A stretch of DNA of 64,000 nucleotides, taken from contig CAVYSW010000003.1 in NCBI GenBank assembly GCA_963771275.1, positions 1,088,001 through 1,152,000 of the forward strand. Direction: 5' to 3'. The stretch is from an uncultured Gemmatimonadales bacterium (GTDB lineage: Bacteria; Gemmatimonadota; Gemmatimonadetes; Gemmatimonadales; GWC2-71-9). The translations under genes and the position numbers were made by a program. The notes under the pieces were generated by a model. That model was not told the origin of the DNA and ran no database searches. It worked only from the letters and a program-made list of their open reading frames with translations. This document shows positions 1 through 64,000 of this stretch, in pieces; position 1 is the first letter of the stretch, and every line of letters begins with the position of its first letter.

Positions 1-1
1 C

Positions 2-202
2 CTAACCGTCCCACGGCAGGTCGCGATGTTCCTCGCGCGGGATCTCTTGGGGATGCAGCTCGTCGAGATTGGCCAGGCGTTTGGCGGTCGGGACCACTCG
101 ACGGTGATCCACAGCCTGGGCAAGGTGGAACGGGATATGGTCCGTGATCACCAGTTCCGCGATCGCGTTGAGCTCGCGCGTCGCGAGCTTTCAGCACCGT
201 AG
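2..202 (+). CDS. dnaA: Chromosomal replication initiator DnaA, C-terminal domain IV (5'-partial)
   Basis: Frame 2 reads LTVPRQVAMFLARDLLGMQLVEIGQAFGGRDHSTVIHSLGKVE..., the DnaA signature (RQ.AM.L, GGRDH.TV.H); stop TAG 200-202; lies directly upstream of dnaN. Confidence 0.97.
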   Translation, partial: LTVPRQVAMFLARDLLGMQLVEIGQAFGGRDHSTVIHSLGKVERDMVRDHQFRDRVELARRELSAP

Positions 203-440
203 CCAACATTGCTCACAACGGGGCTGGAAGACTGTGGGAACGTTGGCTGTCCTGGGGCAATCGGTGGTGGCTCCACAGGATCTCCCCGGTGACCAACATC
301 CGCCCGCCCGGGGTTGGACGCACGGTGACAACAAGTTAGGAGAGGGTATCAAGGTTTCCAGAGGCTCTACTACGACGACTAGTCTTATATACTAGTGTAC
401 TCGTAGTTCAGTAATCCACCGCGCGCAGGGAAAAGTCTCC
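203..440. other. Putative replication origin oriC (dnaA-dnaN intergenic region)
   Basis: Degenerate DnaA boxes (TTGCTCACA 209-217, TGTGGGAAC 233-241, GGCTCCACA 269-277, GTTTCCAGA 354-362, TAATCCACC 412-420), IHF-like TGACAACAAGTTA 326-338, trio-like CTA CTA CGA CGA CTA 367-381 followed by an AT-rich tract. Confidence 0.8.
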
Positions 441-1550
441 ATGAAGTTCACGATTACACGAGAGAAGCTCCAGGAAGGCCTGGTCGCCGTCGCGGCAAGT
501 GTTCCGGCGAAGACGACGCTTCCCGTACTCTCCAACATCCTCGTGGAGGCGGTGAAGGATGGGATCCGCCTGTCGGGGACCGATCTCGATATCGCGGTCA
601 GCACACTGGTTCCCGCCGAGGTCGATGCCGAAGGAGCAGTGACGCTCCCGGCCAAGAAGCTACTGGAGATCGTGCGGGAACTGCCCAGTGCCGCCATCCG
701 GGTGACCGCCGCGGGCGAGCAGCGGGTAAACTTGGAGTGTGGCCGGTCACGCTTCAAGCTGCTTGGCATCCCGCGTGACGAGTTCCCGAGCTTCCCGCCA
801 GTCCGGTTCGAGAGTCCCTGGACCATCCTGTCCGGCGAGTTGCAGAAACTGATCGGGCACGTGGCATTCGCAGCCTCGACCGAGGAGAGTCGCCCGATTC
901 TCAACGGCGTTCTCTGGGAGCTGCGCAAGGACCAGATGCGCATGGTGGCCACGAACGGCCACCGGCTTGCCCGTATGGATATGGCCGTTGCCGGTGGGCG
1001 CGCCGCTGCGGACTTCATCGTGCCACCCAAGGCGCTGGACCAGATCCGCCGGCTGTTTGGTGCCGCTGACGAAATCGAGATCGCCAAGAGCGAGAACCAC
1101 CTCGGGTTCCGGAGCGGGCAGACCCTGGTCTACACGCGCCTGATCGAAGGGCCGTACCCGAACTATGAGCAGGTGATTCCGCGGGACAACGATCGGATTG
1201 CGGTGGTCGACAAGATGGCGCTGAGCTCGACGCTGCGGCGGGTGGGGGTCGTGGCGTCCGATCAGACGCACCGCGTCCGGCTCGGGTTCAGCGGCGGCAC
1301 GCTCAAGTTCACGGTCAGCACGCCGGATCTCGGGGAAGCCCAGGACGAGATGGCGGTGACCTACGAGGGCGAGCCGATCGAGATCGGCTTCAACGCCACC
1401 TACCTGCTCGAGATCCTCAAGTACATGCCGACCGACGAGGTCAGGCTGTCGATGAAGGCGCCGGAGCGCGCGGCGACGATCGAGCCCGCTGGGTGGGATG
1501 ATCCGGCGTCGTACCTCTGCCTGGTGATGCCGCTGCGCCTGGTCGACTAA
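441..1550 (+). CDS. dnaN: DNA polymerase III beta subunit (sliding clamp)
   Basis: MKFTITRE...LPVLSNIL...GTDLD...RPILNGV...ATNGHRLA...RLIEGPYPNY...GFNATYL...VMPLRL; 369 aa; follows dnaA. Confidence 0.98.
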   Translation: MKFTITREKLQEGLVAVAASVPAKTTLPVLSNILVEAVKDGIRLSGTDLDIAVSTLVPAEVDAEGAVTLPAKKLLEIVRELPSAAIRVTAAGEQRVNLECGRSRFKLLGIPRDEFPSFPPVRFESPWTILSGELQKLIGHVAFAASTEESRPILNGVLWELRKDQMRMVATNGHRLARMDMAVAGGRAAADFIVPPKALDQIRRLFGAADEIEIAKSENHLGFRSGQTLVYTRLIEGPYPNYEQVIPRDNDRIAVVDKMALSSTLRRVGVVASDQTHRVRLGFSGGTLKFTVSTPDLGEAQDEMAVTYEGEPIEIGFNATYLLEILKYMPTDEVRLSMKAPERAATIEPAGWDDPASYLCLVMPLRLVD

Positions 1551-1556
1551 GCGTGC

Positions 1557-2381
1557 CTACGGGAAGGTCCGGGTGACCATCGCGGTGAGACTTGCCGTCT
1601 CCAGGTGGGTCACGCCGCCCCGCCGCGCGCCGCTTCCCACGAGCACCGCCTGGTAGGGCAGGCCCACGGAGACGCCGGCGACCAGGCGGTCGATCCGGAG
1701 GTGCTCGTTCAAGTCGAGCACCGCCAGGGCACCGATCGGAACCCTGCCGCGCGTCTGGATGCGGAGTCCCGCCCGGTATGCCATGAGCGCGGACCCGGCA
1801 TCGACGCGGTCGGACGCGTGAGCGTCCGCCGCAAGTTGGACGGCCCCCCCAATGCCGGTCCAGGCCAGTCCGAGCGCGCCGCCGAACCGGAGCGACGAGT
1901 CCCGGACGACGGGCTGGCCGATGTGCTCGACCCTCGCCGCGAGCTCGAGCGACGGCGCCAGCCGGTATCGCATGCCGATGTCCACGTCCTGTTTGCGGCT
2001 CGCACCGCTGTACAGCGAGACTGCCGCGCCGATGCCCACTCGACCTGCGGCACGCCCGAAGCCGAATCGCCAGGTGTTGCCCGCCGCGCCATTCTGGAAC
2101 CGGTCACGCCGGTAGCCGGCGCTGAAGCCGCGGCTGCTGAGTCCTGCCGTGTATTGCGCGACGGGGTATCCGCCTGCGGTGTCACGCTCGACCATGATCT
2201 CCGCCATCAGCGAGGCCTCGCGCACCGTCCCGAGCCCTCCCGGATCGACCCAGAGCGCGCGGGCTCCCCAGACTGTCGTGGGCAACAGGTAGTCCGCGGA
2301 ACGGGGGCCGCGATACTGGGCATGGGCCGGTGCCGCACACAGCGCCAGGAGCCACAGGACCGGGCAAGCGCGTAGTCTCAC
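1557..2381 (-). CDS. Secreted hypothetical protein, probable outer-membrane beta-barrel
   Basis: GTG at 2381 overlaps the upstream stop (GTGA); signal peptide ...LWLLALCAAPAHA-Q; ALWVDPGGLG resembles the N-terminal motif of FadL/PorV-like barrels; alternating beta-strand pattern; ends ...TRTFP. Confidence 0.55.
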   Translation of the reverse strand: MRLRACPVLWLLALCAAPAHAQYRGPRSADYLLPTTVWGARALWVDPGGLGTVREASLMAEIMVERDTAGGYPVAQYTAGLSSRGFSAGYRRDRFQNGAAGNTWRFGFGRAAGRVGIGAAVSLYSGASRKQDVDIGMRYRLAPSLELAARVEHIGQPVVRDSSLRFGGALGLAWTGIGGAVQLAADAHASDRVDAGSALMAYRAGLRIQTRGRVPIGALAVLDLNEHLRIDRLVAGVSVGLPYQAVLVGSGARRGGVTHLETASLTAMVTRTFP

Positions 2382-3196
2382 GACGCGACCCTCAGGGTGT
2401 CGGTGGTCCACTGGGTTACCGGGATGGTGATCCCGACCCCGGAAAGGTCGATCTCCATGGTCACGCTGTCTGCGCGGTTGCCGCCGATCAGACGGCCGTC
2501 GGCGGAGAGATAGTGGCGCCCGTGCCCGCGCCCCGTTCCGGTGACCGTGAACGCCTGACCGGCCTGCGCGCCGCTCCCGCTGATCTCGATCGTCGCATCC
2601 GTCTGGATCTCGAGAGCCTGCACCGCGCCAAGCGTCGTCCATGCGGGACTGCTGCGCGTGTTGATGGACCGAACACGGATGTCAGCGCCGCCACTCATGC
2701 CCTGGGCGTCCGTCGTGTCGGTCCATCGCGCTCCGGCCGTGACGCCCGCACGGGGCGTTCCCGGGAAGAAGTCCTGGATCAGGAAGGCGATCTGCTGAAG
2801 CAGCGGGTTCGCGGGGTCACCGCCGCGGAGCTCGGTGAGGAGGCCGCCCGGCAGCAGCGTGGCGTCGAATCGCGCACCGCGCGCGCCCGCCACGACCTCG
2901 GGGGGAAAGACGGGCCCCCCCTCGAGCGAGATCGAGTCGATGACGAAGGTGGCCACGCGCGCGCTGTCCCCGGCGAGCGAAACGGTGAGCGCGACCCGCG
3001 TCGCAAGATCCGTCGTGAGCGGCTGCCCCTGGAACATCTGCTCGACGTGGCGGTGCTGCACGACCTGATAGACTATCGAAGACGGCTGGTAACGAACCGC
3101 CGCCGGATGCACGGGGGTGGGGGCTGCGGTCGGTGCAGGTTGGGCGCCGCGAACGCACGAGGCAAGGACGAAGGCGGCGACGGGCAGGCGGCGCAT
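2378..3196 (-). CDS. Hypothetical lipoprotein
   Basis: MRRLPVAAFVLAS-C lipobox, Pro/Ala linker, beta-rich body; good GC3 codon usage. Confidence 0.7.
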   Translation of the reverse strand: MRRLPVAAFVLASCVRGAQPAPTAAPTPVHPAAVRYQPSSIVYQVVQHRHVEQMFQGQPLTTDLATRVALTVSLAGDSARVATFVIDSISLEGGPVFPPEVVAGARGARFDATLLPGGLLTELRGGDPANPLLQQIAFLIQDFFPGTPRAGVTAGARWTDTTDAQGMSGGADIRVRSINTRSSPAWTTLGAVQALEIQTDATIEISGSGAQAGQAFTVTGTGRGHGRHYLSADGRLIGGNRADSVTMEIDLSGVGITIPVTQWTTDTLRVAS

Positions 3197-3271
3197 GGCA
3201 TTCCCTCGGTCACCCAGAACGCATCAGCGGCGGGGTGTCTCGACTGCGATGGACCGTACCAGAGGACGGAA

Positions 3272-3631
3272 GCGGGCGGGGCCGTAAGCCGAGTTCTGTG
3301 CACCCTTGCGAGTGCCAACGGTCATCTCTCTGGGATGCCGGTCGCCCGGCACCTCTAGCGGCCTACCCGCGGCTCAGGCGGTCCGGGCCGGACCATCGCC
3401 GCCTATTTGGCCTTGCTCCCGCTGGGGGTGACCGTGCCACGCACTGTTGCCAGGCGTGCGGTGGGCTCTTACCCCGCCGTTTCACCCTTACCCGCGTTGC
3501 CGCGGGCGGTCTGATTTCTGTGGCCCTGTCCGTCGCCTCTCGGCGCCCAGGTGTTACCTGGCAGCGTGCCCTGCGGAGCTCGGACTTTCCTCGGCCCGGC
3601 GAACCGGACCGCGACCGTCTCACCCCGCCCC
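3272..3631 (-). ncRNA. rnpB: RNase P RNA, bacterial type A
   Basis: Minus strand has GAGGAAAGTCCGAGCTC, CCACAGAAA, AGGGTGAAACGGCGGGGTAAGAGCCCACCGC, GAGCAAGGCCAAATAG and ACAGAACTCGGCTTAC; the ends GGGCGGGG.../...CCCCGCCC pair as P1. Confidence 0.97.
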
Positions 3632-3644
3632 TCCGTCCGCCCGG

Positions 3645-3650
3645 AAGATA
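3645..3650 (-). promoter_or_regulatory. Putative -10 element (TATCTT) of the rnpB promoter
   Basis: TATCTT on the minus strand ~14 nt upstream of the P1 5' strand; no clear -35. Confidence 0.45.
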
Positions 3651-3784
3651 GCCCCTCCGCGGGCAGCCGCACCAGCGACGTGCGGTCGATTGCTGTGGCC
3701 CGGCAACGGAGGGGGTGGCGTGGGATGGCCGCGCCGTTGAGCCGCCGTTGAGCGTGCGCCCGTAGCGTCCGCGCCCAGCTGATC

Positions 3785-4663
3785 ATGGGTGAGGGATCCG
3801 TGCGCGTGCTCGAATCGAGAATGACGATCGCCACCGTGTTGGAGCCCGCGGACCGGCCGCGTTTTGAGGCCGCCGCGGGCGATCGGGTGTCGACGATTCA
3901 TGCGGAGTCGGTGGCGGACGCCATTCGCAAGGTGCGCGAGCGCCCGGTGGACGCGGTGCTGCTTTCCGCGGAGTACGTTCCCAAGGAGCAGGTCCCGACG
4001 GTGGCGTCTCTTGTCCGGAGGTTCCCGGCCGTGCCGGCGGTCGCCGTCGTCTCACGACACGACGCGTGCTCCAGCGAGCGTCTGCTCGATCTGGGGGCGT
4101 CGGGCGTACGCCGCGTGCTCGACCTCAGCCAGCGTGACGGTTGGGCCCGCTTGCGGGATCTCCTGTCCCACCCCGCGTCGCCGGTATCCGCCGCCATCCT
4201 CGCGCGCGTCATGCCTGAGCTGGATGGCGCGGCGGCGGACTGCCGCGTGTGCTTCCAGTCGCTCATACGCCTCGCACCCGGTGCCCCGACCGTGCGCGCG
4301 TTGTGTCGTCAGTTTGGCGTGCGCCCGAGCACGTTCATGTCGCGCTTCTTCCGCGCCGGCCTGCCTTCACCCAAGCGCTACCTGGCGGTGGTCCGGCTTG
4401 TCTACGTGGCGGCGCTGCTCGAGACGCGGGGACTGTCGGTCGCCGACGTGGCCTACCGCCTCGAGTACTCGTCACCCCAGAGCTTCGGGCGCCACCTCCG
4501 GGCCCTCACCGGCCTGACGGCCAGCGCCTTCCGACGGGGCACCACCTTCGGCTCGGCGCTCGAGGCGTTCGTCAGCCAGCTGATCGTCCCGTTTCGGGCG
4601 ACGTTGCGTGCCTTCCATCCTCTCAACAGTGACGGGGTGGTCGCACTTGGACGCGGCACGTAG
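3785..4663 (+). CDS. AraC-family transcriptional regulator with N-terminal receiver-like domain
   Basis: C-terminal double HTH (...GLPSPKRYL...SVADVAYRLEYSSPQSFGRHLRALTGLTASAFR); start could be ATG 3821. Confidence 0.85.
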   Translation: MGEGSVRVLESRMTIATVLEPADRPRFEAAAGDRVSTIHAESVADAIRKVRERPVDAVLLSAEYVPKEQVPTVASLVRRFPAVPAVAVVSRHDACSSERLLDLGASGVRRVLDLSQRDGWARLRDLLSHPASPVSAAILARVMPELDGAAADCRVCFQSLIRLAPGAPTVRALCRQFGVRPSTFMSRFFRAGLPSPKRYLAVVRLVYVAALLETRGLSVADVAYRLEYSSPQSFGRHLRALTGLTASAFRRGTTFGSALEAFVSQLIVPFRATLRAFHPLNSDGVVALGRGT

Positions 4664-4702
4664 CGTCGCTCGGGACGGGGCGAAGGCAGGGGGTACGGCG
4701 GT

Positions 4703-5259
4703 TCAGCGGATCAGGTCGGCCATGCGGACGAGCGCCGCCACGCGGTGGCCCGCCGCCTCGATCGCCTCACGGCCTCCCTCCTCGCGGTCGACGACCGCCA
4801 GGACGCCCAGCACGTGGCCCCCTGCGGCGCGGATCGCCTCGATCGCCTTGAGGGCGGATGCGCCGGTCGTGATCACGTCCTCCACGGCGACGACCGTGCC
4901 GCCACTCAGGAACGGGCCCTCGATCCGGCGTCCGGTGCCATGGTCCTTCGGCGCCTTGCGCACGGTGAAGCCATCCACGACCGGGGGCCGCCGGGCGCTG
5001 GCGGCCGCGATCGCGTATGCGACCGGGTCCGCGCCCAGCGTGAGGCCACCCACGAGCGTGGGTGCCCAGCCGGCGTTGCGGATTGCTGCGAGCCCGAGAT
5101 CGCCGACGAGCACCATGCCGCGGGCGGACATCGTGGTCTGGCGGGCGTCGACGTAGTAGGGAGACTGGCGTCCGGAGGCGAGGGTGAAGGTCCCGCGGCG
5201 GAACGAGCGCTCGCGCAGCAGTGCCACGAGCTCCGCGCGGGCCGTGTCGTCCGGCGCCG

Positions 5260-5263
<4 letters not shown>
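4703..5263 (-). CDS. pyrE: Orotate phosphoribosyltransferase
   Basis: FTLASGRQSPYYVDAR, VGGLTLGADP, VRKAPKDHGTGRRIEG, VEDVITTGAS (PRPP loop), VVDREEGG; GTG 5263 overlaps the kinase stop. Confidence 0.95.
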
Positions 5264-6213
<950 letters not shown>

Positions 6214-6273
6214 GTCGGCGGCAAACTAAGCGTCGTACTTGAACTTGAGCAAGTCGTGGGGTTACGTACCTTC

Positions 6274-7647
6274 ATGAGGCTGGCGGCCATCGGCGGCGCC
6301 CGGCGGGCGTGCGCACTCGGTTTCATGCTGGTGCTTGTGGGATGCGGCAAGTGGCAGCGCGTGGGTAGCGCCACGGGGCCGGACCCCACGGTCGTGGTAC
6401 CCCAGTTGTTCGACCCTACGGCCACCTACACGGCGATGGGGTTCCTCGCCGCCGGCGCGCCGCTGGCCTTTGTCGGCAGCCTGTGGACGCTGGCCACCGA
6501 GTCGCCCGACACGACGCTCGCCGTGTTCGCCCTGTCCATGAACAACAACACCCTGTCGTTTCGCCGGGCGGGGCAGGGGTTCGAAGCGCGCTACCGCGTG
6601 GAGCTGGTGCTCCGTCGCGACGGCTCGGTCGTCGCGCGGGTGGCGTCCCAGGAGTCGGTTCGCGTCGGCTCCGCCGATGAGACCCGGCGCGCCGACGAGA
6701 GTGTCCTGTTCCAGCAGTTCCTGCGCGTCTCCCCAGGGACCTACGTTGCGGTCGTCACGGTGCGGGACGACTTCGGAACGGGAGTCGGGCGCGCCGAGCA
6801 GACAGTGACGCTGCCGCGGATCGATGCCCGAGGCTGCTCGGCCCTCACCCCCGTTTACGAAGTCGAGCCGCGCCGGCAGCGCACCGATGCCCCCCGGCTG
6901 CTCGTGAACCCGCGCGCCACCGTTCCCTACGGACTCGACTCCCTGCGCCTGTACCTCGAGAGCTACGGTGTGCCGGCCGGCACCCCGGTGACGATCACCG
7001 CGAGTGGCCACACAGGCGACGAGGTGTGGGCGGCCCAGGCGACCCTCACGGGAACGCAGGACTTCGCGACGGCGCTCGTCACGATTCCGCCCGAACAGCT
7101 TCCCGTCGGCCAGCTGCGCCTCACCGCGGCGGTGCCGGGGTGCCCCGCATCGATCACCACGGCGGCTCTGGTCAGCTTCTCGAATCAGTGGGCGATCACC
7201 AACTTCGACGAGATCCTCTCGCTGCTGCGGTACTTCGGCCAGGACCGGGCGATCGCGAAGATGCGCGAGGCGGACCCGGCGGAGCGCCCCACGCTGTGGC
7301 GGGATTTCTGGCGCGCCACGGATCCCAACCCGCTGACCCCGGAAAACGAGGCGCTCGAGCAGTACTTCCGGCGGCTTCAGGAGGCGAACCTGCGCTTCCG
7401 CGAGGCCGGCGAGCCGGGATGGCTGAGCGATCGGGGCGAGGTGTTCATCACGCTAGGCGAGCCGGACGAGATCTTCGACCAGAGCTCTGCCTTGCAGGGG
7501 CCCCGTCAGATCATCCGCTGGAACTATCTTAGCCTGCGCCTCCAGCTCGACTTCACCGACGACACGGGATTCGGCCGGTTCCGCCTCGTCCCTGCCGCCC
7601 GTGCCGAGTACCAGCGCGTGCTGAACAACCTCCGGAGTCGCGGCTGA
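6274..7647 (+). CDS. GWxTD domain-containing lipoprotein
   Basis: Lipobox LVG-C; C-terminal FWRATDPNPLTPENE...EANLRF...GWLSDRGEVFITLGEPDEI. Confidence 0.88.
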   Translation: MRLAAIGGARRACALGFMLVLVGCGKWQRVGSATGPDPTVVVPQLFDPTATYTAMGFLAAGAPLAFVGSLWTLATESPDTTLAVFALSMNNNTLSFRRAGQGFEARYRVELVLRRDGSVVARVASQESVRVGSADETRRADESVLFQQFLRVSPGTYVAVVTVRDDFGTGVGRAEQTVTLPRIDARGCSALTPVYEVEPRRQRTDAPRLLVNPRATVPYGLDSLRLYLESYGVPAGTPVTITASGHTGDEVWAAQATLTGTQDFATALVTIPPEQLPVGQLRLTAAVPGCPASITTAALVSFSNQWAITNFDEILSLLRYFGQDRAIAKMREADPAERPTLWRDFWRATDPNPLTPENEALEQYFRRLQEANLRFREAGEPGWLSDRGEVFITLGEPDEIFDQSSALQGPRQIIRWNYLSLRLQLDFTDDTGFGRFRLVPAARAEYQRVLNNLRSRG

Positions 7648-9797
7648 TCTATCGCCTGACCGTCCTTCTGGGAGTCCTGGTTGCCGCGTCGAGCGGCGCG
7701 CTGCGGGGACAGGACATCCCGAAGCGACCGTGGGATCCGCCGGCCGATCCCTGGCATGTCGTCGTGGCGTGGGCGGCTGCGCCCGACACGCAGCAGGTGC
7801 TGCGCGTGGCCGCGGCAGAATTGGCGATTGGGCAGCCGGCCCGGGCCCAGCGGCTGCTCGACCGGTACGGCCCAGGGGTGGTGGATTCCGTCGGCCTGCT
7901 CGCGCTCCGCGCGGCGGTGGCCGCGCGCGGCGGCCAGGCGGCTGATGCCGCGGTGCTCTACCTCGCAGCGGCCCGGCGGGCCGGCCGGGAGGACGCGGGC
8001 CTGCTCTTCGCACTGGCGGGAACCGCGCTGGAGCGAGCCGGGCTGCCCGATTCCGCTGCCCGGGCGTATCGAGCCGCCCGCCTCGCCCTTCCCGAGATCG
8101 CCGGATGGCTCGCGCTGCGTGAGGCGCGGCTCACTCGGGACTCGAGCGCGGCAGCGCCGCTGTTGGCGCTCGCGCCACCGGCCGCCCAGGACGAAGTCCT
8201 CGCGGTGCGCGCCTACCTGCGACTCCTCATGGGCGACATGTCGGGAGCCGAGCGGCTGCTCGCAGAGGCCGGCCAGACCGGGCGTGCCGCGGAGCTGGCG
8301 CTTGCGCGCGGCGACACGCTCGGGGCCCGCGCGCTCCTGTCCCAGGCGCTGGCCACCGGCGACACGGCCACCACGCGACAGGGCCTGGCCCTGGTGGCTC
8401 GATCGCTCCCTCCCCGCACGCCGGGCGACTGGATGGCTGCCGCTCGCGCCGCCGCCCGCCTCGGAGACGCCGGAGCAGCCGCGCGGTTCGCCCAAGCTGC
8501 CGCGACCGCCGGCGATAGCACCCTGCCGACGATGCTCGCACTTGGCGACTGGCTCGAGCGGGCCGGGCGCCGTCGGGAAGCCCTGCGCGCCTACCTGGAA
8601 GCCGGGGACGCCGGTGCGTTCCAGCGCGGGCGCGCGCTGGCGCGCCTCGGCGAGCGCACAGCCGCAGCGCAGGTGCTCCGCGCGTTCGCCACGCGGACCC
8701 CCGACGATCCTTCCGCTCCGGCCGCGATCTATCTCCTGGCGGACCTCACGAGCGGCGACAGCCTGCTCGATCAGGTGGCGCGGCGCTGGCCGACCAGCGA
8801 ATACGCGTCGCGTGCGCGCACGCGACTGGCGGAAGCGCGCCTGTCGCGGCGCGATACGGCGGCGGCGCTCCGCTACTACGCCGCGGAGATCGCGGCGCGC
8901 GGCCCGGAGGCCGTGCGGTCGCGCTATCACGTGGCGCGCCTGCGACTTCCCCGGGTCGCGGATTCCGCCCGGGCGGCGCTGGCCGGCCTCGCGCGGGAAG
9001 ACTCCCTCGGATACTATGGGCTGCTCGCGCGGGGGCGGCTCGGTATGGCGCCGCCTCACATCCCCGCACCGGAGGACCACGCACCCGCCGCCGCCGTGCA
9101 GGCCGCGCTCGCCGAACTGGCGCTGCTCGATGCGGCGGGGTTCACCAACGAGGCGCGGCTGCTGCTCGATCACCTGACGAACGGCGCCTTGCCCGACCCC
9201 GAAGACCTGCTCGACCTCGCGGAGGGGTTGTTCGCGAGCGGCCGTGCGGCCGAGGCGATTCGACTGGGATGGCGGGTGGCTGCGCGGCTGACGCTCAACC
9301 ACCCGCGCGTGCTGCGGGTGGTGTTCCCGTGGCCCACCCGCGGCATGGTCGAGGCGGAGGCGCGGCAGTTCAGGCTGGACCCCTACCTCGTCGCTGGACT
9401 GATCCGACAGGAATCCGGATTCGCCCCGGCGGCGCGCTCCCATGCCGGTGCCAGGGGGTACATGCAGCTCATGCCGGCGACCGCCGCAGCGCTGGCCCGG
9501 CAACTGAAGCTCCCGTGGAGCGACCAGATGGCCGTCGTGGTGGATGCCAACGTGCACATCGGCTCGGCCCACCTCGCGGGGTTGCTCGCTCGCTACCACG
9601 GGGAGGTGGCGCCCGCCGTTGCGGCGTACAATGCCGGCGGCGTCCCCGTCGATCGCTGGCGCCGCCGGGCCGGGTCGAAGGACCCGGCGGCGTTCGTCGA
9701 GCGGATCGAGTTTCCCGAGACTCAGGGATACGTCCGTGCCGTGCTGCGCAACCAGGCGCTGTACAAGCTCCTGTACCCCGGCTCTGGTGGCCCGTGA
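7644..9797 (+). CDS. Soluble lytic murein transglycosylase (Slt70-like, helical repeats plus SLT domain)
   Basis: GLIRQESGF (catalytic Glu), GARGYMQLMPATA, AAYNAG, FPETQGYV. The in-frame region upstream of GTG 7764 encodes a signal peptide, so the start is placed at CTG 7644. Confidence 0.9.
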   Translation: MIYRLTVLLGVLVAASSGALRGQDIPKRPWDPPADPWHVVVAWAAAPDTQQVLRVAAAELAIGQPARAQRLLDRYGPGVVDSVGLLALRAAVAARGGQAADAAVLYLAAARRAGREDAGLLFALAGTALERAGLPDSAARAYRAARLALPEIAGWLALREARLTRDSSAAAPLLALAPPAAQDEVLAVRAYLRLLMGDMSGAERLLAEAGQTGRAAELALARGDTLGARALLSQALATGDTATTRQGLALVARSLPPRTPGDWMAAARAAARLGDAGAAARFAQAAATAGDSTLPTMLALGDWLERAGRRREALRAYLEAGDAGAFQRGRALARLGERTAAAQVLRAFATRTPDDPSAPAAIYLLADLTSGDSLLDQVARRWPTSEYASRARTRLAEARLSRRDTAAALRYYAAEIAARGPEAVRSRYHVARLRLPRVADSARAALAGLAREDSLGYYGLLARGRLGMAPPHIPAPEDHAPAAAVQAALAELALLDAAGFTNEARLLLDHLTNGALPDPEDLLDLAEGLFASGRAAEAIRLGWRVAARLTLNHPRVLRVVFPWPTRGMVEAEARQFRLDPYLVAGLIRQESGFAPAARSHAGARGYMQLMPATAAALARQLKLPWSDQMAVVVDANVHIGSAHLAGLLARYHGEVAPAVAAYNAGGVPVDRWRRRAGSKDPAAFVERIEFPETQGYVRAVLRNQALYKLLYPGSGGP

Positions 9798-10336
9798 GTC
9801 CGGTCGGGCTGCGCCGCACGCTGCACGTCGCATCGGCCGCCGTGCTGTTGCCGGCACTGCGCTCGAGTACCGCGCTCCGGCTCACCGTGCTCTGGGTCGC
9901 GGTGGTTGCCGCCCTCGTCGAGTTCGCCCGACTCGCCAGCCCCCGGGCGCACCGGTGGCTGGCGGCGCACCTGCCGGTCTACCGGCCCCGTGAGACGCGG
10001 CGCGCGAGCGGAGCCTTGTGGCTCGCCTTCGGGTATGCGATCGCGGGGTGGCTGCCGCTGCCGGCACCGGTCGCGGGAATCCTGGCCGGGGCCTTGGCCG
10101 ATCCCGCGGCCTCCTGGGCCGGCGCGCGGTGGGGCGCTGGAGCGCGCAAGAGCTGGGTGGGCAGCGCTGCGGCCCTCCTGGTGACGGTCGCCACGACGGC
10201 GGCGGTCGGTGCGGCCCCTGCGACGGCCCTCGCCGCAGGGCTGGTTGGGGCGGCGCTCGAGCGGTGGTCCGGGCCGATCGACGACAACCTGCTGGTGGCG
10301 CCTGGCGTCGCGGCCGCGGTTGCGTTCCTGGCTTGA
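9794..10336 (+). CDS. CTP-dependent kinase/cytidylyltransferase family membrane protein (dolichol/phytol kinase-like)
   Basis: RRTLH, ADPAASWAG, RKSWVGS and DDNLLV motifs; several hydrophobic helices; GTGA overlap. Confidence 0.75.
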   Translation: MSPVGLRRTLHVASAAVLLPALRSSTALRLTVLWVAVVAALVEFARLASPRAHRWLAAHLPVYRPRETRRASGALWLAFGYAIAGWLPLPAPVAGILAGALADPAASWAGARWGAGARKSWVGSAAALLVTVATTAAVGAAPATALAAGLVGAALERWSGPIDDNLLVAPGVAAAVAFLA

Positions 10337-10362
10337 CAGGCCGCGCTCCTGCAACGCAGAAT
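10333..10362 (+). promoter_or_regulatory. Sigma70-type promoter for the cold-shock gene
   Basis: TTGACA 10333-10338, 18 nt spacer, CAGAAT 10357-10362; SD AGGAGG 10391-10396. Confidence 0.6.
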
Positions 10363-10402
10363 AGCGCGACCGACCCCCCAAGACCTGCCGAGGAGGCGTG
10401 GC

Positions 10403-10600
10403 ATGCGCGGAAAGGTGAAGTGGTTCAACGACTCCAAGGGGTACGGGTTCATCGCCCCGGAATCCGGAGCGGACGTGTTCGTCCATTTCACGGCCATCCA
10501 GATGGACGGCTTCAAGACCCTCCGGGAAGGACAGGACGTAGAGTTTGACCTGGAGTCCCGTGACCGCGGCCAGCAGGCGAAGAACGTGACCTGCGTCTGA
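10403..10600 (+). CDS. Cold-shock (CSD) protein
   Basis: [33 protein letters not shown]. Confidence 0.97.
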
Positions 10601-10619
10601 ACCGGCCTGCTCGTCGGTG

Positions 10620-10655
10620 CGCCCCGCCGGTACGCCACCGGCGGGGCGTTTCGTT
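10620..10655 (+). terminator. Intrinsic terminator after csp
   Basis: 12-bp stem CGCCCCGCCGGT / ACCGGCGGGGCG, 5-nt loop, followed by TTTCGTT. Confidence 0.85.
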
Positions 10656-10676
10656 CCCGGTTAAGTTGATGCGGTC

Positions 10677-13436
10677 ATGTCGTCGGCTCCTGCCCCCCGC
10701 CTGTTTCTGATTGATGGCTACGCGCTGATCTACCGCGCGTTCTTCGCGATGATCGGCCGCCCGCTCACCACCAGCAAGGGCGAGAACACCTCGGCCGCCT
10801 GGGGGGTCGCGACCTTCCTGCTGCGGTTGTTTCGGCAGCACGCCCCCGAGCACGTCGCCTGGGTCCACGACGCCGGCACCTCGTTTCGCCATGAGGTCTA
10901 TCCCGCCTACAAGGCGACCCGGGAGAAGCTCGAGCCGGCCCTGCAGGAAGTATTCGATCGGTCGGTGGAGCGGGTCGGCCAGCTCCTGGCCGCGTTTCGC
11001 GTGCCGCTTGTCGCGCTGGAGGGCTATGAGGCCGATGACGTGATCGGCACCCTGGCCCAACGGGGGGCGGCGCGGGGGTGGCGCGTGGTCATCGTGTCCG
11101 GGGACAAGGACTTCTACCAGCTTGTTGCGCCCGGTGTCGCCCTGCTGAATCCCGGGCGCGGGGGCCCGGCGGCCGTGGACGAGCTGTGGGTGGACGAGAC
11201 CAATGCGGCCGAGCGGCTGGGGGTACCGCCGGAGCGCGTCGTGGACTACCTCGCTCTCGTGGGTGACGCGTCGGACAACGTGCCGGGCGTGCGCGGGGTC
11301 GGCGACAAGACGGCGCGACAGTTGATCGAGCAGTTCGGGAGCCTGGATGCCATCCTCGCCCGGGCCGGAGAGGTGTCGCTCAAGCGGGCGCGCGAGGCGC
11401 TGCTGGCGCATGCCGACGAGGCCCGGCTTTCCCGTGACCTCGTCACCATCCGGCGGGACGTGCCGATCGACATCAGCCTGGACTCGCTGGTCGCGGCCGC
11501 GCCGGACCGCGAGGCGCTGACCGCGCTCCTCTCGGAGTTGGAGTTCCACTCGCTGATCCAGCAGATCGCGGCGCCCCCCTCACCGCCGCCCCTGCCCCGG
11601 TCGTCCATGGAGCACCACGGCGTGGTGGTCGACACCGTGGCCGATCTCGATGGGCTGGTCCTGGCGCTGCGGGCCGGCGCACCGCTCGCCGTCGCAACCC
11701 TGGTGGAAGGCGCGGACCGCCTGCGCGGCGCGCTCGTCGGGATCGCGCTAGCGGTGCGGAACGGTGGCTGGTACCTGCCGTTCGGCCACCGCGCGCCGGC
11801 GGAGCTTGGTGCTGCGGAGCCGTCGAACCTGCCGGCGCTCGATACGCCGGCGCTGGCTTCGGTGGCGGCCGTGCTGCGCGACGCCGCGGTCCCGAAAGTG
11901 GGGCACGACGTCAAGCCGGACCTGTTGACCCTGCGTGGCGCCGGCATCGAGCTGCGCGGAGTGGTGGACGACACCATGCTGTCGAGCTTCGTGCTCGAGC
12001 CGGGTCGGCGCAGCTACGCGCTGGACCAACTCGTGTTCGAGCGCCTCGGCACGCAGGTGGCCTCGCTGGCCAGCCTCCAGGGAGCCGGCCGGAGCGCGCG
12101 GCCCCTCGCGGAGATGGCGCCCGCCGAGGTGGGGGGCGTCGCGGTCGCGCTCGCGCAGGCGACCCTCCGGCTGCGCGAGGCGCTGGCCCGGGAAGTCGAG
12201 GCGCTCGCCCTGGGTCCGCTCGTGCGGGACGTGGAGTTGCCGCTCGTGCGGGTGTTGGCGGACATGGAGTGGCGCGGCATTGCCGTGGACACCGAGCGCC
12301 TCGCGGCGCTGTCCCGGCTGTTCGCCGGCGAGCTGGCCGAGCTCGAGCGGCGGATCTGTGCCGATGCCGGCACGGACTTCAACATCAACAGCACGCCGCA
12401 GCTGCGACACGTCTTGTACGAGAAGCTGCAGCTCCCCGTGCTCAAGAAGACCAAGACCGGTCCGTCCACCGACGCCGACGTGCTGGCGGCGCTGGCCGAG
12501 ATGGGATTCTCTACGCCCACGCTGCTGCTCGAGTACCGTGAGCTCACCAAGCTGCGCTCGACGTACGTCGAGGTCCTGCCGACGCGCGTCAATCCCGCGA
12601 CGGGCCGGATTCACACGACGTTCAACCAGGCCGGTGCCGCGACGGGCCGCCTGTCGTCGCTCGAGCCCAATCTGCAGAACATCCCGGTGCGCACGCGACG
12701 CGGGGAGGAGATCCGCCGCTGTTTCGTGGCGTCCTCGGGGTCCCGGCTGATCGTCGCGGACTACTCGCAGATCGAGCTCCGGGTTCTGGCACACCTGTCG
12801 GGGGACGAGGCGTTCATCGCCGCATTTCGCCGCGGCGGCGACATTCACCGCGAGACGGCGGCGGTGATCTTCGACACGGAGCCCGCGGATGTGACGCCGG
12901 AGATGCGGGCCCGGGCGAAGACGATTAACTTCGCCACCATCTACGGGCAGGGCGCCTTCTCCCTGAGCCGGCAGCTCGGCATCTCGCAGGACGAGGCCCG
13001 CGACTTCATCGCCAGGTATTTCACGCGGTTCGCCGGCGTCCGGCGCTTCCTCGACGAGACTGTGGCGCGGGCGCGGGTGGCGGGCTATGTCGAGACGATC
13101 TTCGGCCGGCGGCGGTACATTCCCGAGCTGCAGGACCGCAACCGCAGCGTGCAGGCGTTCGGCGAGCGGACCGCCATGAACTCGCCGATGCAGGGCTCCG
13201 CGGCCGACATCATCAAGGTGGCCATGATCGGCCTGGCTGGCGCGTTGCGGGAGGGGCGGTATCGTGGGGGAATGCTGCTGCAGGTGCACGACGAGCTGGT
13301 GCTCGAGGCGCCGCTGGAGGAAGTCGGCGCCATCAGCGGGCTCGTGCGGCAGCACATGGAAGGCGCCGCCACGCTGGCCGTCCCTCTCGTGGTTGATCTC
13401 GGCGTTGGGGACAACTGGTTGGACGCCAAGCAGTGA
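10677..13436 (+). CDS. polA: DNA polymerase I
   Basis: LIDGYALIYRAFF, EADDVIGTL, ALVGDASDNVPGV, TGRLSS..PNLQNIP, DYSQIELR, AKTINFATIYG, LQVHDEL. Confidence 0.98.
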   Translation: MSSAPAPRLFLIDGYALIYRAFFAMIGRPLTTSKGENTSAAWGVATFLLRLFRQHAPEHVAWVHDAGTSFRHEVYPAYKATREKLEPALQEVFDRSVERVGQLLAAFRVPLVALEGYEADDVIGTLAQRGAARGWRVVIVSGDKDFYQLVAPGVALLNPGRGGPAAVDELWVDETNAAERLGVPPERVVDYLALVGDASDNVPGVRGVGDKTARQLIEQFGSLDAILARAGEVSLKRAREALLAHADEARLSRDLVTIRRDVPIDISLDSLVAAAPDREALTALLSELEFHSLIQQIAAPPSPPPLPRSSMEHHGVVVDTVADLDGLVLALRAGAPLAVATLVEGADRLRGALVGIALAVRNGGWYLPFGHRAPAELGAAEPSNLPALDTPALASVAAVLRDAAVPKVGHDVKPDLLTLRGAGIELRGVVDDTMLSSFVLEPGRRSYALDQLVFERLGTQVASLASLQGAGRSARPLAEMAPAEVGGVAVALAQATLRLREALAREVEALALGPLVRDVELPLVRVLADMEWRGIAVDTERLAALSRLFAGELAELERRICADAGTDFNINSTPQLRHVLYEKLQLPVLKKTKTGPSTDADVLAALAEMGFSTPTLLLEYRELTKLRSTYVEVLPTRVNPATGRIHTTFNQAGAATGRLSSLEPNLQNIPVRTRRGEEIRRCFVASSGSRLIVADYSQIELRVLAHLSGDEAFIAAFRRGGDIHRETAAVIFDTEPADVTPEMRARAKTINFATIYGQGAFSLSRQLGISQDEARDFIARYFTRFAGVRRFLDETVARARVAGYVETIFGRRRYIPELQDRNRSVQAFGERTAMNSPMQGSAADIIKVAMIGLAGALREGRYRGGMLLQVHDELVLEAPLEEVGAISGLVRQHMEGAATLAVPLVVDLGVGDNWLDAKQ

Positions 13437-13744
13437 CCACCTGGCGTGAGTTCGCGTTGTGGCGCGACGGGCTGGTGCACGCGATCGAGGGTGGCCTGTG
13501 GCTCCACCGGTTCACGCTGCGCGGCGAGCCGTGGGCGCACCTGGTGTCGGCCGATCGGCGCGCGCTGCTGGAGGCGGGGCAGCGACTGTCCCTGTCGCCC
13601 TACTGGCTGCAGTATCGGCCGCTCAAGGACCCCCGGTTTGCGGACCGGGTACGGGTAGATGCGTGGCACTGGGATCTGCGCCGCGAGCGGCTGGTGCGGG
13701 CGCTCACGCTCGCCGACCCGAAGGTCCCCTATCGCACGAAGTGA
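13433..13744 (+). CDS. Small hypothetical protein, DUF4031-like
   Basis: WAHLVSAD...L...W.Q...HWDL pattern resembles DUF4031; GTGA overlap with the polA stop. Confidence 0.55.
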   Translation: MTTWREFALWRDGLVHAIEGGLWLHRFTLRGEPWAHLVSADRRALLEAGQRLSLSPYWLQYRPLKDPRFADRVRVDAWHWDLRRERLVRALTLADPKVPYRTK

Positions 13745-13775
13745 TCTCGCACGACGCGGAACGCCGGAGCCCATC

Positions 13776-15239
13776 ATGTGTCTTCGTCATCGCTCGCCCG
13801 TCGTCGCGGCCACCGCCGTCTGGATGGTGCTCGCGATCGTCGCCTGCAACAACTCTCCGTTTGGTGATGTCGGCGAGGCCACCTCGGCGGAGATTGTGGG
13901 CGGCGACACGACGCTGTTCACGGGCGAGAGCGCGCAGTACAGCGTCGTGGCGGTCTATCCCATCGGGTCCGGAGGCCCGCGCTCGGTGGCATGGAGTGTC
14001 TCCGACACCACCAAGCTCGGCTTGGCTGCGCTGCCGGACTGGAGCGCGATCGTGACCGCGCGGGACACCGGCACAGCCACGGTCTACGGCTTCATCAATG
14101 GGGCGTTTCACGACAGCGTCCGGTTCACCATCGTGGGCCGCGGAGAGGTCCGCTGGCGCCGCACCCTCGCGGCAAACCCGACGCTGTACCAGGCGCTCGA
14201 TTCCGCTCAGGTGTACGCCACCACGACCGACAACCAGCTCGTCGTGGTGTCCGCGGCAGACGGCGCGCCGGTGCGCACGGCCGCGCTCTGCGCCGGCGCC
14301 CTCGGTCCCAGTATCGGGAGTGGGGGCGTGACGTCGGTGGCCCAAGACTGCGTGGCGCGCATCACGCGGACGGGCGGGCCGCTCTGGAGCGAGGCGTTCG
14401 GCCAGCCCGAGAGCGGCGTCGCGATTGGATCGGACGATGCGAGCCTCGTCGTGTCCGCCGAGGGCGCCGGCGGGAGCGCCGCCGTGGTGCTCAGCCGGAT
14501 CAGCGCGCTGGGCGTGACGGTCTGGCGCGATACCCTGGTCACGACCCTGCAACCCACCGGTGCGGCCCTGGCGATCGGCAGTGGTGGCGACATCTACGTT
14601 CCGTGGCGCACGGCGACCGACTCGAGCCGGCTGAGCGGGTTCACATCGGCGGGGGTAGCCGCGTGGACGCTCGAGTTGCCGGGCCGGGTGCGGCTCGCGA
14701 GCCCGGCGGTGGCCGGGACCCGGGTGATTGTCACCTACGATGGCGGCGTCCTCGCCGCGCTCACGACCGGTGACACCGTCTGGAGTCGCGCGTTCTCCGA
14801 TGCCGGTCCCGCGTTTTCCGCAACGGAAGCGGCGTCGTCACCTACGGTGGACGGCTCCGGCAACATCTACGTCCAGACACCACACGGACTCCTCAGCTAC
14901 AGCAGCGCGGGCGCGGTGCGTTGGGTGGCGGATTCGCTGGGTGGGGGTGACGCGACGCTGGGGGTCGGGGCGCCGGCGTTCCTGCGGGATGCCACGCTGG
15001 TCGTCCCGTGCGGCGGCGACGTGTGCGGCGTGGCCTCCACGAACGGATCCCGTCTGTGGCGGACCGCCTTGGGTGGGGTGATCGGGGGGGTGACGGTGGG
15101 CCCCGATGGCACCATCATCGTGCCCCGTCGCGTGGGCGGAGCCGGCGAGCTCGTTGGCCTATGGAACCGCTCAGGCCTGCACGTCTCAGGCTGGCCCACG
15201 GAGGGGTTCGACGCGGCCCGGTCGCGCCGCGTCCACTAG
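13776..15239 (+). CDS. Lipoprotein with Ig-like domain and PQQ-like beta-propeller repeats
   Basis: Lipobox IVA-C; VAWSVSDT Ig-type segment; repeated G.V.W / G..LW blades; ends GWPTEGFDAARSRR. Confidence 0.75.
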   Translation: MCLRHRSPVVAATAVWMVLAIVACNNSPFGDVGEATSAEIVGGDTTLFTGESAQYSVVAVYPIGSGGPRSVAWSVSDTTKLGLAALPDWSAIVTARDTGTATVYGFINGAFHDSVRFTIVGRGEVRWRRTLAANPTLYQALDSAQVYATTTDNQLVVVSAADGAPVRTAALCAGALGPSIGSGGVTSVAQDCVARITRTGGPLWSEAFGQPESGVAIGSDDASLVVSAEGAGGSAAVVLSRISALGVTVWRDTLVTTLQPTGAALAIGSGGDIYVPWRTATDSSRLSGFTSAGVAAWTLELPGRVRLASPAVAGTRVIVTYDGGVLAALTTGDTVWSRAFSDAGPAFSATEAASSPTVDGSGNIYVQTPHGLLSYSSAGAVRWVADSLGGGDATLGVGAPAFLRDATLVVPCGGDVCGVASTNGSRLWRTALGGVIGGVTVGPDGTIIVPRRVGGAGELVGLWNRSGLHVSGWPTEGFDAARSRRVH

Positions 15240-17536
15240 GGCTCGCGCGGGGGGCTCTCGGTGGCCGATCGGTCGTGGTGCCGCGCTCCCCGCGCTCCCC
15301 GCACGCCCGGCCACCAGTTCCAGTCCCCGGCGATGTGCATGAACGCCGGGACGAGCACCATGCGCACCAGCGTGGCGTCGAGCAGGACGGCGGCGGCCAG
15401 CCCGAAGCCGAACAGTTGCACGGCCAGCACCTGAGAACGCGCGAAGGTGCCGAACACGATGATCATGATCGCCGCCGCGCTCGTGATCACCGAGGCGGTG
15501 GCGCTGAGGCCCTCCATGGTCGCCTGACTGTTCTGTCCCGACCGGTCGAATGCCTCCTTGATCCGGGCGAGCAGGAACACCTCGTAGTCCATGCTCAAAC
15601 CGAACACCACGGCAAAGACGAGCACCGGCACGAGGACATAGATCGCCCCCGTCGCCTCCTCCAGTCCGAACAACCGTCCCCCGACGCCGTGCTGGAACAC
15701 GAGCACGATCAGCCCGAACGCCCCGGCGACGGAGAGACAGTTCATCACGACGGCCTTGATCGGCACGAACACCGACTCGAACGCGAGGAACATCGCGATC
15801 GCCGTGATTGCCAGGACCAGCGTGATCAACAAGGGAAAACGGCTCAGCAGCGTATCCTGGAGGTCCACGCTCGACGCCTGGAATCCGCCCACCAGCACGC
15901 GGGTGGAGTCGAGACCGGGGATCCCGGCGCTGCGCACCGCGCGAATGCGGCGTACGACGTCCATCGAGCCCGTGATCGACGTCGAATCCGCGAGGATCAC
16001 CGTCATCCGCGTGGTTTGACCGTCTCGGGAGAGATAGGTCCCGAGGAGCTCGGGATACCGCTCGCGGGCCCGGTTGAGGTCGCTGTAGAGAAGGGAATAC
16101 TGCAGCAGTGACATCCCGCGCTGGAGCGTGATGGCACTGCGGACGTCGCTCACCCGCGGATCGCTGGCGATCGAGTCCGCCAGACGCTGCAGCCCGCGCA
16201 GGTACCGGGTTCCCACGATCTTGGCCCCGTTGGGTGCCCGCACCACGACGTTGATCGGCTGCAGCACGCCCCGGGTCCCGATCCGGTCGAGCGTGTGTGC
16301 GCCCGCCGCCGATTCAGTCCGCTCCGGGAACCAGCCGGCCCTCGGCAATCCGATCCGGATGTTGGCGAGCGGCCAGGTGACGATCGCGGCGATCGCGAGT
16401 CCGATCAGCAGGGCGCGCCACGGGTGCTTGCCGAGAGTCCGGGCCCAGCGCTCCCATCCGGTCGGCGCGTGGTACCAGGCGAGCCTGCGCGCCAGACCAC
16501 GCGGGGCGTCGATCGCGCGGCCGAGCAGCGCGAGCACCGCCGGCAGCAGCGTCACCGAAAGTAGGACGCTGACGCTCACCACGATCACCCCCCCGACGGC
16601 CACCGACCGCGTCTCCATCACCGGCGCCACGAAGAGGCTGGCGAACCCGACGACCACCGTGAGTCCGCTGGTGACGACCGCGCGGCCCGCCGTCTGAATG
16701 GTGCGCTGGGCGGCGTCCCGGCGTCGCAGCCCGCGGTTCATCTCCTCGCGGAACCGCGTGACGATCAGCAGGGAGTAGTCGATCCCGACGCCCAGGCCGA
16801 TCATCGTCACGATGTTGAGGACGAAGACCGACATCGGCAGGAACGCGGCGGCCAGGTGGACGAGCGCGAGGCCGCACGTGATGGCGAACAGCCCCACCAC
16901 GAGCGGAAGCATCGCGGCGACCAACGCACCGAACGCCACCACGAGCACGAGCGCGGCGAGCGGGAGGGCACGGCGCTCGCCCCAGTCCGCGTCTTCCTTG
17001 CTGACCGTGCGGATGTCGAAATCCAGCGCCGGCCCGCCGGTCACGTTGATCGCGTAGTCGGCCCGCGCGGGCAGGCGGTCAGCGGCGCGGTGCACGGCCT
17101 CACGCAGCGTCGGTGTGACATCGGTCGCCGTATCGGCATCGGCCTTGTCGACCGCCGCCACGAGGAAGGTGGCCTTGCGGTCAGGACTCACGAGCGACGG
17201 GTCGTCCGTCGTCTGGGTGGAGAAGACCTGCGTGATGTACGGCTGCGCCCGCAGGACCGCCGCCAGGGTGGACAGGACCTGCTGGTAAGGCGGACTGTCG
17301 ACCGGCATCGGCCCGTCGATCGTGACGGCGAAGAAATGCGTGAAGGGTTGCGGGAAGTCGTCGCGGAGCAGCTCCGCCGCTTCGCGCGACTCGGTGTGGA
17401 ACAGCGGCCGCCCCTCGACATCGAGCACGCCGTGCACGCGCGACGCGCGCGGAATCGCAAACGCCGCCACCGCGACCCAGAACGCGATGACGAGGATACG
17501 GAACCGCACGATGGCGCGAGCCGCGGACGCGATCAC
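15236..17536 (-). CDS. MMPL family (RND superfamily) transporter
   Basis: GLGVGIDYSLLIVTRFREE, TAGRAVVTSGLTV, FGLSMDYEVFLLARIKE, VITSAAAIM, LLDATLVRMVLVPA; GTG 17536 with GAGGT SD. Confidence 0.93.
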   Translation of the reverse strand: MIASAARAIVRFRILVIAFWVAVAAFAIPRASRVHGVLDVEGRPLFHTESREAAELLRDDFPQPFTHFFAVTIDGPMPVDSPPYQQVLSTLAAVLRAQPYITQVFSTQTTDDPSLVSPDRKATFLVAAVDKADADTATDVTPTLREAVHRAADRLPARADYAINVTGGPALDFDIRTVSKEDADWGERRALPLAALVLVVAFGALVAAMLPLVVGLFAITCGLALVHLAAAFLPMSVFVLNIVTMIGLGVGIDYSLLIVTRFREEMNRGLRRRDAAQRTIQTAGRAVVTSGLTVVVGFASLFVAPVMETRSVAVGGVIVVSVSVLLSVTLLPAVLALLGRAIDAPRGLARRLAWYHAPTGWERWARTLGKHPWRALLIGLAIAAIVTWPLANIRIGLPRAGWFPERTESAAGAHTLDRIGTRGVLQPINVVVRAPNGAKIVGTRYLRGLQRLADSIASDPRVSDVRSAITLQRGMSLLQYSLLYSDLNRARERYPELLGTYLSRDGQTTRMTVILADSTSITGSMDVVRRIRAVRSAGIPGLDSTRVLVGGFQASSVDLQDTLLSRFPLLITLVLAITAIAMFLAFESVFVPIKAVVMNCLSVAGAFGLIVLVFQHGVGGRLFGLEEATGAIYVLVPVLVFAVVFGLSMDYEVFLLARIKEAFDRSGQNSQATMEGLSATASVITSAAAIMIIVFGTFARSQVLAVQLFGFGLAAAVLLDATLVRMVLVPAFMHIAGDWNWWPGVRGARGARHHDRSATESPPREP

Positions 17537-17710
17537 GCAGCTACCTCTGCCGACGGAGGAGTCCCTTCGGGCCGCCATGCGGTGCCACCGGCGTCGCGGT
17601 CCGAAAGCGGCCAACTGATTGCTGGGCCGAATGATAGAGGTCGGTGGGGCGGCACGCCAGCGCGGGTGACCCCGTGGCGGCGCGCTGGGCGCGGGACGAT
17701 ATTGAGAGCC

Positions 17711-18463
17711 ATGCGGAGTCCGGGTTCCCTGCTCAAGCTCTCGGTCGCCGTCGTCGCGGGCGGCGCGCTGGTCCTGCTCGGTCGGCGCCTAGGGGTGCCG
17801 GCGGCCCAGCCTCACCCCGCCGGCCTGCAGCAAAGCCAGTCACTCGGCGGTAGCGTGCGGGCCGATTCGGCCCGGGCGGTGCGTGCCGCCATCCTGCGTC
17901 ATGTCGCCGGCCCCGACTCGTACATCCCCGCGATGCTCGTGGAGGGCGACTCCGTGCTGAAGCGCTGGCCCGACCGCTCGGCACAGGGCATCAGGGTCTT
18001 CCTCGGCACCGCTCCGGCCGTGGATGGCTATACGGCCGAGAAGCGGGAGGAGGCGCGCCAGGCGTTCGTGCGCTGGGAGCGCGTCGCCGCGATCCCCGTG
18101 CGCTTTCAGTTCGTGAACGACTCGGCATCCGCCGAGGTGCGCGTCCGGTGGATCGAGCGGTTCCCGATTCGGCGAGCCGGTCAGGCCGACATCACGTGGA
18201 ATCGGGGTGGGTGGATCGTGCGCGGAACCCTCACGCTCGCGACGCGCACCCGGGACGGTACCCCGCTCTCCGACACCGCCGTCTACACGGTGGCGCTCCA
18301 CGAGATCGGGCACCTGCTCGGCCTGGGGCACTCCGACGATCCCCATGATGTGATGTACCCCTCGACCGAGGTCCACGACATCACCGCACGGGACCGGCAT
18401 ACGGGCCGACTGCTGTACTCCGTGCCGCCCGGGTCGCTGCGATTGGGCTTCAAGGGCGACTGA
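17711..18463 (+). CDS. Matrixin (M10)-family zinc metalloprotease
   Basis: HEIGHLLGLGHS...VMYP (HExxHxxGxxH plus Met-turn); N-terminal hydrophobic anchor. Confidence 0.9.
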   Translation: MRSPGSLLKLSVAVVAGGALVLLGRRLGVPAAQPHPAGLQQSQSLGGSVRADSARAVRAAILRHVAGPDSYIPAMLVEGDSVLKRWPDRSAQGIRVFLGTAPAVDGYTAEKREEARQAFVRWERVAAIPVRFQFVNDSASAEVRVRWIERFPIRRAGQADITWNRGGWIVRGTLTLATRTRDGTPLSDTAVYTVALHEIGHLLGLGHSDDPHDVMYPSTEVHDITARDRHTGRLLYSVPPGSLRLGFKGD

Positions 18464-18474
18464 GCCCACTGCGG

Positions 18475-19983
18475 CTACCGCCGGCCGCTTGGCACTCCGC
18501 CGATATCGACCGCCTGCGCCAGCAGGTACGCGTACTGCGCGTACCGTTCCAGCCCGACGAACGGGAACGCTTCGTCATACTCGTCGGCGGCCTGGTGGTA
18601 GTGGTCCCACCGCAAACGCAGCGCGTGGGAGGAATCGGCCGAGAGGCCTTCGTACGGCGCCGCGCCCGGCACGATGAACACGGCCGGCACCCCGTGCCGC
18701 GCGAACGGGAAATAGTCCGAGTTGGGGGTGGCCGGCGACACGGTGGCGCTCCAACCGTGTGCCAGCGCGACATCCTGTCCCAAGGCGCCCAGCGGCGATC
18801 CCTCGCCTCCGGCCAGGCGCCAGCTCCAGGGCCGGGCGGGCGGCGCGCCAGCATCGAGGTTGATCACGGCCCGGATCCGCTCCAACGGATAGACCGGGTG
18901 CGCGACGAAGTAGTCCGAGCCGAGCAGCCCGCGCTCTTCCGCGGTGAAGAACAGGAACAGCACCGCGTGGCGCAAGCCTCCCGCCGGGCTCTGGCGCAGG
19001 GCTTTCGCGATCGTCAGCAGCATCGCCACGCCGGCGGCGTTGTCCGAGAACCCGTTGTAGATCGAATCGCCGGCTTCATCGGCGACGCTGATGCCCAGAT
19101 GGTCGTAGTGCGCGGTGAGCGCGACGGCCGTATCCCGGACGCGCGCATCCGTTCCGGGGAGGAGGCAGGCGATGTTCCGCGCGGGGATCGGCTGGCGGTC
19201 GAACGCGGGCCGGAGGTCGATCACGCTTCCCCGGTCGGCCTGGAGCGCGGCGACCACCGCGTGGGCGACGCCCGGACCCACGAGCAGGGCCGGCACCGAC
19301 GGGTAGAACGACGACGCGATGCCCGGGTCGCGCAGAATCGTCATGGGCGTGCCCATGCTGGTGGCGTACGCGCGGTAGGTCGCGGTGTCCGGGATCAGCT
19401 GCACCAACCCGATCACGCCGCGGGCGGTCAGCAGTTCCGCCGCGCTCACCCGAAGCGGGCCGATCGTGACCGCGACTTTCCCCTCGAGCGGCGGCAGCGA
19501 GTCGGGTGCCCGCCGGATGTCGTCCCCGGTTCCGACGAACGCCATCTGGCCGGCGAATCCCGCCAGCGCCGCCTCGGTCCCCCCCACCGGGAAGAACCCG
19601 TCGGCCGGTGTGAGCGTCGCGGTATCCGTGCCGTGCCAGATGGTCAGCCGGGTCTCGGCCTCCCGCACCGCCGCCTGGTCGAGCGGGACGTCCTGACCGT
19701 AGCCACCCTCCAGCGGCCGCAGGCCAAGGGCGCGGCACTGCGCCGTGATGTAGAGCGCGGCCACATCGGCCCCCCGACTCCCCGTCCCGCGGCCCTCGAG
19801 CAGATCACCGGAGAGAAAGAAGGTGTGGCCCCGGAGCGCGAGGGTATCGATCAGGCCGGGTGCGAACCGGCGCTGGGGCCCGGCCCCTGGGGGCCCGCCC
19901 GGCTCCGGGGGCCCGCCCGGCCGGGGCATGCATGCCTCCACGATCAGTGCAAGCAGGACCGGACGGAGGTGCCGCGTGGGCAT
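18475..19983 (-). CDS. M28 family peptidase with PA domain (lipoprotein)
   Basis: LEGRGTGSRG, AHYDHLG, IYNGFSDNAAGV, TAEERGLLGS, NLD, NSDYFPF, YHQAAD. Confidence 0.92.
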   Translation of the reverse strand: MPTRHLRPVLLALIVEACMPRPGGPPEPGGPPGAGPQRRFAPGLIDTLALRGHTFFLSGDLLEGRGTGSRGADVAALYITAQCRALGLRPLEGGYGQDVPLDQAAVREAETRLTIWHGTDTATLTPADGFFPVGGTEAALAGFAGQMAFVGTGDDIRRAPDSLPPLEGKVAVTIGPLRVSAAELLTARGVIGLVQLIPDTATYRAYATSMGTPMTILRDPGIASSFYPSVPALLVGPGVAHAVVAALQADRGSVIDLRPAFDRQPIPARNIACLLPGTDARVRDTAVALTAHYDHLGISVADEAGDSIYNGFSDNAAGVAMLLTIAKALRQSPAGGLRHAVLFLFFTAEERGLLGSDYFVAHPVYPLERIRAVINLDAGAPPARPWSWRLAGGEGSPLGALGQDVALAHGWSATVSPATPNSDYFPFARHGVPAVFIVPGAAPYEGLSADSSHALRLRWDHYHQAADEYDEAFPFVGLERYAQYAYLLAQAVDIGGVPSGRR

Positions 19984-20033
19984 GGGGTCTGCTCCAATGG
20001 CGATTCGTGAACGTACCTTGCTAAGATAGTGGC

Positions 20034-21155
20034 GTGTCCCTGCTGCTCGCGGTGCTCCTTGCCCTCCAGGGCCAGAACGCGATCGACCACGCGGTGTCCG
20101 CTGGGATCGCCGCCGGAGCGTACCCTGGCGCCGTCGTTGTAATCGGAACGCGCGACACCGTGCTGTACGCGCGCGGCTACGGGCACTACACGTGGAACCC
20201 CGCAAGCGATGTCCCGGATCCGGCGCGCAGCCTGTTCGATCTCGCCTCGCTCACCAAGGTGGTCGCCACCACGACGGCCGCCATGCTGCTGGCCGACCGG
20301 GGCGTGCTCGCGCTCCAGCGCCCGGTGTCCGCCTACCTGCCCGGGTTCGTTGGCCCGGGCAAGGACCAGGTGAGCGTTCGCCGGCTGCTCGAGCATCGGT
20401 CCGGCCTCCCGGCCTTCATCCGGCTCGACACGCTCGCGCGCGACCCCGCCGACGCCCGCCGCTTGGTGCTGGCCGAGCCGCTCAAGTGGCAGCCGGGAAC
20501 GCGCGTGGAGTACAGCGACCTGAACGCAATGCTCTTGGGGTGGGTGGTGGAAGCCGCGGCGGGGACGACGCTCGACAGCTTCGTGACCGCGCAGATATTC
20601 CGGCCACTGGGGATGACCTCGACCATGTACCGCCCGCCCAGGGCTCTACGGCCGCGCATCGTTCCCGTCGGTCTCTGGCGCGGGCACGCCATCGCCGGGG
20701 AGGTGCACGACCAGAACGCGGCGACGCTCGGGGGGGTCTCCGGCCACGCCGGGCTGTACGCCAGCGGCCTCGACCTCGCCCGGTTCGCCCAGTTCCTGCT
20801 CCGCCGCGGCAGGGCCCCGGATGGGACGCAGCTGGTGCGTGGCGGCGCCGTGGATGCCTTCGTCCGCCGCGGCCCGGGAAACCGGGCGCTGGGCTGGGAA
20901 ATGCGGGACACGACGACGCGCGACAACGCCGGCGAGCTGCTGTCCCCGGCGGCCTACGGGCACACGGGATTCACCGGAACGTCGCTGTGGATCGATCCCG
21001 CGCGGGATCTGTTCGTCGTGGTGCTCACCAACCGCGTGTTCGCGCCGCGCACGCGACGCTCGATCACGGAGCTCAAGCGCGTCCGCGGCGAGGTCGCCGA
21101 CGGGGCGGTACGGCTCCGGGAAGCGTGTCGGGTGGAACAACGACCGGGGTGCTGA
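20034..21155 (+). CDS. Serine hydrolase, beta-lactamase class C-like family
   Basis: SLTK (SxxK), LLEHRSGL, YSD, GEVHDQNA, GHAGL, GHTGFTG. Confidence 0.92.
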   Translation: MSLLLAVLLALQGQNAIDHAVSAGIAAGAYPGAVVVIGTRDTVLYARGYGHYTWNPASDVPDPARSLFDLASLTKVVATTTAAMLLADRGVLALQRPVSAYLPGFVGPGKDQVSVRRLLEHRSGLPAFIRLDTLARDPADARRLVLAEPLKWQPGTRVEYSDLNAMLLGWVVEAAAGTTLDSFVTAQIFRPLGMTSTMYRPPRALRPRIVPVGLWRGHAIAGEVHDQNAATLGGVSGHAGLYASGLDLARFAQFLLRRGRAPDGTQLVRGGAVDAFVRRGPGNRALGWEMRDTTTRDNAGELLSPAAYGHTGFTGTSLWIDPARDLFVVVLTNRVFAPRTRRSITELKRVRGEVADGAVRLREACRVEQRPGC

Positions 21156-21161
21156 GCCCGC

Positions 21162-21521
21162 GTGAACGCTGAGCGCCGCACCGGTCCCGTGGTCATCTAC
21201 AACGAGGCGTGCAGCTTCTGTCGCCGGTGGGCGCAACACCTGCGCCGCTGGGATCGCGCCGGACGTGTCACGCTGCTTCCCCTCCAGGACGACCGCGCGC
21301 CGGCGCTTGCCGGCAGATCGCGCGGTGCGCTCGAGCAGGCCGTGCACGTGGTGCTCCCGACGGGTGAAGTGACCTCCGGAGCCGCAGCGTTGCGCGCGAT
21401 CTGCCGGTTCCTGCCCAATGGGTGGCTGGTGCGCATCGCGCTCTCTCTCCCCGGGGCGCTTCCCGTCGCCGAACGGGTGTACCACTACGTGGCGCGGCGC
21501 TGGGGGCCGGTTGGCTCCTGA
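21162..21521 (+). CDS. DCC1-like thiol-disulfide oxidoreductase (DUF393)
   Basis: VIYNEACSFC, GAAA, YHYVARRW. Confidence 0.8.
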   Translation: MNAERRTGPVVIYNEACSFCRRWAQHLRRWDRAGRVTLLPLQDDRAPALAGRSRGALEQAVHVVLPTGEVTSGAAALRAICRFLPNGWLVRIALSLPGALPVAERVYHYVARRWGPVGS

Positions 21522-21601
21522 TCCGTCCGTCGGTAGCTTCCAGAGAGAAGCCGCCCGGGCGGGCGGCCGGCCGTGACTGCGTCGTTTGCCGAGGTGATCC
21601 C

Positions 21602-21904
21602 ATGCCTGTCACCGAAGAGACCGTGCGGAAGGCGTTGCGCGTGGTCAAGGATCCCGAGCTCAACCTCAACATCATCGACCTCGGACTGGTCTATGATGTC
21701 GAGATCAAGCACCAGACCGAGGTGGTTGTCCGGATGACGTTGACCTCGCCGGGCTGCCCGGCTGGGCCGGAGATCATGACCGACGCGGAACAGGTCGTCC
21801 GCGGCATGGACGGGGTGACCGGCGTGGAGATCGAGCTCGTTTGGGAGCCCTACTGGACCCCGGAGCGGATCGACCCGCGCGTGCGCGCGTTTCTCGGCCT
21901 CTAG
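21602..21904 (+). CDS. Metal-sulfur cluster assembly factor (DUF59/SufT-like)
   Basis: DPELNLNIIDLGLVY, MTLTSPGCP, VWEPYWTPERI; SD GAGGTG. Confidence 0.92.
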   Translation: MPVTEETVRKALRVVKDPELNLNIIDLGLVYDVEIKHQTEVVVRMTLTSPGCPAGPEIMTDAEQVVRGMDGVTGVEIELVWEPYWTPERIDPRVRAFLGL

Positions 21905-21958
21905 GCGCCGTGTCGGTTGGTGCCCTGCGGGTGGAGCGCAGTCTGCCCCCACGGCGTT

Positions 21959-23116
21959 TCAGACCGGGCGCACCGCCCGCAGGATGGCCTCATCCGCCAG
22001 CACCTCGCGCTGCCAGCGGCGCAACTCCGGAATCGCGTCGAGATCGGCGGGCACTCGCGGCGCGGCACGGGCGATCTCCTGCAGGACTCCGTTGGCGCAG
22101 ACCAGCCCTGGATCGAGGCTGACAGCGGGCGCGCGGGCGGCCCGCAGGTCCCGCAGTCGCTGAAATCGGCCGTCCGCTTCCGGATCGGAGCGGGTCCGGG
22201 GTCGGCGCTCCACCCGCGGCCACTCCGCCTCGGGCGTCGCGAGCCCCTCCGCGATCGCCGAGAGCAGTTGGTCGCCGTAGCGCCGCGCGATGCTCGCAGG
22301 CATGCCCGGGACCGCCGCGAGGGCGGCAGCGGTCGGCGGGGCGAGCCGAGCGAGCGCGATGAGCAGCTCGTTGACCAGGATCCTGAAGGGTGCACGGTCC
22401 AGCGCTTTCGCCATCTGCGTACGCCACGACCAGACCGCGCGCAGCACGGCCAGTTGCGGCGGGTTCAGCAGCCTGGCGCCCTTGAGGTCGAGAAACGCGT
22501 CCTGCCCGTTGGCCCGGGCGTTCCACCGCACCTGCTCGAGACGCAGGAACTCCTCCTCCGCCCAGTGCAACCGTCCCAAAGCGCGGAGCCGGTCGGCGAG
22601 TAGATCCCTGAGGGCCGGCAGGTGCGCGGTGTCTGCGGCCGCATAGGCGATCATCTCGTCGGTCAACGGCCGCACCGACCAGTCGGCGCGCTGCAGCTTC
22701 TTGCTCAATCGAATGTCAAAGAACCGCTCGAGCAGGGCGCTCAGGCCGAACGCCTGCTCACCGGCGAGTTGTGCCGCGACGCGTGTATCCCAGATCCGGC
22801 GGGCGCGGAACCCGTAGTCGCGGTCAAGCATGCGGAGGTCGTAGTCGGCATCATGGAAGATCACCTCGATCCCGGCATCGGCGAGGAGGCGACCGATTGG
22901 CCCCAGGTCGGCAATGGCGAGCGGATCCACCAGCGCCGTCTCCCGGTCGGAGCTGAGCTGGATCAGGTAGACCCGATCGACGTACCGGTGGAACGACGCC
23001 GCCTCGGTGTCGAGCGCCACGCGGGTGCCGGTGCGCAGCCGCACGGCCAGTTGTTCAAGATCCTGGGGCTCCGTGATCAGGAGCGGCGAAGTCGGCGAGC
23101 GGAGGGGATCGGTCAT
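21959..23116 (-). CDS. rnd: Ribonuclease D (DEDDy exonuclease plus HRDC domains)
   Basis: ALDTEA, LIQLS, FHDADYDL, WDTRVAA, ADWSVRPL, YAAADT; HRDC-like C-terminus. Confidence 0.9.
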   Translation of the reverse strand: MTDPLRSPTSPLLITEPQDLEQLAVRLRTGTRVALDTEAASFHRYVDRVYLIQLSSDRETALVDPLAIADLGPIGRLLADAGIEVIFHDADYDLRMLDRDYGFRARRIWDTRVAAQLAGEQAFGLSALLERFFDIRLSKKLQRADWSVRPLTDEMIAYAAADTAHLPALRDLLADRLRALGRLHWAEEEFLRLEQVRWNARANGQDAFLDLKGARLLNPPQLAVLRAVWSWRTQMAKALDRAPFRILVNELLIALARLAPPTAAALAAVPGMPASIARRYGDQLLSAIAEGLATPEAEWPRVERRPRTRSDPEADGRFQRLRDLRAARAPAVSLDPGLVCANGVLQEIARAAPRVPADLDAIPELRRWQREVLADEAILRAVRPV

Positions 23117-23279
23117 GCCTCATGGAATCATCGCCAGGCGGGTGGCGATCCGGTAGCGACACCGGCTCCTCGAGACGGGCGCCCCCGGTCGCGGCTGCGG
23201 GGTCCGCCGCGCCGGTCAGTTGAAGCCGGTCGGCAGGCAGGTACCTTTCCTGCTCCAGCACGCACTCACGGGGGTACGG

Positions 23280-24488
23280 GTGGCGGTTTCGCCGGTCGAG
23301 CTGTCGGTCTACCCGGACGACTGCGACGCGTTCGGGCACCTGAATCAGGCCAGCCTCCTCACGCTGTTCGAGCGTGCGCGGTGGGAAGCCCTTGCCGCGG
23401 GCCCCGGGGCGGACGCGTTCCAGAAGACCGGCGTCTGGCCGGCCCTGCGCAAAGCCACCGTGGAGTATCTCCTGCAGGTCTTTCCTGGCGAGCGGCTGCG
23501 GTTCGACCTCGTGCTCACCCACCACGGGCACACCAGCTTCGCCGTGCGCCAGTCCGCCCGGAAGGTCGGCACCGACGCGCTGGCCGCGACGGCGGACTTC
23601 GTGTTCGTGTGCGTGGGGCGCGAAGGCAGGCCGGTACAGGTACCACCGGAGGTGAGCCGATTCCTGGGCGCGCGTCCATCGCGCCGCAGCGGCGCCACGC
23701 AGCGGATCTCGGTGCGCGGGCTCGCGCTGGCGGTGGACGTCACCGGAGACGGGCCGCCGGTCCTGTTCGTGCACGGGTTTCCCCTGGACCGGACCCTCTG
23801 GCGGCCGGTGATGGCCACGCTGACGGGGTGGCGGCGCATCGCGCCGGACCTGCGCGGGATGGGCCTGTCGGACGCGCCGGAAACCGGCTACACGATTGCC
23901 GAGTACGCCGACGACCTGGTGGCGCTGCTGGATGCGCTGCACGTTGACCGGGCGATCGTCTGCGGGCTCTCGATGGGTGGGTATGTCGCGTTCGACATGC
24001 TGCGGCGGCACCCGGGACGGATTCAGGGTCTCATCCTCGCCAACACGCGGGCCGGGGCCGACGATGCGGAGGGGCGGGCGCGCCGCGACGCCATGATCGC
24101 CCGCGTCCGACGGGACGGCACGGGATTCCTCGGGGAGGACATGGTGCCGAAGCTCCTCGCGACGACCTCGGTGCAGACCATGCCCGACGTCGTCCGGCAC
24201 GTGGCGGCCATGGTCACCGGAAGCCCGCCCGACGGCATCGCCGGCGCGCTCGCGGCGATGCGTGACCGCCCCGACTCGGTCGACCTGCTTCCGCGTATCG
24301 CGGTGCCCACCCTCGTGGTGGCGGGGAGTGACGACCAGTTGATCCCCCTCGCCGAGTCCCGTGCCATGGCGGGCGCCATCCCTGATGCCCACTTTGCGGT
24401 GATTCCCTCGGCCGGGCACCTCGCGCCACTGGAGCAACCGGTGAACACGAGCCGCGTGGTTCGCGAGTTTCTCGAGTCCCTCCTGTGA
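23280..24488 (+). CDS. Fusion of a hot-dog (4HBT-type) acyl-CoA thioesterase and an alpha/beta hydrolase
   Basis: N-terminal DCDAFGHLNQ; C-terminal HGFP, PDLRGMG, GLSMGG, GSDD, AGHL; start may be 23220 or 23280. Confidence 0.85.
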   Translation: MAVSPVELSVYPDDCDAFGHLNQASLLTLFERARWEALAAGPGADAFQKTGVWPALRKATVEYLLQVFPGERLRFDLVLTHHGHTSFAVRQSARKVGTDALAATADFVFVCVGREGRPVQVPPEVSRFLGARPSRRSGATQRISVRGLALAVDVTGDGPPVLFVHGFPLDRTLWRPVMATLTGWRRIAPDLRGMGLSDAPETGYTIAEYADDLVALLDALHVDRAIVCGLSMGGYVAFDMLRRHPGRIQGLILANTRAGADDAEGRARRDAMIARVRRDGTGFLGEDMVPKLLATTSVQTMPDVVRHVAAMVTGSPPDGIAGALAAMRDRPDSVDLLPRIAVPTLVVAGSDDQLIPLAESRAMAGAIPDAHFAVIPSAGHLAPLEQPVNTSRVVREFLESLL

Positions 24489-24928
24489 CGAGCGTGAGGC
24501 CGCGGATCCCGTCCCTGCTCTGGGGGCTCGCCCTCGGGCTGGCCGTGCTGACCACCGCGCGGCCCGCCGCCGCCCAATCACCGGAGCAGGCGGCGCAGCA
24601 CGCCGCCGAGCGGTGGCTCGCGCTGGTTGATTCGGCGCAGTACGCGGAGAGCTGGACGCAAGCCGCCGCCGCATTCCGGACGGCCCTGTCGCAGGGCGGA
24701 TGGGACACGACCATGATGCGTGTGCGGAGCCCGCTCGGCGCCGCCCGCTCCCGGGAACTGCTGGGCGCGCAGTACTCGAGCACACTTCCCGGGGCCCCAC
24801 CGGGCGAGTACGTCGTCCTGCAGTTCCGCACGGTGTTTGCCGACCGCACAGCGCCGGCTGTCGAAACCGTTGTACCGATGAAAGAGCCGGACGGCACCTG
24901 GCGGGTTTCCGGCTATTTCATCCGATAG
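24485..24928 (+). CDS. DUF4019 domain-containing secreted protein
   Basis: Signal peptide; WLALVD...Y..SW...LPGAPPGEYVV.QF.T.F...ETV...WRVSGYFI. Confidence 0.85.
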   Translation: MTSVRPRIPSLLWGLALGLAVLTTARPAAAQSPEQAAQHAAERWLALVDSAQYAESWTQAAAAFRTALSQGGWDTTMMRVRSPLGAARSRELLGAQYSSTLPGAPPGEYVVLQFRTVFADRTAPAVETVVPMKEPDGTWRVSGYFIR

Positions 24929-24966
24929 TTGAGCCGCAGCACCACCCGACATCCTCAGAGGACCCC

Positions 24967-25617
24967 ATGCAGTCTCGATCGATCCTGCCATTCCTGCTGC
25001 TCGGCACCCTGATCGCGTGTCCGGCGCGTGATAAGGAACAGCCGAACAAGGAGCAGCCGGCGGCTGACGCCGCTGGGCGACCGGCGGCAACGCGCGACAC
25101 GGTCATCCTGGAGACCGGCAAGGGACGCATCGTGATCGAGTTGAATCGGGAGCAAGCGCCCCAGACCGTCGCGAACTTTGAGCGACACGTGGGTGCCGGC
25201 TTCTACGACGGGCTGGTGTTTCACCGGATCGCGCCGGGGTTCGTGATCCAAACCGGCCGCGTCACGGAGTCCTTCGGCGAGCGCAAGAGCGCGGTGATGG
25301 GCGTCGAGAACGAGGCGCAGAATGGGCTGCACAATCTGCGCGGGACCGTGGGAATGGCGCGGACGGCGGACCCGCACAGCGGCACCAGCGAGTTCTTCAT
25401 CAATCTGGCGGACAACTCCGCGAAGCTCGACTTCACAGCGCCGACGATCCAGGGTTGGGGGTACGCGGTGTTCGGCCGGGTGATCGAGGGTATGGACGTG
25501 GTGGACGCCATCGCGGCGACGAAGCCGGTCCGGCGCGGCACGTTCGGCGAGTATCCCACGGACCCGACGGTGATCAAGCGCGCCTACATGCGGGGAGCGG
25601 CTCCGGCGAGCCAGTGA
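24967..25617 (+). CDS. Cyclophilin-type peptidyl-prolyl cis-trans isomerase (lipoprotein)
   Basis: FYDGLVFHRI..GFVIQ, GTVGMART..PHS.TSEFFIN, GYAVFGRVIEGMDVVD; lipobox LIA-C. Confidence 0.95.
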   Translation: MQSRSILPFLLLGTLIACPARDKEQPNKEQPAADAAGRPAATRDTVILETGKGRIVIELNREQAPQTVANFERHVGAGFYDGLVFHRIAPGFVIQTGRVTESFGERKSAVMGVENEAQNGLHNLRGTVGMARTADPHSGTSEFFINLADNSAKLDFTAPTIQGWGYAVFGRVIEGMDVVDAIAATKPVRRGTFGEYPTDPTVIKRAYMRGAAPASQ

Positions 25618-26192
25618 GCGGGATGCGCCAGCCCGAGATCCGCGTCACCCTCCCCTCCTGGGTCGCGTCGTTCGTCCCGTGGGCCCGATCGCACGCAACG
25701 GACGCCGAGCGCATGCGGCTGGCAGTGGCGCTGGCCGACGAGAACCTCACGCGCCGGAGCGGCGGCCCGTTCGGAGCCGTCATCTTCGACCTCGAGAGCG
25801 GCCTCCCGATTGCCGTCGGCGTCAATCTCGTCGAACGGGCGCGCAACGCGATCCTCCACGCCGAGATCGTGGCACTGATGCTGGCGGAGCGACGCCTCGA
25901 CCGCTACTCGCTTGGCGATCCCGACCTGCCGCCCCACGGGCTCGTGACCTCCTGCGAGCCCTGTGCCATGTGCCTCGGTGCCGCCCTGTGGAGCGGGGTG
26001 CGACGGCTGGTCTGTGGCGCGACGCGGGAAGACGCCCGCCGGCTCGGGTTCGATGAAGGGCCGGTGTTCCCCGAGTCGTATCACTATCTCGAGCGCCGTG
26101 GCATGACGATCGTCCGTGAAGTCCATCGTGCGGAAGCCGCCGCCGTGCTCGAGCGATATGCGGCCGAGGGTGGCACCATCTACAATGGATAG
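25614..26192 (+). CDS. Zn-dependent nucleoside/nucleobase deaminase (cytidine/guanine deaminase superfamily)
   Basis: GGPFGA, HAE, SCEPCAMCLGA, GFDEG; start GTG 25614 or ATG 25623. Confidence 0.9.
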   Translation: MSGMRQPEIRVTLPSWVASFVPWARSHATDAERMRLAVALADENLTRRSGGPFGAVIFDLESGLPIAVGVNLVERARNAILHAEIVALMLAERRLDRYSLGDPDLPPHGLVTSCEPCAMCLGAALWSGVRRLVCGATREDARRLGFDEGPVFPESYHYLERRGMTIVREVHRAEAAAVLERYAAEGGTIYNG

Positions 26193-26742
26193 GCCCGCGC
26201 CCCAACCCACGCTGGCGACGCCACGCCTGCTGCTCCGCCCGCTGGCTCTGGCGGACGCCGCGGAGGTACAGCGTCTGGCCGGGGTGTGGGAAGTCGCGGA
26301 TACCACTCTCAGTATTCCGCATCCCTATGAGGACGGGGTCGCGGAAGCGTGGATCGCCACGCTGGCCGACCTGTACGCGCGCCGCGAGCAGGTGGTGTTC
26401 GCGATCGCCGCCCGCCCCGACGACTACCTGCTCGGGGCCATCGGTCTCGTGCTGCGCCGCACGTACAACCGCGCCGAGCTCGGTTACTGGATTGGGAAAC
26501 CGTTCTGGGGTCTCGGCTACGCCACGGAGGCCGCGATGGCGGCGTTGCGCTACGGGTTCGGGACGCTCGCGCTCAACCGCATCCACGCCTGTCACTTTGC
26601 GCGGAACCCGGCGTCGGGACGGGTGCTGCAGAAGATCGGCATGCGGCAGGAGGGCGTGGCGCGGCAGCACGTCAGGCGCTGGGGCCGGTATGAGGATCTC
26701 GTGCAGTACGGCATCCTGCGAGAGGAGCACGACGCCCAATGA
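26185..26742 (+). CDS. GNAT N-acetyltransferase (RimJ/RimL family)
   Basis: TPRLLLRP, ELGYWIGKPFWGLGYATEA, NPASGRVLQKIGM..EG. Confidence 0.92.
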   Translation: MDRPAPQPTLATPRLLLRPLALADAAEVQRLAGVWEVADTTLSIPHPYEDGVAEAWIATLADLYARREQVVFAIAARPDDYLLGAIGLVLRRTYNRAELGYWIGKPFWGLGYATEAAMAALRYGFGTLALNRIHACHFARNPASGRVLQKIGMRQEGVARQHVRRWGRYEDLVQYGILREEHDAQ

Positions 26743-27803
26743 GACGGCTCGCTTGGCTGCTCGCGATGGCCGCCGCGGCCTCCACCACGGACCGGGCGGC
26801 GGGCCAGAGCGTGACCCACGTGATCGGTGTGAGCGGGGAGTTCCGCGGCATGTCGGCGACCGGATCGGTGGTGTGGGCGAGTGGACGGGGTGGGAAGTAC
26901 GCCCGCTCGACCGACGGCGGGGTGACCTGGACGGCCGGAACCGTGCCCGGCGCCGAGGACATGGTCCTGGTGGACGTCGCGGCACTCGATGACCGCTCCG
27001 CCTGTGTCCTCGCCACGAGCTTCGAGGGAGGCCTGGGCAGGATCTACCGTACCGCCGACGGCGGCGCAACGTGGACCCTGTCCTACGAGCACGAGCGTCC
27101 CGGCGTCTTCTTCGATGGGATGGCGTTTTGGGACGCGCGGCACGGGCTCGCGTTCGGCGATCCCGTGGACGGTGCCTTTTCCATCGTGCGCACCACCGAT
27201 GGCGGCGCGTCGTGGTCCGAGGTCCGGCGCGAGAAGATCCCCATACCGCTCGACGGGGAAGCGGGCTTTGCCGCCAGCGGGACCGCGATCGCGGTCGTGG
27301 GGACCCGGCATGGCTGGATCGGCACCGGCGGCGGGCCCGTGGCGCGCGTCCTCCGCACCGGCGACGGCGGCCTCTCGTGGTCCGCCGAGACCACGCCGCT
27401 CCCCGGCGGGGCCGCGACGGGAATCTTCGGGGTCGCGTTCCGCGATACCGTCCACGGCATGGCCGTGGGTGGGAACTACCAGCAGCCTTCCGCCGCCGGT
27501 CCGAACGTGGTTCGGACCACGGACGGCGGCCGCACGTGGGTGCTCGCCGGGACCACTGCGCCTGCCGGGGTCCGCTACGGTCTCGCCTATCTGCCGGGGG
27601 CTGCGGGGACCGCAGTGACCGTGGGGCCCACCGGGTACGGCCTGACGCACGATGACGGGCGCACATGGGTCGCGGTCGATACGCTGTACGCCTTCACCCT
27701 CGCGCTCGCGCCGGGGCGTGGTTGGCTCGCCGGTCCGGCGGGGCGCATCATCGGGCTCGACCCCGCACTTCTGCGTTCGCCGGAGCGGGGCGGCGGCCGC
27801 TAG
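26739..27803 (+). CDS. Secreted BNR/Asp-box (YCF48-like) beta-propeller protein
   Basis: Signal peptide; repeated (S/T).DGG.(T/S)W Asp boxes; GEAGFAASGT. Confidence 0.85.
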   Translation: MRRLAWLLAMAAAASTTDRAAGQSVTHVIGVSGEFRGMSATGSVVWASGRGGKYARSTDGGVTWTAGTVPGAEDMVLVDVAALDDRSACVLATSFEGGLGRIYRTADGGATWTLSYEHERPGVFFDGMAFWDARHGLAFGDPVDGAFSIVRTTDGGASWSEVRREKIPIPLDGEAGFAASGTAIAVVGTRHGWIGTGGGPVARVLRTGDGGLSWSAETTPLPGGAATGIFGVAFRDTVHGMAVGGNYQQPSAAGPNVVRTTDGGRTWVLAGTTAPAGVRYGLAYLPGAAGTAVTVGPTGYGLTHDDGRTWVAVDTLYAFTLALAPGRGWLAGPAGRIIGLDPALLRSPERGGGR

Positions 27804-27834
27804 CCCGATCCCCGCGGCGTCGCGCTCCTCGCGA

Positions 27835-28383
27835 CTAGTGCCTCGTCGTGCTCGTGTCCTGACAGCAGCCGGGCATGCCCTTTCCCATCCCCGCACCCAT
27901 CCCCATGTCGTGCTCCATCCAGCCCTTGACCGTGGCCCGCTGCTCGTCGGTAAGCAGGGCCATCGCCGCGAGCCCCGCCTGGACCTGAACCCAATGTCCC
28001 GCGCCCATCGCGTCGAGCGCGGCTTGGAACTGTCGGTGCACCATGGCGGAATCGGGGCTCGCCGCCTGCATGGCCGTCATCATCGCTTCCATGTGCTGAT
28101 GCTGAGTCGCGGTCGCGCGGTCGTACTGCTCGCGCGCATCGGCCGCCAGCTTCTCGATCTTTGCCACCTGGTCGCCCGTGAGCTTGAGATCGGCCTTTCG
28201 CTCCAGCAGGTGCGCCGCTCCGAACGCCATCATGTGCATCCCGGGCTCCATCTGCGTTCCCATGTGGGAGCTCATCTGGTCGCCGTGCATGCCGGATCCC
28301 ATCTGATGCTGGTGCTGCTGGGCCGCCAGGGGCGCTGTTGCCGCCGCGGCCAGGGCGACGACCACTGTTCCGAGCTTCATCAT
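27835..28383 (-). CDS. Periplasmic Spy/CpxP/ZraP-like helical protein, Met/His-rich
   Basis: Signal peptide ...APLAA-Q; LTGDQ and LTDEQ (LTxxQ) motifs; Met/His-rich termini; SD AAGGAG. Confidence 0.75.
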   Translation of the reverse strand: MMKLGTVVVALAAAATAPLAAQQHQHQMGSGMHGDQMSSHMGTQMEPGMHMMAFGAAHLLERKADLKLTGDQVAKIEKLAADAREQYDRATATQHQHMEAMMTAMQAASPDSAMVHRQFQAALDAMGAGHWVQVQAGLAAMALLTDEQRATVKGWMEHDMGMGAGMGKGMPGCCQDTSTTRH

Positions 28384-28739
28384 GCTTCCGCTCCTTCTGC
28401 TCCCGCGGCAGATCGGGGAGCGCCGGGTTGGTGGGGGACGTGCGGGCAGCGATCCGTGCTGGGAAAGAGCGTTGCCCGACCTGTGCCCAAAGATACCCGA
28501 CTTCCGACCGCGGAGGTCCCGGGAGCGGGAGGACTTGAGCGCCCGGCTACGCCTTGGGATCGCGCTCAGGGCGAGTCGCGAGCTCGGAGCCGCGCCGCGG
28601 CGTAGGTGAACGAGGTGGTGTGCGTGCGGGACCGCCCGTTCGCGGTGTCGCGCCGTACGAGGCTCACCCGAATGCTGTCGACGGACCGTCCCTCCGGCCA
28701 GCCGCCGCATCCCGTGCCTCCCGTCAATGGTCGATGCCC

Positions 28740-28928
28740 TCAATCCTGATGCTCCGCCGGGCTCAGCCGCTCGGCGCCCGGCAGCTTCCCGACCAGACGG
28801 GCCGGATCGTGAATCAGGATCGGCAAGTGCTGAGGGCAGATCCAGTGGGTCGTGCCCTGGTATTCGAGCGGAATCAAGGGGGTTTCGTCAGGCCCGCGGT
28901 GGCAGGCCAGGCATGACTTCTCGGGCAT
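28740..28928 (-). CDS. Small putative zinc-binding protein (CxxC...CxxH)
   Basis: MPEKSCLACH...WICPQHLPILIHDP; last gene of a minus-strand run. Confidence 0.7.
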   Translation of the reverse strand: MPEKSCLACHRGPDETPLIPLEYQGTTHWICPQHLPILIHDPARLVGKLPGAERLSPAEHQD

Positions 28929-28943
28929 CGGTGGCTCGCTTGC

Positions 28944-29414
28944 TCAATTGGCGGGGAGCTTTCCGGTGACGCGCAGCAGCCACCGGAAGCAGCGGTGCCC
29001 CGGATCAACCGGCTCGCAGAACATCATCGGGCACCCGCCCGCGATCACCGTGACGCCACGCTCGCGTCCCAGCTCGGCCGCGCGGTCGGAGACGCTCCCG
29101 GTGCCGAATGAGCGGTGCATCCAGACGCGCGGCACGCCGAGTTGCGCGCACTGCTCGACGAGCCGCTCGCTAACGGCCGGCGTGGTGGCGAGCACGGCGC
29201 CGTCCACGCTGTGGGGCAGCGCTGCGAGCGTGGGGTAGCACGTGTCCCCTTCAACCGATTCCGCGTTGGGATTGACGGCGTACACGACGTAGCCTGCTTT
29301 GCGCAACGTCCGGTAGATCAGGTTCGCGGGCTGCCGCGTGTCGCGCGACACCCCCACGACCGCGAGGTGCTTCTGCCGCAGGAACTCCGCGATGGATGGT
29401 GGGACCTTGGCCAT
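28944..29414 (-). CDS. CoA-binding protein (YccU-like)
   Basis: LAVVGVSR, YAVNP, CYPTL, RVWM, GGCPMM; SD GGAGG. Confidence 0.9.
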   Translation of the reverse strand: MAKVPPSIAEFLRQKHLAVVGVSRDTRQPANLIYRTLRKAGYVVYAVNPNAESVEGDTCYPTLAALPHSVDGAVLATTPAVSERLVEQCAQLGVPRVWMHRSFGTGSVSDRAAELGRERGVTVIAGGCPMMFCEPVDPGHRCFRWLLRVTGKLPAN

Positions 29415-29529
29415 GTCAGTCCTCCGCGTCGTCCAAGTTGTAGGCGATGCGCCGCCTCCTCGGCGGGCACCGCCGGGGTGCGCCTCTCGGTCTGAGCCGA
29501 CTGTCCGTGCGCACAGGCATCGCCACGCG

Positions 29530-30381
29530 CTAGTTGAACATCCATCGCCGGCCACCCCGCGCGGCCGCGTGAACGGCGTCCCCAAAGCGGCGTACTTCCT
29601 CGAGTCGCGCCTCGTCGAGCGGCCCGTCGAGCGCGGCGGCAACGTCCTCCCGGAGCTCCGCGGGCGTTCGCGCCGCGCATAGCGCCGTGTCCACGGCGGG
29701 ATGCGACAGGGCGAACCGATAGCAGTCGCCGGCGGGCATGCCCTGTGGGAAGCCGGCGCGCGGGACCGGCTGCAGCAGCATGCCCCACCGCGTCGCAGTG
29801 TAGGAGATGATGGCCGGCGTGCGCGTCCCCAGCGCGCCGAACACCTCGTCCTCAGCGCCGCGATGCGCCGCGTTGTAACGGATCATCAGCGTGTCCACGT
29901 CGAACTCGCGTGCGAGCGCCGCGGCGAGCCGCCGCTTGTGACACGAGAACCCGATGGCCCGCACCCTGCCCTGCTCCCGCAGTCGCCGCATCGCGGCCCA
30001 CGTCTTCCCGGTGAGGTACCACCGGGCCTGGACCCATCCGAGCAGGTAGATGTCCAGCGTGTCCACGCCGAGTGCTCTGGCGTGCCGCTCCCACCCGCGT
30101 CGCACGAACCCCCCCGTGGGAAGCCCCATCTCGGCGAGCAGCACGAGGTCATCGCGGTGCCCGGCGCGGATCAGCCGCCGCAGCCCCTCCACCAGGGGGG
30201 GCATCAGCAGCCAGTGAAACAGGAACGTGTTGATCCCGTGCTCGTAGAATGCCTGTTCGACGTCGGCGGCGGTGAGCTTGAGCCCGCGCGGGCCCGCCGC
30301 CCGCACCGAGCCGGCGCCGAGTGCGAGCGGCGTGACCTGGAGACCGGTTCGCCCGAACGGACGTGGCTGCAGGCGAGGCAT
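29530..30381 (-). CDS. Aldo/keto reductase family protein
   Basis: RPFGRTGLQVTPLALG, LGVDTLDIYLL, GRVRAIGFSCH, RYNAAHR; catalytic tetrad looks divergent. Confidence 0.8.
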   Translation of the reverse strand: MPRLQPRPFGRTGLQVTPLALGAGSVRAAGPRGLKLTAADVEQAFYEHGINTFLFHWLLMPPLVEGLRRLIRAGHRDDLVLLAEMGLPTGGFVRRGWERHARALGVDTLDIYLLGWVQARWYLTGKTWAAMRRLREQGRVRAIGFSCHKRRLAAALAREFDVDTLMIRYNAAHRGAEDEVFGALGTRTPAIISYTATRWGMLLQPVPRAGFPQGMPAGDCYRFALSHPAVDTALCAARTPAELREDVAAALDGPLDEARLEEVRRFGDAVHAAARGGRRWMFN

Positions 30382-30410
30382 GATCACCTCCGGGTGTCGC
30401 GTGGGCGGGA

Positions 30411-30866
30411 CTAGAAGCGCTCGCCCCGCGCTTCGCGCGCCCGACTGCCAACCGCGCGGATCCGCGCGCGGATGGCCCAGATGAAGAGGGCCAGACCGAC
30501 GACTTGTCCCAGACCGCAGCACAGGATGACCCAGCGAAGCCACCCGGGGCCGCCTGCGTCCCGTGCCACTTCGCCGGCAATCCGCCCCGCGGTGCCGAGT
30601 GTGAGCACCCAGTAGACCACCTCGATCTGCGCGGGGTGGTAGCGGGCGTCCTCCCGCGCGGGCCGCGGGAACAGCCAGAGCGCGACCCCCAGGATCATGA
30701 ACATCATGAAGCCCACGAGCAGCGCGTGCGTATGGGCCGAAACGAGGTACAGTCCCGGCCAGGCCCCCGATACCTCGCGTTGCACGAGCGCGTGCGCCCC
30801 GAGGAGCAGCCCGACGATCAGGAATCCGAATGCGGTCCAGATGAACCGCCGCGCCACACTATGCAT
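30411..30866 (-). CDS. Four-TM membrane protein with H-x-H motif (heme-copper oxidase subunit I/NnrS-like fragment family)
   Basis: SAHTHALLVGFMMFMILGVALWLFPR; four hydrophobic helices. Confidence 0.65.
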   Translation of the reverse strand: MHSVARRFIWTAFGFLIVGLLLGAHALVQREVSGAWPGLYLVSAHTHALLVGFMMFMILGVALWLFPRPAREDARYHPAQIEVVYWVLTLGTAGRIAGEVARDAGGPGWLRWVILCCGLGQVVGLALFIWAIRARIRAVGSRAREARGERF

Positions 30867-30873
30867 CGTTCCC

Positions 30874-31203
30874 TCAGACGCGGATCATCGCCAGCATCAT
30901 GCGGAATCGGCTGACCGCCCGCAATGCGTGGGGCGTGTTCGCCGGCATGAAGATCGCCTCGCCCGCGCCGACGCGGTGCGGCGTTCCGGCGATCGCGATC
31001 TCCGCCTCGCCGTCGAGTACGGACACTACGGCGTCGAACGGGGCTGTGTGCTCGCTCAGCTCCTGCCCCGCGTCGAACGCGAACACGGTGATCGATCCGG
31101 CCGGGCGCTTGACCAGCACCCGGCTCACGATCGCCTCCGCCTGGTAGTGCACCAGGTCGGCGAGCGCCCGGGGGCGGTCAAGTCCTGGCCCGTCCTCCCT
31201 CAT
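30874..31203 (-). CDS. Cupin domain protein
   Basis: FAFDAGQELSEHTAPFDA.V.VLDGE...MPANTPHAL; ATGA overlap with the upstream hydrolase. Confidence 0.9.
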   Translation of the reverse strand: MREDGPGLDRPRALADLVHYQAEAIVSRVLVKRPAGSITVFAFDAGQELSEHTAPFDAVVSVLDGEAEIAIAGTPHRVGAGEAIFMPANTPHALRAVSRFRMMLAMIRV

Positions 31204-33101
31204 CGGGACGCCCCCACGGGCATGACCAGCACCTCGAGCCGAGTGGGTCGCTCCGGGCTGCGGTACACGCGCATCGTGGCCGCGCGGTAATCGCTCGCCC
31301 GGGCTTCGAAGATGTTCGGCACGAACGTCTGCGGGTTCCGGTCGATGTAGGGGAACCACGAGCTCTGAATCTGCACCATGATGCGATGCCCCTTGCGGAA
31401 CGTGTAGTAGATGTCGGGCATCGTGAACCGCAGCGAGTCGGGGCGGTTGGGCACGAACGCGACCGGCCGCTCGAAGCCACGGCGGAACCGTCCGCGGAAC
31501 GGCTCACCACGCACCAGCTCCTGGTAACCGCTCATCACCAGGCTGGAATCGTCGGGATCCGGCGGCGTGTCGGCGGGCAGGACGTCGATCAGCTTCACCA
31601 CGAAGTCCGCGTCCGTGCCGCTGGTCGCCACGTGGAGCACGGGAGTCACCGGGCCCGCCATCGTGACGTCCTGGGTGAGCGGGTCCGTTTCGTAGACGAG
31701 CACGTCGGGCCGCTGGGCCGCGAAGCGCTGGTCGGCCGTCATGTACTCCCGCGGCATCCGGGATGCAATCCAGCCGATGAACGGAACCGGCTTTGCGGGA
31801 TCGCTGATGTACTGGTCGTACTCCGACACCCCCGCCCGGGGCGGCGGCACCTCGAAGGAGAGGTGCCCCCCGGGTTGCAGGTACAGCGCGCGGGGTGTGG
31901 CGGCGGCCGGCGGCCAGGCGCGTTCCCGGTGCCATGCGTTGGTGCCCCCCTCGAACACCAGCGCCTCGGAGAGGTCGGCCGGCGGAGCGTCCTTCAGGTA
32001 CTGCATGAAGAACGGGAACTGCACGCTGTCCTGGAAGAACCGGCTGGTCGGCGCCCCGAACCGCGCCTGACCGAGCCGCTCGCCGGCGTCGCGGTTCCAC
32101 TGACCGTGGTACCAGGGACCCATCACCAGCGTGTTGGTGGCTCCGGGACTTTGGCGCTCGATCGCCTGGTACGTGGCGAGTGCACCGTCAAGGTCTTCAG
32201 CGTCGTACCACCCGCCCACCACCAGCATGGCGGGCCGCATGTTCCGGAGATGCGGCCGCAGGTCCCGCTCCCTCCAGAACGCGTCGTAGTTCGGGTGCCG
32301 CGTGAGCTCGACGAACAGCGGCGCGGTGCCCCGGAAATAGCGGTCCTCGATGCTCGCCACCGGCACGAGGCCGAGGAAGAAGCTGTAGGTGTCCTCCATC
32401 CCGTCCGGTGCCGGGTACTGCGGGTCGGGGCCGGGCTCGGTGCGCGGCCCGCGCCCGAACCGCAGGTGGAACCCGAGGAAATGCACCAGCAGGAAGGCGC
32501 CGTTGTGAAACGCGTCGTCGCCGCGTGCGACATCCGTCATCGGCGCCTGAGGCGAGCACGCTACCAGCGCCGGGTGCGCGTCAATGCAGCTCTCGGACGT
32601 GTAGAACCCCGGGTAGGAAGTCCCGGTGATCCCCACGCGCCCATTGTTGCCCGGGATGTGCGTCACCAGCCAGTCGATCGTGTCGTACGCGTCGCTGCTC
32701 TCATCCACGTCTTGCGGGCCCCGTTTGACGGTGCGGAACGGTGTCATGTGGGTGAACGTCCCCCCGGACATCCATCGTCCGCGGACGTCCTGGTAGACGA
32801 AGATGAACCCCTCCCGCTGGAACTGCGCGGACGGACCGAGCGACGCTCGATACGCCTCTGCACCGTACGGCCCGACCCCGTACGGAGTCCGGGTCATGAG
32901 GATGGGGTAGGTCCGCGTCGTGTCCCGCGGCATGTACACCGTGGTGAACAGCTGCACCCCGTCCCGCATCGGGATCCGGTATTCGAGTTTCGCGTAGCTC
33001 GCCTGCACGGCGACCGCACCCGTCACTGGTGGAGGCGCTTGAGCCGCCAGGGTCAACGCCGGTACGATGATCGCCAGCATTGTTCTCACAACCGGGTGCA
33101 T
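31200..33101 (-). CDS. CocE/NonD family serine hydrolase (alpha-amino acid ester hydrolase-like)
   Basis: IPMRDGV.L.T, RTPY, QDVRGR..S.G, GTSYPG nucleophile, GGWYDAED, GPWYHG, QSSWFP.IDRNPQ; signal peptide. Confidence 0.93.
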   Translation of the reverse strand: MHPVVRTMLAIIVPALTLAAQAPPPVTGAVAVQASYAKLEYRIPMRDGVQLFTTVYMPRDTTRTYPILMTRTPYGVGPYGAEAYRASLGPSAQFQREGFIFVYQDVRGRWMSGGTFTHMTPFRTVKRGPQDVDESSDAYDTIDWLVTHIPGNNGRVGITGTSYPGFYTSESCIDAHPALVACSPQAPMTDVARGDDAFHNGAFLLVHFLGFHLRFGRGPRTEPGPDPQYPAPDGMEDTYSFFLGLVPVASIEDRYFRGTAPLFVELTRHPNYDAFWRERDLRPHLRNMRPAMLVVGGWYDAEDLDGALATYQAIERQSPGATNTLVMGPWYHGQWNRDAGERLGQARFGAPTSRFFQDSVQFPFFMQYLKDAPPADLSEALVFEGGTNAWHRERAWPPAAATPRALYLQPGGHLSFEVPPPRAGVSEYDQYISDPAKPVPFIGWIASRMPREYMTADQRFAAQRPDVLVYETDPLTQDVTMAGPVTPVLHVATSGTDADFVVKLIDVLPADTPPDPDDSSLVMSGYQELVRGEPFRGRFRRGFERPVAFVPNRPDSLRFTMPDIYYTFRKGHRIMVQIQSSWFPYIDRNPQTFVPNIFEARASDYRAATMRVYRSPERPTRLEVLVMPVGASR

Positions 33102-33242
33102 ACGGGGCTCCTTCGCTCGGGCGCTGCGCGCCACACGTCCGGATCGACACCCCCGCTTGGGCGCCTGGAAGCCGGTGAGCCGGACTCTGCAATATGCGCA
33201 GCTAGCCCTCGTCATGGTTCCGGCCCCCCAGAGCCCGCAGTC

Positions 33243-33287
33243 CTTCACTCGGGCTTCATGAAGCCTTCAGGCCGGTCCGGCGATGAT
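33243..33287 (+). promoter_or_regulatory. Putative response-regulator operator (three CTTCA direct repeats, 11-bp period) with a weak -10
   Basis: CTTCA at 33243, 33254 and 33265; overlapping perfect palindrome GGCTTCATGAAGCC 33252-33265; GATGAT 33282-33287. Confidence 0.5.
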
Positions 33288-33304
33288 CACACCGGGAGGG
33301 AATC

Positions 33305-33550
33305 ATGTCCAGGTCCATGACAGAGGCCGAGCTGTTCGCGCGCTGTACGCCCAACCTGACGCCACGTGTGCTCCCGACCGTGAGTGCGCGCGTCTACTGT
33401 CCGGAAACGACGGAGATCAACCGCATTCAGGTCGCCATGGACCCCGTGACCGGCCGGCCGGCCGTCGTCTCGTGCTCGTCGGGCGACCTCACCTGCGAGC
33501 AGGTGTGCCTGGTGCCGGTGGACGGAGCGGAACCTCGCCCGGAGTCGTGA
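33305..33550 (+). CDS. Small Cys-containing hypothetical protein
   Basis: SD GGGAGG; 81 aa; VYCPE...V.SCS....TCEQVCL; typical codon usage. Confidence 0.7.
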   Translation: MSRSMTEAELFARCTPNLTPRVLPTVSARVYCPETTEINRIQVAMDPVTGRPAVVSCSSGDLTCEQVCLVPVDGAEPRPES

Positions 33551-33640
33551 TCGGGTCGAGCCGCCGGCGGACGGTGCCCTCTGCGCACAGCGTCGGCCCG
33601 TTGCAACCTACCCTCAATTACCGAATCGCCGAGGTGTTCG

Positions 33641-34690
33641 ATGGCCGGGATCGTGGGCTATGGCGCGTTCATCCCGCGCAACCGCATCAAGAGCGAGGAG
33701 ATCGCCCGCCAGTGGGGCAAGGACCCGGAGGTGGTCCGTCGGGGCCTGCTGCTGCAGGAGAAGTCGGTTCCGGGGCTTGACGAGGATACCATCACGATTT
33801 CGGTCGAGGCCGGACGCGCGGCGATCGAGCGCGCCGGGATCGACCCCGCGCGCGTGGGCGCGCTCTACATCGGCTCGGAGTCGCATCCGTACGCGGTGAA
33901 GCCGAGCGGGACGGTGGTGGTGGATGCTCTGGGCATCGGACCTGATGTCCACGTGGCGGACTTCGAGTTCGCCTGCAAGGCCGGCACCGAGGCGATGTTC
34001 GTAGCCCTCGCGGCCGTGGAGTCGGGCCGCGTCGAGTACGCCATGGGGATCGGGGCCGACACCTCCCAAGGTGCCCCTAATGACGCGCTCGAGTTCTCCG
34101 CGTCGGCCGGTGGCGCCGCGTATCTGTTCGGCAAGAAGAACCTGCTGGTCGACGTGCTGGACACCTACAGCTATACCAGCGACACGCCGGACTTCTGGCG
34201 GCGTGAGGGGCAGTTCTACCCGCGCCACGGCGGCCGCTTCACCGGCGAGCCCGCGTACTTCAAGCACGTCGGCGCGGCGGCGCGCGCCATTCTCGAGCGC
34301 ACCGGGCTGAAGCCCAAGGACTTCAAGTACGCCGTCTTCCACATGCCGAACGGCAAGTTCCCGCTCGCGATCGGGAAAGAGCTCGGCTTCTCGAAGCAGC
34401 AGCTCGAGACGGGCTGGATCGTCCCGACCATGGGGAACACGTATTCCGGTTCCTCGCCCACGGGCCTCGCCGCAATTCTCGACGTCGCGGCCCCCGGCGA
34501 CCTGATCTTCCTCACGTCGTTCGGATCCGGCGCCGGGAGCGATTCGTTCGTGTTCAAGGCAACCGAGCTCCTGCCGGAGCGCCGGGATCGCGCGCCCACC
34601 GTGCGTGCGATGCTCGATGGGTGGCGTCGCTATCTCAACTACGGCGAGTACGCCAAGTACCGCGAGAAGATCCTGCTCAACGACCAATGA
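33641..34690 (+). CDS. Hydroxymethylglutaryl-CoA synthase, archaeal type
   Basis: [27 protein letters not shown] (Glu), EFACKAGT (Cys), [13 protein letters not shown] [27 protein letters not shown] (His), [15 protein letters not shown]. Confidence 0.92.
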
Positions 34691-34701
34691 CTGGAGGTCC
34701 C

Positions 34702-35850
34702 ATGCGCGATGTCGCCATCGTCGCAGCGGGAATGACGCAATTCGGTGAGCTGTGGCAGCTGAGCCTGCGCGACCTGTTCGTCGAGGCCGCGCTCGAAGCG
34801 ATGCGGAACGCGCGGGTGGACCACTTGGATGCCATCTACGTCGGCAACATGTCCGGCGGGCAGTTCGTCGGCCAGGAGCATGTGGGACCGCTGATGGCCG
34901 ACCACCTGGGCATGCGCGGGGTGCCGACCACGCGGGTCGAGTCCGCCTGCGCGTCGGGCGGCGTGGCGCTGCGCTCGGCGTTCTTCGAGGTCGCCTCCGG
35001 CATGAGCGACCTCGTGCTGGCCGCCGGCGTCGAGAAAATGAACGACGGCGCGGACGTCACGAACGTCCTCGCCTCGGCCGCGGACCAGGAGACCGAGGTC
35101 TATCACGGGATCACGTTCCCCGGGCTGTACGCCATGATCGCCCGCGCTCACATGCAGGCGCACGGCACCACGCTCGAGGACCTGGCCGCGGTCTCGGTCA
35201 AGAACCACCGCCACGGCGCGATGAACCCGAAAGCCCAGTTCCGCCAGGAAGTGACCATGGAACAGGTGATGGCGTCGTCGCTGGTCGCCGATCCGTTGCG
35301 CCTGCTCCACTGCTCCCCGGTGAGCGACGGCGCGGCGGCCGTGCTGCTGTGCCCGCTGTCCCGGGCCAAGGAGTTCACCGACCGCCCGGTCAAGATCCGG
35401 GCGAGCGGCTTCGCCACCTCGTCCATGGCCCTTGCCGATCGGCCCGACCCCGCGTTCCTCGACGCCGTGAGCCTGGCGTCCGGCCGGGCCTACGAGATGG
35501 CGCACCTGGGCCCGGCCCAGATCGACGTAGCCGAGGTGCACGACTGCTTCGCCATCGCCGAGATCTGCGTGCTCGAGGCCCTGTGCTTCACCGAGCGCGG
35601 CCGCGGCGCCGAGGCCGCGCGCACCGGTGAGACCGCCCTGGGCGGACGGCTTCCGGTGAACACCAGCGGGGGGCTCAAGTCCAAGGGCCACCCGGTGGGC
35701 GCCACCGGCGTGGCGCAGGTGATCGAGATCTTCGAGCAGCTTCGCGGCGAGGCGGGCGACCGTCAGGTGAAGGACGCCGCCATCGGGCTGGCGCAGAACA
35801 TGGGTGGATCGGGCGCGAGCTCGGTCGTGCACATCTTCGAGAGGGTCTAG
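34702..35850 (+). CDS. Acetyl-CoA acetyltransferase (archaeal/SCP2-type thiolase)
   Basis: [53 protein letters not shown]. Confidence 0.93.
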
Positions 35851-35852
35851 CC

Positions 35853-36245
35853 ATGCCAAGTCCTCGATACTGGCGCGAGATCCCCACCCGGCTGCGGCTG
35901 GAAGCCGGGCGATGCCTCGATTGCGGGAAGACCGTCTACCCCGCGCGGAAGATCTGCCCCGGCTGCGGCGGAGCGCGGTTCGAGCGGACCAACCTGTCGC
36001 GCGAGGGCAAGGTGGTCACCTCCACCGTGATCCACATCGCGCCGCCCGAGTTCCAGATGGAGGCTCCGTACGCCATCGCGATCGTGGAGACCGCCGAAGG
36101 CGCGCGCCTCATGGTGCAGGTGGTGGACTGCGACCCTGATGCCGTCGGTCCCGGCATGGATGTCGCGCTGGAGTTCCGCCGCATCCGGAAGGAAGGCAGG
36201 AGCGGCATTCTCTGCTACGGCCACAAGGCGGTGCCGGTGCGGTAG
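35853..36245 (+). CDS. DUF35 Zn-ribbon/OB-fold protein (thiolase-HMGCS scaffold)
   Basis: CLDCG...YP...CPGCG zinc ribbon; OB fold; FRRI...G...YG.K. Confidence 0.92.
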   Translation: MPSPRYWREIPTRLRLEAGRCLDCGKTVYPARKICPGCGGARFERTNLSREGKVVTSTVIHIAPPEFQMEAPYAIAIVETAEGARLMVQVVDCDPDAVGPGMDVALEFRRIRKEGRSGILCYGHKAVPVR

Positions 36246-36398
36246 GGAACCTCCGCGCAAGCCTCGCGGGCGTCCCTCCGGCCGCTGGAGTTCGCGAGTA
36301 GGGAAGGCTGGAGTCCTGGGAACCGCTCACTAACGCGTCCTCCGGGCCCCACGCTGGCGACTTGTGCAGGGCGTTCTTAGGACCGGCCGGGAGGCGCG

Positions 36399-36575
36399 AT
36401 GCACAGCGTTCAGGTGTTGGCCGAGTTGAGTGACGAGATGTACCACGCCTACGAGGGCGAGGCGGCGCGGCGGGGCGTGAGCGTCGAGTCGCTGATTCAG
36501 CAGACCGTGAACTGCCTGCTACAGGAGCTGGAACAGGAGGAGCTGGAAGGGACCGACTGCATTTCGCCGTCCTGA
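36399..36575 (+). CDS. Small protein (58 aa), ribbon-helix-helix-like; absent from the ORF track
   Basis: SD GGGAGG 36389-36394; MHSVQVLAELSDEMYHAYEGEAARRGVSVESLIQQTVNCLLQELEQEELEGTDCISPS. Confidence 0.7.
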   Translation: MHSVQVLAELSDEMYHAYEGEAARRGVSVESLIQQTVNCLLQELEQEELEGTDCISPS

Positions 36576-36600
36576 TCTTCCATGGTGCGCTACGGGCGCC

Positions 36601-37953
36601 TCACGGCGCCCCCGCACCTCCCCGTGCGCGCGCTGCCGCCTCCTCCAGCAGTCGATCCAGCGCGTTCCGATCGAACAACACGCCGTTCAAGACCACGGCC
36701 GCGATCCGGCGCGTGTGGCGAATGTCGTCCAGCGGGTTGGCCTCGAGCAGCACGAGGTCCGCGAGCTTGCCGGGTGCGACTGCGCCGAGCGAGTCCACTG
36801 CGTCGAGATAGGTGGCGGCATTGAGGGTCGCCGTCTGGAGCGCCTCGAGCGGCGTGAGTCCCGCGTCCACCAGCAGGGCCAGCTCATCGTGCAGCGTGAA
36901 GCCGGCGAAGGCGAACCGATCACCAGCGTCGGTGCCGGCCAGCAAGGGGAGCCCGGCGGCGTGTAGTGCCGACGCGAGTGCGCGCTCCCGGGCGGTCCGA
37001 TTGAGCAGTCGGGCTCTCTCCTCGAGAGATCGTGCCCGAGCCGCGTCGCGGGCCCGCAGCCAGAAGCCCCGTACGATCTCCGGCATGTACCGGAGAAGGG
37101 TGGTGTCCACCACGCGCTCGTCGTAGCCCAGCGCGCCGGCCCGCCTGACGGCAAGCGTCGGCGTGTTCCAGGTTCCGTGCCTGCGGAACGCGGCGAACAC
37201 GCTGTCGCAGGCCCCGGCCACCGTGGGGTCGCACAGGCCGCCCAGCTCGCTCCGCAGATGCTCGACACTCTTCATCCCGGCATCGGCGGCTTCGACCGGC
37301 GTCACCTCCGCCGGCACGTGGCCGGCCACGGGAAGGCCGTGCTGCCGCGCCGCGCCGACCACGCTGAAGAACGCGGCGCGCGGGAGCAGCGTGTAGACCT
37401 TGATGAAATCCACGCCGGCCCGGGCCAGCGAGTCCACCGCGACACGAGCGCCCGCCGAATCACCGATCGCCATCGAGATGCTGGGATCCACCGGCTCAGG
37501 ACCATCGAGAATCGGCCCGGCGGCCACGACGCGCGGCCCCACCACCATGCCGGCTCGCACGTCGGAGCGTCCGGCGAGCATCTGCGCGAGCGAGGCCCCC
37601 ATGTCCCGAATCCCCGTGACGCCGTTGGCCACGAACAGCGGGAAGAACGTGGCGCGCACCGCCGGATCCCACAGCGCGTGCACGTGCATGTCCCACAAGC
37701 CGGGGATGAGGTACTTCCCGCGGCCCTCCACCACCGTCGCGGATCGCGGCACGCGCACCGCGTCAGCGGGGCCGATCGTGCGGACGTGCCGACCCGCCAC
37801 GAGCAGCGTCACGTCTGCCCGAGAGGGCCCGCCCGCGACGTCGATCATGGTCACGTGCGTGATCGCGAGGGTGACCGGCTCCCTGGCGCAGCCCGCGGCA
37901 ACGAGGATCGCGGCGATCAGCGCCACCCATCCTGATTCGACATGCCTTGCCAT
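36601..37953 (-). CDS. Amidohydrolase family lipoprotein
   Basis: Lipobox AAG-C; PGLWDMHVH, GVTGIRD, DFIKVY, AGH, EH, AGTD, GKLADLVLL. Confidence 0.92.
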   Translation of the reverse strand: MARHVESGWVALIAAILVAAGCAREPVTLAITHVTMIDVAGGPSRADVTLLVAGRHVRTIGPADAVRVPRSATVVEGRGKYLIPGLWDMHVHALWDPAVRATFFPLFVANGVTGIRDMGASLAQMLAGRSDVRAGMVVGPRVVAAGPILDGPEPVDPSISMAIGDSAGARVAVDSLARAGVDFIKVYTLLPRAAFFSVVGAARQHGLPVAGHVPAEVTPVEAADAGMKSVEHLRSELGGLCDPTVAGACDSVFAAFRRHGTWNTPTLAVRRAGALGYDERVVDTTLLRYMPEIVRGFWLRARDAARARSLEERARLLNRTARERALASALHAAGLPLLAGTDAGDRFAFAGFTLHDELALLVDAGLTPLEALQTATLNAATYLDAVDSLGAVAPGKLADLVLLEANPLDDIRHTRRIAAVVLNGVLFDRNALDRLLEEAAARARGGAGAP

Positions 37954-37986
37954 CGGGTTCCTCCCCTGTCATCCTGCTGTACCCTC

Positions 37987-39220
37987 ATGCCACCCTCGAA
38001 CCCGCTTCACGACAAGTGGCGCACCCTGCTCCTGCTCTCGGCCGGCGAGCTGCTGGTCATGGGACTGTGGTTCTCCGCCACGGCGGTCCTCCCGGCGCTC
38101 CAGGCCCAGTGGGGGATCACCCGGGCGGAAGCCGCCTGGCTCACCATGGCTGTCCAGCTCGGCTTCGTCGCGGGGGCCGTGCTCAGCGCCCTCTTCAACG
38201 TTCCCGATCTCTGGGAGCCGCGCCATGTCCTGGCGCTCGGAGCGGCCGCCGGCGCGGTCCTCACGGCCGCGATCCCCGCTCTCGGAGTTGGGTTCCGCGC
38301 AGCGGTGCATCCTGCGCTTCGGCACCGGAATGGCCCTGGCCCTGGTGTACCCCGTCGGCATGAAGATCATGGCCACCTGGACCAGGGAAGATCGCGGTCT
38401 GGGCATCGGGCTCCTGGTCGGAGCGCTCACCGTGGGCTCGGCCTCGCCGCACTTGATCCGGGCCGCGGGCGGCATCGGGAGCCCGGACTTCGTGCTCTAC
38501 ACCGCAGCCGCCCTGGCCAGCGTCGGTGCCCTGATCGCCCTCCGGTTCGGCCGGCTGGGACCGTACCGGGCGGCCGTACCGCGGTTCGCCTGGCGCCAGC
38601 TCGGCCGCGCGTTTCTCAATCGCCCGCTCCGCCTCGCCAACATTGGCTACCTCGGCCACATGTGGGAGCTCTACGCCATGTGGACGTGGATCCCGCTGTA
38701 TCTCGCCGCGGCGTACCGCGGAGCCCGGCCCGGCACCGACGACCAGGACCGAGACGCTCGCGGCCGTCGCGGCCTTCGCGGTGATCGCGGCGGGCGGACT
38801 CGGCAGCCTCCTGGCCGGCCATCTCGCCGACCGCTGGGGCCGCTGCAACACCACCATGCTCAGCATGGTGACGAGCGGCGCGTGCGCGCTCGGCATCGGG
38901 GGCCTCTTCCCGTACCCCGCGCTGGTCACCACGTGGCGTTGATCTGGGGCTTCGCCGTGGTCGCCGACTCGGCGCAATTCTCCACCAGCGTAAGCGAGCT
39001 CGCCGACCCGGAGTACATGGGAACCCAACTCACCACGCAGACCTCCATGGGCTTCCTGCTGACGTTGGCGTCGATCCAGCTCGTGCCGGTCGTCACGGAT
39101 CTGGTGGGGTGGCGCTGGACGTTCGCGTTTCTCGCCATCGGTCCGGCGGTGGGGACGTGGGGGATGTGGCTGCTCAAGCGTGCCCCGGAAGCCGTTCGAC
39201 TGGCCGGCGGGCGGCGCTGA
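37987..39220 (+). pseudogene. MFS transporter split by three frameshifts (pseudogene or assembly indels)
   Basis: A continuous MFS protein (LWFSATAV, LRFGTGMALALVYPVGMK, GYLGHMWELYAMW, GHLADRWGR, VADSAQFS) requires frame changes at ~38308, ~38747 and ~38932. Confidence 0.85.
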
Positions 39221-39252
39221 GTCTCAGCGCCGGCCTGCCGGCCCCCCGCACC

Positions 39253-41229
39253 CTACTTCTTCTCCCAGACGTTGTTGGCGCGATTCACGTCGGGGAACAC
39301 GCGCTCGGCGTCGATCTCGACCTTCACCACCGGCGATGACGTCTGCGCCACGTAATCGGCGCTCCGGGCACCTGCCAGCCAGTGCTCCACCGGAATCTCA
39401 GCCTTCAGTGTCTGCCCGTTGGCGAGCGTGATGGTAAGTCGCGCGGGCATGGGGGCGAGTCCCAGATCCGCGATGGTGATGGTCGTGCCGTTCCCGTCCG
39501 CCTTCACGTCCGCGACCGACTGATCGAGCGTCCAGGTATCGAAGTAGAACGCGCGCCAGAACCAGTCGAGATTGCGGCCGCTCACGTCGTTGAACGTGTT
39601 GAAGAAGTCCCAGGGTTGGGGATGCTTGAACGCCCAGCGCCGGATGTAGGTGTGGTACGTCTTGGCAAATGTCTCCTCGCCGAGCAGGCCGCGCAGCGTC
39701 CAGAGCAGCGTGGCCGGTTTGGCGTAGGAGGCCGTGCCGTAGGCGTAGCCGTCGTAATGGAAGTCCGACCAGCGCATGATCGGGCCTTCCTCATCGGTGC
39801 GCGTGATTTCGGCGTAGCCGTCGTAGTTCCCCAGCTCCCAGCGGCGGCCGGGATAGAACTCGTCTTCCGCCGCGCCGCCGTTGAACGACGTCGTTCCCTC
39901 GTCCATCCAGGAGCGCCGGCGCTCGTCGTTGCCCACGATCATCGGCACCCACATGTGGGCCAGCTCGTGCGCGGTGACGCCGTACAGGGCCGTATCGGTG
40001 GCGCCGGTGAACCCGCTGATCAGCGTCATCATCGGGTACTCCATCCCGCCGCCGATGATCCCGTCTCCTTCCACGGCGGTCATGTGCGGCCAGGGGTATG
40101 AGTAGCCGGTCCAGCGGGACAGGAAGTCGATCGAGTGCTGGACGTACCGCCAGGCCTTGGCCCAGCGGGGCGCGCTTGCCCGGTAGATCGCGTCGACGCG
40201 CGCGTAGTCCGGCCGGCCGTCGCCGTCCCGGTCCCCCACTGGCGTGCGGGCCGCGTCCCACAGCGAGGCGCGCGTGACGCCGTACGCCACGTCGCGCACC
40301 GAATCGGTCGTGAAATGCCAGCTCAGGTATCCCGTGGGTGCCCGCACCGTCTCCCGCCCCGGTCCGAAGTCCGCCGCGGTCAGCACGTGCACCACCGTGT
40401 CGCTCGACGTGGCTGCCCGCAGCCGCGCGACGATCGCGGGCGGCAGCACCGAGTCGGCGTTCGCGAGCCACCCCGTCCCCATTACCACCCAGCCTTGCGG
40501 CACTTCGAGCGTCACGTCGTAGTCGCCGTAGTCCATGTAGAACTCGGCGTTGCCGAGGAACGGGTCCATCTGCCAGCCGCCCACGTCGTCGAACACCGCC
40601 ATCTGTGGATACCAGTAGGCGAGATAGAACAGGTTGTCGCGGCTCCAGCCCATGCGGCCGGCCGCCCCCTGCTGCGGGATCTTGAAGCCGTAGTCGATGT
40701 CGAGCACGGCGGAGTCGCCCGGCCCGATCGGCTGGGAAGGTCTGACCTGGAGCCGCGTACCGTCCACCAGAAACCCGTTCGGCGCTCCGCGCCCGGTCGC
40801 CGGCGTGACTTCCGGGAGTTCCTCCGCCCGCGCCGTCAGGCGCTTGATCTCCATGCCGCCGGTCACTTCCACCTCTCGGTTCCGGATCGCGCCCTCGCTG
40901 TGGACATTCTGGATGAGCTGGAGCACCAGCACCGGGATGGTCAGCGGCGAGCGGTTGTGGTACACGATGTGCGCCGTCCCGTCGATCCGCTTCTGGGCCG
41001 TGTCCAGGCGAGCCCGAATCGTGTAGTCCGTCCAGTTCTGCCAGTAGCCGGGCCCCGGCGCGCCGTTGGGGCTGCGGGTGCCGCGCTCGATCGCCTGTCG
41101 GAACGCATGTGGTACGTCGATCGGATAGGGGAGGGGGCGCGGTCGCTCGCTCGCCTGCTGGGACATGAGGGAAGCGCTGCTGCTGGCGAGCAACAGCGCG
41201 ACGAGAGCCATGATCAAAGTGTTGCGCAT
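39253..41229 (-). CDS. M1 family metallo-aminopeptidase (secreted)
   Basis: Signal peptide; PGPGYWQN, WYPQMAV.D, GGGMEYP, HELAHMW...WMDEG, Y.KP. Confidence 0.93.
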   Translation of the reverse strand: MRNTLIMALVALLLASSSASLMSQQASERPRPLPYPIDVPHAFRQAIERGTRSPNGAPGPGYWQNWTDYTIRARLDTAQKRIDGTAHIVYHNRSPLTIPVLVLQLIQNVHSEGAIRNREVEVTGGMEIKRLTARAEELPEVTPATGRGAPNGFLVDGTRLQVRPSQPIGPGDSAVLDIDYGFKIPQQGAAGRMGWSRDNLFYLAYWYPQMAVFDDVGGWQMDPFLGNAEFYMDYGDYDVTLEVPQGWVVMGTGWLANADSVLPPAIVARLRAATSSDTVVHVLTAADFGPGRETVRAPTGYLSWHFTTDSVRDVAYGVTRASLWDAARTPVGDRDGDGRPDYARVDAIYRASAPRWAKAWRYVQHSIDFLSRWTGYSYPWPHMTAVEGDGIIGGGMEYPMMTLISGFTGATDTALYGVTAHELAHMWVPMIVGNDERRRSWMDEGTTSFNGGAAEDEFYPGRRWELGNYDGYAEITRTDEEGPIMRWSDFHYDGYAYGTASYAKPATLLWTLRGLLGEETFAKTYHTYIRRWAFKHPQPWDFFNTFNDVSGRNLDWFWRAFYFDTWTLDQSVADVKADGNGTTITIADLGLAPMPARLTITLANGQTLKAEIPVEHWLAGARSADYVAQTSSPVVKVEIDAERVFPDVNRANNVWEKK

Positions 41230-41327
41230 TGAGTCGGTGCCCTTGGCGCGGGAGAGTGCGAAAGGTGAACACGCCCAGCCCGGAAGGACAAGGGCGACGC
41301 CCTCACGCGTCGGGCCTCCGTGCAACG

Positions 41328-42035
41328 TCACCTCCGCTTGCCCAGATCCGTGAGTAGTTCGAGCTGGATCTCCTGAATCTGGACGAGGCGCTCCCACTGA
41401 TGCGACAGGAGGTGATCGACCTTCTCGTGCAGCTGCCTGATCTCGAGCTCGGCCTTGAGGTTCACCTGGTAGTCGTGCTGTGATCGTAGCCGGTCCTTCA
41501 CCTCCTGCCGGTTCTGGCTCATCATGATGATCGGGGCCTGCATGGCGGCCAGACAGGACAGTATCAGGTTGAGCAGGATGAACGGATAGGGATCGGGGGG
41601 GCGCCACAACAACACGAGGGAGTTCATCCCGATCCAGAGTGCCAGAAACGCGCCGAACACGATGAGGAACGTCCAGCTCCCACCGAACGAGGCGATCCGA
41701 TCGGCAAGCCGCTCGCCGAGGGACCAATCCTGCTCGAATTCCGCGTCCACGTTGCGGGCGAGCAGTTCGTGCTCGCGCAGGCTGTTCAGCACCTCCCGCT
41801 CGAGCGACGTGAGCTCGCCTTTCTCGGACTCCAGCAACCCCTGCACGTATCGGGTGCGGTAGGTCGTGAGGTCCGACCGGCAGATGAAGCTCTCCCCGGA
41901 CCACTCGGGGTGATCGCGATGGATCAGCTCGGCGAGCGCGTCACGGACCACGCCGCCCGCGACGACCTCCCGCGGGGGAAAGTCCTTCCCGCAAACAGCA
42001 CAGGTCCGGCGAAGATGATCTTGAGGCTTGGTCAT
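41328..42035 (-). CDS. DUF1003 domain membrane protein
   Basis: ADRIASFGGSWTF, DPYPFILLNL.LSCLAA.QAPIIMMSQNRQ...DR, VNLKAELEI. Confidence 0.92.
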   Translation of the reverse strand: MTKPQDHLRRTCAVCGKDFPPREVVAGGVVRDALAELIHRDHPEWSGESFICRSDLTTYRTRYVQGLLESEKGELTSLEREVLNSLREHELLARNVDAEFEQDWSLGERLADRIASFGGSWTFLIVFGAFLALWIGMNSLVLLWRPPDPYPFILLNLILSCLAAMQAPIIMMSQNRQEVKDRLRSQHDYQVNLKAELEIRQLHEKVDHLLSHQWERLVQIQEIQLELLTDLGKRR

Positions 42036-42130
42036 GAGGCTGCCTGGCGACGGGGCTCACAAAGGTCCCGCCCGCGTCGGCCGCGCACAAGGTACGGCGC
42101 GGGAAGCCGTGTGCGGCAGGCGGCTCCCGC

Positions 42131-43996
42131 CTACTTCGCTGGGGTCGGTGCCGAGATTCGCAGGGTGTAGCTGCTCTTGGTGGTGGTCCCGCTCAGGCTG
42201 GCCGTGACTTGCTGCTCGCTGGGTGAACGCGCCGGCGTCCAGCGTGTGGTGGCGTTGCCCGACTCGTCGGTGCGCACGCGGGCGGCGGAGAGCGCGCCGG
42301 AGCGGGTGGTGAACACCACGAGGGCGTTGGACACGGGATTTCCGTAGCTGTCCGTGACGGCCGTGACGAGTCGGACGGCGACGCCGGCCCTGCCCCTGGC
42401 CGGCGGGTCCCGAAACGCAACGTTGGCGGCGGATCCGGGACGCGCCCGGGCCGTGATCGTAAGGGCAGAGTCCACACCGGCCGCTCGCACCGCCAGGACC
42501 TGCGACCCCGCGGCCGGGGCCAGCGTCCAGCGGAGCGCCGCGCGCCCGGTGGAGTCGGTCAGTGGAGCGGTGTCCACGACCGATCCGTGTGCCGCGCGGA
42601 CGCTGAGCGGAACGGCGGGGACGCCATTCCCGTGCGGGTCGCGGACGACAATGACCACGGCCTGCGGCAACACGGCCCCAACCGGTCCGCTCTGGGCCGT
42701 GCCGCTCAGGACGGCCATCGTCGCGGGGGCGGCTGCGGCCGCCCTGGCCGAAATGGTCAACGGCGGGATCGTACGCGGGTTCCCCACCTGGACGCGCAAG
42801 CGCTGGCGGCCGGCGCGGGGCCCCAACGTCCAGCGGGCGCGTGCCTCACCTAGGGTGTCGCTCCGCGCGTCGAGCGGCGCGACGCTGCCGCCATCCAGAG
42901 CCGTCCAGGCAATCGGCACGTCGGTCAGCGCGGCGCCGGTCGAGTCCGCGACGCGCACCGCCACGGGCTCACCGAGCAGCTCATCCACTCGACTGATGAG
43001 CGCTTCGCTTACGGCCACGACCTTTGTGTTCCGGGGTAAGGGGTCCGCTTCGGCCACGATGGTGAGCGTGCTGTCGAGTAGTGCCACGCTCGCCAGCAGC
43101 GCCTGCCGGCCGGGACGGGGGCCCAGGGTCCATGCGATGCGCGCGCGTCCGTCCCGGTCGGCGATCGCCGTAGCGGGCTCCACGCGACCCTCTCCATCTA
43201 CCGGCGTGAAGGCTACGGTCACCCCCGGTACCGCCGCGCCGCCGCGCGAGAGCACACGCACCGCGATCGGCAGCGGCAGAAGACGGCCCGCGGGCACGCG
43301 CTGATCCCCGCCGGCCGCCAGGGTGATCGCCGCCGGCGCCACGTCCACGCGTGTCGCGATGCGGGCCTCGTGACCGCCGCTCGCGGCGGTCAACACCGTC
43401 CAGCCGGGAGCGAGCGCGACGGCGCGCCCCAGGGAGTCGATCGCCACGATCGCGGAGTCGGCGGACCGCCAACGTGGCATCGCCTCGTGGATGCGATGCC
43501 CGCGCGCGTCGAGCGCGTAAGCCGCGAACGGCACCGTATCGCTCTCGAGCAGCCGGACGACCGTGTCACCGGGAATCTCGACACCGGTTGGCAGCTGCCG
43601 CACGGTGATGAACGCCTCGGCCTTGATCTCGCGCACGGCCACAGTGATGCGGGCGGTCCCAGGTCCCCGCGCCACCACGTTTCCGGAGGAGTCCACGGCG
43701 GCGACAGCCGTGTCGCTGCTCCGCCAGGCAAGCGGCACACCGGTCAACGTCGCCCCCGCCTTGTCGGTGACGGTGGCGGCCAAGCCCGTGGTGTCGCCGA
43801 GTGCCGCGAGGGTGTCGACGCGCGGAGTGACCCATATGCGGCGGGCGGAGTACTCGGCCAGACCCATCATCTGGCTCACACCCAGGTTCCGGGCGTTGAG
43901 CAGCAGCGCCGTGAGCGCGGCGCCGGTGGTGATCATCGCCGTGAACCACTTGCCGGCGTTGCTGAGCCGACCGGCAGACTGAACCGATCGCTTCAT
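42131..43996 (-). CDS. Ig-like (Big) repeat protein with N-terminal membrane anchor
   Basis: WRSSDTAVAAVD..G.V.A.GPG.A.IT (Big_2); repeated GDQ/AQSG...P.P..V.V...G.A...WTLG (Big_1-like); start 43996 or 44011. Confidence 0.8.
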   Translation of the reverse strand: MKRSVQSAGRLSNAGKWFTAMITTGAALTALLLNARNLGVSQMMGLAEYSARRIWVTPRVDTLAALGDTTGLAATVTDKAGATLTGVPLAWRSSDTAVAAVDSSGNVVARGPGTARITVAVREIKAEAFITVRQLPTGVEIPGDTVVRLLESDTVPFAAYALDARGHRIHEAMPRWRSADSAIVAIDSLGRAVALAPGWTVLTAASGGHEARIATRVDVAPAAITLAAGGDQRVPAGRLLPLPIAVRVLSRGGAAVPGVTVAFTPVDGEGRVEPATAIADRDGRARIAWTLGPRPGRQALLASVALLDSTLTIVAEADPLPRNTKVVAVSEALISRVDELLGEPVAVRVADSTGAALTDVPIAWTALDGGSVAPLDARSDTLGEARARWTLGPRAGRQRLRVQVGNPRTIPPLTISARAAAAAPATMAVLSGTAQSGPVGAVLPQAVVIVVRDPHGNGVPAVPLSVRAAHGSVVDTAPLTDSTGRAALRWTLAPAAGSQVLAVRAAGVDSALTITARARPGSAANVAFRDPPARGRAGVAVRLVTAVTDSYGNPVSNALVVFTTRSGALSAARVRTDESGNATTRWTPARSPSEQQVTASLSGTTTKSSYTLRISAPTPAK

Positions 43997-44095
43997 GGGA
44001 ATGCCTGGCATAATCCCCAGTCTCTTAACGCGCGCCCGGGGTCGCCGCTGTGCCGCAGCGCACAGTTGGCGATCGGGGTGCGGTCTGGGGTCAGA

Positions 44096-44962
44096 TCAGT
44101 GATGCCTGATGATGAAGAGGAATGGCTCGCGAAGCGTCGAGGGAACGGGCCGCCCGTCGCAGGTGGCGGGCCGGAACACGGTTCCCGCGACCACGTGGCG
44201 CGCCACCACCGTGAACGCAGGGTGAGGACTGGCAAGGACCTGAAGCGTTTCGTCGGTCACCACATGACCGGTCGTGTCGACCGTGAAGCTCAGGACGACC
44301 ATGCCCGGCATGCCGCGATCTGCCAGCTCCGGGGGATAGAGCGCCGGCGGCTCGGAGGCGCGCTCGGCTGGCCGGAACCTCGCCCCACCACATCCGCACG
44401 GGTCGAGCGCGCAGGACTCTTGGAGCGGGACCAAACGGCTCCGCCTGGCACCCTGCGACAGCGCCGCGAACAACTCGGTCGCCTGTGCGCGCTCGATCCG
44501 GAACGTCAGGCTCCGTCCGTATTTCGGATTGAACGACAGCAGCACGCCGGCGCTCCAGCGCTTGCCTTCGCGCTTGCGCGCGACGATGAACCGCCCGCCT
44601 TCCAGGTCCGCCAGGGGCTGAGCCGCGAGCTGATTCGGGGGGTCGGCGGGCCCCGCGCGATCCGGGAGCAGGAGCAGCTCCACCTCCGCAAGCCACGAGG
44701 TGACGCTGTTCGGATCGTAGCTCCCGGCGAACCAGCGGAGCTCTTCTCCCGCCTCACGGCTGACCACGTAGGCGCTCGCCCACAGCTCCACGCCATGTGC
44801 CGTGTCCGATCGAACGAGAAACGCCATGCTCTCCCAGGAGAGCTGGGTGGTCATGGAATCCGGCTGCTGCGCGATCGCCGGTATCGGAAGGCTGAGCACG
44901 GCTGCCACGGCCGCGAGACGCGCGGCCGTCAATGGCCGGGAGGCGGAATGCCGAGTCGTCAT
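44096..44962 (-). CDS. Secreted protein with C-terminal TonB_C domain
   Basis: Signal peptide ...PAIA-Q; YPPEL..RG..G.VVLSFTVDTTG.V...FRPA..DGRPV. Confidence 0.75.
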   Translation of the reverse strand: MTTRHSASRPLTAARLAAVAAVLSLPIPAIAQQPDSMTTQLSWESMAFLVRSDTAHGVELWASAYVVSREAGEELRWFAGSYDPNSVTSWLAEVELLLLPDRAGPADPPNQLAAQPLADLEGGRFIVARKREGKRWSAGVLLSFNPKYGRSLTFRIERAQATELFAALSQGARRSRLVPLQESCALDPCGCGGARFRPAERASEPPALYPPELADRGMPGMVVLSFTVDTTGHVVTDETLQVLASPHPAFTVVARHVVAGTVFRPATCDGRPVPSTLREPFLFIIRHH

Positions 44963-45053
44963 GGGCGGGCTCACTGATGGAAGCGCTGTCACAAGATGAG
45001 CCAAACCGACCGGCGCGAGCAAGCGGCCGCCGGCCGGGCCCCATCGTCCGCCC

Positions 45054-45081
45054 TTCCATCGGCCACCGGGCGACCTATACT
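45054..45081 (+). promoter_or_regulatory. Putative sigma70 promoter of the first korAB pair
   Basis: TATACT 45076-45081 with weak TTCCAT 45054-45059. Confidence 0.45.
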
Positions 45082-45118
45082 TCGAAACACGCCCCAGCGT
45101 TGAAAGGCCCATACCGTC

Positions 45119-46987
45119 ATGGCCTCCCCTATCGCCTCCCGCTCCGAGCGCGAGGTGCGCGACGCCGTCGTCATCCGGTTCGCCGGTGACTCCGGCGACG
45201 GCATGCAGCTCACCGGCCTGCAGTTCACGCAGGAGACCGCGCTGGCCGGCAGTGACCTCGCGACCTTCCCCGACTACCCGGCCGAGATCCGCGCGCCGGC
45301 CGGGACGACCTATGGCGTCTCGGCGTTCCAGATCCAGTTCGGCGCGCGCGACATCGCCACGGCGGGCGACGAGCTCGATGTCCTCGTCGCGATGAATCCG
45401 GCGGCGCTCAAGGTGGGGCTCGCCGACGTCCGCATGGGTGGCACCGTCGTCGCGGACACCGGCGCCTTCACCGAGCGCAATCTCCAGAAGGCTGGCTACA
45501 CGGCGAGCCCGTTCGACGACGAGGCGCTGGCGCCGTACCAGTTGCTGCGACTCGACATCACGCGCCACACCCTCGACGCCGTCGACGGCCTCGGCCTGTC
45601 CCAGAAGGAGGCGCTCCGCTGCCGCAACATGTGGGCGCTGGGGCTGATGCTCTGGATGTACGGCCGCTCCCGCAAGGCGACGCAGCAGTGGGTCGAGCGG
45701 AAGTTCGCCGCCGAGCCGCCGGTCCGTGACGCCAATCTGCGCGCGCTCAACGCGGGACACGCGTTCGGGGAGACGGCGGAGATGCCCTCGCACGTGGCCG
45801 GCTACTCCGTCGCGGCCGCACAGCTGCCGCCGGGCACCTATCGCACGGTGAGCGGAACGGAGGCGCTGGCCTGGGGGCTGGTGACTGGTCTCAAGGCCGC
45901 CGGCCTCGATCGCCTCGTGCTGGGCTCCTACCCGATTACCCCTGCCTCACCGTTGCTGCACACCATGGCGGGCTTCCAGGATTACGGGGTCGTCACGTTT
46001 CAGGCCGAGGACGAAATTGCCGCCGTGTGCGCCGCGATCGGAGCGTCGTATGCCGGAGCCCTCGGCGTCACCTCGAGCTCCGGTCCGGGAATCGCGCTCA
46101 AGACGGAGGCGATCGGGCTCGCAGTCGCCACCGAGCTCCCGCTGGTGATCGTGAATGCGCAGCGGGCGGGGCCGTCCACCGGCTTGCCGACCAAGACTGA
46201 GCAGGCCGACCTCCACCAGGCAGTCTTCGGTCGGAATGGCGACGCACAACTTGTAGTAGTTGCAACAGCAACTCCCTCTGATTCGTTCGAGGTCGCCATT
46301 GAGGCGGTTCGCATCGCCACCAAGTTCATGACACCGGTCATGTTGTTGACTGATGGGTTCTTAGCGAACGCCGCAGAGCCATGGCTCATCCCTGACGCCG
46401 ACGCGGTCGAACCGTTCCCCGTCCGGTTCCGGGAAGACCCCGACGGCTTTCGCCCGTTCGCCCGCGACGACCGGACGCTCGCCCGGCCGTGGGCACCCCC
46501 AGGCAGGCCGGGTCTCGAGCACCGGCTCGGCGGGCTCGAGCGCCACGCGACCACCGGCAACATCTCCTACGATCCGGACAACCATCAGTTGATGACGGAT
46601 CTCCGCCTCGAGAAGGTGCGGCGGGTCGCGGCCGATATTCCGCTGCAGCAGGTGGCGGTCGGCGAAACGACGGGCACCGTGGCCGTCGTGGGCTGGGGCT
46701 CGACGTTCGGGCCGATCCAGCAAGCCGTGCGCAATCTGCGAGAGCGCAACCTGTCGGTCTCGCACATTCATCTCCGCTATATCTGGCCGCTGCCGCGCAA
46801 CCTCGGCGACCTCCTCAAGCGCTTCGACCAGGTGCTGGTCCCCGAGATGAACGCGGGGCAGCTCCTCACGTTGCTCCGGAGCCAGTACCTCGTCCCGGCC
46901 GAGGGGATCAACAAGGTCACCGGCAAGCCGTTCAAGGTGGCGGAAATCGAGCAGACGGTGATGCGTCGTCTGGAGGGGCGATCATGA
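45119..46987 (+). CDS. korA: 2-oxoacid:ferredoxin oxidoreductase alpha subunit (probably 2-oxoglutarate), copy 1
   Basis: IRFAGDSGDGMQLTG, PAEIRAPAGT, SYPITPAS, QAEDEIAA, SSGPGIALK.E, QRAGPSTGLPTKTEQ. Confidence 0.92.
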   Translation: MASPIASRSEREVRDAVVIRFAGDSGDGMQLTGLQFTQETALAGSDLATFPDYPAEIRAPAGTTYGVSAFQIQFGARDIATAGDELDVLVAMNPAALKVGLADVRMGGTVVADTGAFTERNLQKAGYTASPFDDEALAPYQLLRLDITRHTLDAVDGLGLSQKEALRCRNMWALGLMLWMYGRSRKATQQWVERKFAAEPPVRDANLRALNAGHAFGETAEMPSHVAGYSVAAAQLPPGTYRTVSGTEALAWGLVTGLKAAGLDRLVLGSYPITPASPLLHTMAGFQDYGVVTFQAEDEIAAVCAAIGASYAGALGVTSSSGPGIALKTEAIGLAVATELPLVIVNAQRAGPSTGLPTKTEQADLHQAVFGRNGDAQLVVVATATPSDSFEVAIEAVRIATKFMTPVMLLTDGFLANAAEPWLIPDADAVEPFPVRFREDPDGFRPFARDDRTLARPWAPPGRPGLEHRLGGLERHATTGNISYDPDNHQLMTDLRLEKVRRVAADIPLQQVAVGETTGTVAVVGWGSTFGPIQQAVRNLRERNLSVSHIHLRYIWPLPRNLGDLLKRFDQVLVPEMNAGQLLTLLRSQYLVPAEGINKVTGKPFKVAEIEQTVMRRLEGRS

Positions 46988-48003
46988 CAGCCACGACCGA
47001 GCTCCGCGCACAGCCCAGAGACTACGCGTCCGATCAGGAGGTCCGTTGGTGTCCGGGCTGCGGCGACTATGCGATTCTTAAGGGTGTGCAGAAGGCGTTG
47101 GCCGATCTCGGTGCCCGGCGGGAGCAGACGGTGTTCGTTTCAGGGATCGGCTGCGCGGCGCGCTTTCCATACTATGTGTCCGCGTACGGCTTCCACACGA
47201 TTCATGGACGCGCGCCCGCGATCGCGACTGGCATCAAGCTCGCGAACCCGGCGCTCGACGTCTGGGTCGTCACCGGAGACGGTGATGGCCTGTCGATCGG
47301 CGGGAACCACATGCTCCACGTGCTGCGCCGCAACGTGGACCTGCAGATTCTGCTGTTCAACAATGAGGTGTACGGCCTCACGAAGGGACAGTACTCGCCC
47401 ACGTCGCGCCGCGGCTTCCGATCGCCCTCCACGCCGCACGGCTCGGTCGACAACCCCATCGCACCCGGCGCCTTCGCGCTCGGGGTGGGGGCGCGCTTCG
47501 TCGCCCGCTCGGTGGATACGCTCACACCGCATCTCGTCGAGGTGCTGAAGCGTGCCCACGCGCATCACGGAGCGTCGTTTGTCGAGGTGTTTCAGAACTG
47601 CGTCGTGTTCAACGACGGAGCATTCGCCAGCTTCACGGAGCGGGCCGCGGCCGCGGACACTCAGCTGCACCTGGAGCATGGCAAGCCCATGGTGTTCGGC
47701 CGCGAGCGCACCCGCGGAATCCGCGTCAAGCCGGGCACGCTGCACCTCGAGGCCGTGACGCTCGGCGAAAATGGGGTGGGGATGTCCGACCTCCTGGTGC
47801 ACGACGAGACGGACCGGACGCTCGCGCAAATGATGGTCGACTTGCGGCCGCCGACTCTCCCCATGGCCCTCGGGGTGGTCTATTGCGACCCCGCACCGTC
47901 CTACGAGGATGAGGTCCTGGGCCGGTCTCGAGCGTGCGCCGTCAAGGCGTTGAATATCAATGAGTTGCTCAGGCATGGCCGAACCTGGACTATCGGGAGT
48001 TGA
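46984..48003 (+). CDS. korB: 2-oxoacid:ferredoxin oxidoreductase beta subunit, copy 1
   Basis: WCPGCGD, SGIGC, HTIHGRA, GDGD.LSIGGNH, NNEVYGLTKGQYSPT, QNCV. Confidence 0.92.
   Translation: MTATTELRAQPRDYASDQEVRWCPGCGDYAILKGVQKALADLGARREQTVFVSGIGCAARFPYYVSAYGFHTIHGRAPAIATGIKLANPALDVWVVTGDGDGLSIGGNHMLHVLRRNVDLQILLFNNEVYGLTKGQYSPTSRRGFRSPSTPHGSVDNPIAPGAFALGVGARFVARSVDTLTPHLVEVLKRAHAHHGASFVEVFQNCVVFNDGAFASFTERAAAADTQLHLEHGKPMVFGRERTRGIRVKPGTLHLEAVTLGENGVGMSDLLVHDETDRTLAQMMVDLRPPTLPMALGVVYCDPAPSYEDEVLGRSRACAVKALNINELLRHGRTWTIGS
47955..47967 (+). promoter_or_regulatory. IHF-consensus site in the korB1 3' end
   Basis: TATCAATGAGTTG matches WATCAA-N4-TTR, inside a locally AT-rich stretch upstream of TACCAT (48062-48067). 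Confidence 0.45.
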
Positions 48004-48235
48004 GTTGTCGTCTTAAAGGTGTCTTCATGGAAAACTTCGGCGGTGGTTCCCGCATCGCCTTTACCATTAGGACGCTGTTCGCATAGGAGCGCCGTTACGA
48101 AACCGCGACCGTGGTCGCGTCATGCCGCGAGGGATCTGGGGGACAGTCACTGGCTGTCCCACTGCGCGGCGGACCGGGCCCGGTCGCGCTTCGTGGACGG
48201 CTGATGGGTTCCTGAACCTCAGCTCAGGTCTGCAC

Positions 48236-50143
48236 ATGGTCAGCCCTTCCCCCGTCGCGACGAAGAAGCCCAAGGCGCCCAAAGGCGCCCGGCCGGTCGT
48301 CCTCCGGGTTCCCGAGCATACCGTCGAGGTCGTCTCCGACTCCGGCGAAGGCGCGCAGAAATGCGGTCAGATCTTCGGGTCGGTCTCTGCCAAGATGGGC
48401 AACGGCGTGTGGACCGTGGAGATCATCCCCGCCGAGATCCAACCCCCCCCGCGGTCGGGCACGGGCGCCTCCGGCAACCTGATTCGGATCGGCACCAAGC
48501 CCGTCACCAACTGGGGTGACGCGGCGCATCTGGTGGTCGCGTTCAACGAGCAGGCTCTGGTCGCCCGACATCGGCTCGAGGCGCTGCACGACGATGCGAT
48601 CATCCTGGTCGAGAGCATGTGGGCGACCCACGACGACGAGGACATCCGGCGGCAGTGGGCCGAGGCGATGGACGAGCTTTCCCACCGGCGCTACACGATC
48701 ATCGGCGTGCCGATGGAGGAACAGACCCTGACCCTCACGGACAACCCGCGCCACGGGAAGAACATGTTCGTGCTGGGCATGCTCTCGTGGATCTACGACC
48801 GGGACCTCGACCTCACCCGTGACCTGATCCGCTACTCGTTCCGTCGCAAGGCGGCCGAGGTGGCGCAGCTCAACGTTGCGCTGTTGGAGCTGGGCTACCA
48901 ATGGGCCGGGGAGAATCTCGACTTCCGGATCGACGTCCCGGCGCAGAAGCCCGACAAGCCGATGATCGTAATGAACGGCAATCAGGCCCTCGCGATGGGA
49001 GCAGTGGCGTCGGGGATGGAGCTGTGTTCCATGTACCCGATCACGCCGGCGACGTCGGTTTCTCACTACCTGGGCGACATCTTCGAGGATTACGGCGGGA
49101 TCGTACACCAGGCGGAGGACGAGATCGCCGCCGCCGGCGTCGCAATCGGCGCCTCCTATGCCGGCAAGGTCGCGTTCACGGTGACGTCGGGTCCGGGCCT
49201 CGCGCTCAAGACCGAGTTCATCGGACTGGCCACCATGGTCGAAGTGCCGCTCGTGGTGCTCGACGTGCAGCGCGGCGGCCCGAGCACGGGGCTCCCCACC
49301 AAGGTCGAGCAGTCCGACCTGCTCGCCTCGGTCTTCGGCCAGCCCGGCGACGCGCCCAAGGTCGTCCTGGCGCCGGCCACGATCGAGGAGTGCTTCCACC
49401 TGGTGATCACCGCGCGGCGCGTTGCCGAGGCGCTGCGGTGCGTGGTCGTGGTGCTCACCGACGCCAACCTCGCGACCGGTGTGCAGCCGTTCTCGCGGCC
49501 CGAGGTGGACCCCCGTTGGATGTCGGTCCCACCGGATCTGAGCTCGGTCCCCGACGGCGTGAAGCCATACGACTGGGATCCGGAGCTGGGGCTCTCGCGC
49601 CGCTTCATTCCCGGCCAGCCGGGAGGCATGCACACCCTGACCGGGTTGTCGCATGATGAGGCCAGCCACGTCGCGTACGGCCCCGAGGAGCACGAGCGCG
49701 GCTGCGCCATGCGGAGCCGCAAGATCGCCGTCTTCCAGCAGACCCTGACGCCGCCCGAGATCTGCGGCGATCCCACGGGCGACCTGTTGGTCGTCGGCTG
49801 GGGCTCCACCAAGGGCGCCATCGACGAGGCGGTCGAACGGGCGCGGGCCCAGGGGCTCAAGGTCTCCTCGCTCCATCTCCGCGTGCTCTGGCCCCTGCCG
49901 TCGGGGCTCAAGGACATCTTCGCCGGGTTCCGCAAGGTCGCGACGATCGAGATCAACTACAGCGATCGGCTAGGCGACCCGCACATCACCCCGGAAAACC
50001 GGCGCATGGGGCAGCTGGCGTGGTTGCTCCGCGCGAACACCTTGGTGGACGTGGATTGCTGGACCCGCGTGCCGGGTCAGCCGCTCCGGCCCATCGGGAT
50101 TCTGGAGGGCATCCAGAGCATGATGCCCGGGAGGAAGGCGTGA
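48236..50143 (+). CDS. 2-oxoacid:acceptor oxidoreductase alpha subunit, copy 2 (divergent)
   Basis: VSDSGEGAQ, PAEIQPP, MYPITPATS, QAEDEIAA, TSGPGLALK.E, QRGGPSTGLPTKVEQ. Confidence 0.9.
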   Translation: MVSPSPVATKKPKAPKGARPVVLRVPEHTVEVVSDSGEGAQKCGQIFGSVSAKMGNGVWTVEIIPAEIQPPPRSGTGASGNLIRIGTKPVTNWGDAAHLVVAFNEQALVARHRLEALHDDAIILVESMWATHDDEDIRRQWAEAMDELSHRRYTIIGVPMEEQTLTLTDNPRHGKNMFVLGMLSWIYDRDLDLTRDLIRYSFRRKAAEVAQLNVALLELGYQWAGENLDFRIDVPAQKPDKPMIVMNGNQALAMGAVASGMELCSMYPITPATSVSHYLGDIFEDYGGIVHQAEDEIAAAGVAIGASYAGKVAFTVTSGPGLALKTEFIGLATMVEVPLVVLDVQRGGPSTGLPTKVEQSDLLASVFGQPGDAPKVVLAPATIEECFHLVITARRVAEALRCVVVVLTDANLATGVQPFSRPEVDPRWMSVPPDLSSVPDGVKPYDWDPELGLSRRFIPGQPGGMHTLTGLSHDEASHVAYGPEEHERGCAMRSRKIAVFQQTLTPPEICGDPTGDLLVVGWGSTKGAIDEAVERARAQGLKVSSLHLRVLWPLPSGLKDIFAGFRKVATIEINYSDRLGDPHITPENRRMGQLAWLLRANTLVDVDCWTRVPGQPLRPIGILEGIQSMMPGRKA

Positions 50144-51102
50144 TCCAGACTTCTTGCTCGTTCCTGACCTGCGGCCACGACGAGGACGACGACGAGCGCA
50201 GCTGGACGATGGAGGACTACGCCGGGGCGATTCCGCGCTGGTGCCCCGGGTGCGGCGACCACGCCATCCTCACGGCAGTGCAGCGCTTGCTCGAGGCCGA
50301 ACAGCTCCCTCCGGAAAAGACCGTGTTCGTGTCTGGGATCGGCTGCTCGAGTCGGTTTCCCCACTACCTCTCGACCTACGGGTTCCACGGCATCCACGGG
50401 CGGGCCCTGCCGATCGCGAGTGGGGTGAAGCTGCGGCGGCCCGACCTGGACGTGTTCGTCGTGATGGGGGACGGGGACTGCTGCTCGATCGGTGCCGGCC
50501 ACTGGATCCACGCGGTTCGGTACAACATGGACATGGTGGCACTCATGCTCGACAACGGCATGTACGGGCTCACCAAGAAGCAGACGTCGCCCACGACCCC
50601 GCAGGGGTACCCGAGCAACACGCAGCCCCGGGGAAGCCATCTCGTTCCGCTCAACCCGCTGACCGCCACGCTGGGCATGACCAACGCCTCGTTCGTGGCG
50701 CAGACGGCCGACTGGATGCCGGCGCACCTCTACGAGACCATCCGCGCGGCCTATCAGCACAAGGGCTTCTCGTTCGTCCGGATTCTGCAGCGCTGCCCGC
50801 AGTACACCAGCGATCTGTTCGAGCAGGCCGTCCGCAAGCCCGATCTGGTGGAGCTGCTGGTGCACGAGGACGGCGTGATGGCGCCCGAGCTCGAGCGGAT
50901 CTACAAGAACCGGCGGCGTCACGACCCCAAGGACCTCGACACGGCCCGTCACCTCGCCGAGGCCACCGCGCCGATCCGCCTCGGCGTGTTCTTCCGTGAT
51001 GAATCCAGACAACGCTACGAGGAGCTCCGCCGCCAGCGGGTGTACACGGCGCAGGAGAAGATCGAGCGTCTGAATCGGGAGTTCGACAAGTATGCCGTCT
51101 GA
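50140..51102 (+). CDS. 2-oxoacid:acceptor oxidoreductase beta subunit (TPP-binding), copy 2
   Basis: WCPGCGD, SGIGCSSR, HGIHGRA, GDGDCCSIG, DNGMYGLTKKQTSPT, QRCP; GTGA overlap. Confidence 0.9.
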   Translation: MIQTSCSFLTCGHDEDDDERSWTMEDYAGAIPRWCPGCGDHAILTAVQRLLEAEQLPPEKTVFVSGIGCSSRFPHYLSTYGFHGIHGRALPIASGVKLRRPDLDVFVVMGDGDCCSIGAGHWIHAVRYNMDMVALMLDNGMYGLTKKQTSPTTPQGYPSNTQPRGSHLVPLNPLTATLGMTNASFVAQTADWMPAHLYETIRAAYQHKGFSFVRILQRCPQYTSDLFEQAVRKPDLVELLVHEDGVMAPELERIYKNRRRHDPKDLDTARHLAEATAPIRLGVFFRDESRQRYEELRRQRVYTAQEKIERLNREFDKYAV

Positions 51103-52090
51103 CGATCGCCAGCAGGTCGCGATGGCCGCCCTGGCCGGCCCCCGGAATCGGTACCGCTCGGTCCTGGCAACGACGCTGGGGGAGGTCCGCGCCCATCTCG
51201 ACCGTCATCAGATGGAGGCAGACGATCGTGTGTCCCAACTCGCCGCGGAGCTGGGCGACGTGGGAAGTCGCCTGGTGAATGTGAAGCGACTCGCCTCCGT
51301 GATGCTGGCGGAGCCGGCCGTCCAGCCGGCGACGCGGGAAGCCATGCGACGGGCCCTCGCGGTGCTCGAAGACCTCGCGGCGCGAAGCGACGAGGCGTTC
51401 GCGCTTGACCTGGCGCCCGGCGAGGGCCTGTATCAGGCTGCGGCCACGTTGTTGGGCGACTTCGGGCGGGCGATGGGCGCCGCCCGGGTGGTGGATGCCG
51501 CGCGGAGCGGACGCTATCGCCCGGCCGAGCATGACCGGTATCTCCGCGCCTTCCCGTTCGGGCAGTGGAGCCAGGCCGAACGCCTGCTCGGGCCGCCGAT
51601 CGTGATCGCGCTCGACGGTGCCGACCTCCGCCCGGCCGGCCTCGCCGAGTTCCTCGACGGGAACGTGAAGATCGTGCTGATCGCCCGGGGCGAAACCTCG
51701 CCGGCTCCGCTCGTCCGCCTGATCACGCCGCACGCGTTTGTCGCGCAGACGGACGATCCGGCGGTGATCGCGCGGCTCGGCAAGACCGACGGCCCGGGTG
51801 TCGTGGCGCTGATGCCGCCCCACAGCGCGCGCTTCGTGCACGATCCCGCGGCCGGCGCCGCACTCGGGCAGCGCCTCACCGTGGGCGAGGTCCCCTCGCT
51901 CGACGGCAAGCGGCGCTCCGGACCATTCACGGCGGCGCAGCAGCGCGAGGAGCTGGATCAGCTCAAGGCGTTGCAGGCGGCGGCCGCAGCCCCAACCGGC
52001 GGTCCGCTCGTGACCGGCACGGCGGGCACGGATCCGGTCGACAAGCTCGCGGCGTGGCTGCTCCAACAGGCGGACCTGTCGGGGGCGTGA
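51092..52090 (+). CDS. Hypothetical protein; degenerate paralog of part of the PFOR TPP-binding domain
   Basis: Overlaps the upstream stop and abuts rnfB; YRPAEHDRYLRAFPFGQWSQAERLLGPPIVIALDGA aligns by eye with PFOR YDPKTHEGFFGRFDWHQFTDEEIAMCPPILAIGGDGA; no Cys. Confidence 0.8.
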   Translation: MPSDDRQQVAMAALAGPRNRYRSVLATTLGEVRAHLDRHQMEADDRVSQLAAELGDVGSRLVNVKRLASVMLAEPAVQPATREAMRRALAVLEDLAARSDEAFALDLAPGEGLYQAAATLLGDFGRAMGAARVVDAARSGRYRPAEHDRYLRAFPFGQWSQAERLLGPPIVIALDGADLRPAGLAEFLDGNVKIVLIARGETSPAPLVRLITPHAFVAQTDDPAVIARLGKTDGPGVVALMPPHSARFVHDPAAGAALGQRLTVGEVPSLDGKRRSGPFTAAQQREELDQLKALQAAAAAPTGGPLVTGTAGTDPVDKLAAWLLQQADLSGA

Positions 52091-52091
52091 C

Positions 52092-52949
52092 GTGCTGACC
52101 ACCTCGACCGTCCTCGTCTCCGGCGCGATCCTGGGCGGTGTCGGCACGTTCTTCGCCACCGTGATCGCGCTCGCCCGGAAGAAGCTCTACGTCTGGGAAG
52201 ACCCGCGCATCGACGTTCTGGCCGGGATGCTGCCGGGCGTGAACTGCGGAGCGTGCGGCCAGGCGGGGTGCCGCGCCTTTGCCGAGAGCCTCGTCCACGG
52301 GAAGATCCAGCCCGCGAATTGCACGGTCGCGACCGCCGACGCGCGTGCGGACATCGCCGGCTACCTCGGCGTCGATGTGGGCCAGGCGAGCACGCGCGTC
52401 GCGCGCTTGCTGTGCGCCGGCGGCTGCGACGTCGCGCCGTATCACGCGGACTACATCGGCTTGGAAACCTGCCGGGCGGCCGCGGCGGTGGCCGGTGGCG
52501 GCAAGAAATGCGCGTGGGGGTGCATCGGCCTCGCGGACTGCAAGGTCGCCTGCACGTTCGATGCGATCTACATGAACGACGAAGACCTGCCGGTGGTGAT
52601 CCCCGAGAAGTGCACCGCCTGCGGCGACTGCGTCGAGGCCTGCCCCAAAGACCTGTTCACGCTGATGCCGCTCGACCACAAGCTCATCGTGCAGTGCAAG
52701 AACCTGCTCGAGGGCGAGGAAGCCGATGCGGCATGCGCGGTGGCCTGCAACGGCTGTGGCCGGTGCGCGGCCGACGCGGCGCCAGGCCTTATCGAGATGA
52801 AGAACGGCCTCGCAGTCATCGACTACACCAAGTACGAACTGGCCTCGCCGGACGCCATCAAACGCTGTCCGACGGGCGCCATTGTCTGGGTCGAGGGCGC
52901 GCAGCAGTTCAAGGCGCGTCGTCCCCAGCTAGAGGGAGCGGCGGCATGA
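52092..52949 (+). CDS. rnfB: Rnf electron transport complex subunit B
   Basis: N-terminal TM; LPGVNCGACGQAGC, C.WGCIGL.DC..ACTFDAI, CTACGDCVEACP, CNGCGRC, CPTGAI. Confidence 0.95.
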   Translation: MLTTSTVLVSGAILGGVGTFFATVIALARKKLYVWEDPRIDVLAGMLPGVNCGACGQAGCRAFAESLVHGKIQPANCTVATADARADIAGYLGVDVGQASTRVARLLCAGGCDVAPYHADYIGLETCRAAAAVAGGGKKCAWGCIGLADCKVACTFDAIYMNDEDLPVVIPEKCTACGDCVEACPKDLFTLMPLDHKLIVQCKNLLEGEEADAACAVACNGCGRCAADAAPGLIEMKNGLAVIDYTKYELASPDAIKRCPTGAIVWVEGAQQFKARRPQLEGAAA

Positions 52950-55900
52950 TCCGGATTCGGAACAAGGGCGGGAACGGGAACGGCGACGACGCGAACGGGG
53001 CGAAGCCCAAGTACCCGGGTACGCGCACCGCCACCGACGGCAGCGGCGCGGTGGTCGAGATGGAGACCGCGGGGAGCGAGGGGGCGGGCGCTTACCCCAT
53101 CACGCCGTCCACGCAAATGGGCGAGGGCTGGGCCGCCGCGGTGGCGGCCGGCAAGCTCAACGTGAACGGGCGCTCGCTGATCTTCTTCGAGCCCGAGGGC
53201 GAGCACGCCGCCGCGGCGGTCACCGCCGGCATGAGCATGACGGGTCTCCGGGCCACGAACTTCTCCAGTGGCCAGGGCATCGCCTACATGCACGAGTCGC
53301 TGTACGCGGCCGTCGGCAAGCGGCTCACGTACGTGCTCAACGTCGCGGCGCGGGCGATGACCAAGCACGCGCTCAATGTGCACGCGGGACATGACGATTA
53401 CCACGCGGTGGATGACACCGGCTTCTTCCAGCTGTTCGCCAAGAACGTGCAGGAGGGCGCGGACCTCAACCTGATCGCGCACCGCATCGCCGAGTTGTCA
53501 CTCAACCCGGGCCTCGTGGCGCAGGACGGCTTCCTCACGAGCCACGTGATCGAGACGATGCTCATGCCCGAGCGCGCGCTCGTGAAGGAGTACCTCGGGG
53601 ATCCGGCGGACATCATCGAGTCGCCCACCCCGGCGCAGCGCTGGGTGTTCGGCAAGGAGCGGCGCCGCATCCCGGAGATGTTCAATCTGGACTACCCCGC
53701 CATGCTGGGAGTCGTCCAGAACCAGGACAGCTACGCGCAGGGTGTGGCGGCGCAGCGGCCGTTCTACTTCGACCACGTGCAGGCGCTGGCCGACCGCGCC
53801 ATGGCCGAGTACACCGCGCTGACGGGACGCGCCTACGCACGGGCGACGGGCTACCGGCTGGACGATGCCGAATACGTCTTGATCGGGCAGGGCTCTGTCG
53901 TGCCGAACTGCGAGGCGGTGTGCGACTACCTGCGCGACGCGCGCCGGCTCAAGATCGGCGTGCTCAACGTGACGATGTTCCGCCCGTTTCCCGCCGATCT
54001 CCTGACCCGCATGCTGCGCGGCAAGAAGGCTGTCACGGTCCTCGAGCGCACCGACCAGCCGCTGGCGGTGGACCTCCCGATGCTGCGCGAGATCCGGGCG
54101 GCCATGTACAAGGCCCTCGAGAACGGGCGCGCCGCCGGTGAGGTCCCGTATCCGGGCCTCACCGCCTGTCAGGCCGCCGAGATGCCGGACTTCTACTCCG
54201 GGTGCTTCGGGCTGGGCAGTCGCGACCTGCAGCCGGCTGACTTGATCGCGGCCGTGGACAACATGCTCGAGGGGGGCAAGCAGCGCCGCCAGTTCTACCT
54301 CGGGATCGATTTCATCCGGAAGGACACGCGCTTCCCGAAGTTGCAGATCTGGCAGGACGAGCTGCTCGAGCACTACCCGCACGTCGCCGACCTGTCGCTC
54401 CACCCGGGCGAGCCGGTAAACCTGCTGCCCAAGGGCGCAACGTCGATCCGGATCCACTCGGTCGGCGGGTGGGGCGCCATTACCACTGGCAAGAACCTCG
54501 CGCAGACCGCGGCGGACCTGCTCGGCCTCTACATCCAGGCCAATCCGAAGTACGGGTCCGAGAAGAAAGGGCAGCCCACCACCTTCTACGCGACGCTCGC
54601 CCACGAGCCGATCAAGCTCAACGCCGAGCTGAAACACGTCACGGTCGTGCTCTCGCCCGACCCGAACGTCTTCATGCACTCGAATCCGCTCGACGGGCTC
54701 GAGGAGGGTGGCGTCTTCATCATGCAGGGCGATCGCCCGCTGGCGGAGATCTGGCACGGGCTGCCGGCGACGGCGCGTCGCGCCATCGTGGAGCAGCGCT
54801 ACGAGGTCTACTTCCTCGACGGGTTCAAGATCGCGAGCTCAGAGGCCAGCGACCCGGAGCTGCGCTACCGCATGCAGGGTGCCGCCTTCATGGGCGCCTT
54901 CTTCCGCGCGGCGCCGCTCTGCAAACAAGAAGGGCTCGACGAGCAGCGCCTGTTCGAGGGCATCAAGAAGCAGCTCGTCAAGAAGTTCGGCCATCTTGGC
55001 GAAAAAGTGGTCGACGACAATGTGCGCGTCATTCGCCGCGGCTACGACGAAGTCGTGCGCCTCGATCCCGCGGCGCTCGCAGCCGAGCACGAGGAGGTTG
55101 TTGGTGCCGTGCCGCAGATGCCCGCGCTGCTGGGCGGGACCAATGTGCAGCCGGGTATCGGGCACGGTGGGCGCTTCTGGGAGCAGGTGTGCGTCCTCTG
55201 CAAGATGGGGGAGGACGGCATCGCCGATCCGTTCGCGGCGCTGTCCGCGATTCCGGCGGCGTCGAGCACGATCCGCGACATGACGAACGTGCGGTTCGAA
55301 GTGCCCGAGTTCATCCCGGACAAGTGCACCGGCTGCAGCCAGTGCTGGGTGCAGTGCCCCGATGCGGCGATCCCGGGGGTCGTGAGCGACATTCCCGAGG
55401 TGCTCGAGGCCGCCGTCCGCATGGTCGAGGCCGACCATGGGCGGCTCGACCGCGTCCGTCAGATCCTCAAGCCCCTCGCCGCCGAATCACGGCGCCTGCT
55501 GAAGGGCGTGCCGTTCACGACGTTCGCGGACACGCTGTCCACGGCGTTCCAGAACGTGGTGGAGAAGCTCAACCTCGATCCCGAGCGCACGGCGGCGCTC
55601 GACCACGAGTACGCCCCGGTCTACGCCGCGCTGGTGGATTTCCCGCTCGCCAAGACGGCACCGTTCTTCGACGTCGTCGAGAACAAGCAGAAGGGCACCG
55701 GCGGGCTGCTCTCGATCACGATCAACCCCGACGCCTGCAAGGGCTGCAACATCTGCGTCCGGGCCTGTCCGGACGGCGCGCTCACGACGGTCCGCCAGAC
55801 CGAGGAGGTCGTCGCCACGCTGCGCCGCAACTGGCGCCTCTGGCAATACCTGCCAGAGACCGACGACCGCTACGTGAATGTGGCGAACATCGACGAGGGG

Positions 55901-58003
55901 ATCGGCGTGCTGTCCTCCCTGCTGCTCAAGCAGGGCAACTACCGCTCGATGGTGGGCGGCGACGGCGCGTGCATGGGTTGCGGCGAGAAGACGGTGCTGC
56001 ACCTGGTCGTGTCGGGCATCAACGCACTGATGCTCCCGCGGGTGCGCCGCCATGTCCAGCGGATCGATGAGTTGGTGACGCAACTCGACCAGAAGGCGCG
56101 CAAGCTGCTTGCCGCGGACGCTCCGCTCACGGAGGTCGGCAAGGCCGAGGGGACCAAGGTGGAAGTGCCGATCACTGCTGCCGACAAGGCGCACGTCGAT
56201 CGTATCGCGCGCATGATCGAGGAGCTCAAGGACCTCAAATGGCGCTACACGGAGGGGCCGGGTGGCAAGGGGCGTGCGACCACCGGCATCGCGAATGCCA
56301 CGGGCTGCTCCTCCGTGTGGGGGAGCACGTATCCGTACAACCCATATCCGTATCCGTGGGTGAACCACCTGTTCCAGGACGCGCCCTCGATCGCCATCGG
56401 GCTGTTCGAGGGGAACATGCGGAAGATGGCCGACGGGTTCGCGGCGGTGCGGCGGGGCCAGCTCGAGCTCGCGGACGAGTACGACCCCAAGACCCACGAG
56501 GGGTTCTTCGGCCGGTTCGACTGGCACCAGTTCACCGACGAGGAGATCGCGATGTGCCCGCCGATTCTCGCGATCGGCGGCGACGGGGCGATGCTCGACA
56601 TCGGCTTCCAGAACCTGTCGCGGCTGCTGGCGTCCGGGAAGCCGATTCGCGTGGTCGTGCTCGATACCCAGGTCTACTCCAACACGGGCGGCCAGGCGTG
56701 CACCAGCGGGTTCACGGGCCAGGTGAGCGACATGGCCGCCTGGGGCAAGGCGCAGCACGGCAAGACCGAGACCCGCAAGGAGCTTTCGCTCCTCTCGATC
56801 GCCCACCGCAACGTGTTCGTGCTCCAGTCGTCGCAGGCCGCCTCGTCGCACCTGCTGGCCGGCGTCCTGCGTGGGCTGCAGTCACGTTACCCGGCGGTCT
56901 TCGCGCTCAACTGCCCGTGCCCGCCGGAGCATGGTCTGGGCGACGACGCCGCGACTGACGCGGCGCGGCTCGCGCTCGAGAGCCGCGCGTACCCGATCCT
57001 CACGTACGACCCGGCCGCCGGCGAATCGCTGGCCGAACGGCTGAACCTCGACGGCAATCCGATGGTGGATGAGGTCTGGCCGACCTACGACCTCAAGTAC
57101 ATCGACGAGAGCGGCCAGGAGCAGGTGATGAGCCTTCCGGTCACGATCGCCGACTGGGCGGCCACCGAGGCGCGCTTCAAGAAGCACTTCACGCCGCTGT
57201 CCAGGGACGCGGCCGAAGACGACCTGCTGCGGTTCGACCGCTATCTCGCCGCGTCTCCCGAAGAGCGCGAGGGCAAGACGCCGTTCATCTACGTGCTCGA
57301 GGACGCGCGCCGTCTCGGCAAGCTCTCGGTCTCGCACGAGATCGTCGAGTTGGCGCGGGATCGTCTGGCGCTGTGGGCGCAGCTCAAGGAGATGGCCGGA
57401 CTTGAGATCTCGCCGTCGGTGCGCGCGTCGCTGGACAGCGACCTGGCGGCCAAGCTCGAGGAGCGGGCCGGCGCGCTCAAGATGGAGCACGACAGGACGC
57501 TCGCCGACCTCAAGGCGCGCTACCCGGCGCTCGTCGCCCGGCGGCTCGTCGAAGGATTGATTCGCGCCACCGGGGACGGCAAGGAGAGCATCGGCGACCT
57601 GCTGCGCCGCGTGCAGGAGATGCCGACCCTCGAGCCGCTCAAGGTGGAGGGCGACGGCGACGGGAACGGCCACGGCGCGGCCGTGACCGCCACTCCCGCC
57701 GCTCCCGCCGCCGCTGCCGCTCCGGTGGCGGTGGAGGAGGCGGAGGAAGGCCTGGCGCTGGAGCCCTACATCCAGACCGAGTTGTGCACCGCGTGCAACG
57801 AGTGCACGAACCTCAACAAGAAGATGTTCGCCTACAACGAGAAGAAGCAGGCGTACATCAAGGATCCGCGCGCTGGCACGTTCCGTGAGCTGGTGATGGC
57901 AGCCGAGAAATGTCCGGTATCCATCATTCACCCGGCCACGCCGTTGAATCCGAAGGAGAAGGACCTCGACAAGTGGGTGAAACGCGCCGCGCGGTTCAAC
58001 TGA
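52946..58003 (+). CDS. por: Pyruvate:ferredoxin (flavodoxin) oxidoreductase, extended form (~1685 aa) with C-terminal ferredoxin domain
   Basis: YPITPS, EGEHAAA, ARAM, FRPFP, YGSEKKG, CTGCSQC..QCP, CKGCNIC..ACP, GACMGCGE, NATGCSSVWG, GGDGA, VYSNTGGQ, CPPEHG; extra CTACNEC...KCP at the C-terminus; ATGA overlap with rnfB. Confidence 0.92.
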   Translation: MIRIRNKGGNGNGDDANGAKPKYPGTRTATDGSGAVVEMETAGSEGAGAYPITPSTQMGEGWAAAVAAGKLNVNGRSLIFFEPEGEHAAAAVTAGMSMTGLRATNFSSGQGIAYMHESLYAAVGKRLTYVLNVAARAMTKHALNVHAGHDDYHAVDDTGFFQLFAKNVQEGADLNLIAHRIAELSLNPGLVAQDGFLTSHVIETMLMPERALVKEYLGDPADIIESPTPAQRWVFGKERRRIPEMFNLDYPAMLGVVQNQDSYAQGVAAQRPFYFDHVQALADRAMAEYTALTGRAYARATGYRLDDAEYVLIGQGSVVPNCEAVCDYLRDARRLKIGVLNVTMFRPFPADLLTRMLRGKKAVTVLERTDQPLAVDLPMLREIRAAMYKALENGRAAGEVPYPGLTACQAAEMPDFYSGCFGLGSRDLQPADLIAAVDNMLEGGKQRRQFYLGIDFIRKDTRFPKLQIWQDELLEHYPHVADLSLHPGEPVNLLPKGATSIRIHSVGGWGAITTGKNLAQTAADLLGLYIQANPKYGSEKKGQPTTFYATLAHEPIKLNAELKHVTVVLSPDPNVFMHSNPLDGLEEGGVFIMQGDRPLAEIWHGLPATARRAIVEQRYEVYFLDGFKIASSEASDPELRYRMQGAAFMGAFFRAAPLCKQEGLDEQRLFEGIKKQLVKKFGHLGEKVVDDNVRVIRRGYDEVVRLDPAALAAEHEEVVGAVPQMPALLGGTNVQPGIGHGGRFWEQVCVLCKMGEDGIADPFAALSAIPAASSTIRDMTNVRFEVPEFIPDKCTGCSQCWVQCPDAAIPGVVSDIPEVLEAAVRMVEADHGRLDRVRQILKPLAAESRRLLKGVPFTTFADTLSTAFQNVVEKLNLDPERTAALDHEYAPVYAALVDFPLAKTAPFFDVVENKQKGTGGLLSITINPDACKGCNICVRACPDGALTTVRQTEEVVATLRRNWRLWQYLPETDDRYVNVANIDEGIGVLSSLLLKQGNYRSMVGGDGACMGCGEKTVLHLVVSGINALMLPRVRRHVQRIDELVTQLDQKARKLLAADAPLTEVGKAEGTKVEVPITAADKAHVDRIARMIEELKDLKWRYTEGPGGKGRATTGIANATGCSSVWGSTYPYNPYPYPWVNHLFQDAPSIAIGLFEGNMRKMADGFAAVRRGQLELADEYDPKTHEGFFGRFDWHQFTDEEIAMCPPILAIGGDGAMLDIGFQNLSRLLASGKPIRVVVLDTQVYSNTGGQACTSGFTGQVSDMAAWGKAQHGKTETRKELSLLSIAHRNVFVLQSSQAASSHLLAGVLRGLQSRYPAVFALNCPCPPEHGLGDDAATDAARLALESRAYPILTYDPAAGESLAERLNLDGNPMVDEVWPTYDLKYIDESGQEQVMSLPVTIADWAATEARFKKHFTPLSRDAAEDDLLRFDRYLAASPEEREGKTPFIYVLEDARRLGKLSVSHEIVELARDRLALWAQLKEMAGLEISPSVRASLDSDLAAKLEERAGALKMEHDRTLADLKARYPALVARRLVEGLIRATGDGKESIGDLLRRVQEMPTLEPLKVEGDGDGNGHGAAVTATPAAPAAAAAPVAVEEAEEGLALEPYIQTELCTACNECTNLNKKMFAYNEKKQAYIKDPRAGTFRELVMAAEKCPVSIIHPATPLNPKEKDLDKWVKRAARFN

Positions 58004-58010
58004 GGGCCGG

Positions 58011-59336
58011 ATGCTGAGCCAGATGACGTTCCGCCACGGCGTGCATCCGCCCGAGCTGAAACAGCTCACGGCGCACGTCAAGATCCGGCGGCTGCCGTTT
58101 CCGCAGGAAGTCGTGCTGCCCCTGCTGCAGCACACGGGCAAGCCGGCCAAGCCTCTGGTGAAAGCAGGCGCCCGGGTCGAGCGCGGTGATCTCATTGCCG
58201 AGGCGGACGGCTGGGTCTCCTCGCCGGTCCACGCCTCGGCCAGCGGCACGGTCGCCGAGATCGGGTTGATGCCCCACCCGGACGGGACGTTCAAGCCGGC
58301 AATCCGCATCGCGGTCGAGCCGTTCTCCGCGCAGATCCCGCGCCCGCGCCTCGTGCCGGATTGGGAGGGGCTGTCACCCAAGGAGCTGATCGAGGCAATC
58401 CGGCATGCCGGGGTGGTGGGGCTCGGCGGCGCGGCGTTTCCGACGCACGTGAAGCTCTCGCCCCCGCCCGACAAGAAGATCGACCGGATCATCATCAACG
58501 GCTGCGAGTGCGAGCCGTACCTGACGACTGACCACCGGTCGATGGCCGAGTATCCGGAGCGCGTGCACCTGGGCATCCGGATCATGATGAAATGTCTCGG
58601 GGTGAATCGGGCGGTGATCGGCATCGAGAAGAACAAGCCCGACGCGATCGAGGCCCTCAGCCGGACCATGCCGTCAGACCTCGACGTCCGGATTCTGCCG
58701 CTCACGGTGAAGTACCCGCAGGGCGCGGAGAAAATGCTGATCGACGCCGTGACCGGTCACGAGGTTCCGTCGGGCAAGCTCCCGATGGACGTGGGCGTAC
58801 TGGTGCAGAACGCGGCGTCCGCCGCGACGATCGCGGAAGTGTTCGAGACCGGTCAGCCGCTCGTCGAGCGCATCGTCACGGTGACGGGACTCGGCGTGCA
58901 CCGGCCGTCGAACCTCATCGTTCCCGTGGGCACGAAGCTCGGCGACCTGATCGACGCGTGCGGCGGGCTGACCGAGGACGCCCGCGAGATCGTGTTTGGC
59001 GGGCCGATGATGGGGGCCGCCCAGGCGAACCTCGCGACGCCGCTCACCAAAGGCACGACCGGGGTGATCGTCCTGGCCGAGGGAGAGGTGAAGCAGCAGG
59101 AATCCTACCCCTGCATTCACTGTGGGCATTGCCTCGAGGCGTGCCCGGTGTTTCTCAATCCACAGCTGCTCGGCCGGCTCGCGGCGGCGGGACGCTACGA
59201 CGAGATGCAGGCGAATCATCTGGCCGACTGCATGCTGTGCGGCTGCTGCTCGTACGCTTGTCCCTCCAATATCCCGCTGTCGCAGCAGTTCGTGGCCGCC
59301 CGGGTTGCGCTGCGCCAGCGGAAGACGGCGGCATGA
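58011..59336 (+). CDS. rnfC: Rnf subunit C
   Basis: TF..GVHPP..K, QHTG.P, VHASASG, GLGGAAFPTHVK, NGCECEPYLT.D, KYPQGAEK, GGPMMG, CIHCGHC..ACP, CMLCGCC.YACP. Confidence 0.96.
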   Translation: MLSQMTFRHGVHPPELKQLTAHVKIRRLPFPQEVVLPLLQHTGKPAKPLVKAGARVERGDLIAEADGWVSSPVHASASGTVAEIGLMPHPDGTFKPAIRIAVEPFSAQIPRPRLVPDWEGLSPKELIEAIRHAGVVGLGGAAFPTHVKLSPPPDKKIDRIIINGCECEPYLTTDHRSMAEYPERVHLGIRIMMKCLGVNRAVIGIEKNKPDAIEALSRTMPSDLDVRILPLTVKYPQGAEKMLIDAVTGHEVPSGKLPMDVGVLVQNAASAATIAEVFETGQPLVERIVTVTGLGVHRPSNLIVPVGTKLGDLIDACGGLTEDAREIVFGGPMMGAAQANLATPLTKGTTGVIVLAEGEVKQQESYPCIHCGHCLEACPVFLNPQLLGRLAAAGRYDEMQANHLADCMLCGCCSYACPSNIPLSQQFVAARVALRQRKTAA

Positions 59337-60340
59337 GTCACTCCAGCTACCTGATCACGGCGTCTCCCCATCTCCGAAGCCCCGATTCCACGCCCAAAAT
59401 CATGTGGAGTGTGGTGGGGAGCCTCGTGCCGGTGATCGCCACGGCGACGTACCTGTTCGGGCCGAGCGCGGTGCTGGTGATCGCTGGCAGCACGGCCGGC
59501 GCCATGCTCACCGAGCGGCTGTTCGGCAAGCCCGGCGCCTGGCGCGACGGCTCGGCCATGATCACCGGACTGCTGCTCGGGCTGTGTCTGCCGGCGGGGA
59601 TGCCCCTGTGGATGCCCTTCCTGGGGGGCGTGTTCGGCATCGGCTTCGGCAAGCTGATCTTCGGCGGGCTGGGCCAGAACATCTTCAATCCCGCCCTGCT
59701 CGGACGCGCGTTTCTGCAGGCGGCGTTCCCTGTCGCGATCACGACCTGGCCGGCTATCGAGGGCGTCAAGTGGTGGTCGCTCCGCGGGGCGAATTTCGCG
59801 CTGCCGCTCATGAGTGGCGCGCAGGTCGATGCCGTCACCACGGCGACCCCGCTTGGCCTCATGAAATTCGAGCACACGGCGACCGCCGTGGGAGACCTCG
59901 CGTTCGGCAATGTGCCAGGCTCGCTCGGCGAGACCTCGGCGATCGTGATCCTGCTGTGCGGTGCCTACCTGGCGCTCCGCAACTACCTCAACTGGCGGAT
60001 CCCGGTGAGCATCCTGCTCACCGGGGCCGCGCTCAGCGGTGTGCTGCATCTGGTGAATGCGCAGTACCCAACCGCCGGGTTCATGCTGTTCTCCGGTGGG
60101 CTGATGCTGGGCGCCGTGTTCATGGCGACTGACATGGTGACCTCGCCCGTCACGAGTCTCGGCGCCTGGGTGTTCGGCGTCGGGGTCGGCCTGCTGGTGG
60201 TGGTGATCCGGATCTGGGGCGGGCTGCCCGAAGGTGTGATGTACGCCATTCTCATCATGAACGCGACCGTCCCCTCGATCAATCGGTTGACCCAGCCACG
60301 CGTCTTCGGTACGAGCCGGGCAAAGGCGGCCAGCCCATGA
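59333..60340 (+). CDS. rnfD: Rnf subunit D
   Basis: ASPH, DGSAMITGLLL, KLIFGGLGQNIFNPALLGR, TTATPL (FMN-Thr), GSLGETS, FMATD.VTSP, PEGVMYAIL. Confidence 0.96.
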   Translation: MSHSSYLITASPHLRSPDSTPKIMWSVVGSLVPVIATATYLFGPSAVLVIAGSTAGAMLTERLFGKPGAWRDGSAMITGLLLGLCLPAGMPLWMPFLGGVFGIGFGKLIFGGLGQNIFNPALLGRAFLQAAFPVAITTWPAIEGVKWWSLRGANFALPLMSGAQVDAVTTATPLGLMKFEHTATAVGDLAFGNVPGSLGETSAIVILLCGAYLALRNYLNWRIPVSILLTGAALSGVLHLVNAQYPTAGFMLFSGGLMLGAVFMATDMVTSPVTSLGAWVFGVGVGLLVVVIRIWGGLPEGVMYAILIMNATVPSINRLTQPRVFGTSRAKAASP

Positions 60341-61008
60341 CCGGCGGGCACGCGCACGCGGCGCCGCCGGCCGCGAGTCCCGCATCGGGCTCCACGGCCC
60401 GCAAGCTGATTCAGACCCTGGGCGGCCTGGGGCTCCTCGCCGGCCTCATCATCGTCGTCGCCTACGCCGTCACCCTGCCCCGCATCCAGGCGAACAAGGC
60501 CCGGGTGCTCGCGGCAGCCATCGACGAGGTGCTGGGCGCCCCAGCCCGCTACGACACGCTCTATGTGGTGCGGGACACGCTCAGCGCCACGCTGCCCGCC
60601 GGCGCGGATCCGGCGACCGCGGAGACGGTCTACCTCGGGTATCGCGCGGACAGCTCCGCGATCGGGTTCGCCGTGGTCGGCGAGGACCCCGGCTTCTCGG
60701 ACGTCGTGCGGCTGATCTTCGGCTACGACCCCCGCACGTCCAAGCTGCTGGGCATGAAGGTGTTGGAGGAGAAGGAGACGCCGGGCCTCGGCGACCGGAT
60801 CGAGAAGGACACCAGCTTCACCGGCGGATTCACCGACGCGGTGGCCCCCATCAAGGGCGTGAAGAAGGGGCAGGGCAAGCAGCCCAACGATGTCGACATG
60901 GTAACCGGGGCGACGATCTCGTCGCGCACGGTGATTCGCGCGATCAACAAGACTCTGGATCGGCTGAGGCCCGCCCTCGCCGCCCGCCTGCAGGAGGCCG
61001 CCCCGTGA
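60337..61008 (+). CDS. rnfG: Rnf subunit G
   Basis: N-terminal TM; ETPGLGDRI, VTGATISS (FMN-Thr). Confidence 0.93.
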   Translation: MTGGHAHAAPPAASPASGSTARKLIQTLGGLGLLAGLIIVVAYAVTLPRIQANKARVLAAAIDEVLGAPARYDTLYVVRDTLSATLPAGADPATAETVYLGYRADSSAIGFAVVGEDPGFSDVVRLIFGYDPRTSKLLGMKVLEEKETPGLGDRIEKDTSFTGGFTDAVAPIKGVKKGQGKQPNDVDMVTGATISSRTVIRAINKTLDRLRPALAARLQEAAP

Positions 61009-61667
61009 GCCCGGCCAAGCCAACGACCGCAACGCAGGATTTCATGCGCTGCGTGTGGAAGGAGAACCCGACCCTGGTGCAGTTGCTGGGGATGTGTCCC
61101 ACGCTCGCGGTCACCAACTCCGTCGCCAACTGCCTGGGCATGGGCACCGCCACGATGTTCGTGCTCGTGGGCTCGAGCTTCCTCGTGTCGGTTGTGCGCA
61201 AGGTGGTGCCCAACGAGGTGCGCATCTCCGCCTACATGCTGATCATCGCGACCTTCGTGACCGTGGCGGACATGGCGCTCGCCGCGGTGGCGCCCGGGGT
61301 CCACAAGGCGCTCGGCGCCTTCGTCGCGCTGATCGTGGTGAACTGCATCATCCTGGGCCGCGCGGAGGCCTTTGCCTCCAAGAACCCGGTGGGGCGGTCC
61401 GTGCTCGACGCCATCGGCAACGGCATCGGATTCACCTGGATGATGCTGGTGATGGGCTCGGTCCGCGAGGTGCTGGGCAACGGGACGTGGCTGGGCATGC
61501 GGGTGTTCGGCCCCCACTTCGAGCCCTGGATCATCATGATCCTGCCGCCGGGCGGGTTTCTGACGCTCGGGACGATCCTCCTCATCGTCGGCGCCGCGAA
61601 GTACCACCAGGCCGAGCGGGCCAAGGCACGCGAGCTGTCGCTGGCGATCGCGCGCGAGGCGGCCTGA
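61005..61667 (+). CDS. rnfE: Rnf subunit E
   Basis: ENP.LVQLLGMCPTLAVT, LIVVNCIILGRAEAFASKN, REVLG.G, PPGGF. Confidence 0.96.
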   Translation: MSPAKPTTATQDFMRCVWKENPTLVQLLGMCPTLAVTNSVANCLGMGTATMFVLVGSSFLVSVVRKVVPNEVRISAYMLIIATFVTVADMALAAVAPGVHKALGAFVALIVVNCIILGRAEAFASKNPVGRSVLDAIGNGIGFTWMMLVMGSVREVLGNGTWLGMRVFGPHFEPWIIMILPPGGFLTLGTILLIVGAAKYHQAERAKARELSLAIAREAA

Positions 61668-62248
61668 TGGGAAACCTCCTCTGGATTCTCGTCTCGACCG
61701 CGCTGGTCAACAACTTCACCCTGATGATGTTCCTGGGGCTGTGCCCGTTCCTCGGCGTCTCGAACAAGATCGACAGCGGGTTCCGCATGGGCCTCGCCAA
61801 CACGTTCGTGCTGGTGATGACGTCCATCGCCGTGTGGGTGCTCAACACCTACATCCTCAGGGCGGCGCCCTATCTCCAGCTCATTTCGTTCATCGTCGTG
61901 ATCGCCTCGCTCGTGCAGATCGTCGAGATGGTGATCAAGAAGCTGAGCCCGGCCCTGTTCCGGGCGCTGGGGATCTACCTGCCGCTCATCACGACCAATT
62001 GCGCGATCCTGGGGCTCGCGATCTTCCAGACCAATCGCGGGTACTCGCTGGTGGAGGGCATCTTCTTCGCCATCGGCGGCGGTCTCGGACTCATGCTCGC
62101 GCTCGTGCTCATGGCCTCGATTCGGGAATCGCTCGAGCTGGCGGACGTCCCGAAGGCCGCCCGCACCATGGGCCTCATCATGATCCTCGCCGGCTCGCTC
62201 TCCCTCGCGTTCATGGGCTTCGCGGGGCTGTTCAGCGCCACGTCATGA
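61667..62248 (+). CDS. rnfA: Rnf subunit A
   Basis: VNNF.L..FLGLCPFLGVS, IASLVQ.VEM, LGIYLPLITTNCAILG, LSLAFMGF. Confidence 0.96.
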   Translation: MGNLLWILVSTALVNNFTLMMFLGLCPFLGVSNKIDSGFRMGLANTFVLVMTSIAVWVLNTYILRAAPYLQLISFIVVIASLVQIVEMVIKKLSPALFRALGIYLPLITTNCAILGLAIFQTNRGYSLVEGIFFAIGGGLGLMLALVLMASIRESLELADVPKAARTMGLIMILAGSLSLAFMGFAGLFSATS

Positions 62249-62424
62249 TCCGTACCCTCATCGGCATCGCGGCCGTCGTCGCGCTCTTTCTGCTGTATGG
62301 CTGGTTGCAGTGGGGGCGGCCGCGCCATGGCTGCGGCAACTGCAGCTGTGGTGGCGACGTCTGCGAGCGCACCGGCGAGCCCCGCCATCTGGAACTCGTG
62401 GAGCACAAAGATGCCCGTTCCTGA
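62245..62424 (+). CDS. Small single-TM Cys-rich protein (59 aa)
   Basis: MIRTLIGIAAVVALFLLYGWL...HGCGNCSCGGDVC; ATGA overlap with rnfA and overlap with the apbE start. Confidence 0.75.
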   Translation: MIRTLIGIAAVVALFLLYGWLQWGRPRHGCGNCSCGGDVCERTGEPRHLELVEHKDARS

Positions 62425-63400
62425 AACCTCCGGGTCACTCCATCCCACGCGCCGGCAGTTCCTGGCGCTCGGCGTCGGCGCCTTCGTCGTCGGGACCGTT
62501 CCACTCGCGGGGCTCAGACGCCGCAGAGTGCGCCGCACGGTTCCGGTGATGGGGACCATCGCCGAGTTTGCGGTCGTGCACCGCAATCCGGTGTACGCCC
62601 ATGCCGCCATCGATGCCGCGATGGGCCGGCTGAATCTCGTGGAAACGCTGATGACGCGGTACAAGGACACCTCGGACATCGGCCGCGCGAACCTCGCCGG
62701 CAGGCGTGAGGCCGTCCACGTGACCGCGCAGACGGCGACGGTGCTGGCCGCTGCGCTGGGCTGGGCGGAATCCTCCGAGGGCGCGTTCGACCCCTGCATG
62801 GGATCGGCCATCGAGCTGTGGGATGTGGGACACCGACACCAGCCCCCGGCGGCGGACGCCGTGCGGCGTTTGGCGGGGCAGCGATTCTACCGCGACCTCG
62901 ACCTCGATCGCTGGCAAGGCCGTCCCGCGGCCCGGCTCACGGCGCGCGAGGCGCGGATCGACCTGGGCGGCATCGGTAAGGGCTACGGTGTGGATCAGGC
63001 CATCCAGATGCTCCGCGACTGGGGCATTCGCGACGCCATCGTGAACGTGGGCGGAGATCTCTACGCCATGGGGCGCTCCGAAGATGGCAACCCGTGGCGT
63101 ATTGGCGTGCGGTCACCGGCGAGCGCCACGGAGATGCTGGCGACGCTCGACGTCGAGGACCGGGCCGTCGCGACGTCCGGCGATTACCTGCAGTACTTCG
63201 AGTACCACGGGCGGCGCTACCATCACCTGCTTGACCCGGCCACCGCCGCCCCGCGCCTCTCCGCCATGCACAGCGTCACCGTCATGGCCGATGACTGCAT
63301 CACCGCGGACGCGGCCGCCACGGCGTGCTTCGGGCAGGACGTGGCGGCGAGCAACCGTTTGCTCACCAAGCGGTCGGCGCGTATCGTGCACCACGTGTAG
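62411..63400 (+). CDS. apbE: FAD:protein FMN transferase (Tat-exported)
   Basis: TRRQFL twin-arginine signal; MGT, GAFDP, DLGGIGKGY.VD, GGD, W.IGV, ATSGDY, YHHLLDP, ADAAATA. Confidence 0.95.
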   Translation: MPVPETSGSLHPTRRQFLALGVGAFVVGTVPLAGLRRRRVRRTVPVMGTIAEFAVVHRNPVYAHAAIDAAMGRLNLVETLMTRYKDTSDIGRANLAGRREAVHVTAQTATVLAAALGWAESSEGAFDPCMGSAIELWDVGHRHQPPAADAVRRLAGQRFYRDLDLDRWQGRPAARLTAREARIDLGGIGKGYGVDQAIQMLRDWGIRDAIVNVGGDLYAMGRSEDGNPWRIGVRSPASATEMLATLDVEDRAVATSGDYLQYFEYHGRRYHHLLDPATAAPRLSAMHSVTVMADDCITADAAATACFGQDVAASNRLLTKRSARIVHHV

Positions 63401-63441
63401 GCTCCGCGGCAGCACGGTCCGGTCGCGCAGGGAGGCTCCCC

Positions 63442-64000
63442 ATGGTGGAAACGCTCGAGGGGCGTGTCGCGCTCGTGACGGGCGGGACCGGAGCCCTGGG
63501 GCGCGCCGTCGTCGCGCGACTCGCCGCGGGCGGGGCGGACGTGTACGCCTCGTGGGTGACCGAGGCGGAGGCCGCTGATCTCGAGTCGGCGTTGGGCCGG
63601 GACGCCCAACGGGTCCACCTGCGTCGAGCGGATGTCACGGATCCCGCCTCCGTCGATCAACTGGTCTCGGGCGTGACGGACTCGGCGGGCCGCCTCGACA
63701 TCCTGGCTAACATCGTAGGCGGGTTTGCCTTCGCTTCGCTCGAGGAGACCGCGCCGGCCATGTGGCAGCGTATGCTCGCGCTCAACGCGACCAGCGCGTT
63801 CCTCTGCTGTCGCGCGGCGGCGCCCGCGATGCGCCGACGGCGTTGGGGTCGGATCCTGAACGTAGCCGCGGTGCCGGCGCTCGAGCGCGGCGCGGCCGGC
63901 ATGAGTGCATACGCCGCCTCCAAGGCCGCGGTGCTCAACCTCACCTACTCGCTCGCCAAGGAGCTCGTACCGCACGGCATCACGGTGAACGCGATCGTGC
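63442..64000 (+). CDS. SDR family NAD(P)-dependent oxidoreductase (3'-partial)
   Basis: SD GGAGG; MVETLEGRVALVTGGTGALG...LDILAN..GG...YAASKAA...LAKEL...GITVNAI; runs off the window end. Confidence 0.93.
   Translation, partial: MVETLEGRVALVTGGTGALGRAVVARLAAGGADVYASWVTEAEAADLESALGRDAQRVHLRRADVTDPASVDQLVSGVTDSAGRLDILANIVGGFAFASLEETAPAMWQRMLALNATSAFLCCRAAAPAMRRRRWGRILNVAAVPALERGAAGMSAYAASKAAVLNLTYSLAKELVPHGITVNAIV

Follow-up and report, generated by a model that had tools for sequence, protein, structure and literature searches.

A run of 12 co-directional genes (positions 48236-63400) in the 64,000-nucleotide window, meaning the whole stretch of DNA analyzed here, probably constitutes one inherited module in which two 2-oxoacid:ferredoxin oxidoreductases are linked to Rnf through a ferredoxin tethered to one of them, the giant PFOR-type enzyme encoded by por. 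All features given below lie on the plus strand.

Organization and conservation of the operon

The gene order korA2-korB2-X-rnfB-por-rnfC-D-G-E-A-small Cys protein-apbE was confirmed as given in a preliminary description of this DNA, with all 12 genes in place. Pfam or NCBIfam families were matched by 10 of the 12, while X and the small Cys protein matched no family in either collection. Between the KorA2B2 genes and por lie a cofactor-less protein resembling PFOR domain VI (X) and a long polyferredoxin-type RnfB, and the 3' end is formed by a small Cys-rich membrane protein followed by the flavin transferase ApbE. After correction of gene starts, junctions ranged from a 7-nt gap to a 14-nt overlap (korA2/korB2, -4 nt; korB2/X, -11 nt; X/rnfB, +1 nt; rnfB/por, -4 nt; por/rnfC, +7 nt; rnfC/D, D/G and G/E, -4 nt each; E/A, -1 nt; A/small Cys protein, -4 nt; small Cys protein/apbE, -14 nt). 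The limit of 7 nt or less initially stated for these junctions holds for 9 of the 11 and fails at two because of overlaps of 11 and 14 nt, but the tightness as described stands. The position of por between rnfB and rnfC, with its start overlapping the rnfB stop by ATGA, was likewise verified (position 52946). Conversely, the claim that rnfB had been moved from its usual end position was rejected, as rnfBCDGEA is a gene order already established in the literature; rnfB is not displaced, and por is an insertion into this order.

Recurrence of the complete order in related genomes rules out a chance juxtaposition. This order was present in all seven relatives examined first, and among the 80 closest species-level loci, all from metagenome-assembled genomes that are related and so not independent samples, rnfB immediately preceded por in 69 of the 70 evaluable loci, and rnfC immediately followed it in 54 of 55. 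The stretch korA2-korB2-X-rnfB preceded por in 53/54 evaluable loci, rnfCDGEA-apbE followed it in exact order in 35/44, and the 4-nt rnfB/por overlap was found again in 57/77. Two loci (L063 and L091) had rnfB-por-rnf without korA2B2 or X, which are therefore not obligatory. The operon is thus tightly packed and widely conserved, and the absence of conservation elsewhere, which the preliminary description had named as grounds for abandoning its reading, is clearly not what was found. Nor is the arrangement unexpected in Gemmatimonadota, as had been supposed: 65 of the 80 closest loci carry labels of that lineage, and among 301 genomes sampled from the phylum, 54 had the C-terminal half of por. 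All 52 genomes outside family f10 with this rnfC type were among these 54.

The oxidoreductases, the tethered ferredoxin and protein X

The por gene (52946..58003) encodes a 1685-aa single-chain PFOR-type 2-oxoacid:ferredoxin oxidoreductase with Pfam matches to POR_N, PFOR_II, POR, Fer4 (twice) and TPP_enzyme_C, which aligns with 6cin_A (E 3.5e-87) and 1b0p_A. It shares with single-chain homodimeric PFORs (D. africanus 1B0P, M. thermoacetica 6CIN; NifJ/TIGR02176) the domain order I-II-III-V-VI, the thiamine-diphosphate motif and the ligand sets of three [4Fe-4S] clusters. The catalytic residues are intact, with the cluster cysteines invariant in 12/12 sequences and the GDG motif retained in 59/61. 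In contrast to these enzymes, por is ~450-500 residues longer. An insert of ~110 aa separates the two cluster motifs of domain V, domain VI is preceded by a helical hairpin, and at the C terminus ~300 additional aa end in the tethered ferredoxin; the EKR domain of Pfam had no match in por.

An AlphaFold model of residues 1000-1685 predicts that the C-terminal part comprises a long single helix (residues 1490-1541, 57413..57568; model positions 491-542), a flexible linker and a fourth, single-cluster ferredoxin domain (residues 1602-1685, 57749..58000; pLDDT > 90). The linker includes a disordered Ala/Pro/Gly/Glu-rich tether (residues 1565-1601, 57638..57748; model positions 566-602) with pLDDT below 50. 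Across 61 sequences the stretch from helix end to ferredoxin was variable in length (49-118 residues, median 72) and composed of 26% A, 11% P, 10% G and 9% E, and all 61 kept the four Cys of the ferredoxin domain. These form the motif CxxCxxC...CP (C1614, C1617, C1620, C1656-P), and the domain matched Fer4_13 (Pfam; residues 1612-1662, 28.3 bits, cut-off 24.5) and D. africanus ferredoxin I (1dax_A, E 5.9e-4). It had been noted previously that the operon holds no free ferredoxin gene, which is literally so, but this fused domain had been missed. The por ferredoxin domain could also be a mere extra internal relay or an oxygen-protection device, the latter being what the C-terminal domain provides in D. 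africanus PFOR. Elsewhere in the genome, the linker and ferredoxin sequence is present a second time, flanked by kdpD and a porin gene; this copy lacks a clean start or stop and looks like a fragment.

The helix-linker-ferredoxin module is common to 380 representative proteins (E up to 1e-30), including members of PFOR-like families that carry it at the C terminus as por does (for example P0144, 839 aa; P0216, 1415 aa). In these two examples the GDG motif is missing from the PFOR-like body, whereas por in the window keeps its catalytic residues and a protein of its own, X (332 aa, 51092..52090), represents the dead part. This cofactor-less relative of PFOR domain VI and the OFOR beta subunit has neither a cysteine nor the GDG thiamine-diphosphate motif. 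Its AlphaFold model (pLDDT 91.6) gave PFOR 1b0p_A as best Foldseek match (E 8.6e-4), the best six VIA matches were PFOR domain VI (Z 7.2-7.8), and hhalign aligned X with por residues 1159-1374 (probability 55%, E 1.2e-4). Taken alone, this structural likeness is middling (Z 7.8; hhalign probability 55%). A far closer hhalign match was obtained with the center of a PFOR-like family of ~840 aa that carries a tethered ferredoxin (probability 99%, E 2e-18). X was found between korB2 and rnfB in 53/54 evaluable loci at 32-64% identity, and this retention, together with a homologue bearing a tethered ferredoxin, favors the view that selection acts on X for a structural or electron-transfer function, putatively that of a scaffold or adaptor.

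The second oxidoreductase has two subunits. KorA2 (48236..50143, 635 aa) is an alpha subunit with domains III-I-II, Pfam matches to POR, POR_N and PFOR_II, and a TIGR03710 score of 529.5 bits (cut-off 482.75). Its nearest solved chain is 6n2n_A (E 5.1e-80), which we take to be a CO2-fixing 2-oxoglutarate:ferredoxin oxidoreductase. KorB2 (50140..51102, 320 aa), the TPP-binding beta subunit, starts at a GTG within the 4-nt overlap with the korA2 stop and matches TPP_enzyme_C and PFO_beta_C in Pfam; its TIGR02177 score (236.7 bits) lies below the cut-off of 261.9. The pair has the domain make-up of KorAB-type enzymes (Magnetococcus 6N2N, Sulfolobus 5B46), which also lack a ferredoxin (delta) domain, and Pfam found no ferredoxin domain in KorA2B2. 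Unlike these enzymes, it is encoded in an Rnf operon and adjoins a cofactor-less beta-like paralogue.

The Rnf genes and related systems

RnfB (52092..52949, 285 aa) is the membrane-anchored polyferredoxin subunit, of the long "anaerobe" type, with FeS and Fer4 domains (Pfam) and 20 Cys that are invariant in 65 homologues. Its nearest solved chains are from A. woodii (9eri_B, E 4.4e-56) and C. tetanomorphum (7zc6_B, E 4.6e-49). The NADH/FMN subunit RnfC (58011..59336, 441 aa) has RnfC_N, Complex1_51K and SLBB domains (Pfam; TIGR01945, 525.9 bits, cut-off 245.95), and RnfD (59333..60340, 335 aa; TIGR01946, 297.2 bits, cut-off 207.05) and RnfE (61005..61667, 220 aa; TIGR01948, 238.6 bits, cut-off 213.4) also exceeded their thresholds. 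RnfG (60337..61008, 223 aa) scored slightly below threshold (TIGR01947, 97.4 bits, cut-off 102), with a Pfam FMN_bind domain (57.4 bits) and, in its translation, the motif TGATIS, presumably of flavinylation type. RnfA (61667..62248, 193 aa) matched Rnf-Nqr of Pfam at 182 bits and was likewise slightly short of its threshold (TIGR01943, 222.8 bits, cut-off 229.3). ApbE, the FAD:protein FMN transferase (62411..63400, 329 aa from the ATG at 62411; Pfam ApbE, 249.7 bits), has a twin-arginine-like N-terminus, RRQFL. The small Cys protein (62245..62424, 59 aa) consists of one hydrophobic helix followed by a Cys-rich stretch, CGNCSCGGDVC. In 37/37 evaluable loci a small open reading frame lay between rnfA and apbE, its product having three or more Cys and a hydrophobic N-terminus; PF12669 (FeoB_associated) matched 5 of 8 members tested, all below cut-off (best 26.3 bits, cut-off 27), and did not match the copy in the window. 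These proteins may be metal or Fe-S maturation helpers.

A small Cys membrane protein and a flavin transferase are also encoded 3' of pump genes, as NqrM and ApbE, at the end of nqr operons (review PMC12174285). The small Cys protein, however, matches no NqrM model, its relatives match only PF12669 and that below cut-off, and it precedes apbE instead of following it. Like canonical Rnf systems (A. woodii 9ERI, C. tetanomorphum 7ZC6, A. vinelandii 8AHX), the operon encodes all six subunits and ApbE for flavinylation, and its RnfB is of the long polyferredoxin type. It differs in having a 1685-aa oxidoreductase gene between rnfB and rnfC and, in the same operon, a two-subunit OFOR, a dead PFOR-domain protein and a Cys-rich mini-protein, and canonical systems receive their electrons from free ferredoxin.

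A PFOR gene between rnfB and rnfC has been noted once in print, in the rnf2 operon of the Solemya velum gill symbiont (between rnfB2 and rnfC2; Dmytrenko et al. 2014, BMC Genomics 15:924, PMC4287430), which bears out the gammaproteobacterial precedent mentioned in the preliminary description. In the passage of that paper devoted to this operon of rnfBCDGEA type, the authors inferred that this Rnf of a sulfur oxidizer may receive electrons from pyruvate. The likeness is one of gene order, and the passage, a single annotation sentence without biochemistry, makes no mention of a fused ferredoxin, korAB, a dead domain-VI protein or a small Cys protein.

Electron route and direction of flow

In the proposed module, por, and probably also KorA2B2, would oxidize a 2-oxoacid, the electrons would exit via the tethered ferredoxin swinging over to RnfB at the membrane, and Rnf would then reduce NAD+ while moving Na+ or H+. 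A free ferredoxin pool would be unnecessary and the machine is expected to be reversible. The proposal of a dedicated link between the oxidoreductases and Rnf is partly supported, as the conserved order, the tethered ferredoxin, the retention of X and the co-occurrence of por with one Rnf type suggest such a path on sequence grounds. The physical supercomplex and stoichiometric co-translation proposed earlier are putative, as is any one direction of flow; a stable supercomplex is possible but is not required for the tethered-ferredoxin reading.

The more likely main role, favored slightly, is oxidative and energy-conserving under low oxygen in this heterotroph, a soil-type bacterium. Its genome carries heme-copper oxidases, isocitrate lyase and four E1_dh matches (one in a 1237-aa frame), with no match to a true NifH, a gene set indicative of an aerobic or facultative heterotroph. 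A more tentative possibility is that gradient-driven reductive carboxylation is the main role, the module running mainly in reverse for anaplerotic or mixotrophic CO2 assimilation: respiration would build the ion gradient, this gradient and NADH would allow Rnf to reduce the tethered ferredoxin, por would be a pyruvate synthase and KorA2B2 a 2-oxoglutarate synthase. The respiratory oxidases could power reverse Rnf, and the nearest solved relative of KorA2 is a presumed CO2-fixing enzyme. A. vinelandii provides an established case of an aerobe running Rnf in reverse (review PMC12174285), for the facultative Ignavibacterium album Rnf has been proposed to supply KFOR and PFOR (PMC3362086), and rTCA clusters of tubeworm symbionts contain Rnf genes (PMC6315080). 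Against this, RnfB is far nearer the forward-running anaerobe type (E 4e-56) than that of A. vinelandii (E 4e-13), and isocitrate lyase would allow acetate assimilation without need for pyruvate synthase. An ACL-type rTCA cycle, which it had been suggested to look for, found no support in the genome, with a single citrate-synthase-domain match, no RuBisCO match and no Citrate_bind match, the last a weak blank because the control matched no genome either.

It is unlikely, though conceivable, that por handles a 2-oxoacid other than pyruvate, for example from amino-acid breakdown, as part of a catabolic oxidation unit. Its score against the TIGR02176 equivalog is far under the cut-off (400.3 bits against 911.35), it is only ~30% identical to characterized PFORs, its relatives are named generically by NCBI ("2-oxoacid:acceptor oxidoreductase family protein"), and the presence of two distinct oxidoreductases in the operon hints at two substrates; set against this, its YPITP motif and conserved Arg136 region align with the segment taken to bind pyruvate in solved PFORs. 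Such a change would alter the substrate and leave the mechanism as it is.

Mere co-regulation, with electrons exchanged through ordinary soluble ferredoxin as in canonical PFOR/Rnf systems (review PMC12174285), the por C-terminal domain an internal relay or protective domain and X a leftover pseudo-enzyme without structural role, is improbable: operon membership alone does not show binding and a second linker-plus-ferredoxin copy exists, but that copy looks like a fragment, the insertion point of por, precisely between rnfB and rnfC, and the 4-nt overlap are conserved across dozens of species, the same genomes hold por and this Rnf type, and X is kept in 53/54 loci and has a homologue in the ~840-aa family that itself bears the tethered ferredoxin. 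Overall, 2-oxoacid chemistry may be hard-wired to an ion pump through the ferredoxin on its flexible tether.

Gene organization and conservation of the por–rnf module

Open reading frame calls combined with Pfam and NCBIfam matches located all twelve genes of the run listed in the preliminary description at positions 48236–63400, all on the + strand, in a window with a G+C content of 66–75%. The run opens with korA2 (635 aa), korB2 (320 aa), X (332 aa) and rnfB (285 aa), continues with por (1685 aa) and then rnfC, rnfD, rnfG, rnfE and rnfA in that order, and ends with a small protein of 59 aa and, as the last gene, apbE (PF02424, 249.7 bits against a cut-off of 25.6). Junctions in gene order measured −4, −11, +1, −4 (the ATGA between rnfB and por), +7, −4, −4, −4, −1, −4 and −14 nt, and the spacing of 7 nt or less attributed to the run was thus found at most junctions, with two (−11 and −14 nt) being slightly looser. 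The suggestion that rnfB had been displaced did not hold, since rnfBCDGEA is an already known gene order into which por has been inserted. A promoter and terminator scan of positions 44001–64000 returned 0 promoter-like and 4 terminator-like sites, fewer than in shuffled sequences (1.1 and 6.9), and was therefore uninformative for DNA of 67–70% G+C.

A further two-subunit oxidoreductase, korA1 (622 aa) and korB1 (339 aa), is encoded at 45119–48003 (+), 232 nt upstream of the module, and shares only 34–35% (alpha) and 41–49% (beta) identity with the genes of KorA2/KorB2 type that occur at these loci. This pair was considered as part of the module and rejected: the two are adjacent only within the same genus (L017, L020 and L022), so the pair is a neighbor outside the conserved block. 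Elsewhere in the window, the surrounding genes have housekeeping functions and include dnaN, polA and peptidase genes. The dnaN gene (DNA polymerase III beta clamp) is located at the window start (441–1550, +) and polA at 10677–13436; the replication origin may be close to this region, although the GC skew of the window is flat.

Relatives of por (at least 59% identity; full-length or cut by a contig end) were identified in 14 of the 41 related genomes searched, and the order korA2-korB2-X-rnfB-por-rnfCDGEA-apbE was kept in all seven relatives with flanking sequence, as far as their contigs extend. A species-level scan with one genome per species produced 599 matching stretches, of which 529 encoded a relative, and the best 80 loci were analyzed. 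According to record titles, 65 of these belong to the Gemmatimonadota lineage, three are unlabelled and 12 are assigned by their titles to other phyla (Acidobacteriota, Planctomycetota, Gammaproteobacteria, Rokubacteria, Thermoanaerobaculia, Deltaproteobacteria and one Geobacter). The synteny proposed for rnfB-por-rnfC was widely kept among these best 80 loci, with rnfB immediately upstream of por in 69/70 evaluable cases and rnfC immediately downstream in 54/55. Close spacing was also common: the rnfB stop and por start overlapped by exactly 4 nt in 57 of 77 loci and were separated by a gap of zero or less in 72 of 77 (more negative values are probably an artefact of automatic start-codon choice), while the distance from the por stop to the rnfC start was at most 30 nt in 37 and at most 100 nt in 48 of 57 loci.

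Further out, korA2-korB2-X-rnfB preceded por in 53 of 54 evaluable loci among the best 80, the exception being L063, and the exact downstream order rnfCDGEA-apbE was found in 35 of 44. The nine downstream misses comprised five loci with apbE or the last rnf genes undetected in the flank (L040, L060, L079, L089 and L098), two with apbE between rnfG and rnfE (L042 and L074), one without rnfG, rnfE or rnfA matches (L062) and one with rnfC 6.8 kb away (L095). At L063 and L091, rnfB-por-rnfCDGEA-apbE is present and korA2, korB2 and X were unmatched in the approximately 4 kb upstream of rnfB, indicating that the two-subunit oxidoreductase and X can be absent.

An even sample of 301 genomes across the phylum, all with a completeness of 80% or more, contained 54 genomes, from 33 of 126 genera, with a match to the C-terminal half of por. 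The module had been called unexpected in Gemmatimonadota; these counts, together with the 65 of the best 80 loci, instead describe a patchy accessory module that is common in a subset of the phylum. The best 120 clusters listed in a protein search measure 1649–1723 aa and share 66–100% identity, the named ones being mostly from Gemmatimonadota metagenome-assembled genomes (MAGs). When rnfC was used as query on the same 301 genomes, 64 were positive. Twelve of these, representing 12/12 sampled genomes of one family (f10; G041–G064), encode a different rnfC (43–45% identical) and no giant por, which shows that a second, conventional Rnf lineage exists in the phylum. The remaining 52 of the 64 all fell among the 54 por-positive genomes, so in these lineages every genome with a match to this Rnf type also had a match to the giant por; the por-positive, rnfC-negative genomes G156 and G318 gave only partial or 40%-identical por matches. 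In the order containing one MAG labelled Gammaproteobacteria, the module was detected in 3/61 genomes, which fits sporadic transfer, with MAG taxonomy taken from labels.

The por enzyme body and its C-terminal ferredoxin

The por protein unites domains I–III, V and VI (Pfam) in a single chain and aligns to the single-chain pyruvate:ferredoxin oxidoreductases (PFORs) of M. thermoacetica and D. africanus (6cin and 1b0p) over all five (E 3.5e-87). The GDG thiamine diphosphate (TPP) motif is retained in 59 of 61 por relatives and the ligand cysteines of three [4Fe-4S] clusters are invariant in 12/12 sequences, and with both features intact por should, as judged from its sequence, be catalytically competent. 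It falls below the TIGR02176 equivalog cut-off for homodimeric PFOR (400.3 bits against 911.35) and is therefore filed as a PFOR-type 2-oxoacid:ferredoxin oxidoreductase rather than as a proven pyruvate enzyme.

Compared to the solved PFORs, domain V of por is longer by approximately 110 residues, which separate its two cluster motifs; in addition, a helical hairpin precedes domain VI and the C-terminus bears an extension of approximately 300 residues. The last 85 residues of this extension form a Fer4_13 single-cluster ferredoxin (28.3 bits against a cut-off of 24.5) that resembles D. africanus ferredoxin I (1dax_A, E 5.9e-4), and its four-cysteine CxxCxxC...CP pattern was found in 61/61 por sequences. 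The claim that the operon lacks a free ferredoxin gene is thus literally true, yet a carrier is present, fused to the C-terminus of por. AlphaFold was used to model residues 1000–1685 from a 61-row alignment (mean pLDDT 82.4), producing a 52-residue helix (1490–1541), a disordered stretch (1565–1601, pLDDT below 50) and a ferredoxin domain with pLDDT above 90. Over the 61 sequences, the stretch from helix to ferredoxin spans 49–118 residues (median 72) and is composed of 26% Ala, 11% Pro, 10% Gly and 9% Glu; such variable length and composition, together with the low pLDDT, are the signature of a flexible tether.

Several additional observations were made on por-related sequences. In L019 (G031:C16), as well as in genomes G089 and G319, por is present as two adjacent pieces covering approximately residues 20–953 and 1001–1685, which in L019 are 27 nt apart; this is either a natural split into N- and C-terminal genes or an assembly frameshift. 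In a genome of five contigs (G256:C1:1430724–1433631), the por match contains one internal TAG and the adjacent rnfC is in three pieces with one TGA, which could reflect either decay of both genes together or assembly indel errors. A second copy of an Ala/Pro-rich stretch and ferredoxin, 51% identical to por residues 1585–1675, occurs in the genome of the window itself, outside the window (L100:7901–8182, corresponding to G000:C3:1469900–1470181). This copy occupies a 323-nt gap flanked by genes for a kdpD-type sensor kinase and a porin, which are both encoded on the opposite strand. It lacks a clean start and its frame continues into the porin gene; it may represent either a fragment of a gene or a gene for a small ferredoxin.

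Protein X, KorA2B2 and the Rnf subunits

Protein X has no Pfam or NCBIfam match and contains zero cysteines in its 332 residues. Its model, built from 57 homologues from the loci (alignment A2), reached a pLDDT of 91.6 and a pTM of 0.85, and its best Foldseek match was D. africanus PFOR (E 8.6e-4, probability 0.95). With a second structure aligner, the first six rows were all domain VI of PFOR chains, at middling Z-scores of 7.2–7.8 over 191–200 residues; residues 1–296/300 of X aligned to PFOR chain positions 806–1172, and the beta subunits of oxalate oxidoreductase and PFOR were among the next rows. Direct profile comparison by hhalign paired X residues 122–270 with por residues 1159–1374 (probability 55%, E 1.2e-4) and placed LDGADL of X opposite GGDGAM of por. 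X possesses neither the GDG...N thiamine diphosphate motif nor the cluster cysteines; its probable kinship with the family would lie in the fold and not in enzyme activity. A lead for X from a protein atlas was rejected, as the best score (0.87) was to unrelated P-loop-type clusters.

A firmer link was provided by the last 306 residues of por, which were searched against 1.84 billion representative proteins and matched 1508 at E ≤0.001 and 380 at E ≤1e-30. Many of these are approximately 830–870 aa or approximately 1400 aa long, with few or no Pfam domains besides the terminal Fer4_13, and the two members that were read, P0144 (839 aa) and P0216 (1415 aa), have a PFOR-like body without the GDG motif. 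X matched the center of the approximately 840-aa PFOR-like family with a probability of 99% (E 2e-18, 265 columns). The relationship between X and domain VI is firm only through this family, the direct matches being middling. Taken together, X appears to be a cofactor-less derivative of the TPP-binding domain, and it is retained in 53/54 evaluable loci among the best 80, at only 32–64% identity. We infer a structural role for it, as a putative scaffold or docking piece. A stand-alone por paralogue, 35% identical over residues 19–1486, was also observed in a module-carrying genome (L101; G322:C101:31000–50999), where the ferredoxin end was unmatched; this second por-like match was considered as a sister system with a dead PFOR and rejected, being stand-alone with zero rnf genes in the surrounding 20 kb.

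KorA2B2 was classified as a two-subunit 2-oxoacid:acceptor oxidoreductase (OAFO), as its alpha subunit (POR, POR_N and PFOR_II domains) scored over the TIGR03710 cut-off (529.5 bits against 482.75) and its beta subunit matched TPP_enzyme_C (96.7 bits, Pfam), with a TIGR02177 score of 236.7, under the 261.9 cut-off. Pfam identified no ferredoxin domain in either subunit. All six Rnf subunits are encoded together. RnfC, RnfD and RnfE scored over their NCBIfam cut-offs, and RnfA (222.8 against 229.3), RnfG (97.4 against 102) and RnfB (TIGR01944, 59 against 68.7) scored just under theirs and over their Pfam cut-offs. RnfB is of the long polyferredoxin type, with 20 invariant cysteines across 65 sequences, and its closest solved chains are those of A. 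woodii (9eri_B, E 4.4e-56) and C. tetanomorphum (7zc6_B, E 4.6e-49), compared to just E 3.8e-13 for A. vinelandii (8ahx_B). RnfG carries a TGATIS-type motif, which we take to be the flavinylation motif, and apbE is located in the same operon. In Rnf complexes, which couple ferredoxin:NAD+ oxidoreduction to ion translocation, FMN is bound covalently to RnfG and RnfD and is installed by ApbE.

The 59-aa protein ahead of apbE has one hydrophobic helix and a CGNCSCGGDVC stretch, and in 37/37 evaluable loci the interval between rnfA and apbE contains a small open reading frame whose product has three or more cysteines and a hydrophobic N-terminus. Of eight positional homologues, five matched the FeoB-associated Cys-rich membrane protein family (PF12669), each under its cut-off of 27 bits (highest score 26.3), and the protein in the window itself gave no PF12669 match; the likeness to PF12669 and NqrM-like helpers is thus one of architecture and position, at scores short of the family's. 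A passage of PMC12174285 describes nqr operons with NqrM and ApbE, NqrM being required for the intramembrane Fe-S center. The small protein beside apbE recalls this pairing by analogy, not membership.

Proposed electron route, direction and significance

Overall, the gene arrangement given in the preliminary description was confirmed and its interpretation partly supported, with good support for a 2-oxoacid/Rnf module that is dedicated, inherited and equipped with a ferredoxin of its own. In the proposed mechanism, the tethered ferredoxin would take up electrons from por, and probably also from KorA2B2, and carry them to RnfB on its tether, and Rnf would reduce NAD+ and move ions, in a reaction that should be reversible. 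The host genome is 96.7% complete, encodes heme-copper oxidases and contains four E1_dh matches, one of which lies in a 1237-aa frame of the size expected of 2-oxoglutarate dehydrogenase. The host is a respiring heterotroph that already owns NAD-linked 2-oxoacid dehydrogenases, and the module therefore represents a parallel, low-potential route. Isocitrate lyase is present, along with one ordinary citrate synthase match and a weak [NiFe]-hydrogenase match, and RuBisCO was unmatched in the 96.7%-complete genome.

On balance, these features, read from the genome, would favor the oxidative direction under oxygen limitation, because no autotrophic pathway is recognizable, a glyoxylate shunt is present and RnfB is like the forward-running type. 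Reductive operation would find precedent in aerobic A. vinelandii, where a passage of PMC12174285 has reverse Rnf operating, in I. album, where Rnf has been proposed, in a section of PMC3362086, as feeding KFOR and PFOR, and in the rnf genes located in rTCA clusters in part of PMC6315080. For this host it appears rather unlikely: an ACL-type rTCA cycle was unsupported, with a single citrate synthase match and Citrate_bind unmatched (a weak blank, the control being silent in every genome). Nitrogenase as a consumer of Rnf-made reduced ferredoxin was rejected, the Fer4_NifH matches being weak P-loop hits (best 26.4 bits over 38 positions).

A tentative extension is that por, KorA2B2, the dead domain-VI protein X and Rnf might form a stable membrane-bound supercomplex. 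Its ferredoxin would then shuttle electrons from the oxidoreductases to RnfB or back as a swinging arm, much as the lipoyl arm works in 2-oxoacid dehydrogenases.

In the searched literature, which covered the main texts of openly accessible papers, the rnfB-PFOR-rnfC layout was found only in one sentence of PMC4287430, in the portion available, placing a PFOR between rnfB2 and rnfC2 in the Solemya velum symbiont; within the same bounds, no biochemical or structural description was found of the tethered ferredoxin, X or the module as a unit. The accessible part of Rubin-Blum et al. (PMC6315080) places rnf genes within rTCA clusters with korABCD, not in the rnfB-por-rnfC layout. In the available text of a 2026 review of PFOR diversity (PMC13768988), the terms ‘C-terminal’ and ‘extension’ are absent, and Rnf appears only as a ferredoxin-regenerating complex and in the reference list. 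Next to the known enzyme systems, the module stands as a new and uncharacterized version, of which the searched papers make only passing mention.

Rnf and 2-oxoacid:ferredoxin oxidoreductases hold a central place in anaerobic energy conservation and in ferredoxin-dependent CO2 fixation, and are thought to communicate via diffusible ferredoxin. A module in which carrier and enzyme are fused, and which hundreds of species inherit as a single block, would connect low-potential electrons to an ion pump in a new manner, and would offer a compact, ferredoxin-independent unit for metabolic engineering. Many of the carrier species are oxygen-respiring Gemmatimonadota of soils and sediments, for which the module could explain extra energy from pyruvate or 2-oxoglutarate at low oxygen or, alternatively, CO2 fixation without a dedicated cycle. 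If the supercomplex were to exist, these soil bacteria would possess a 2-oxoacid:NAD+ oxidoreductase that pumps ions and is complete in itself or, running backwards, a carboxylase that fixes CO2 with the gradient as its driving force, in either case bypassing the soluble ferredoxin pool.
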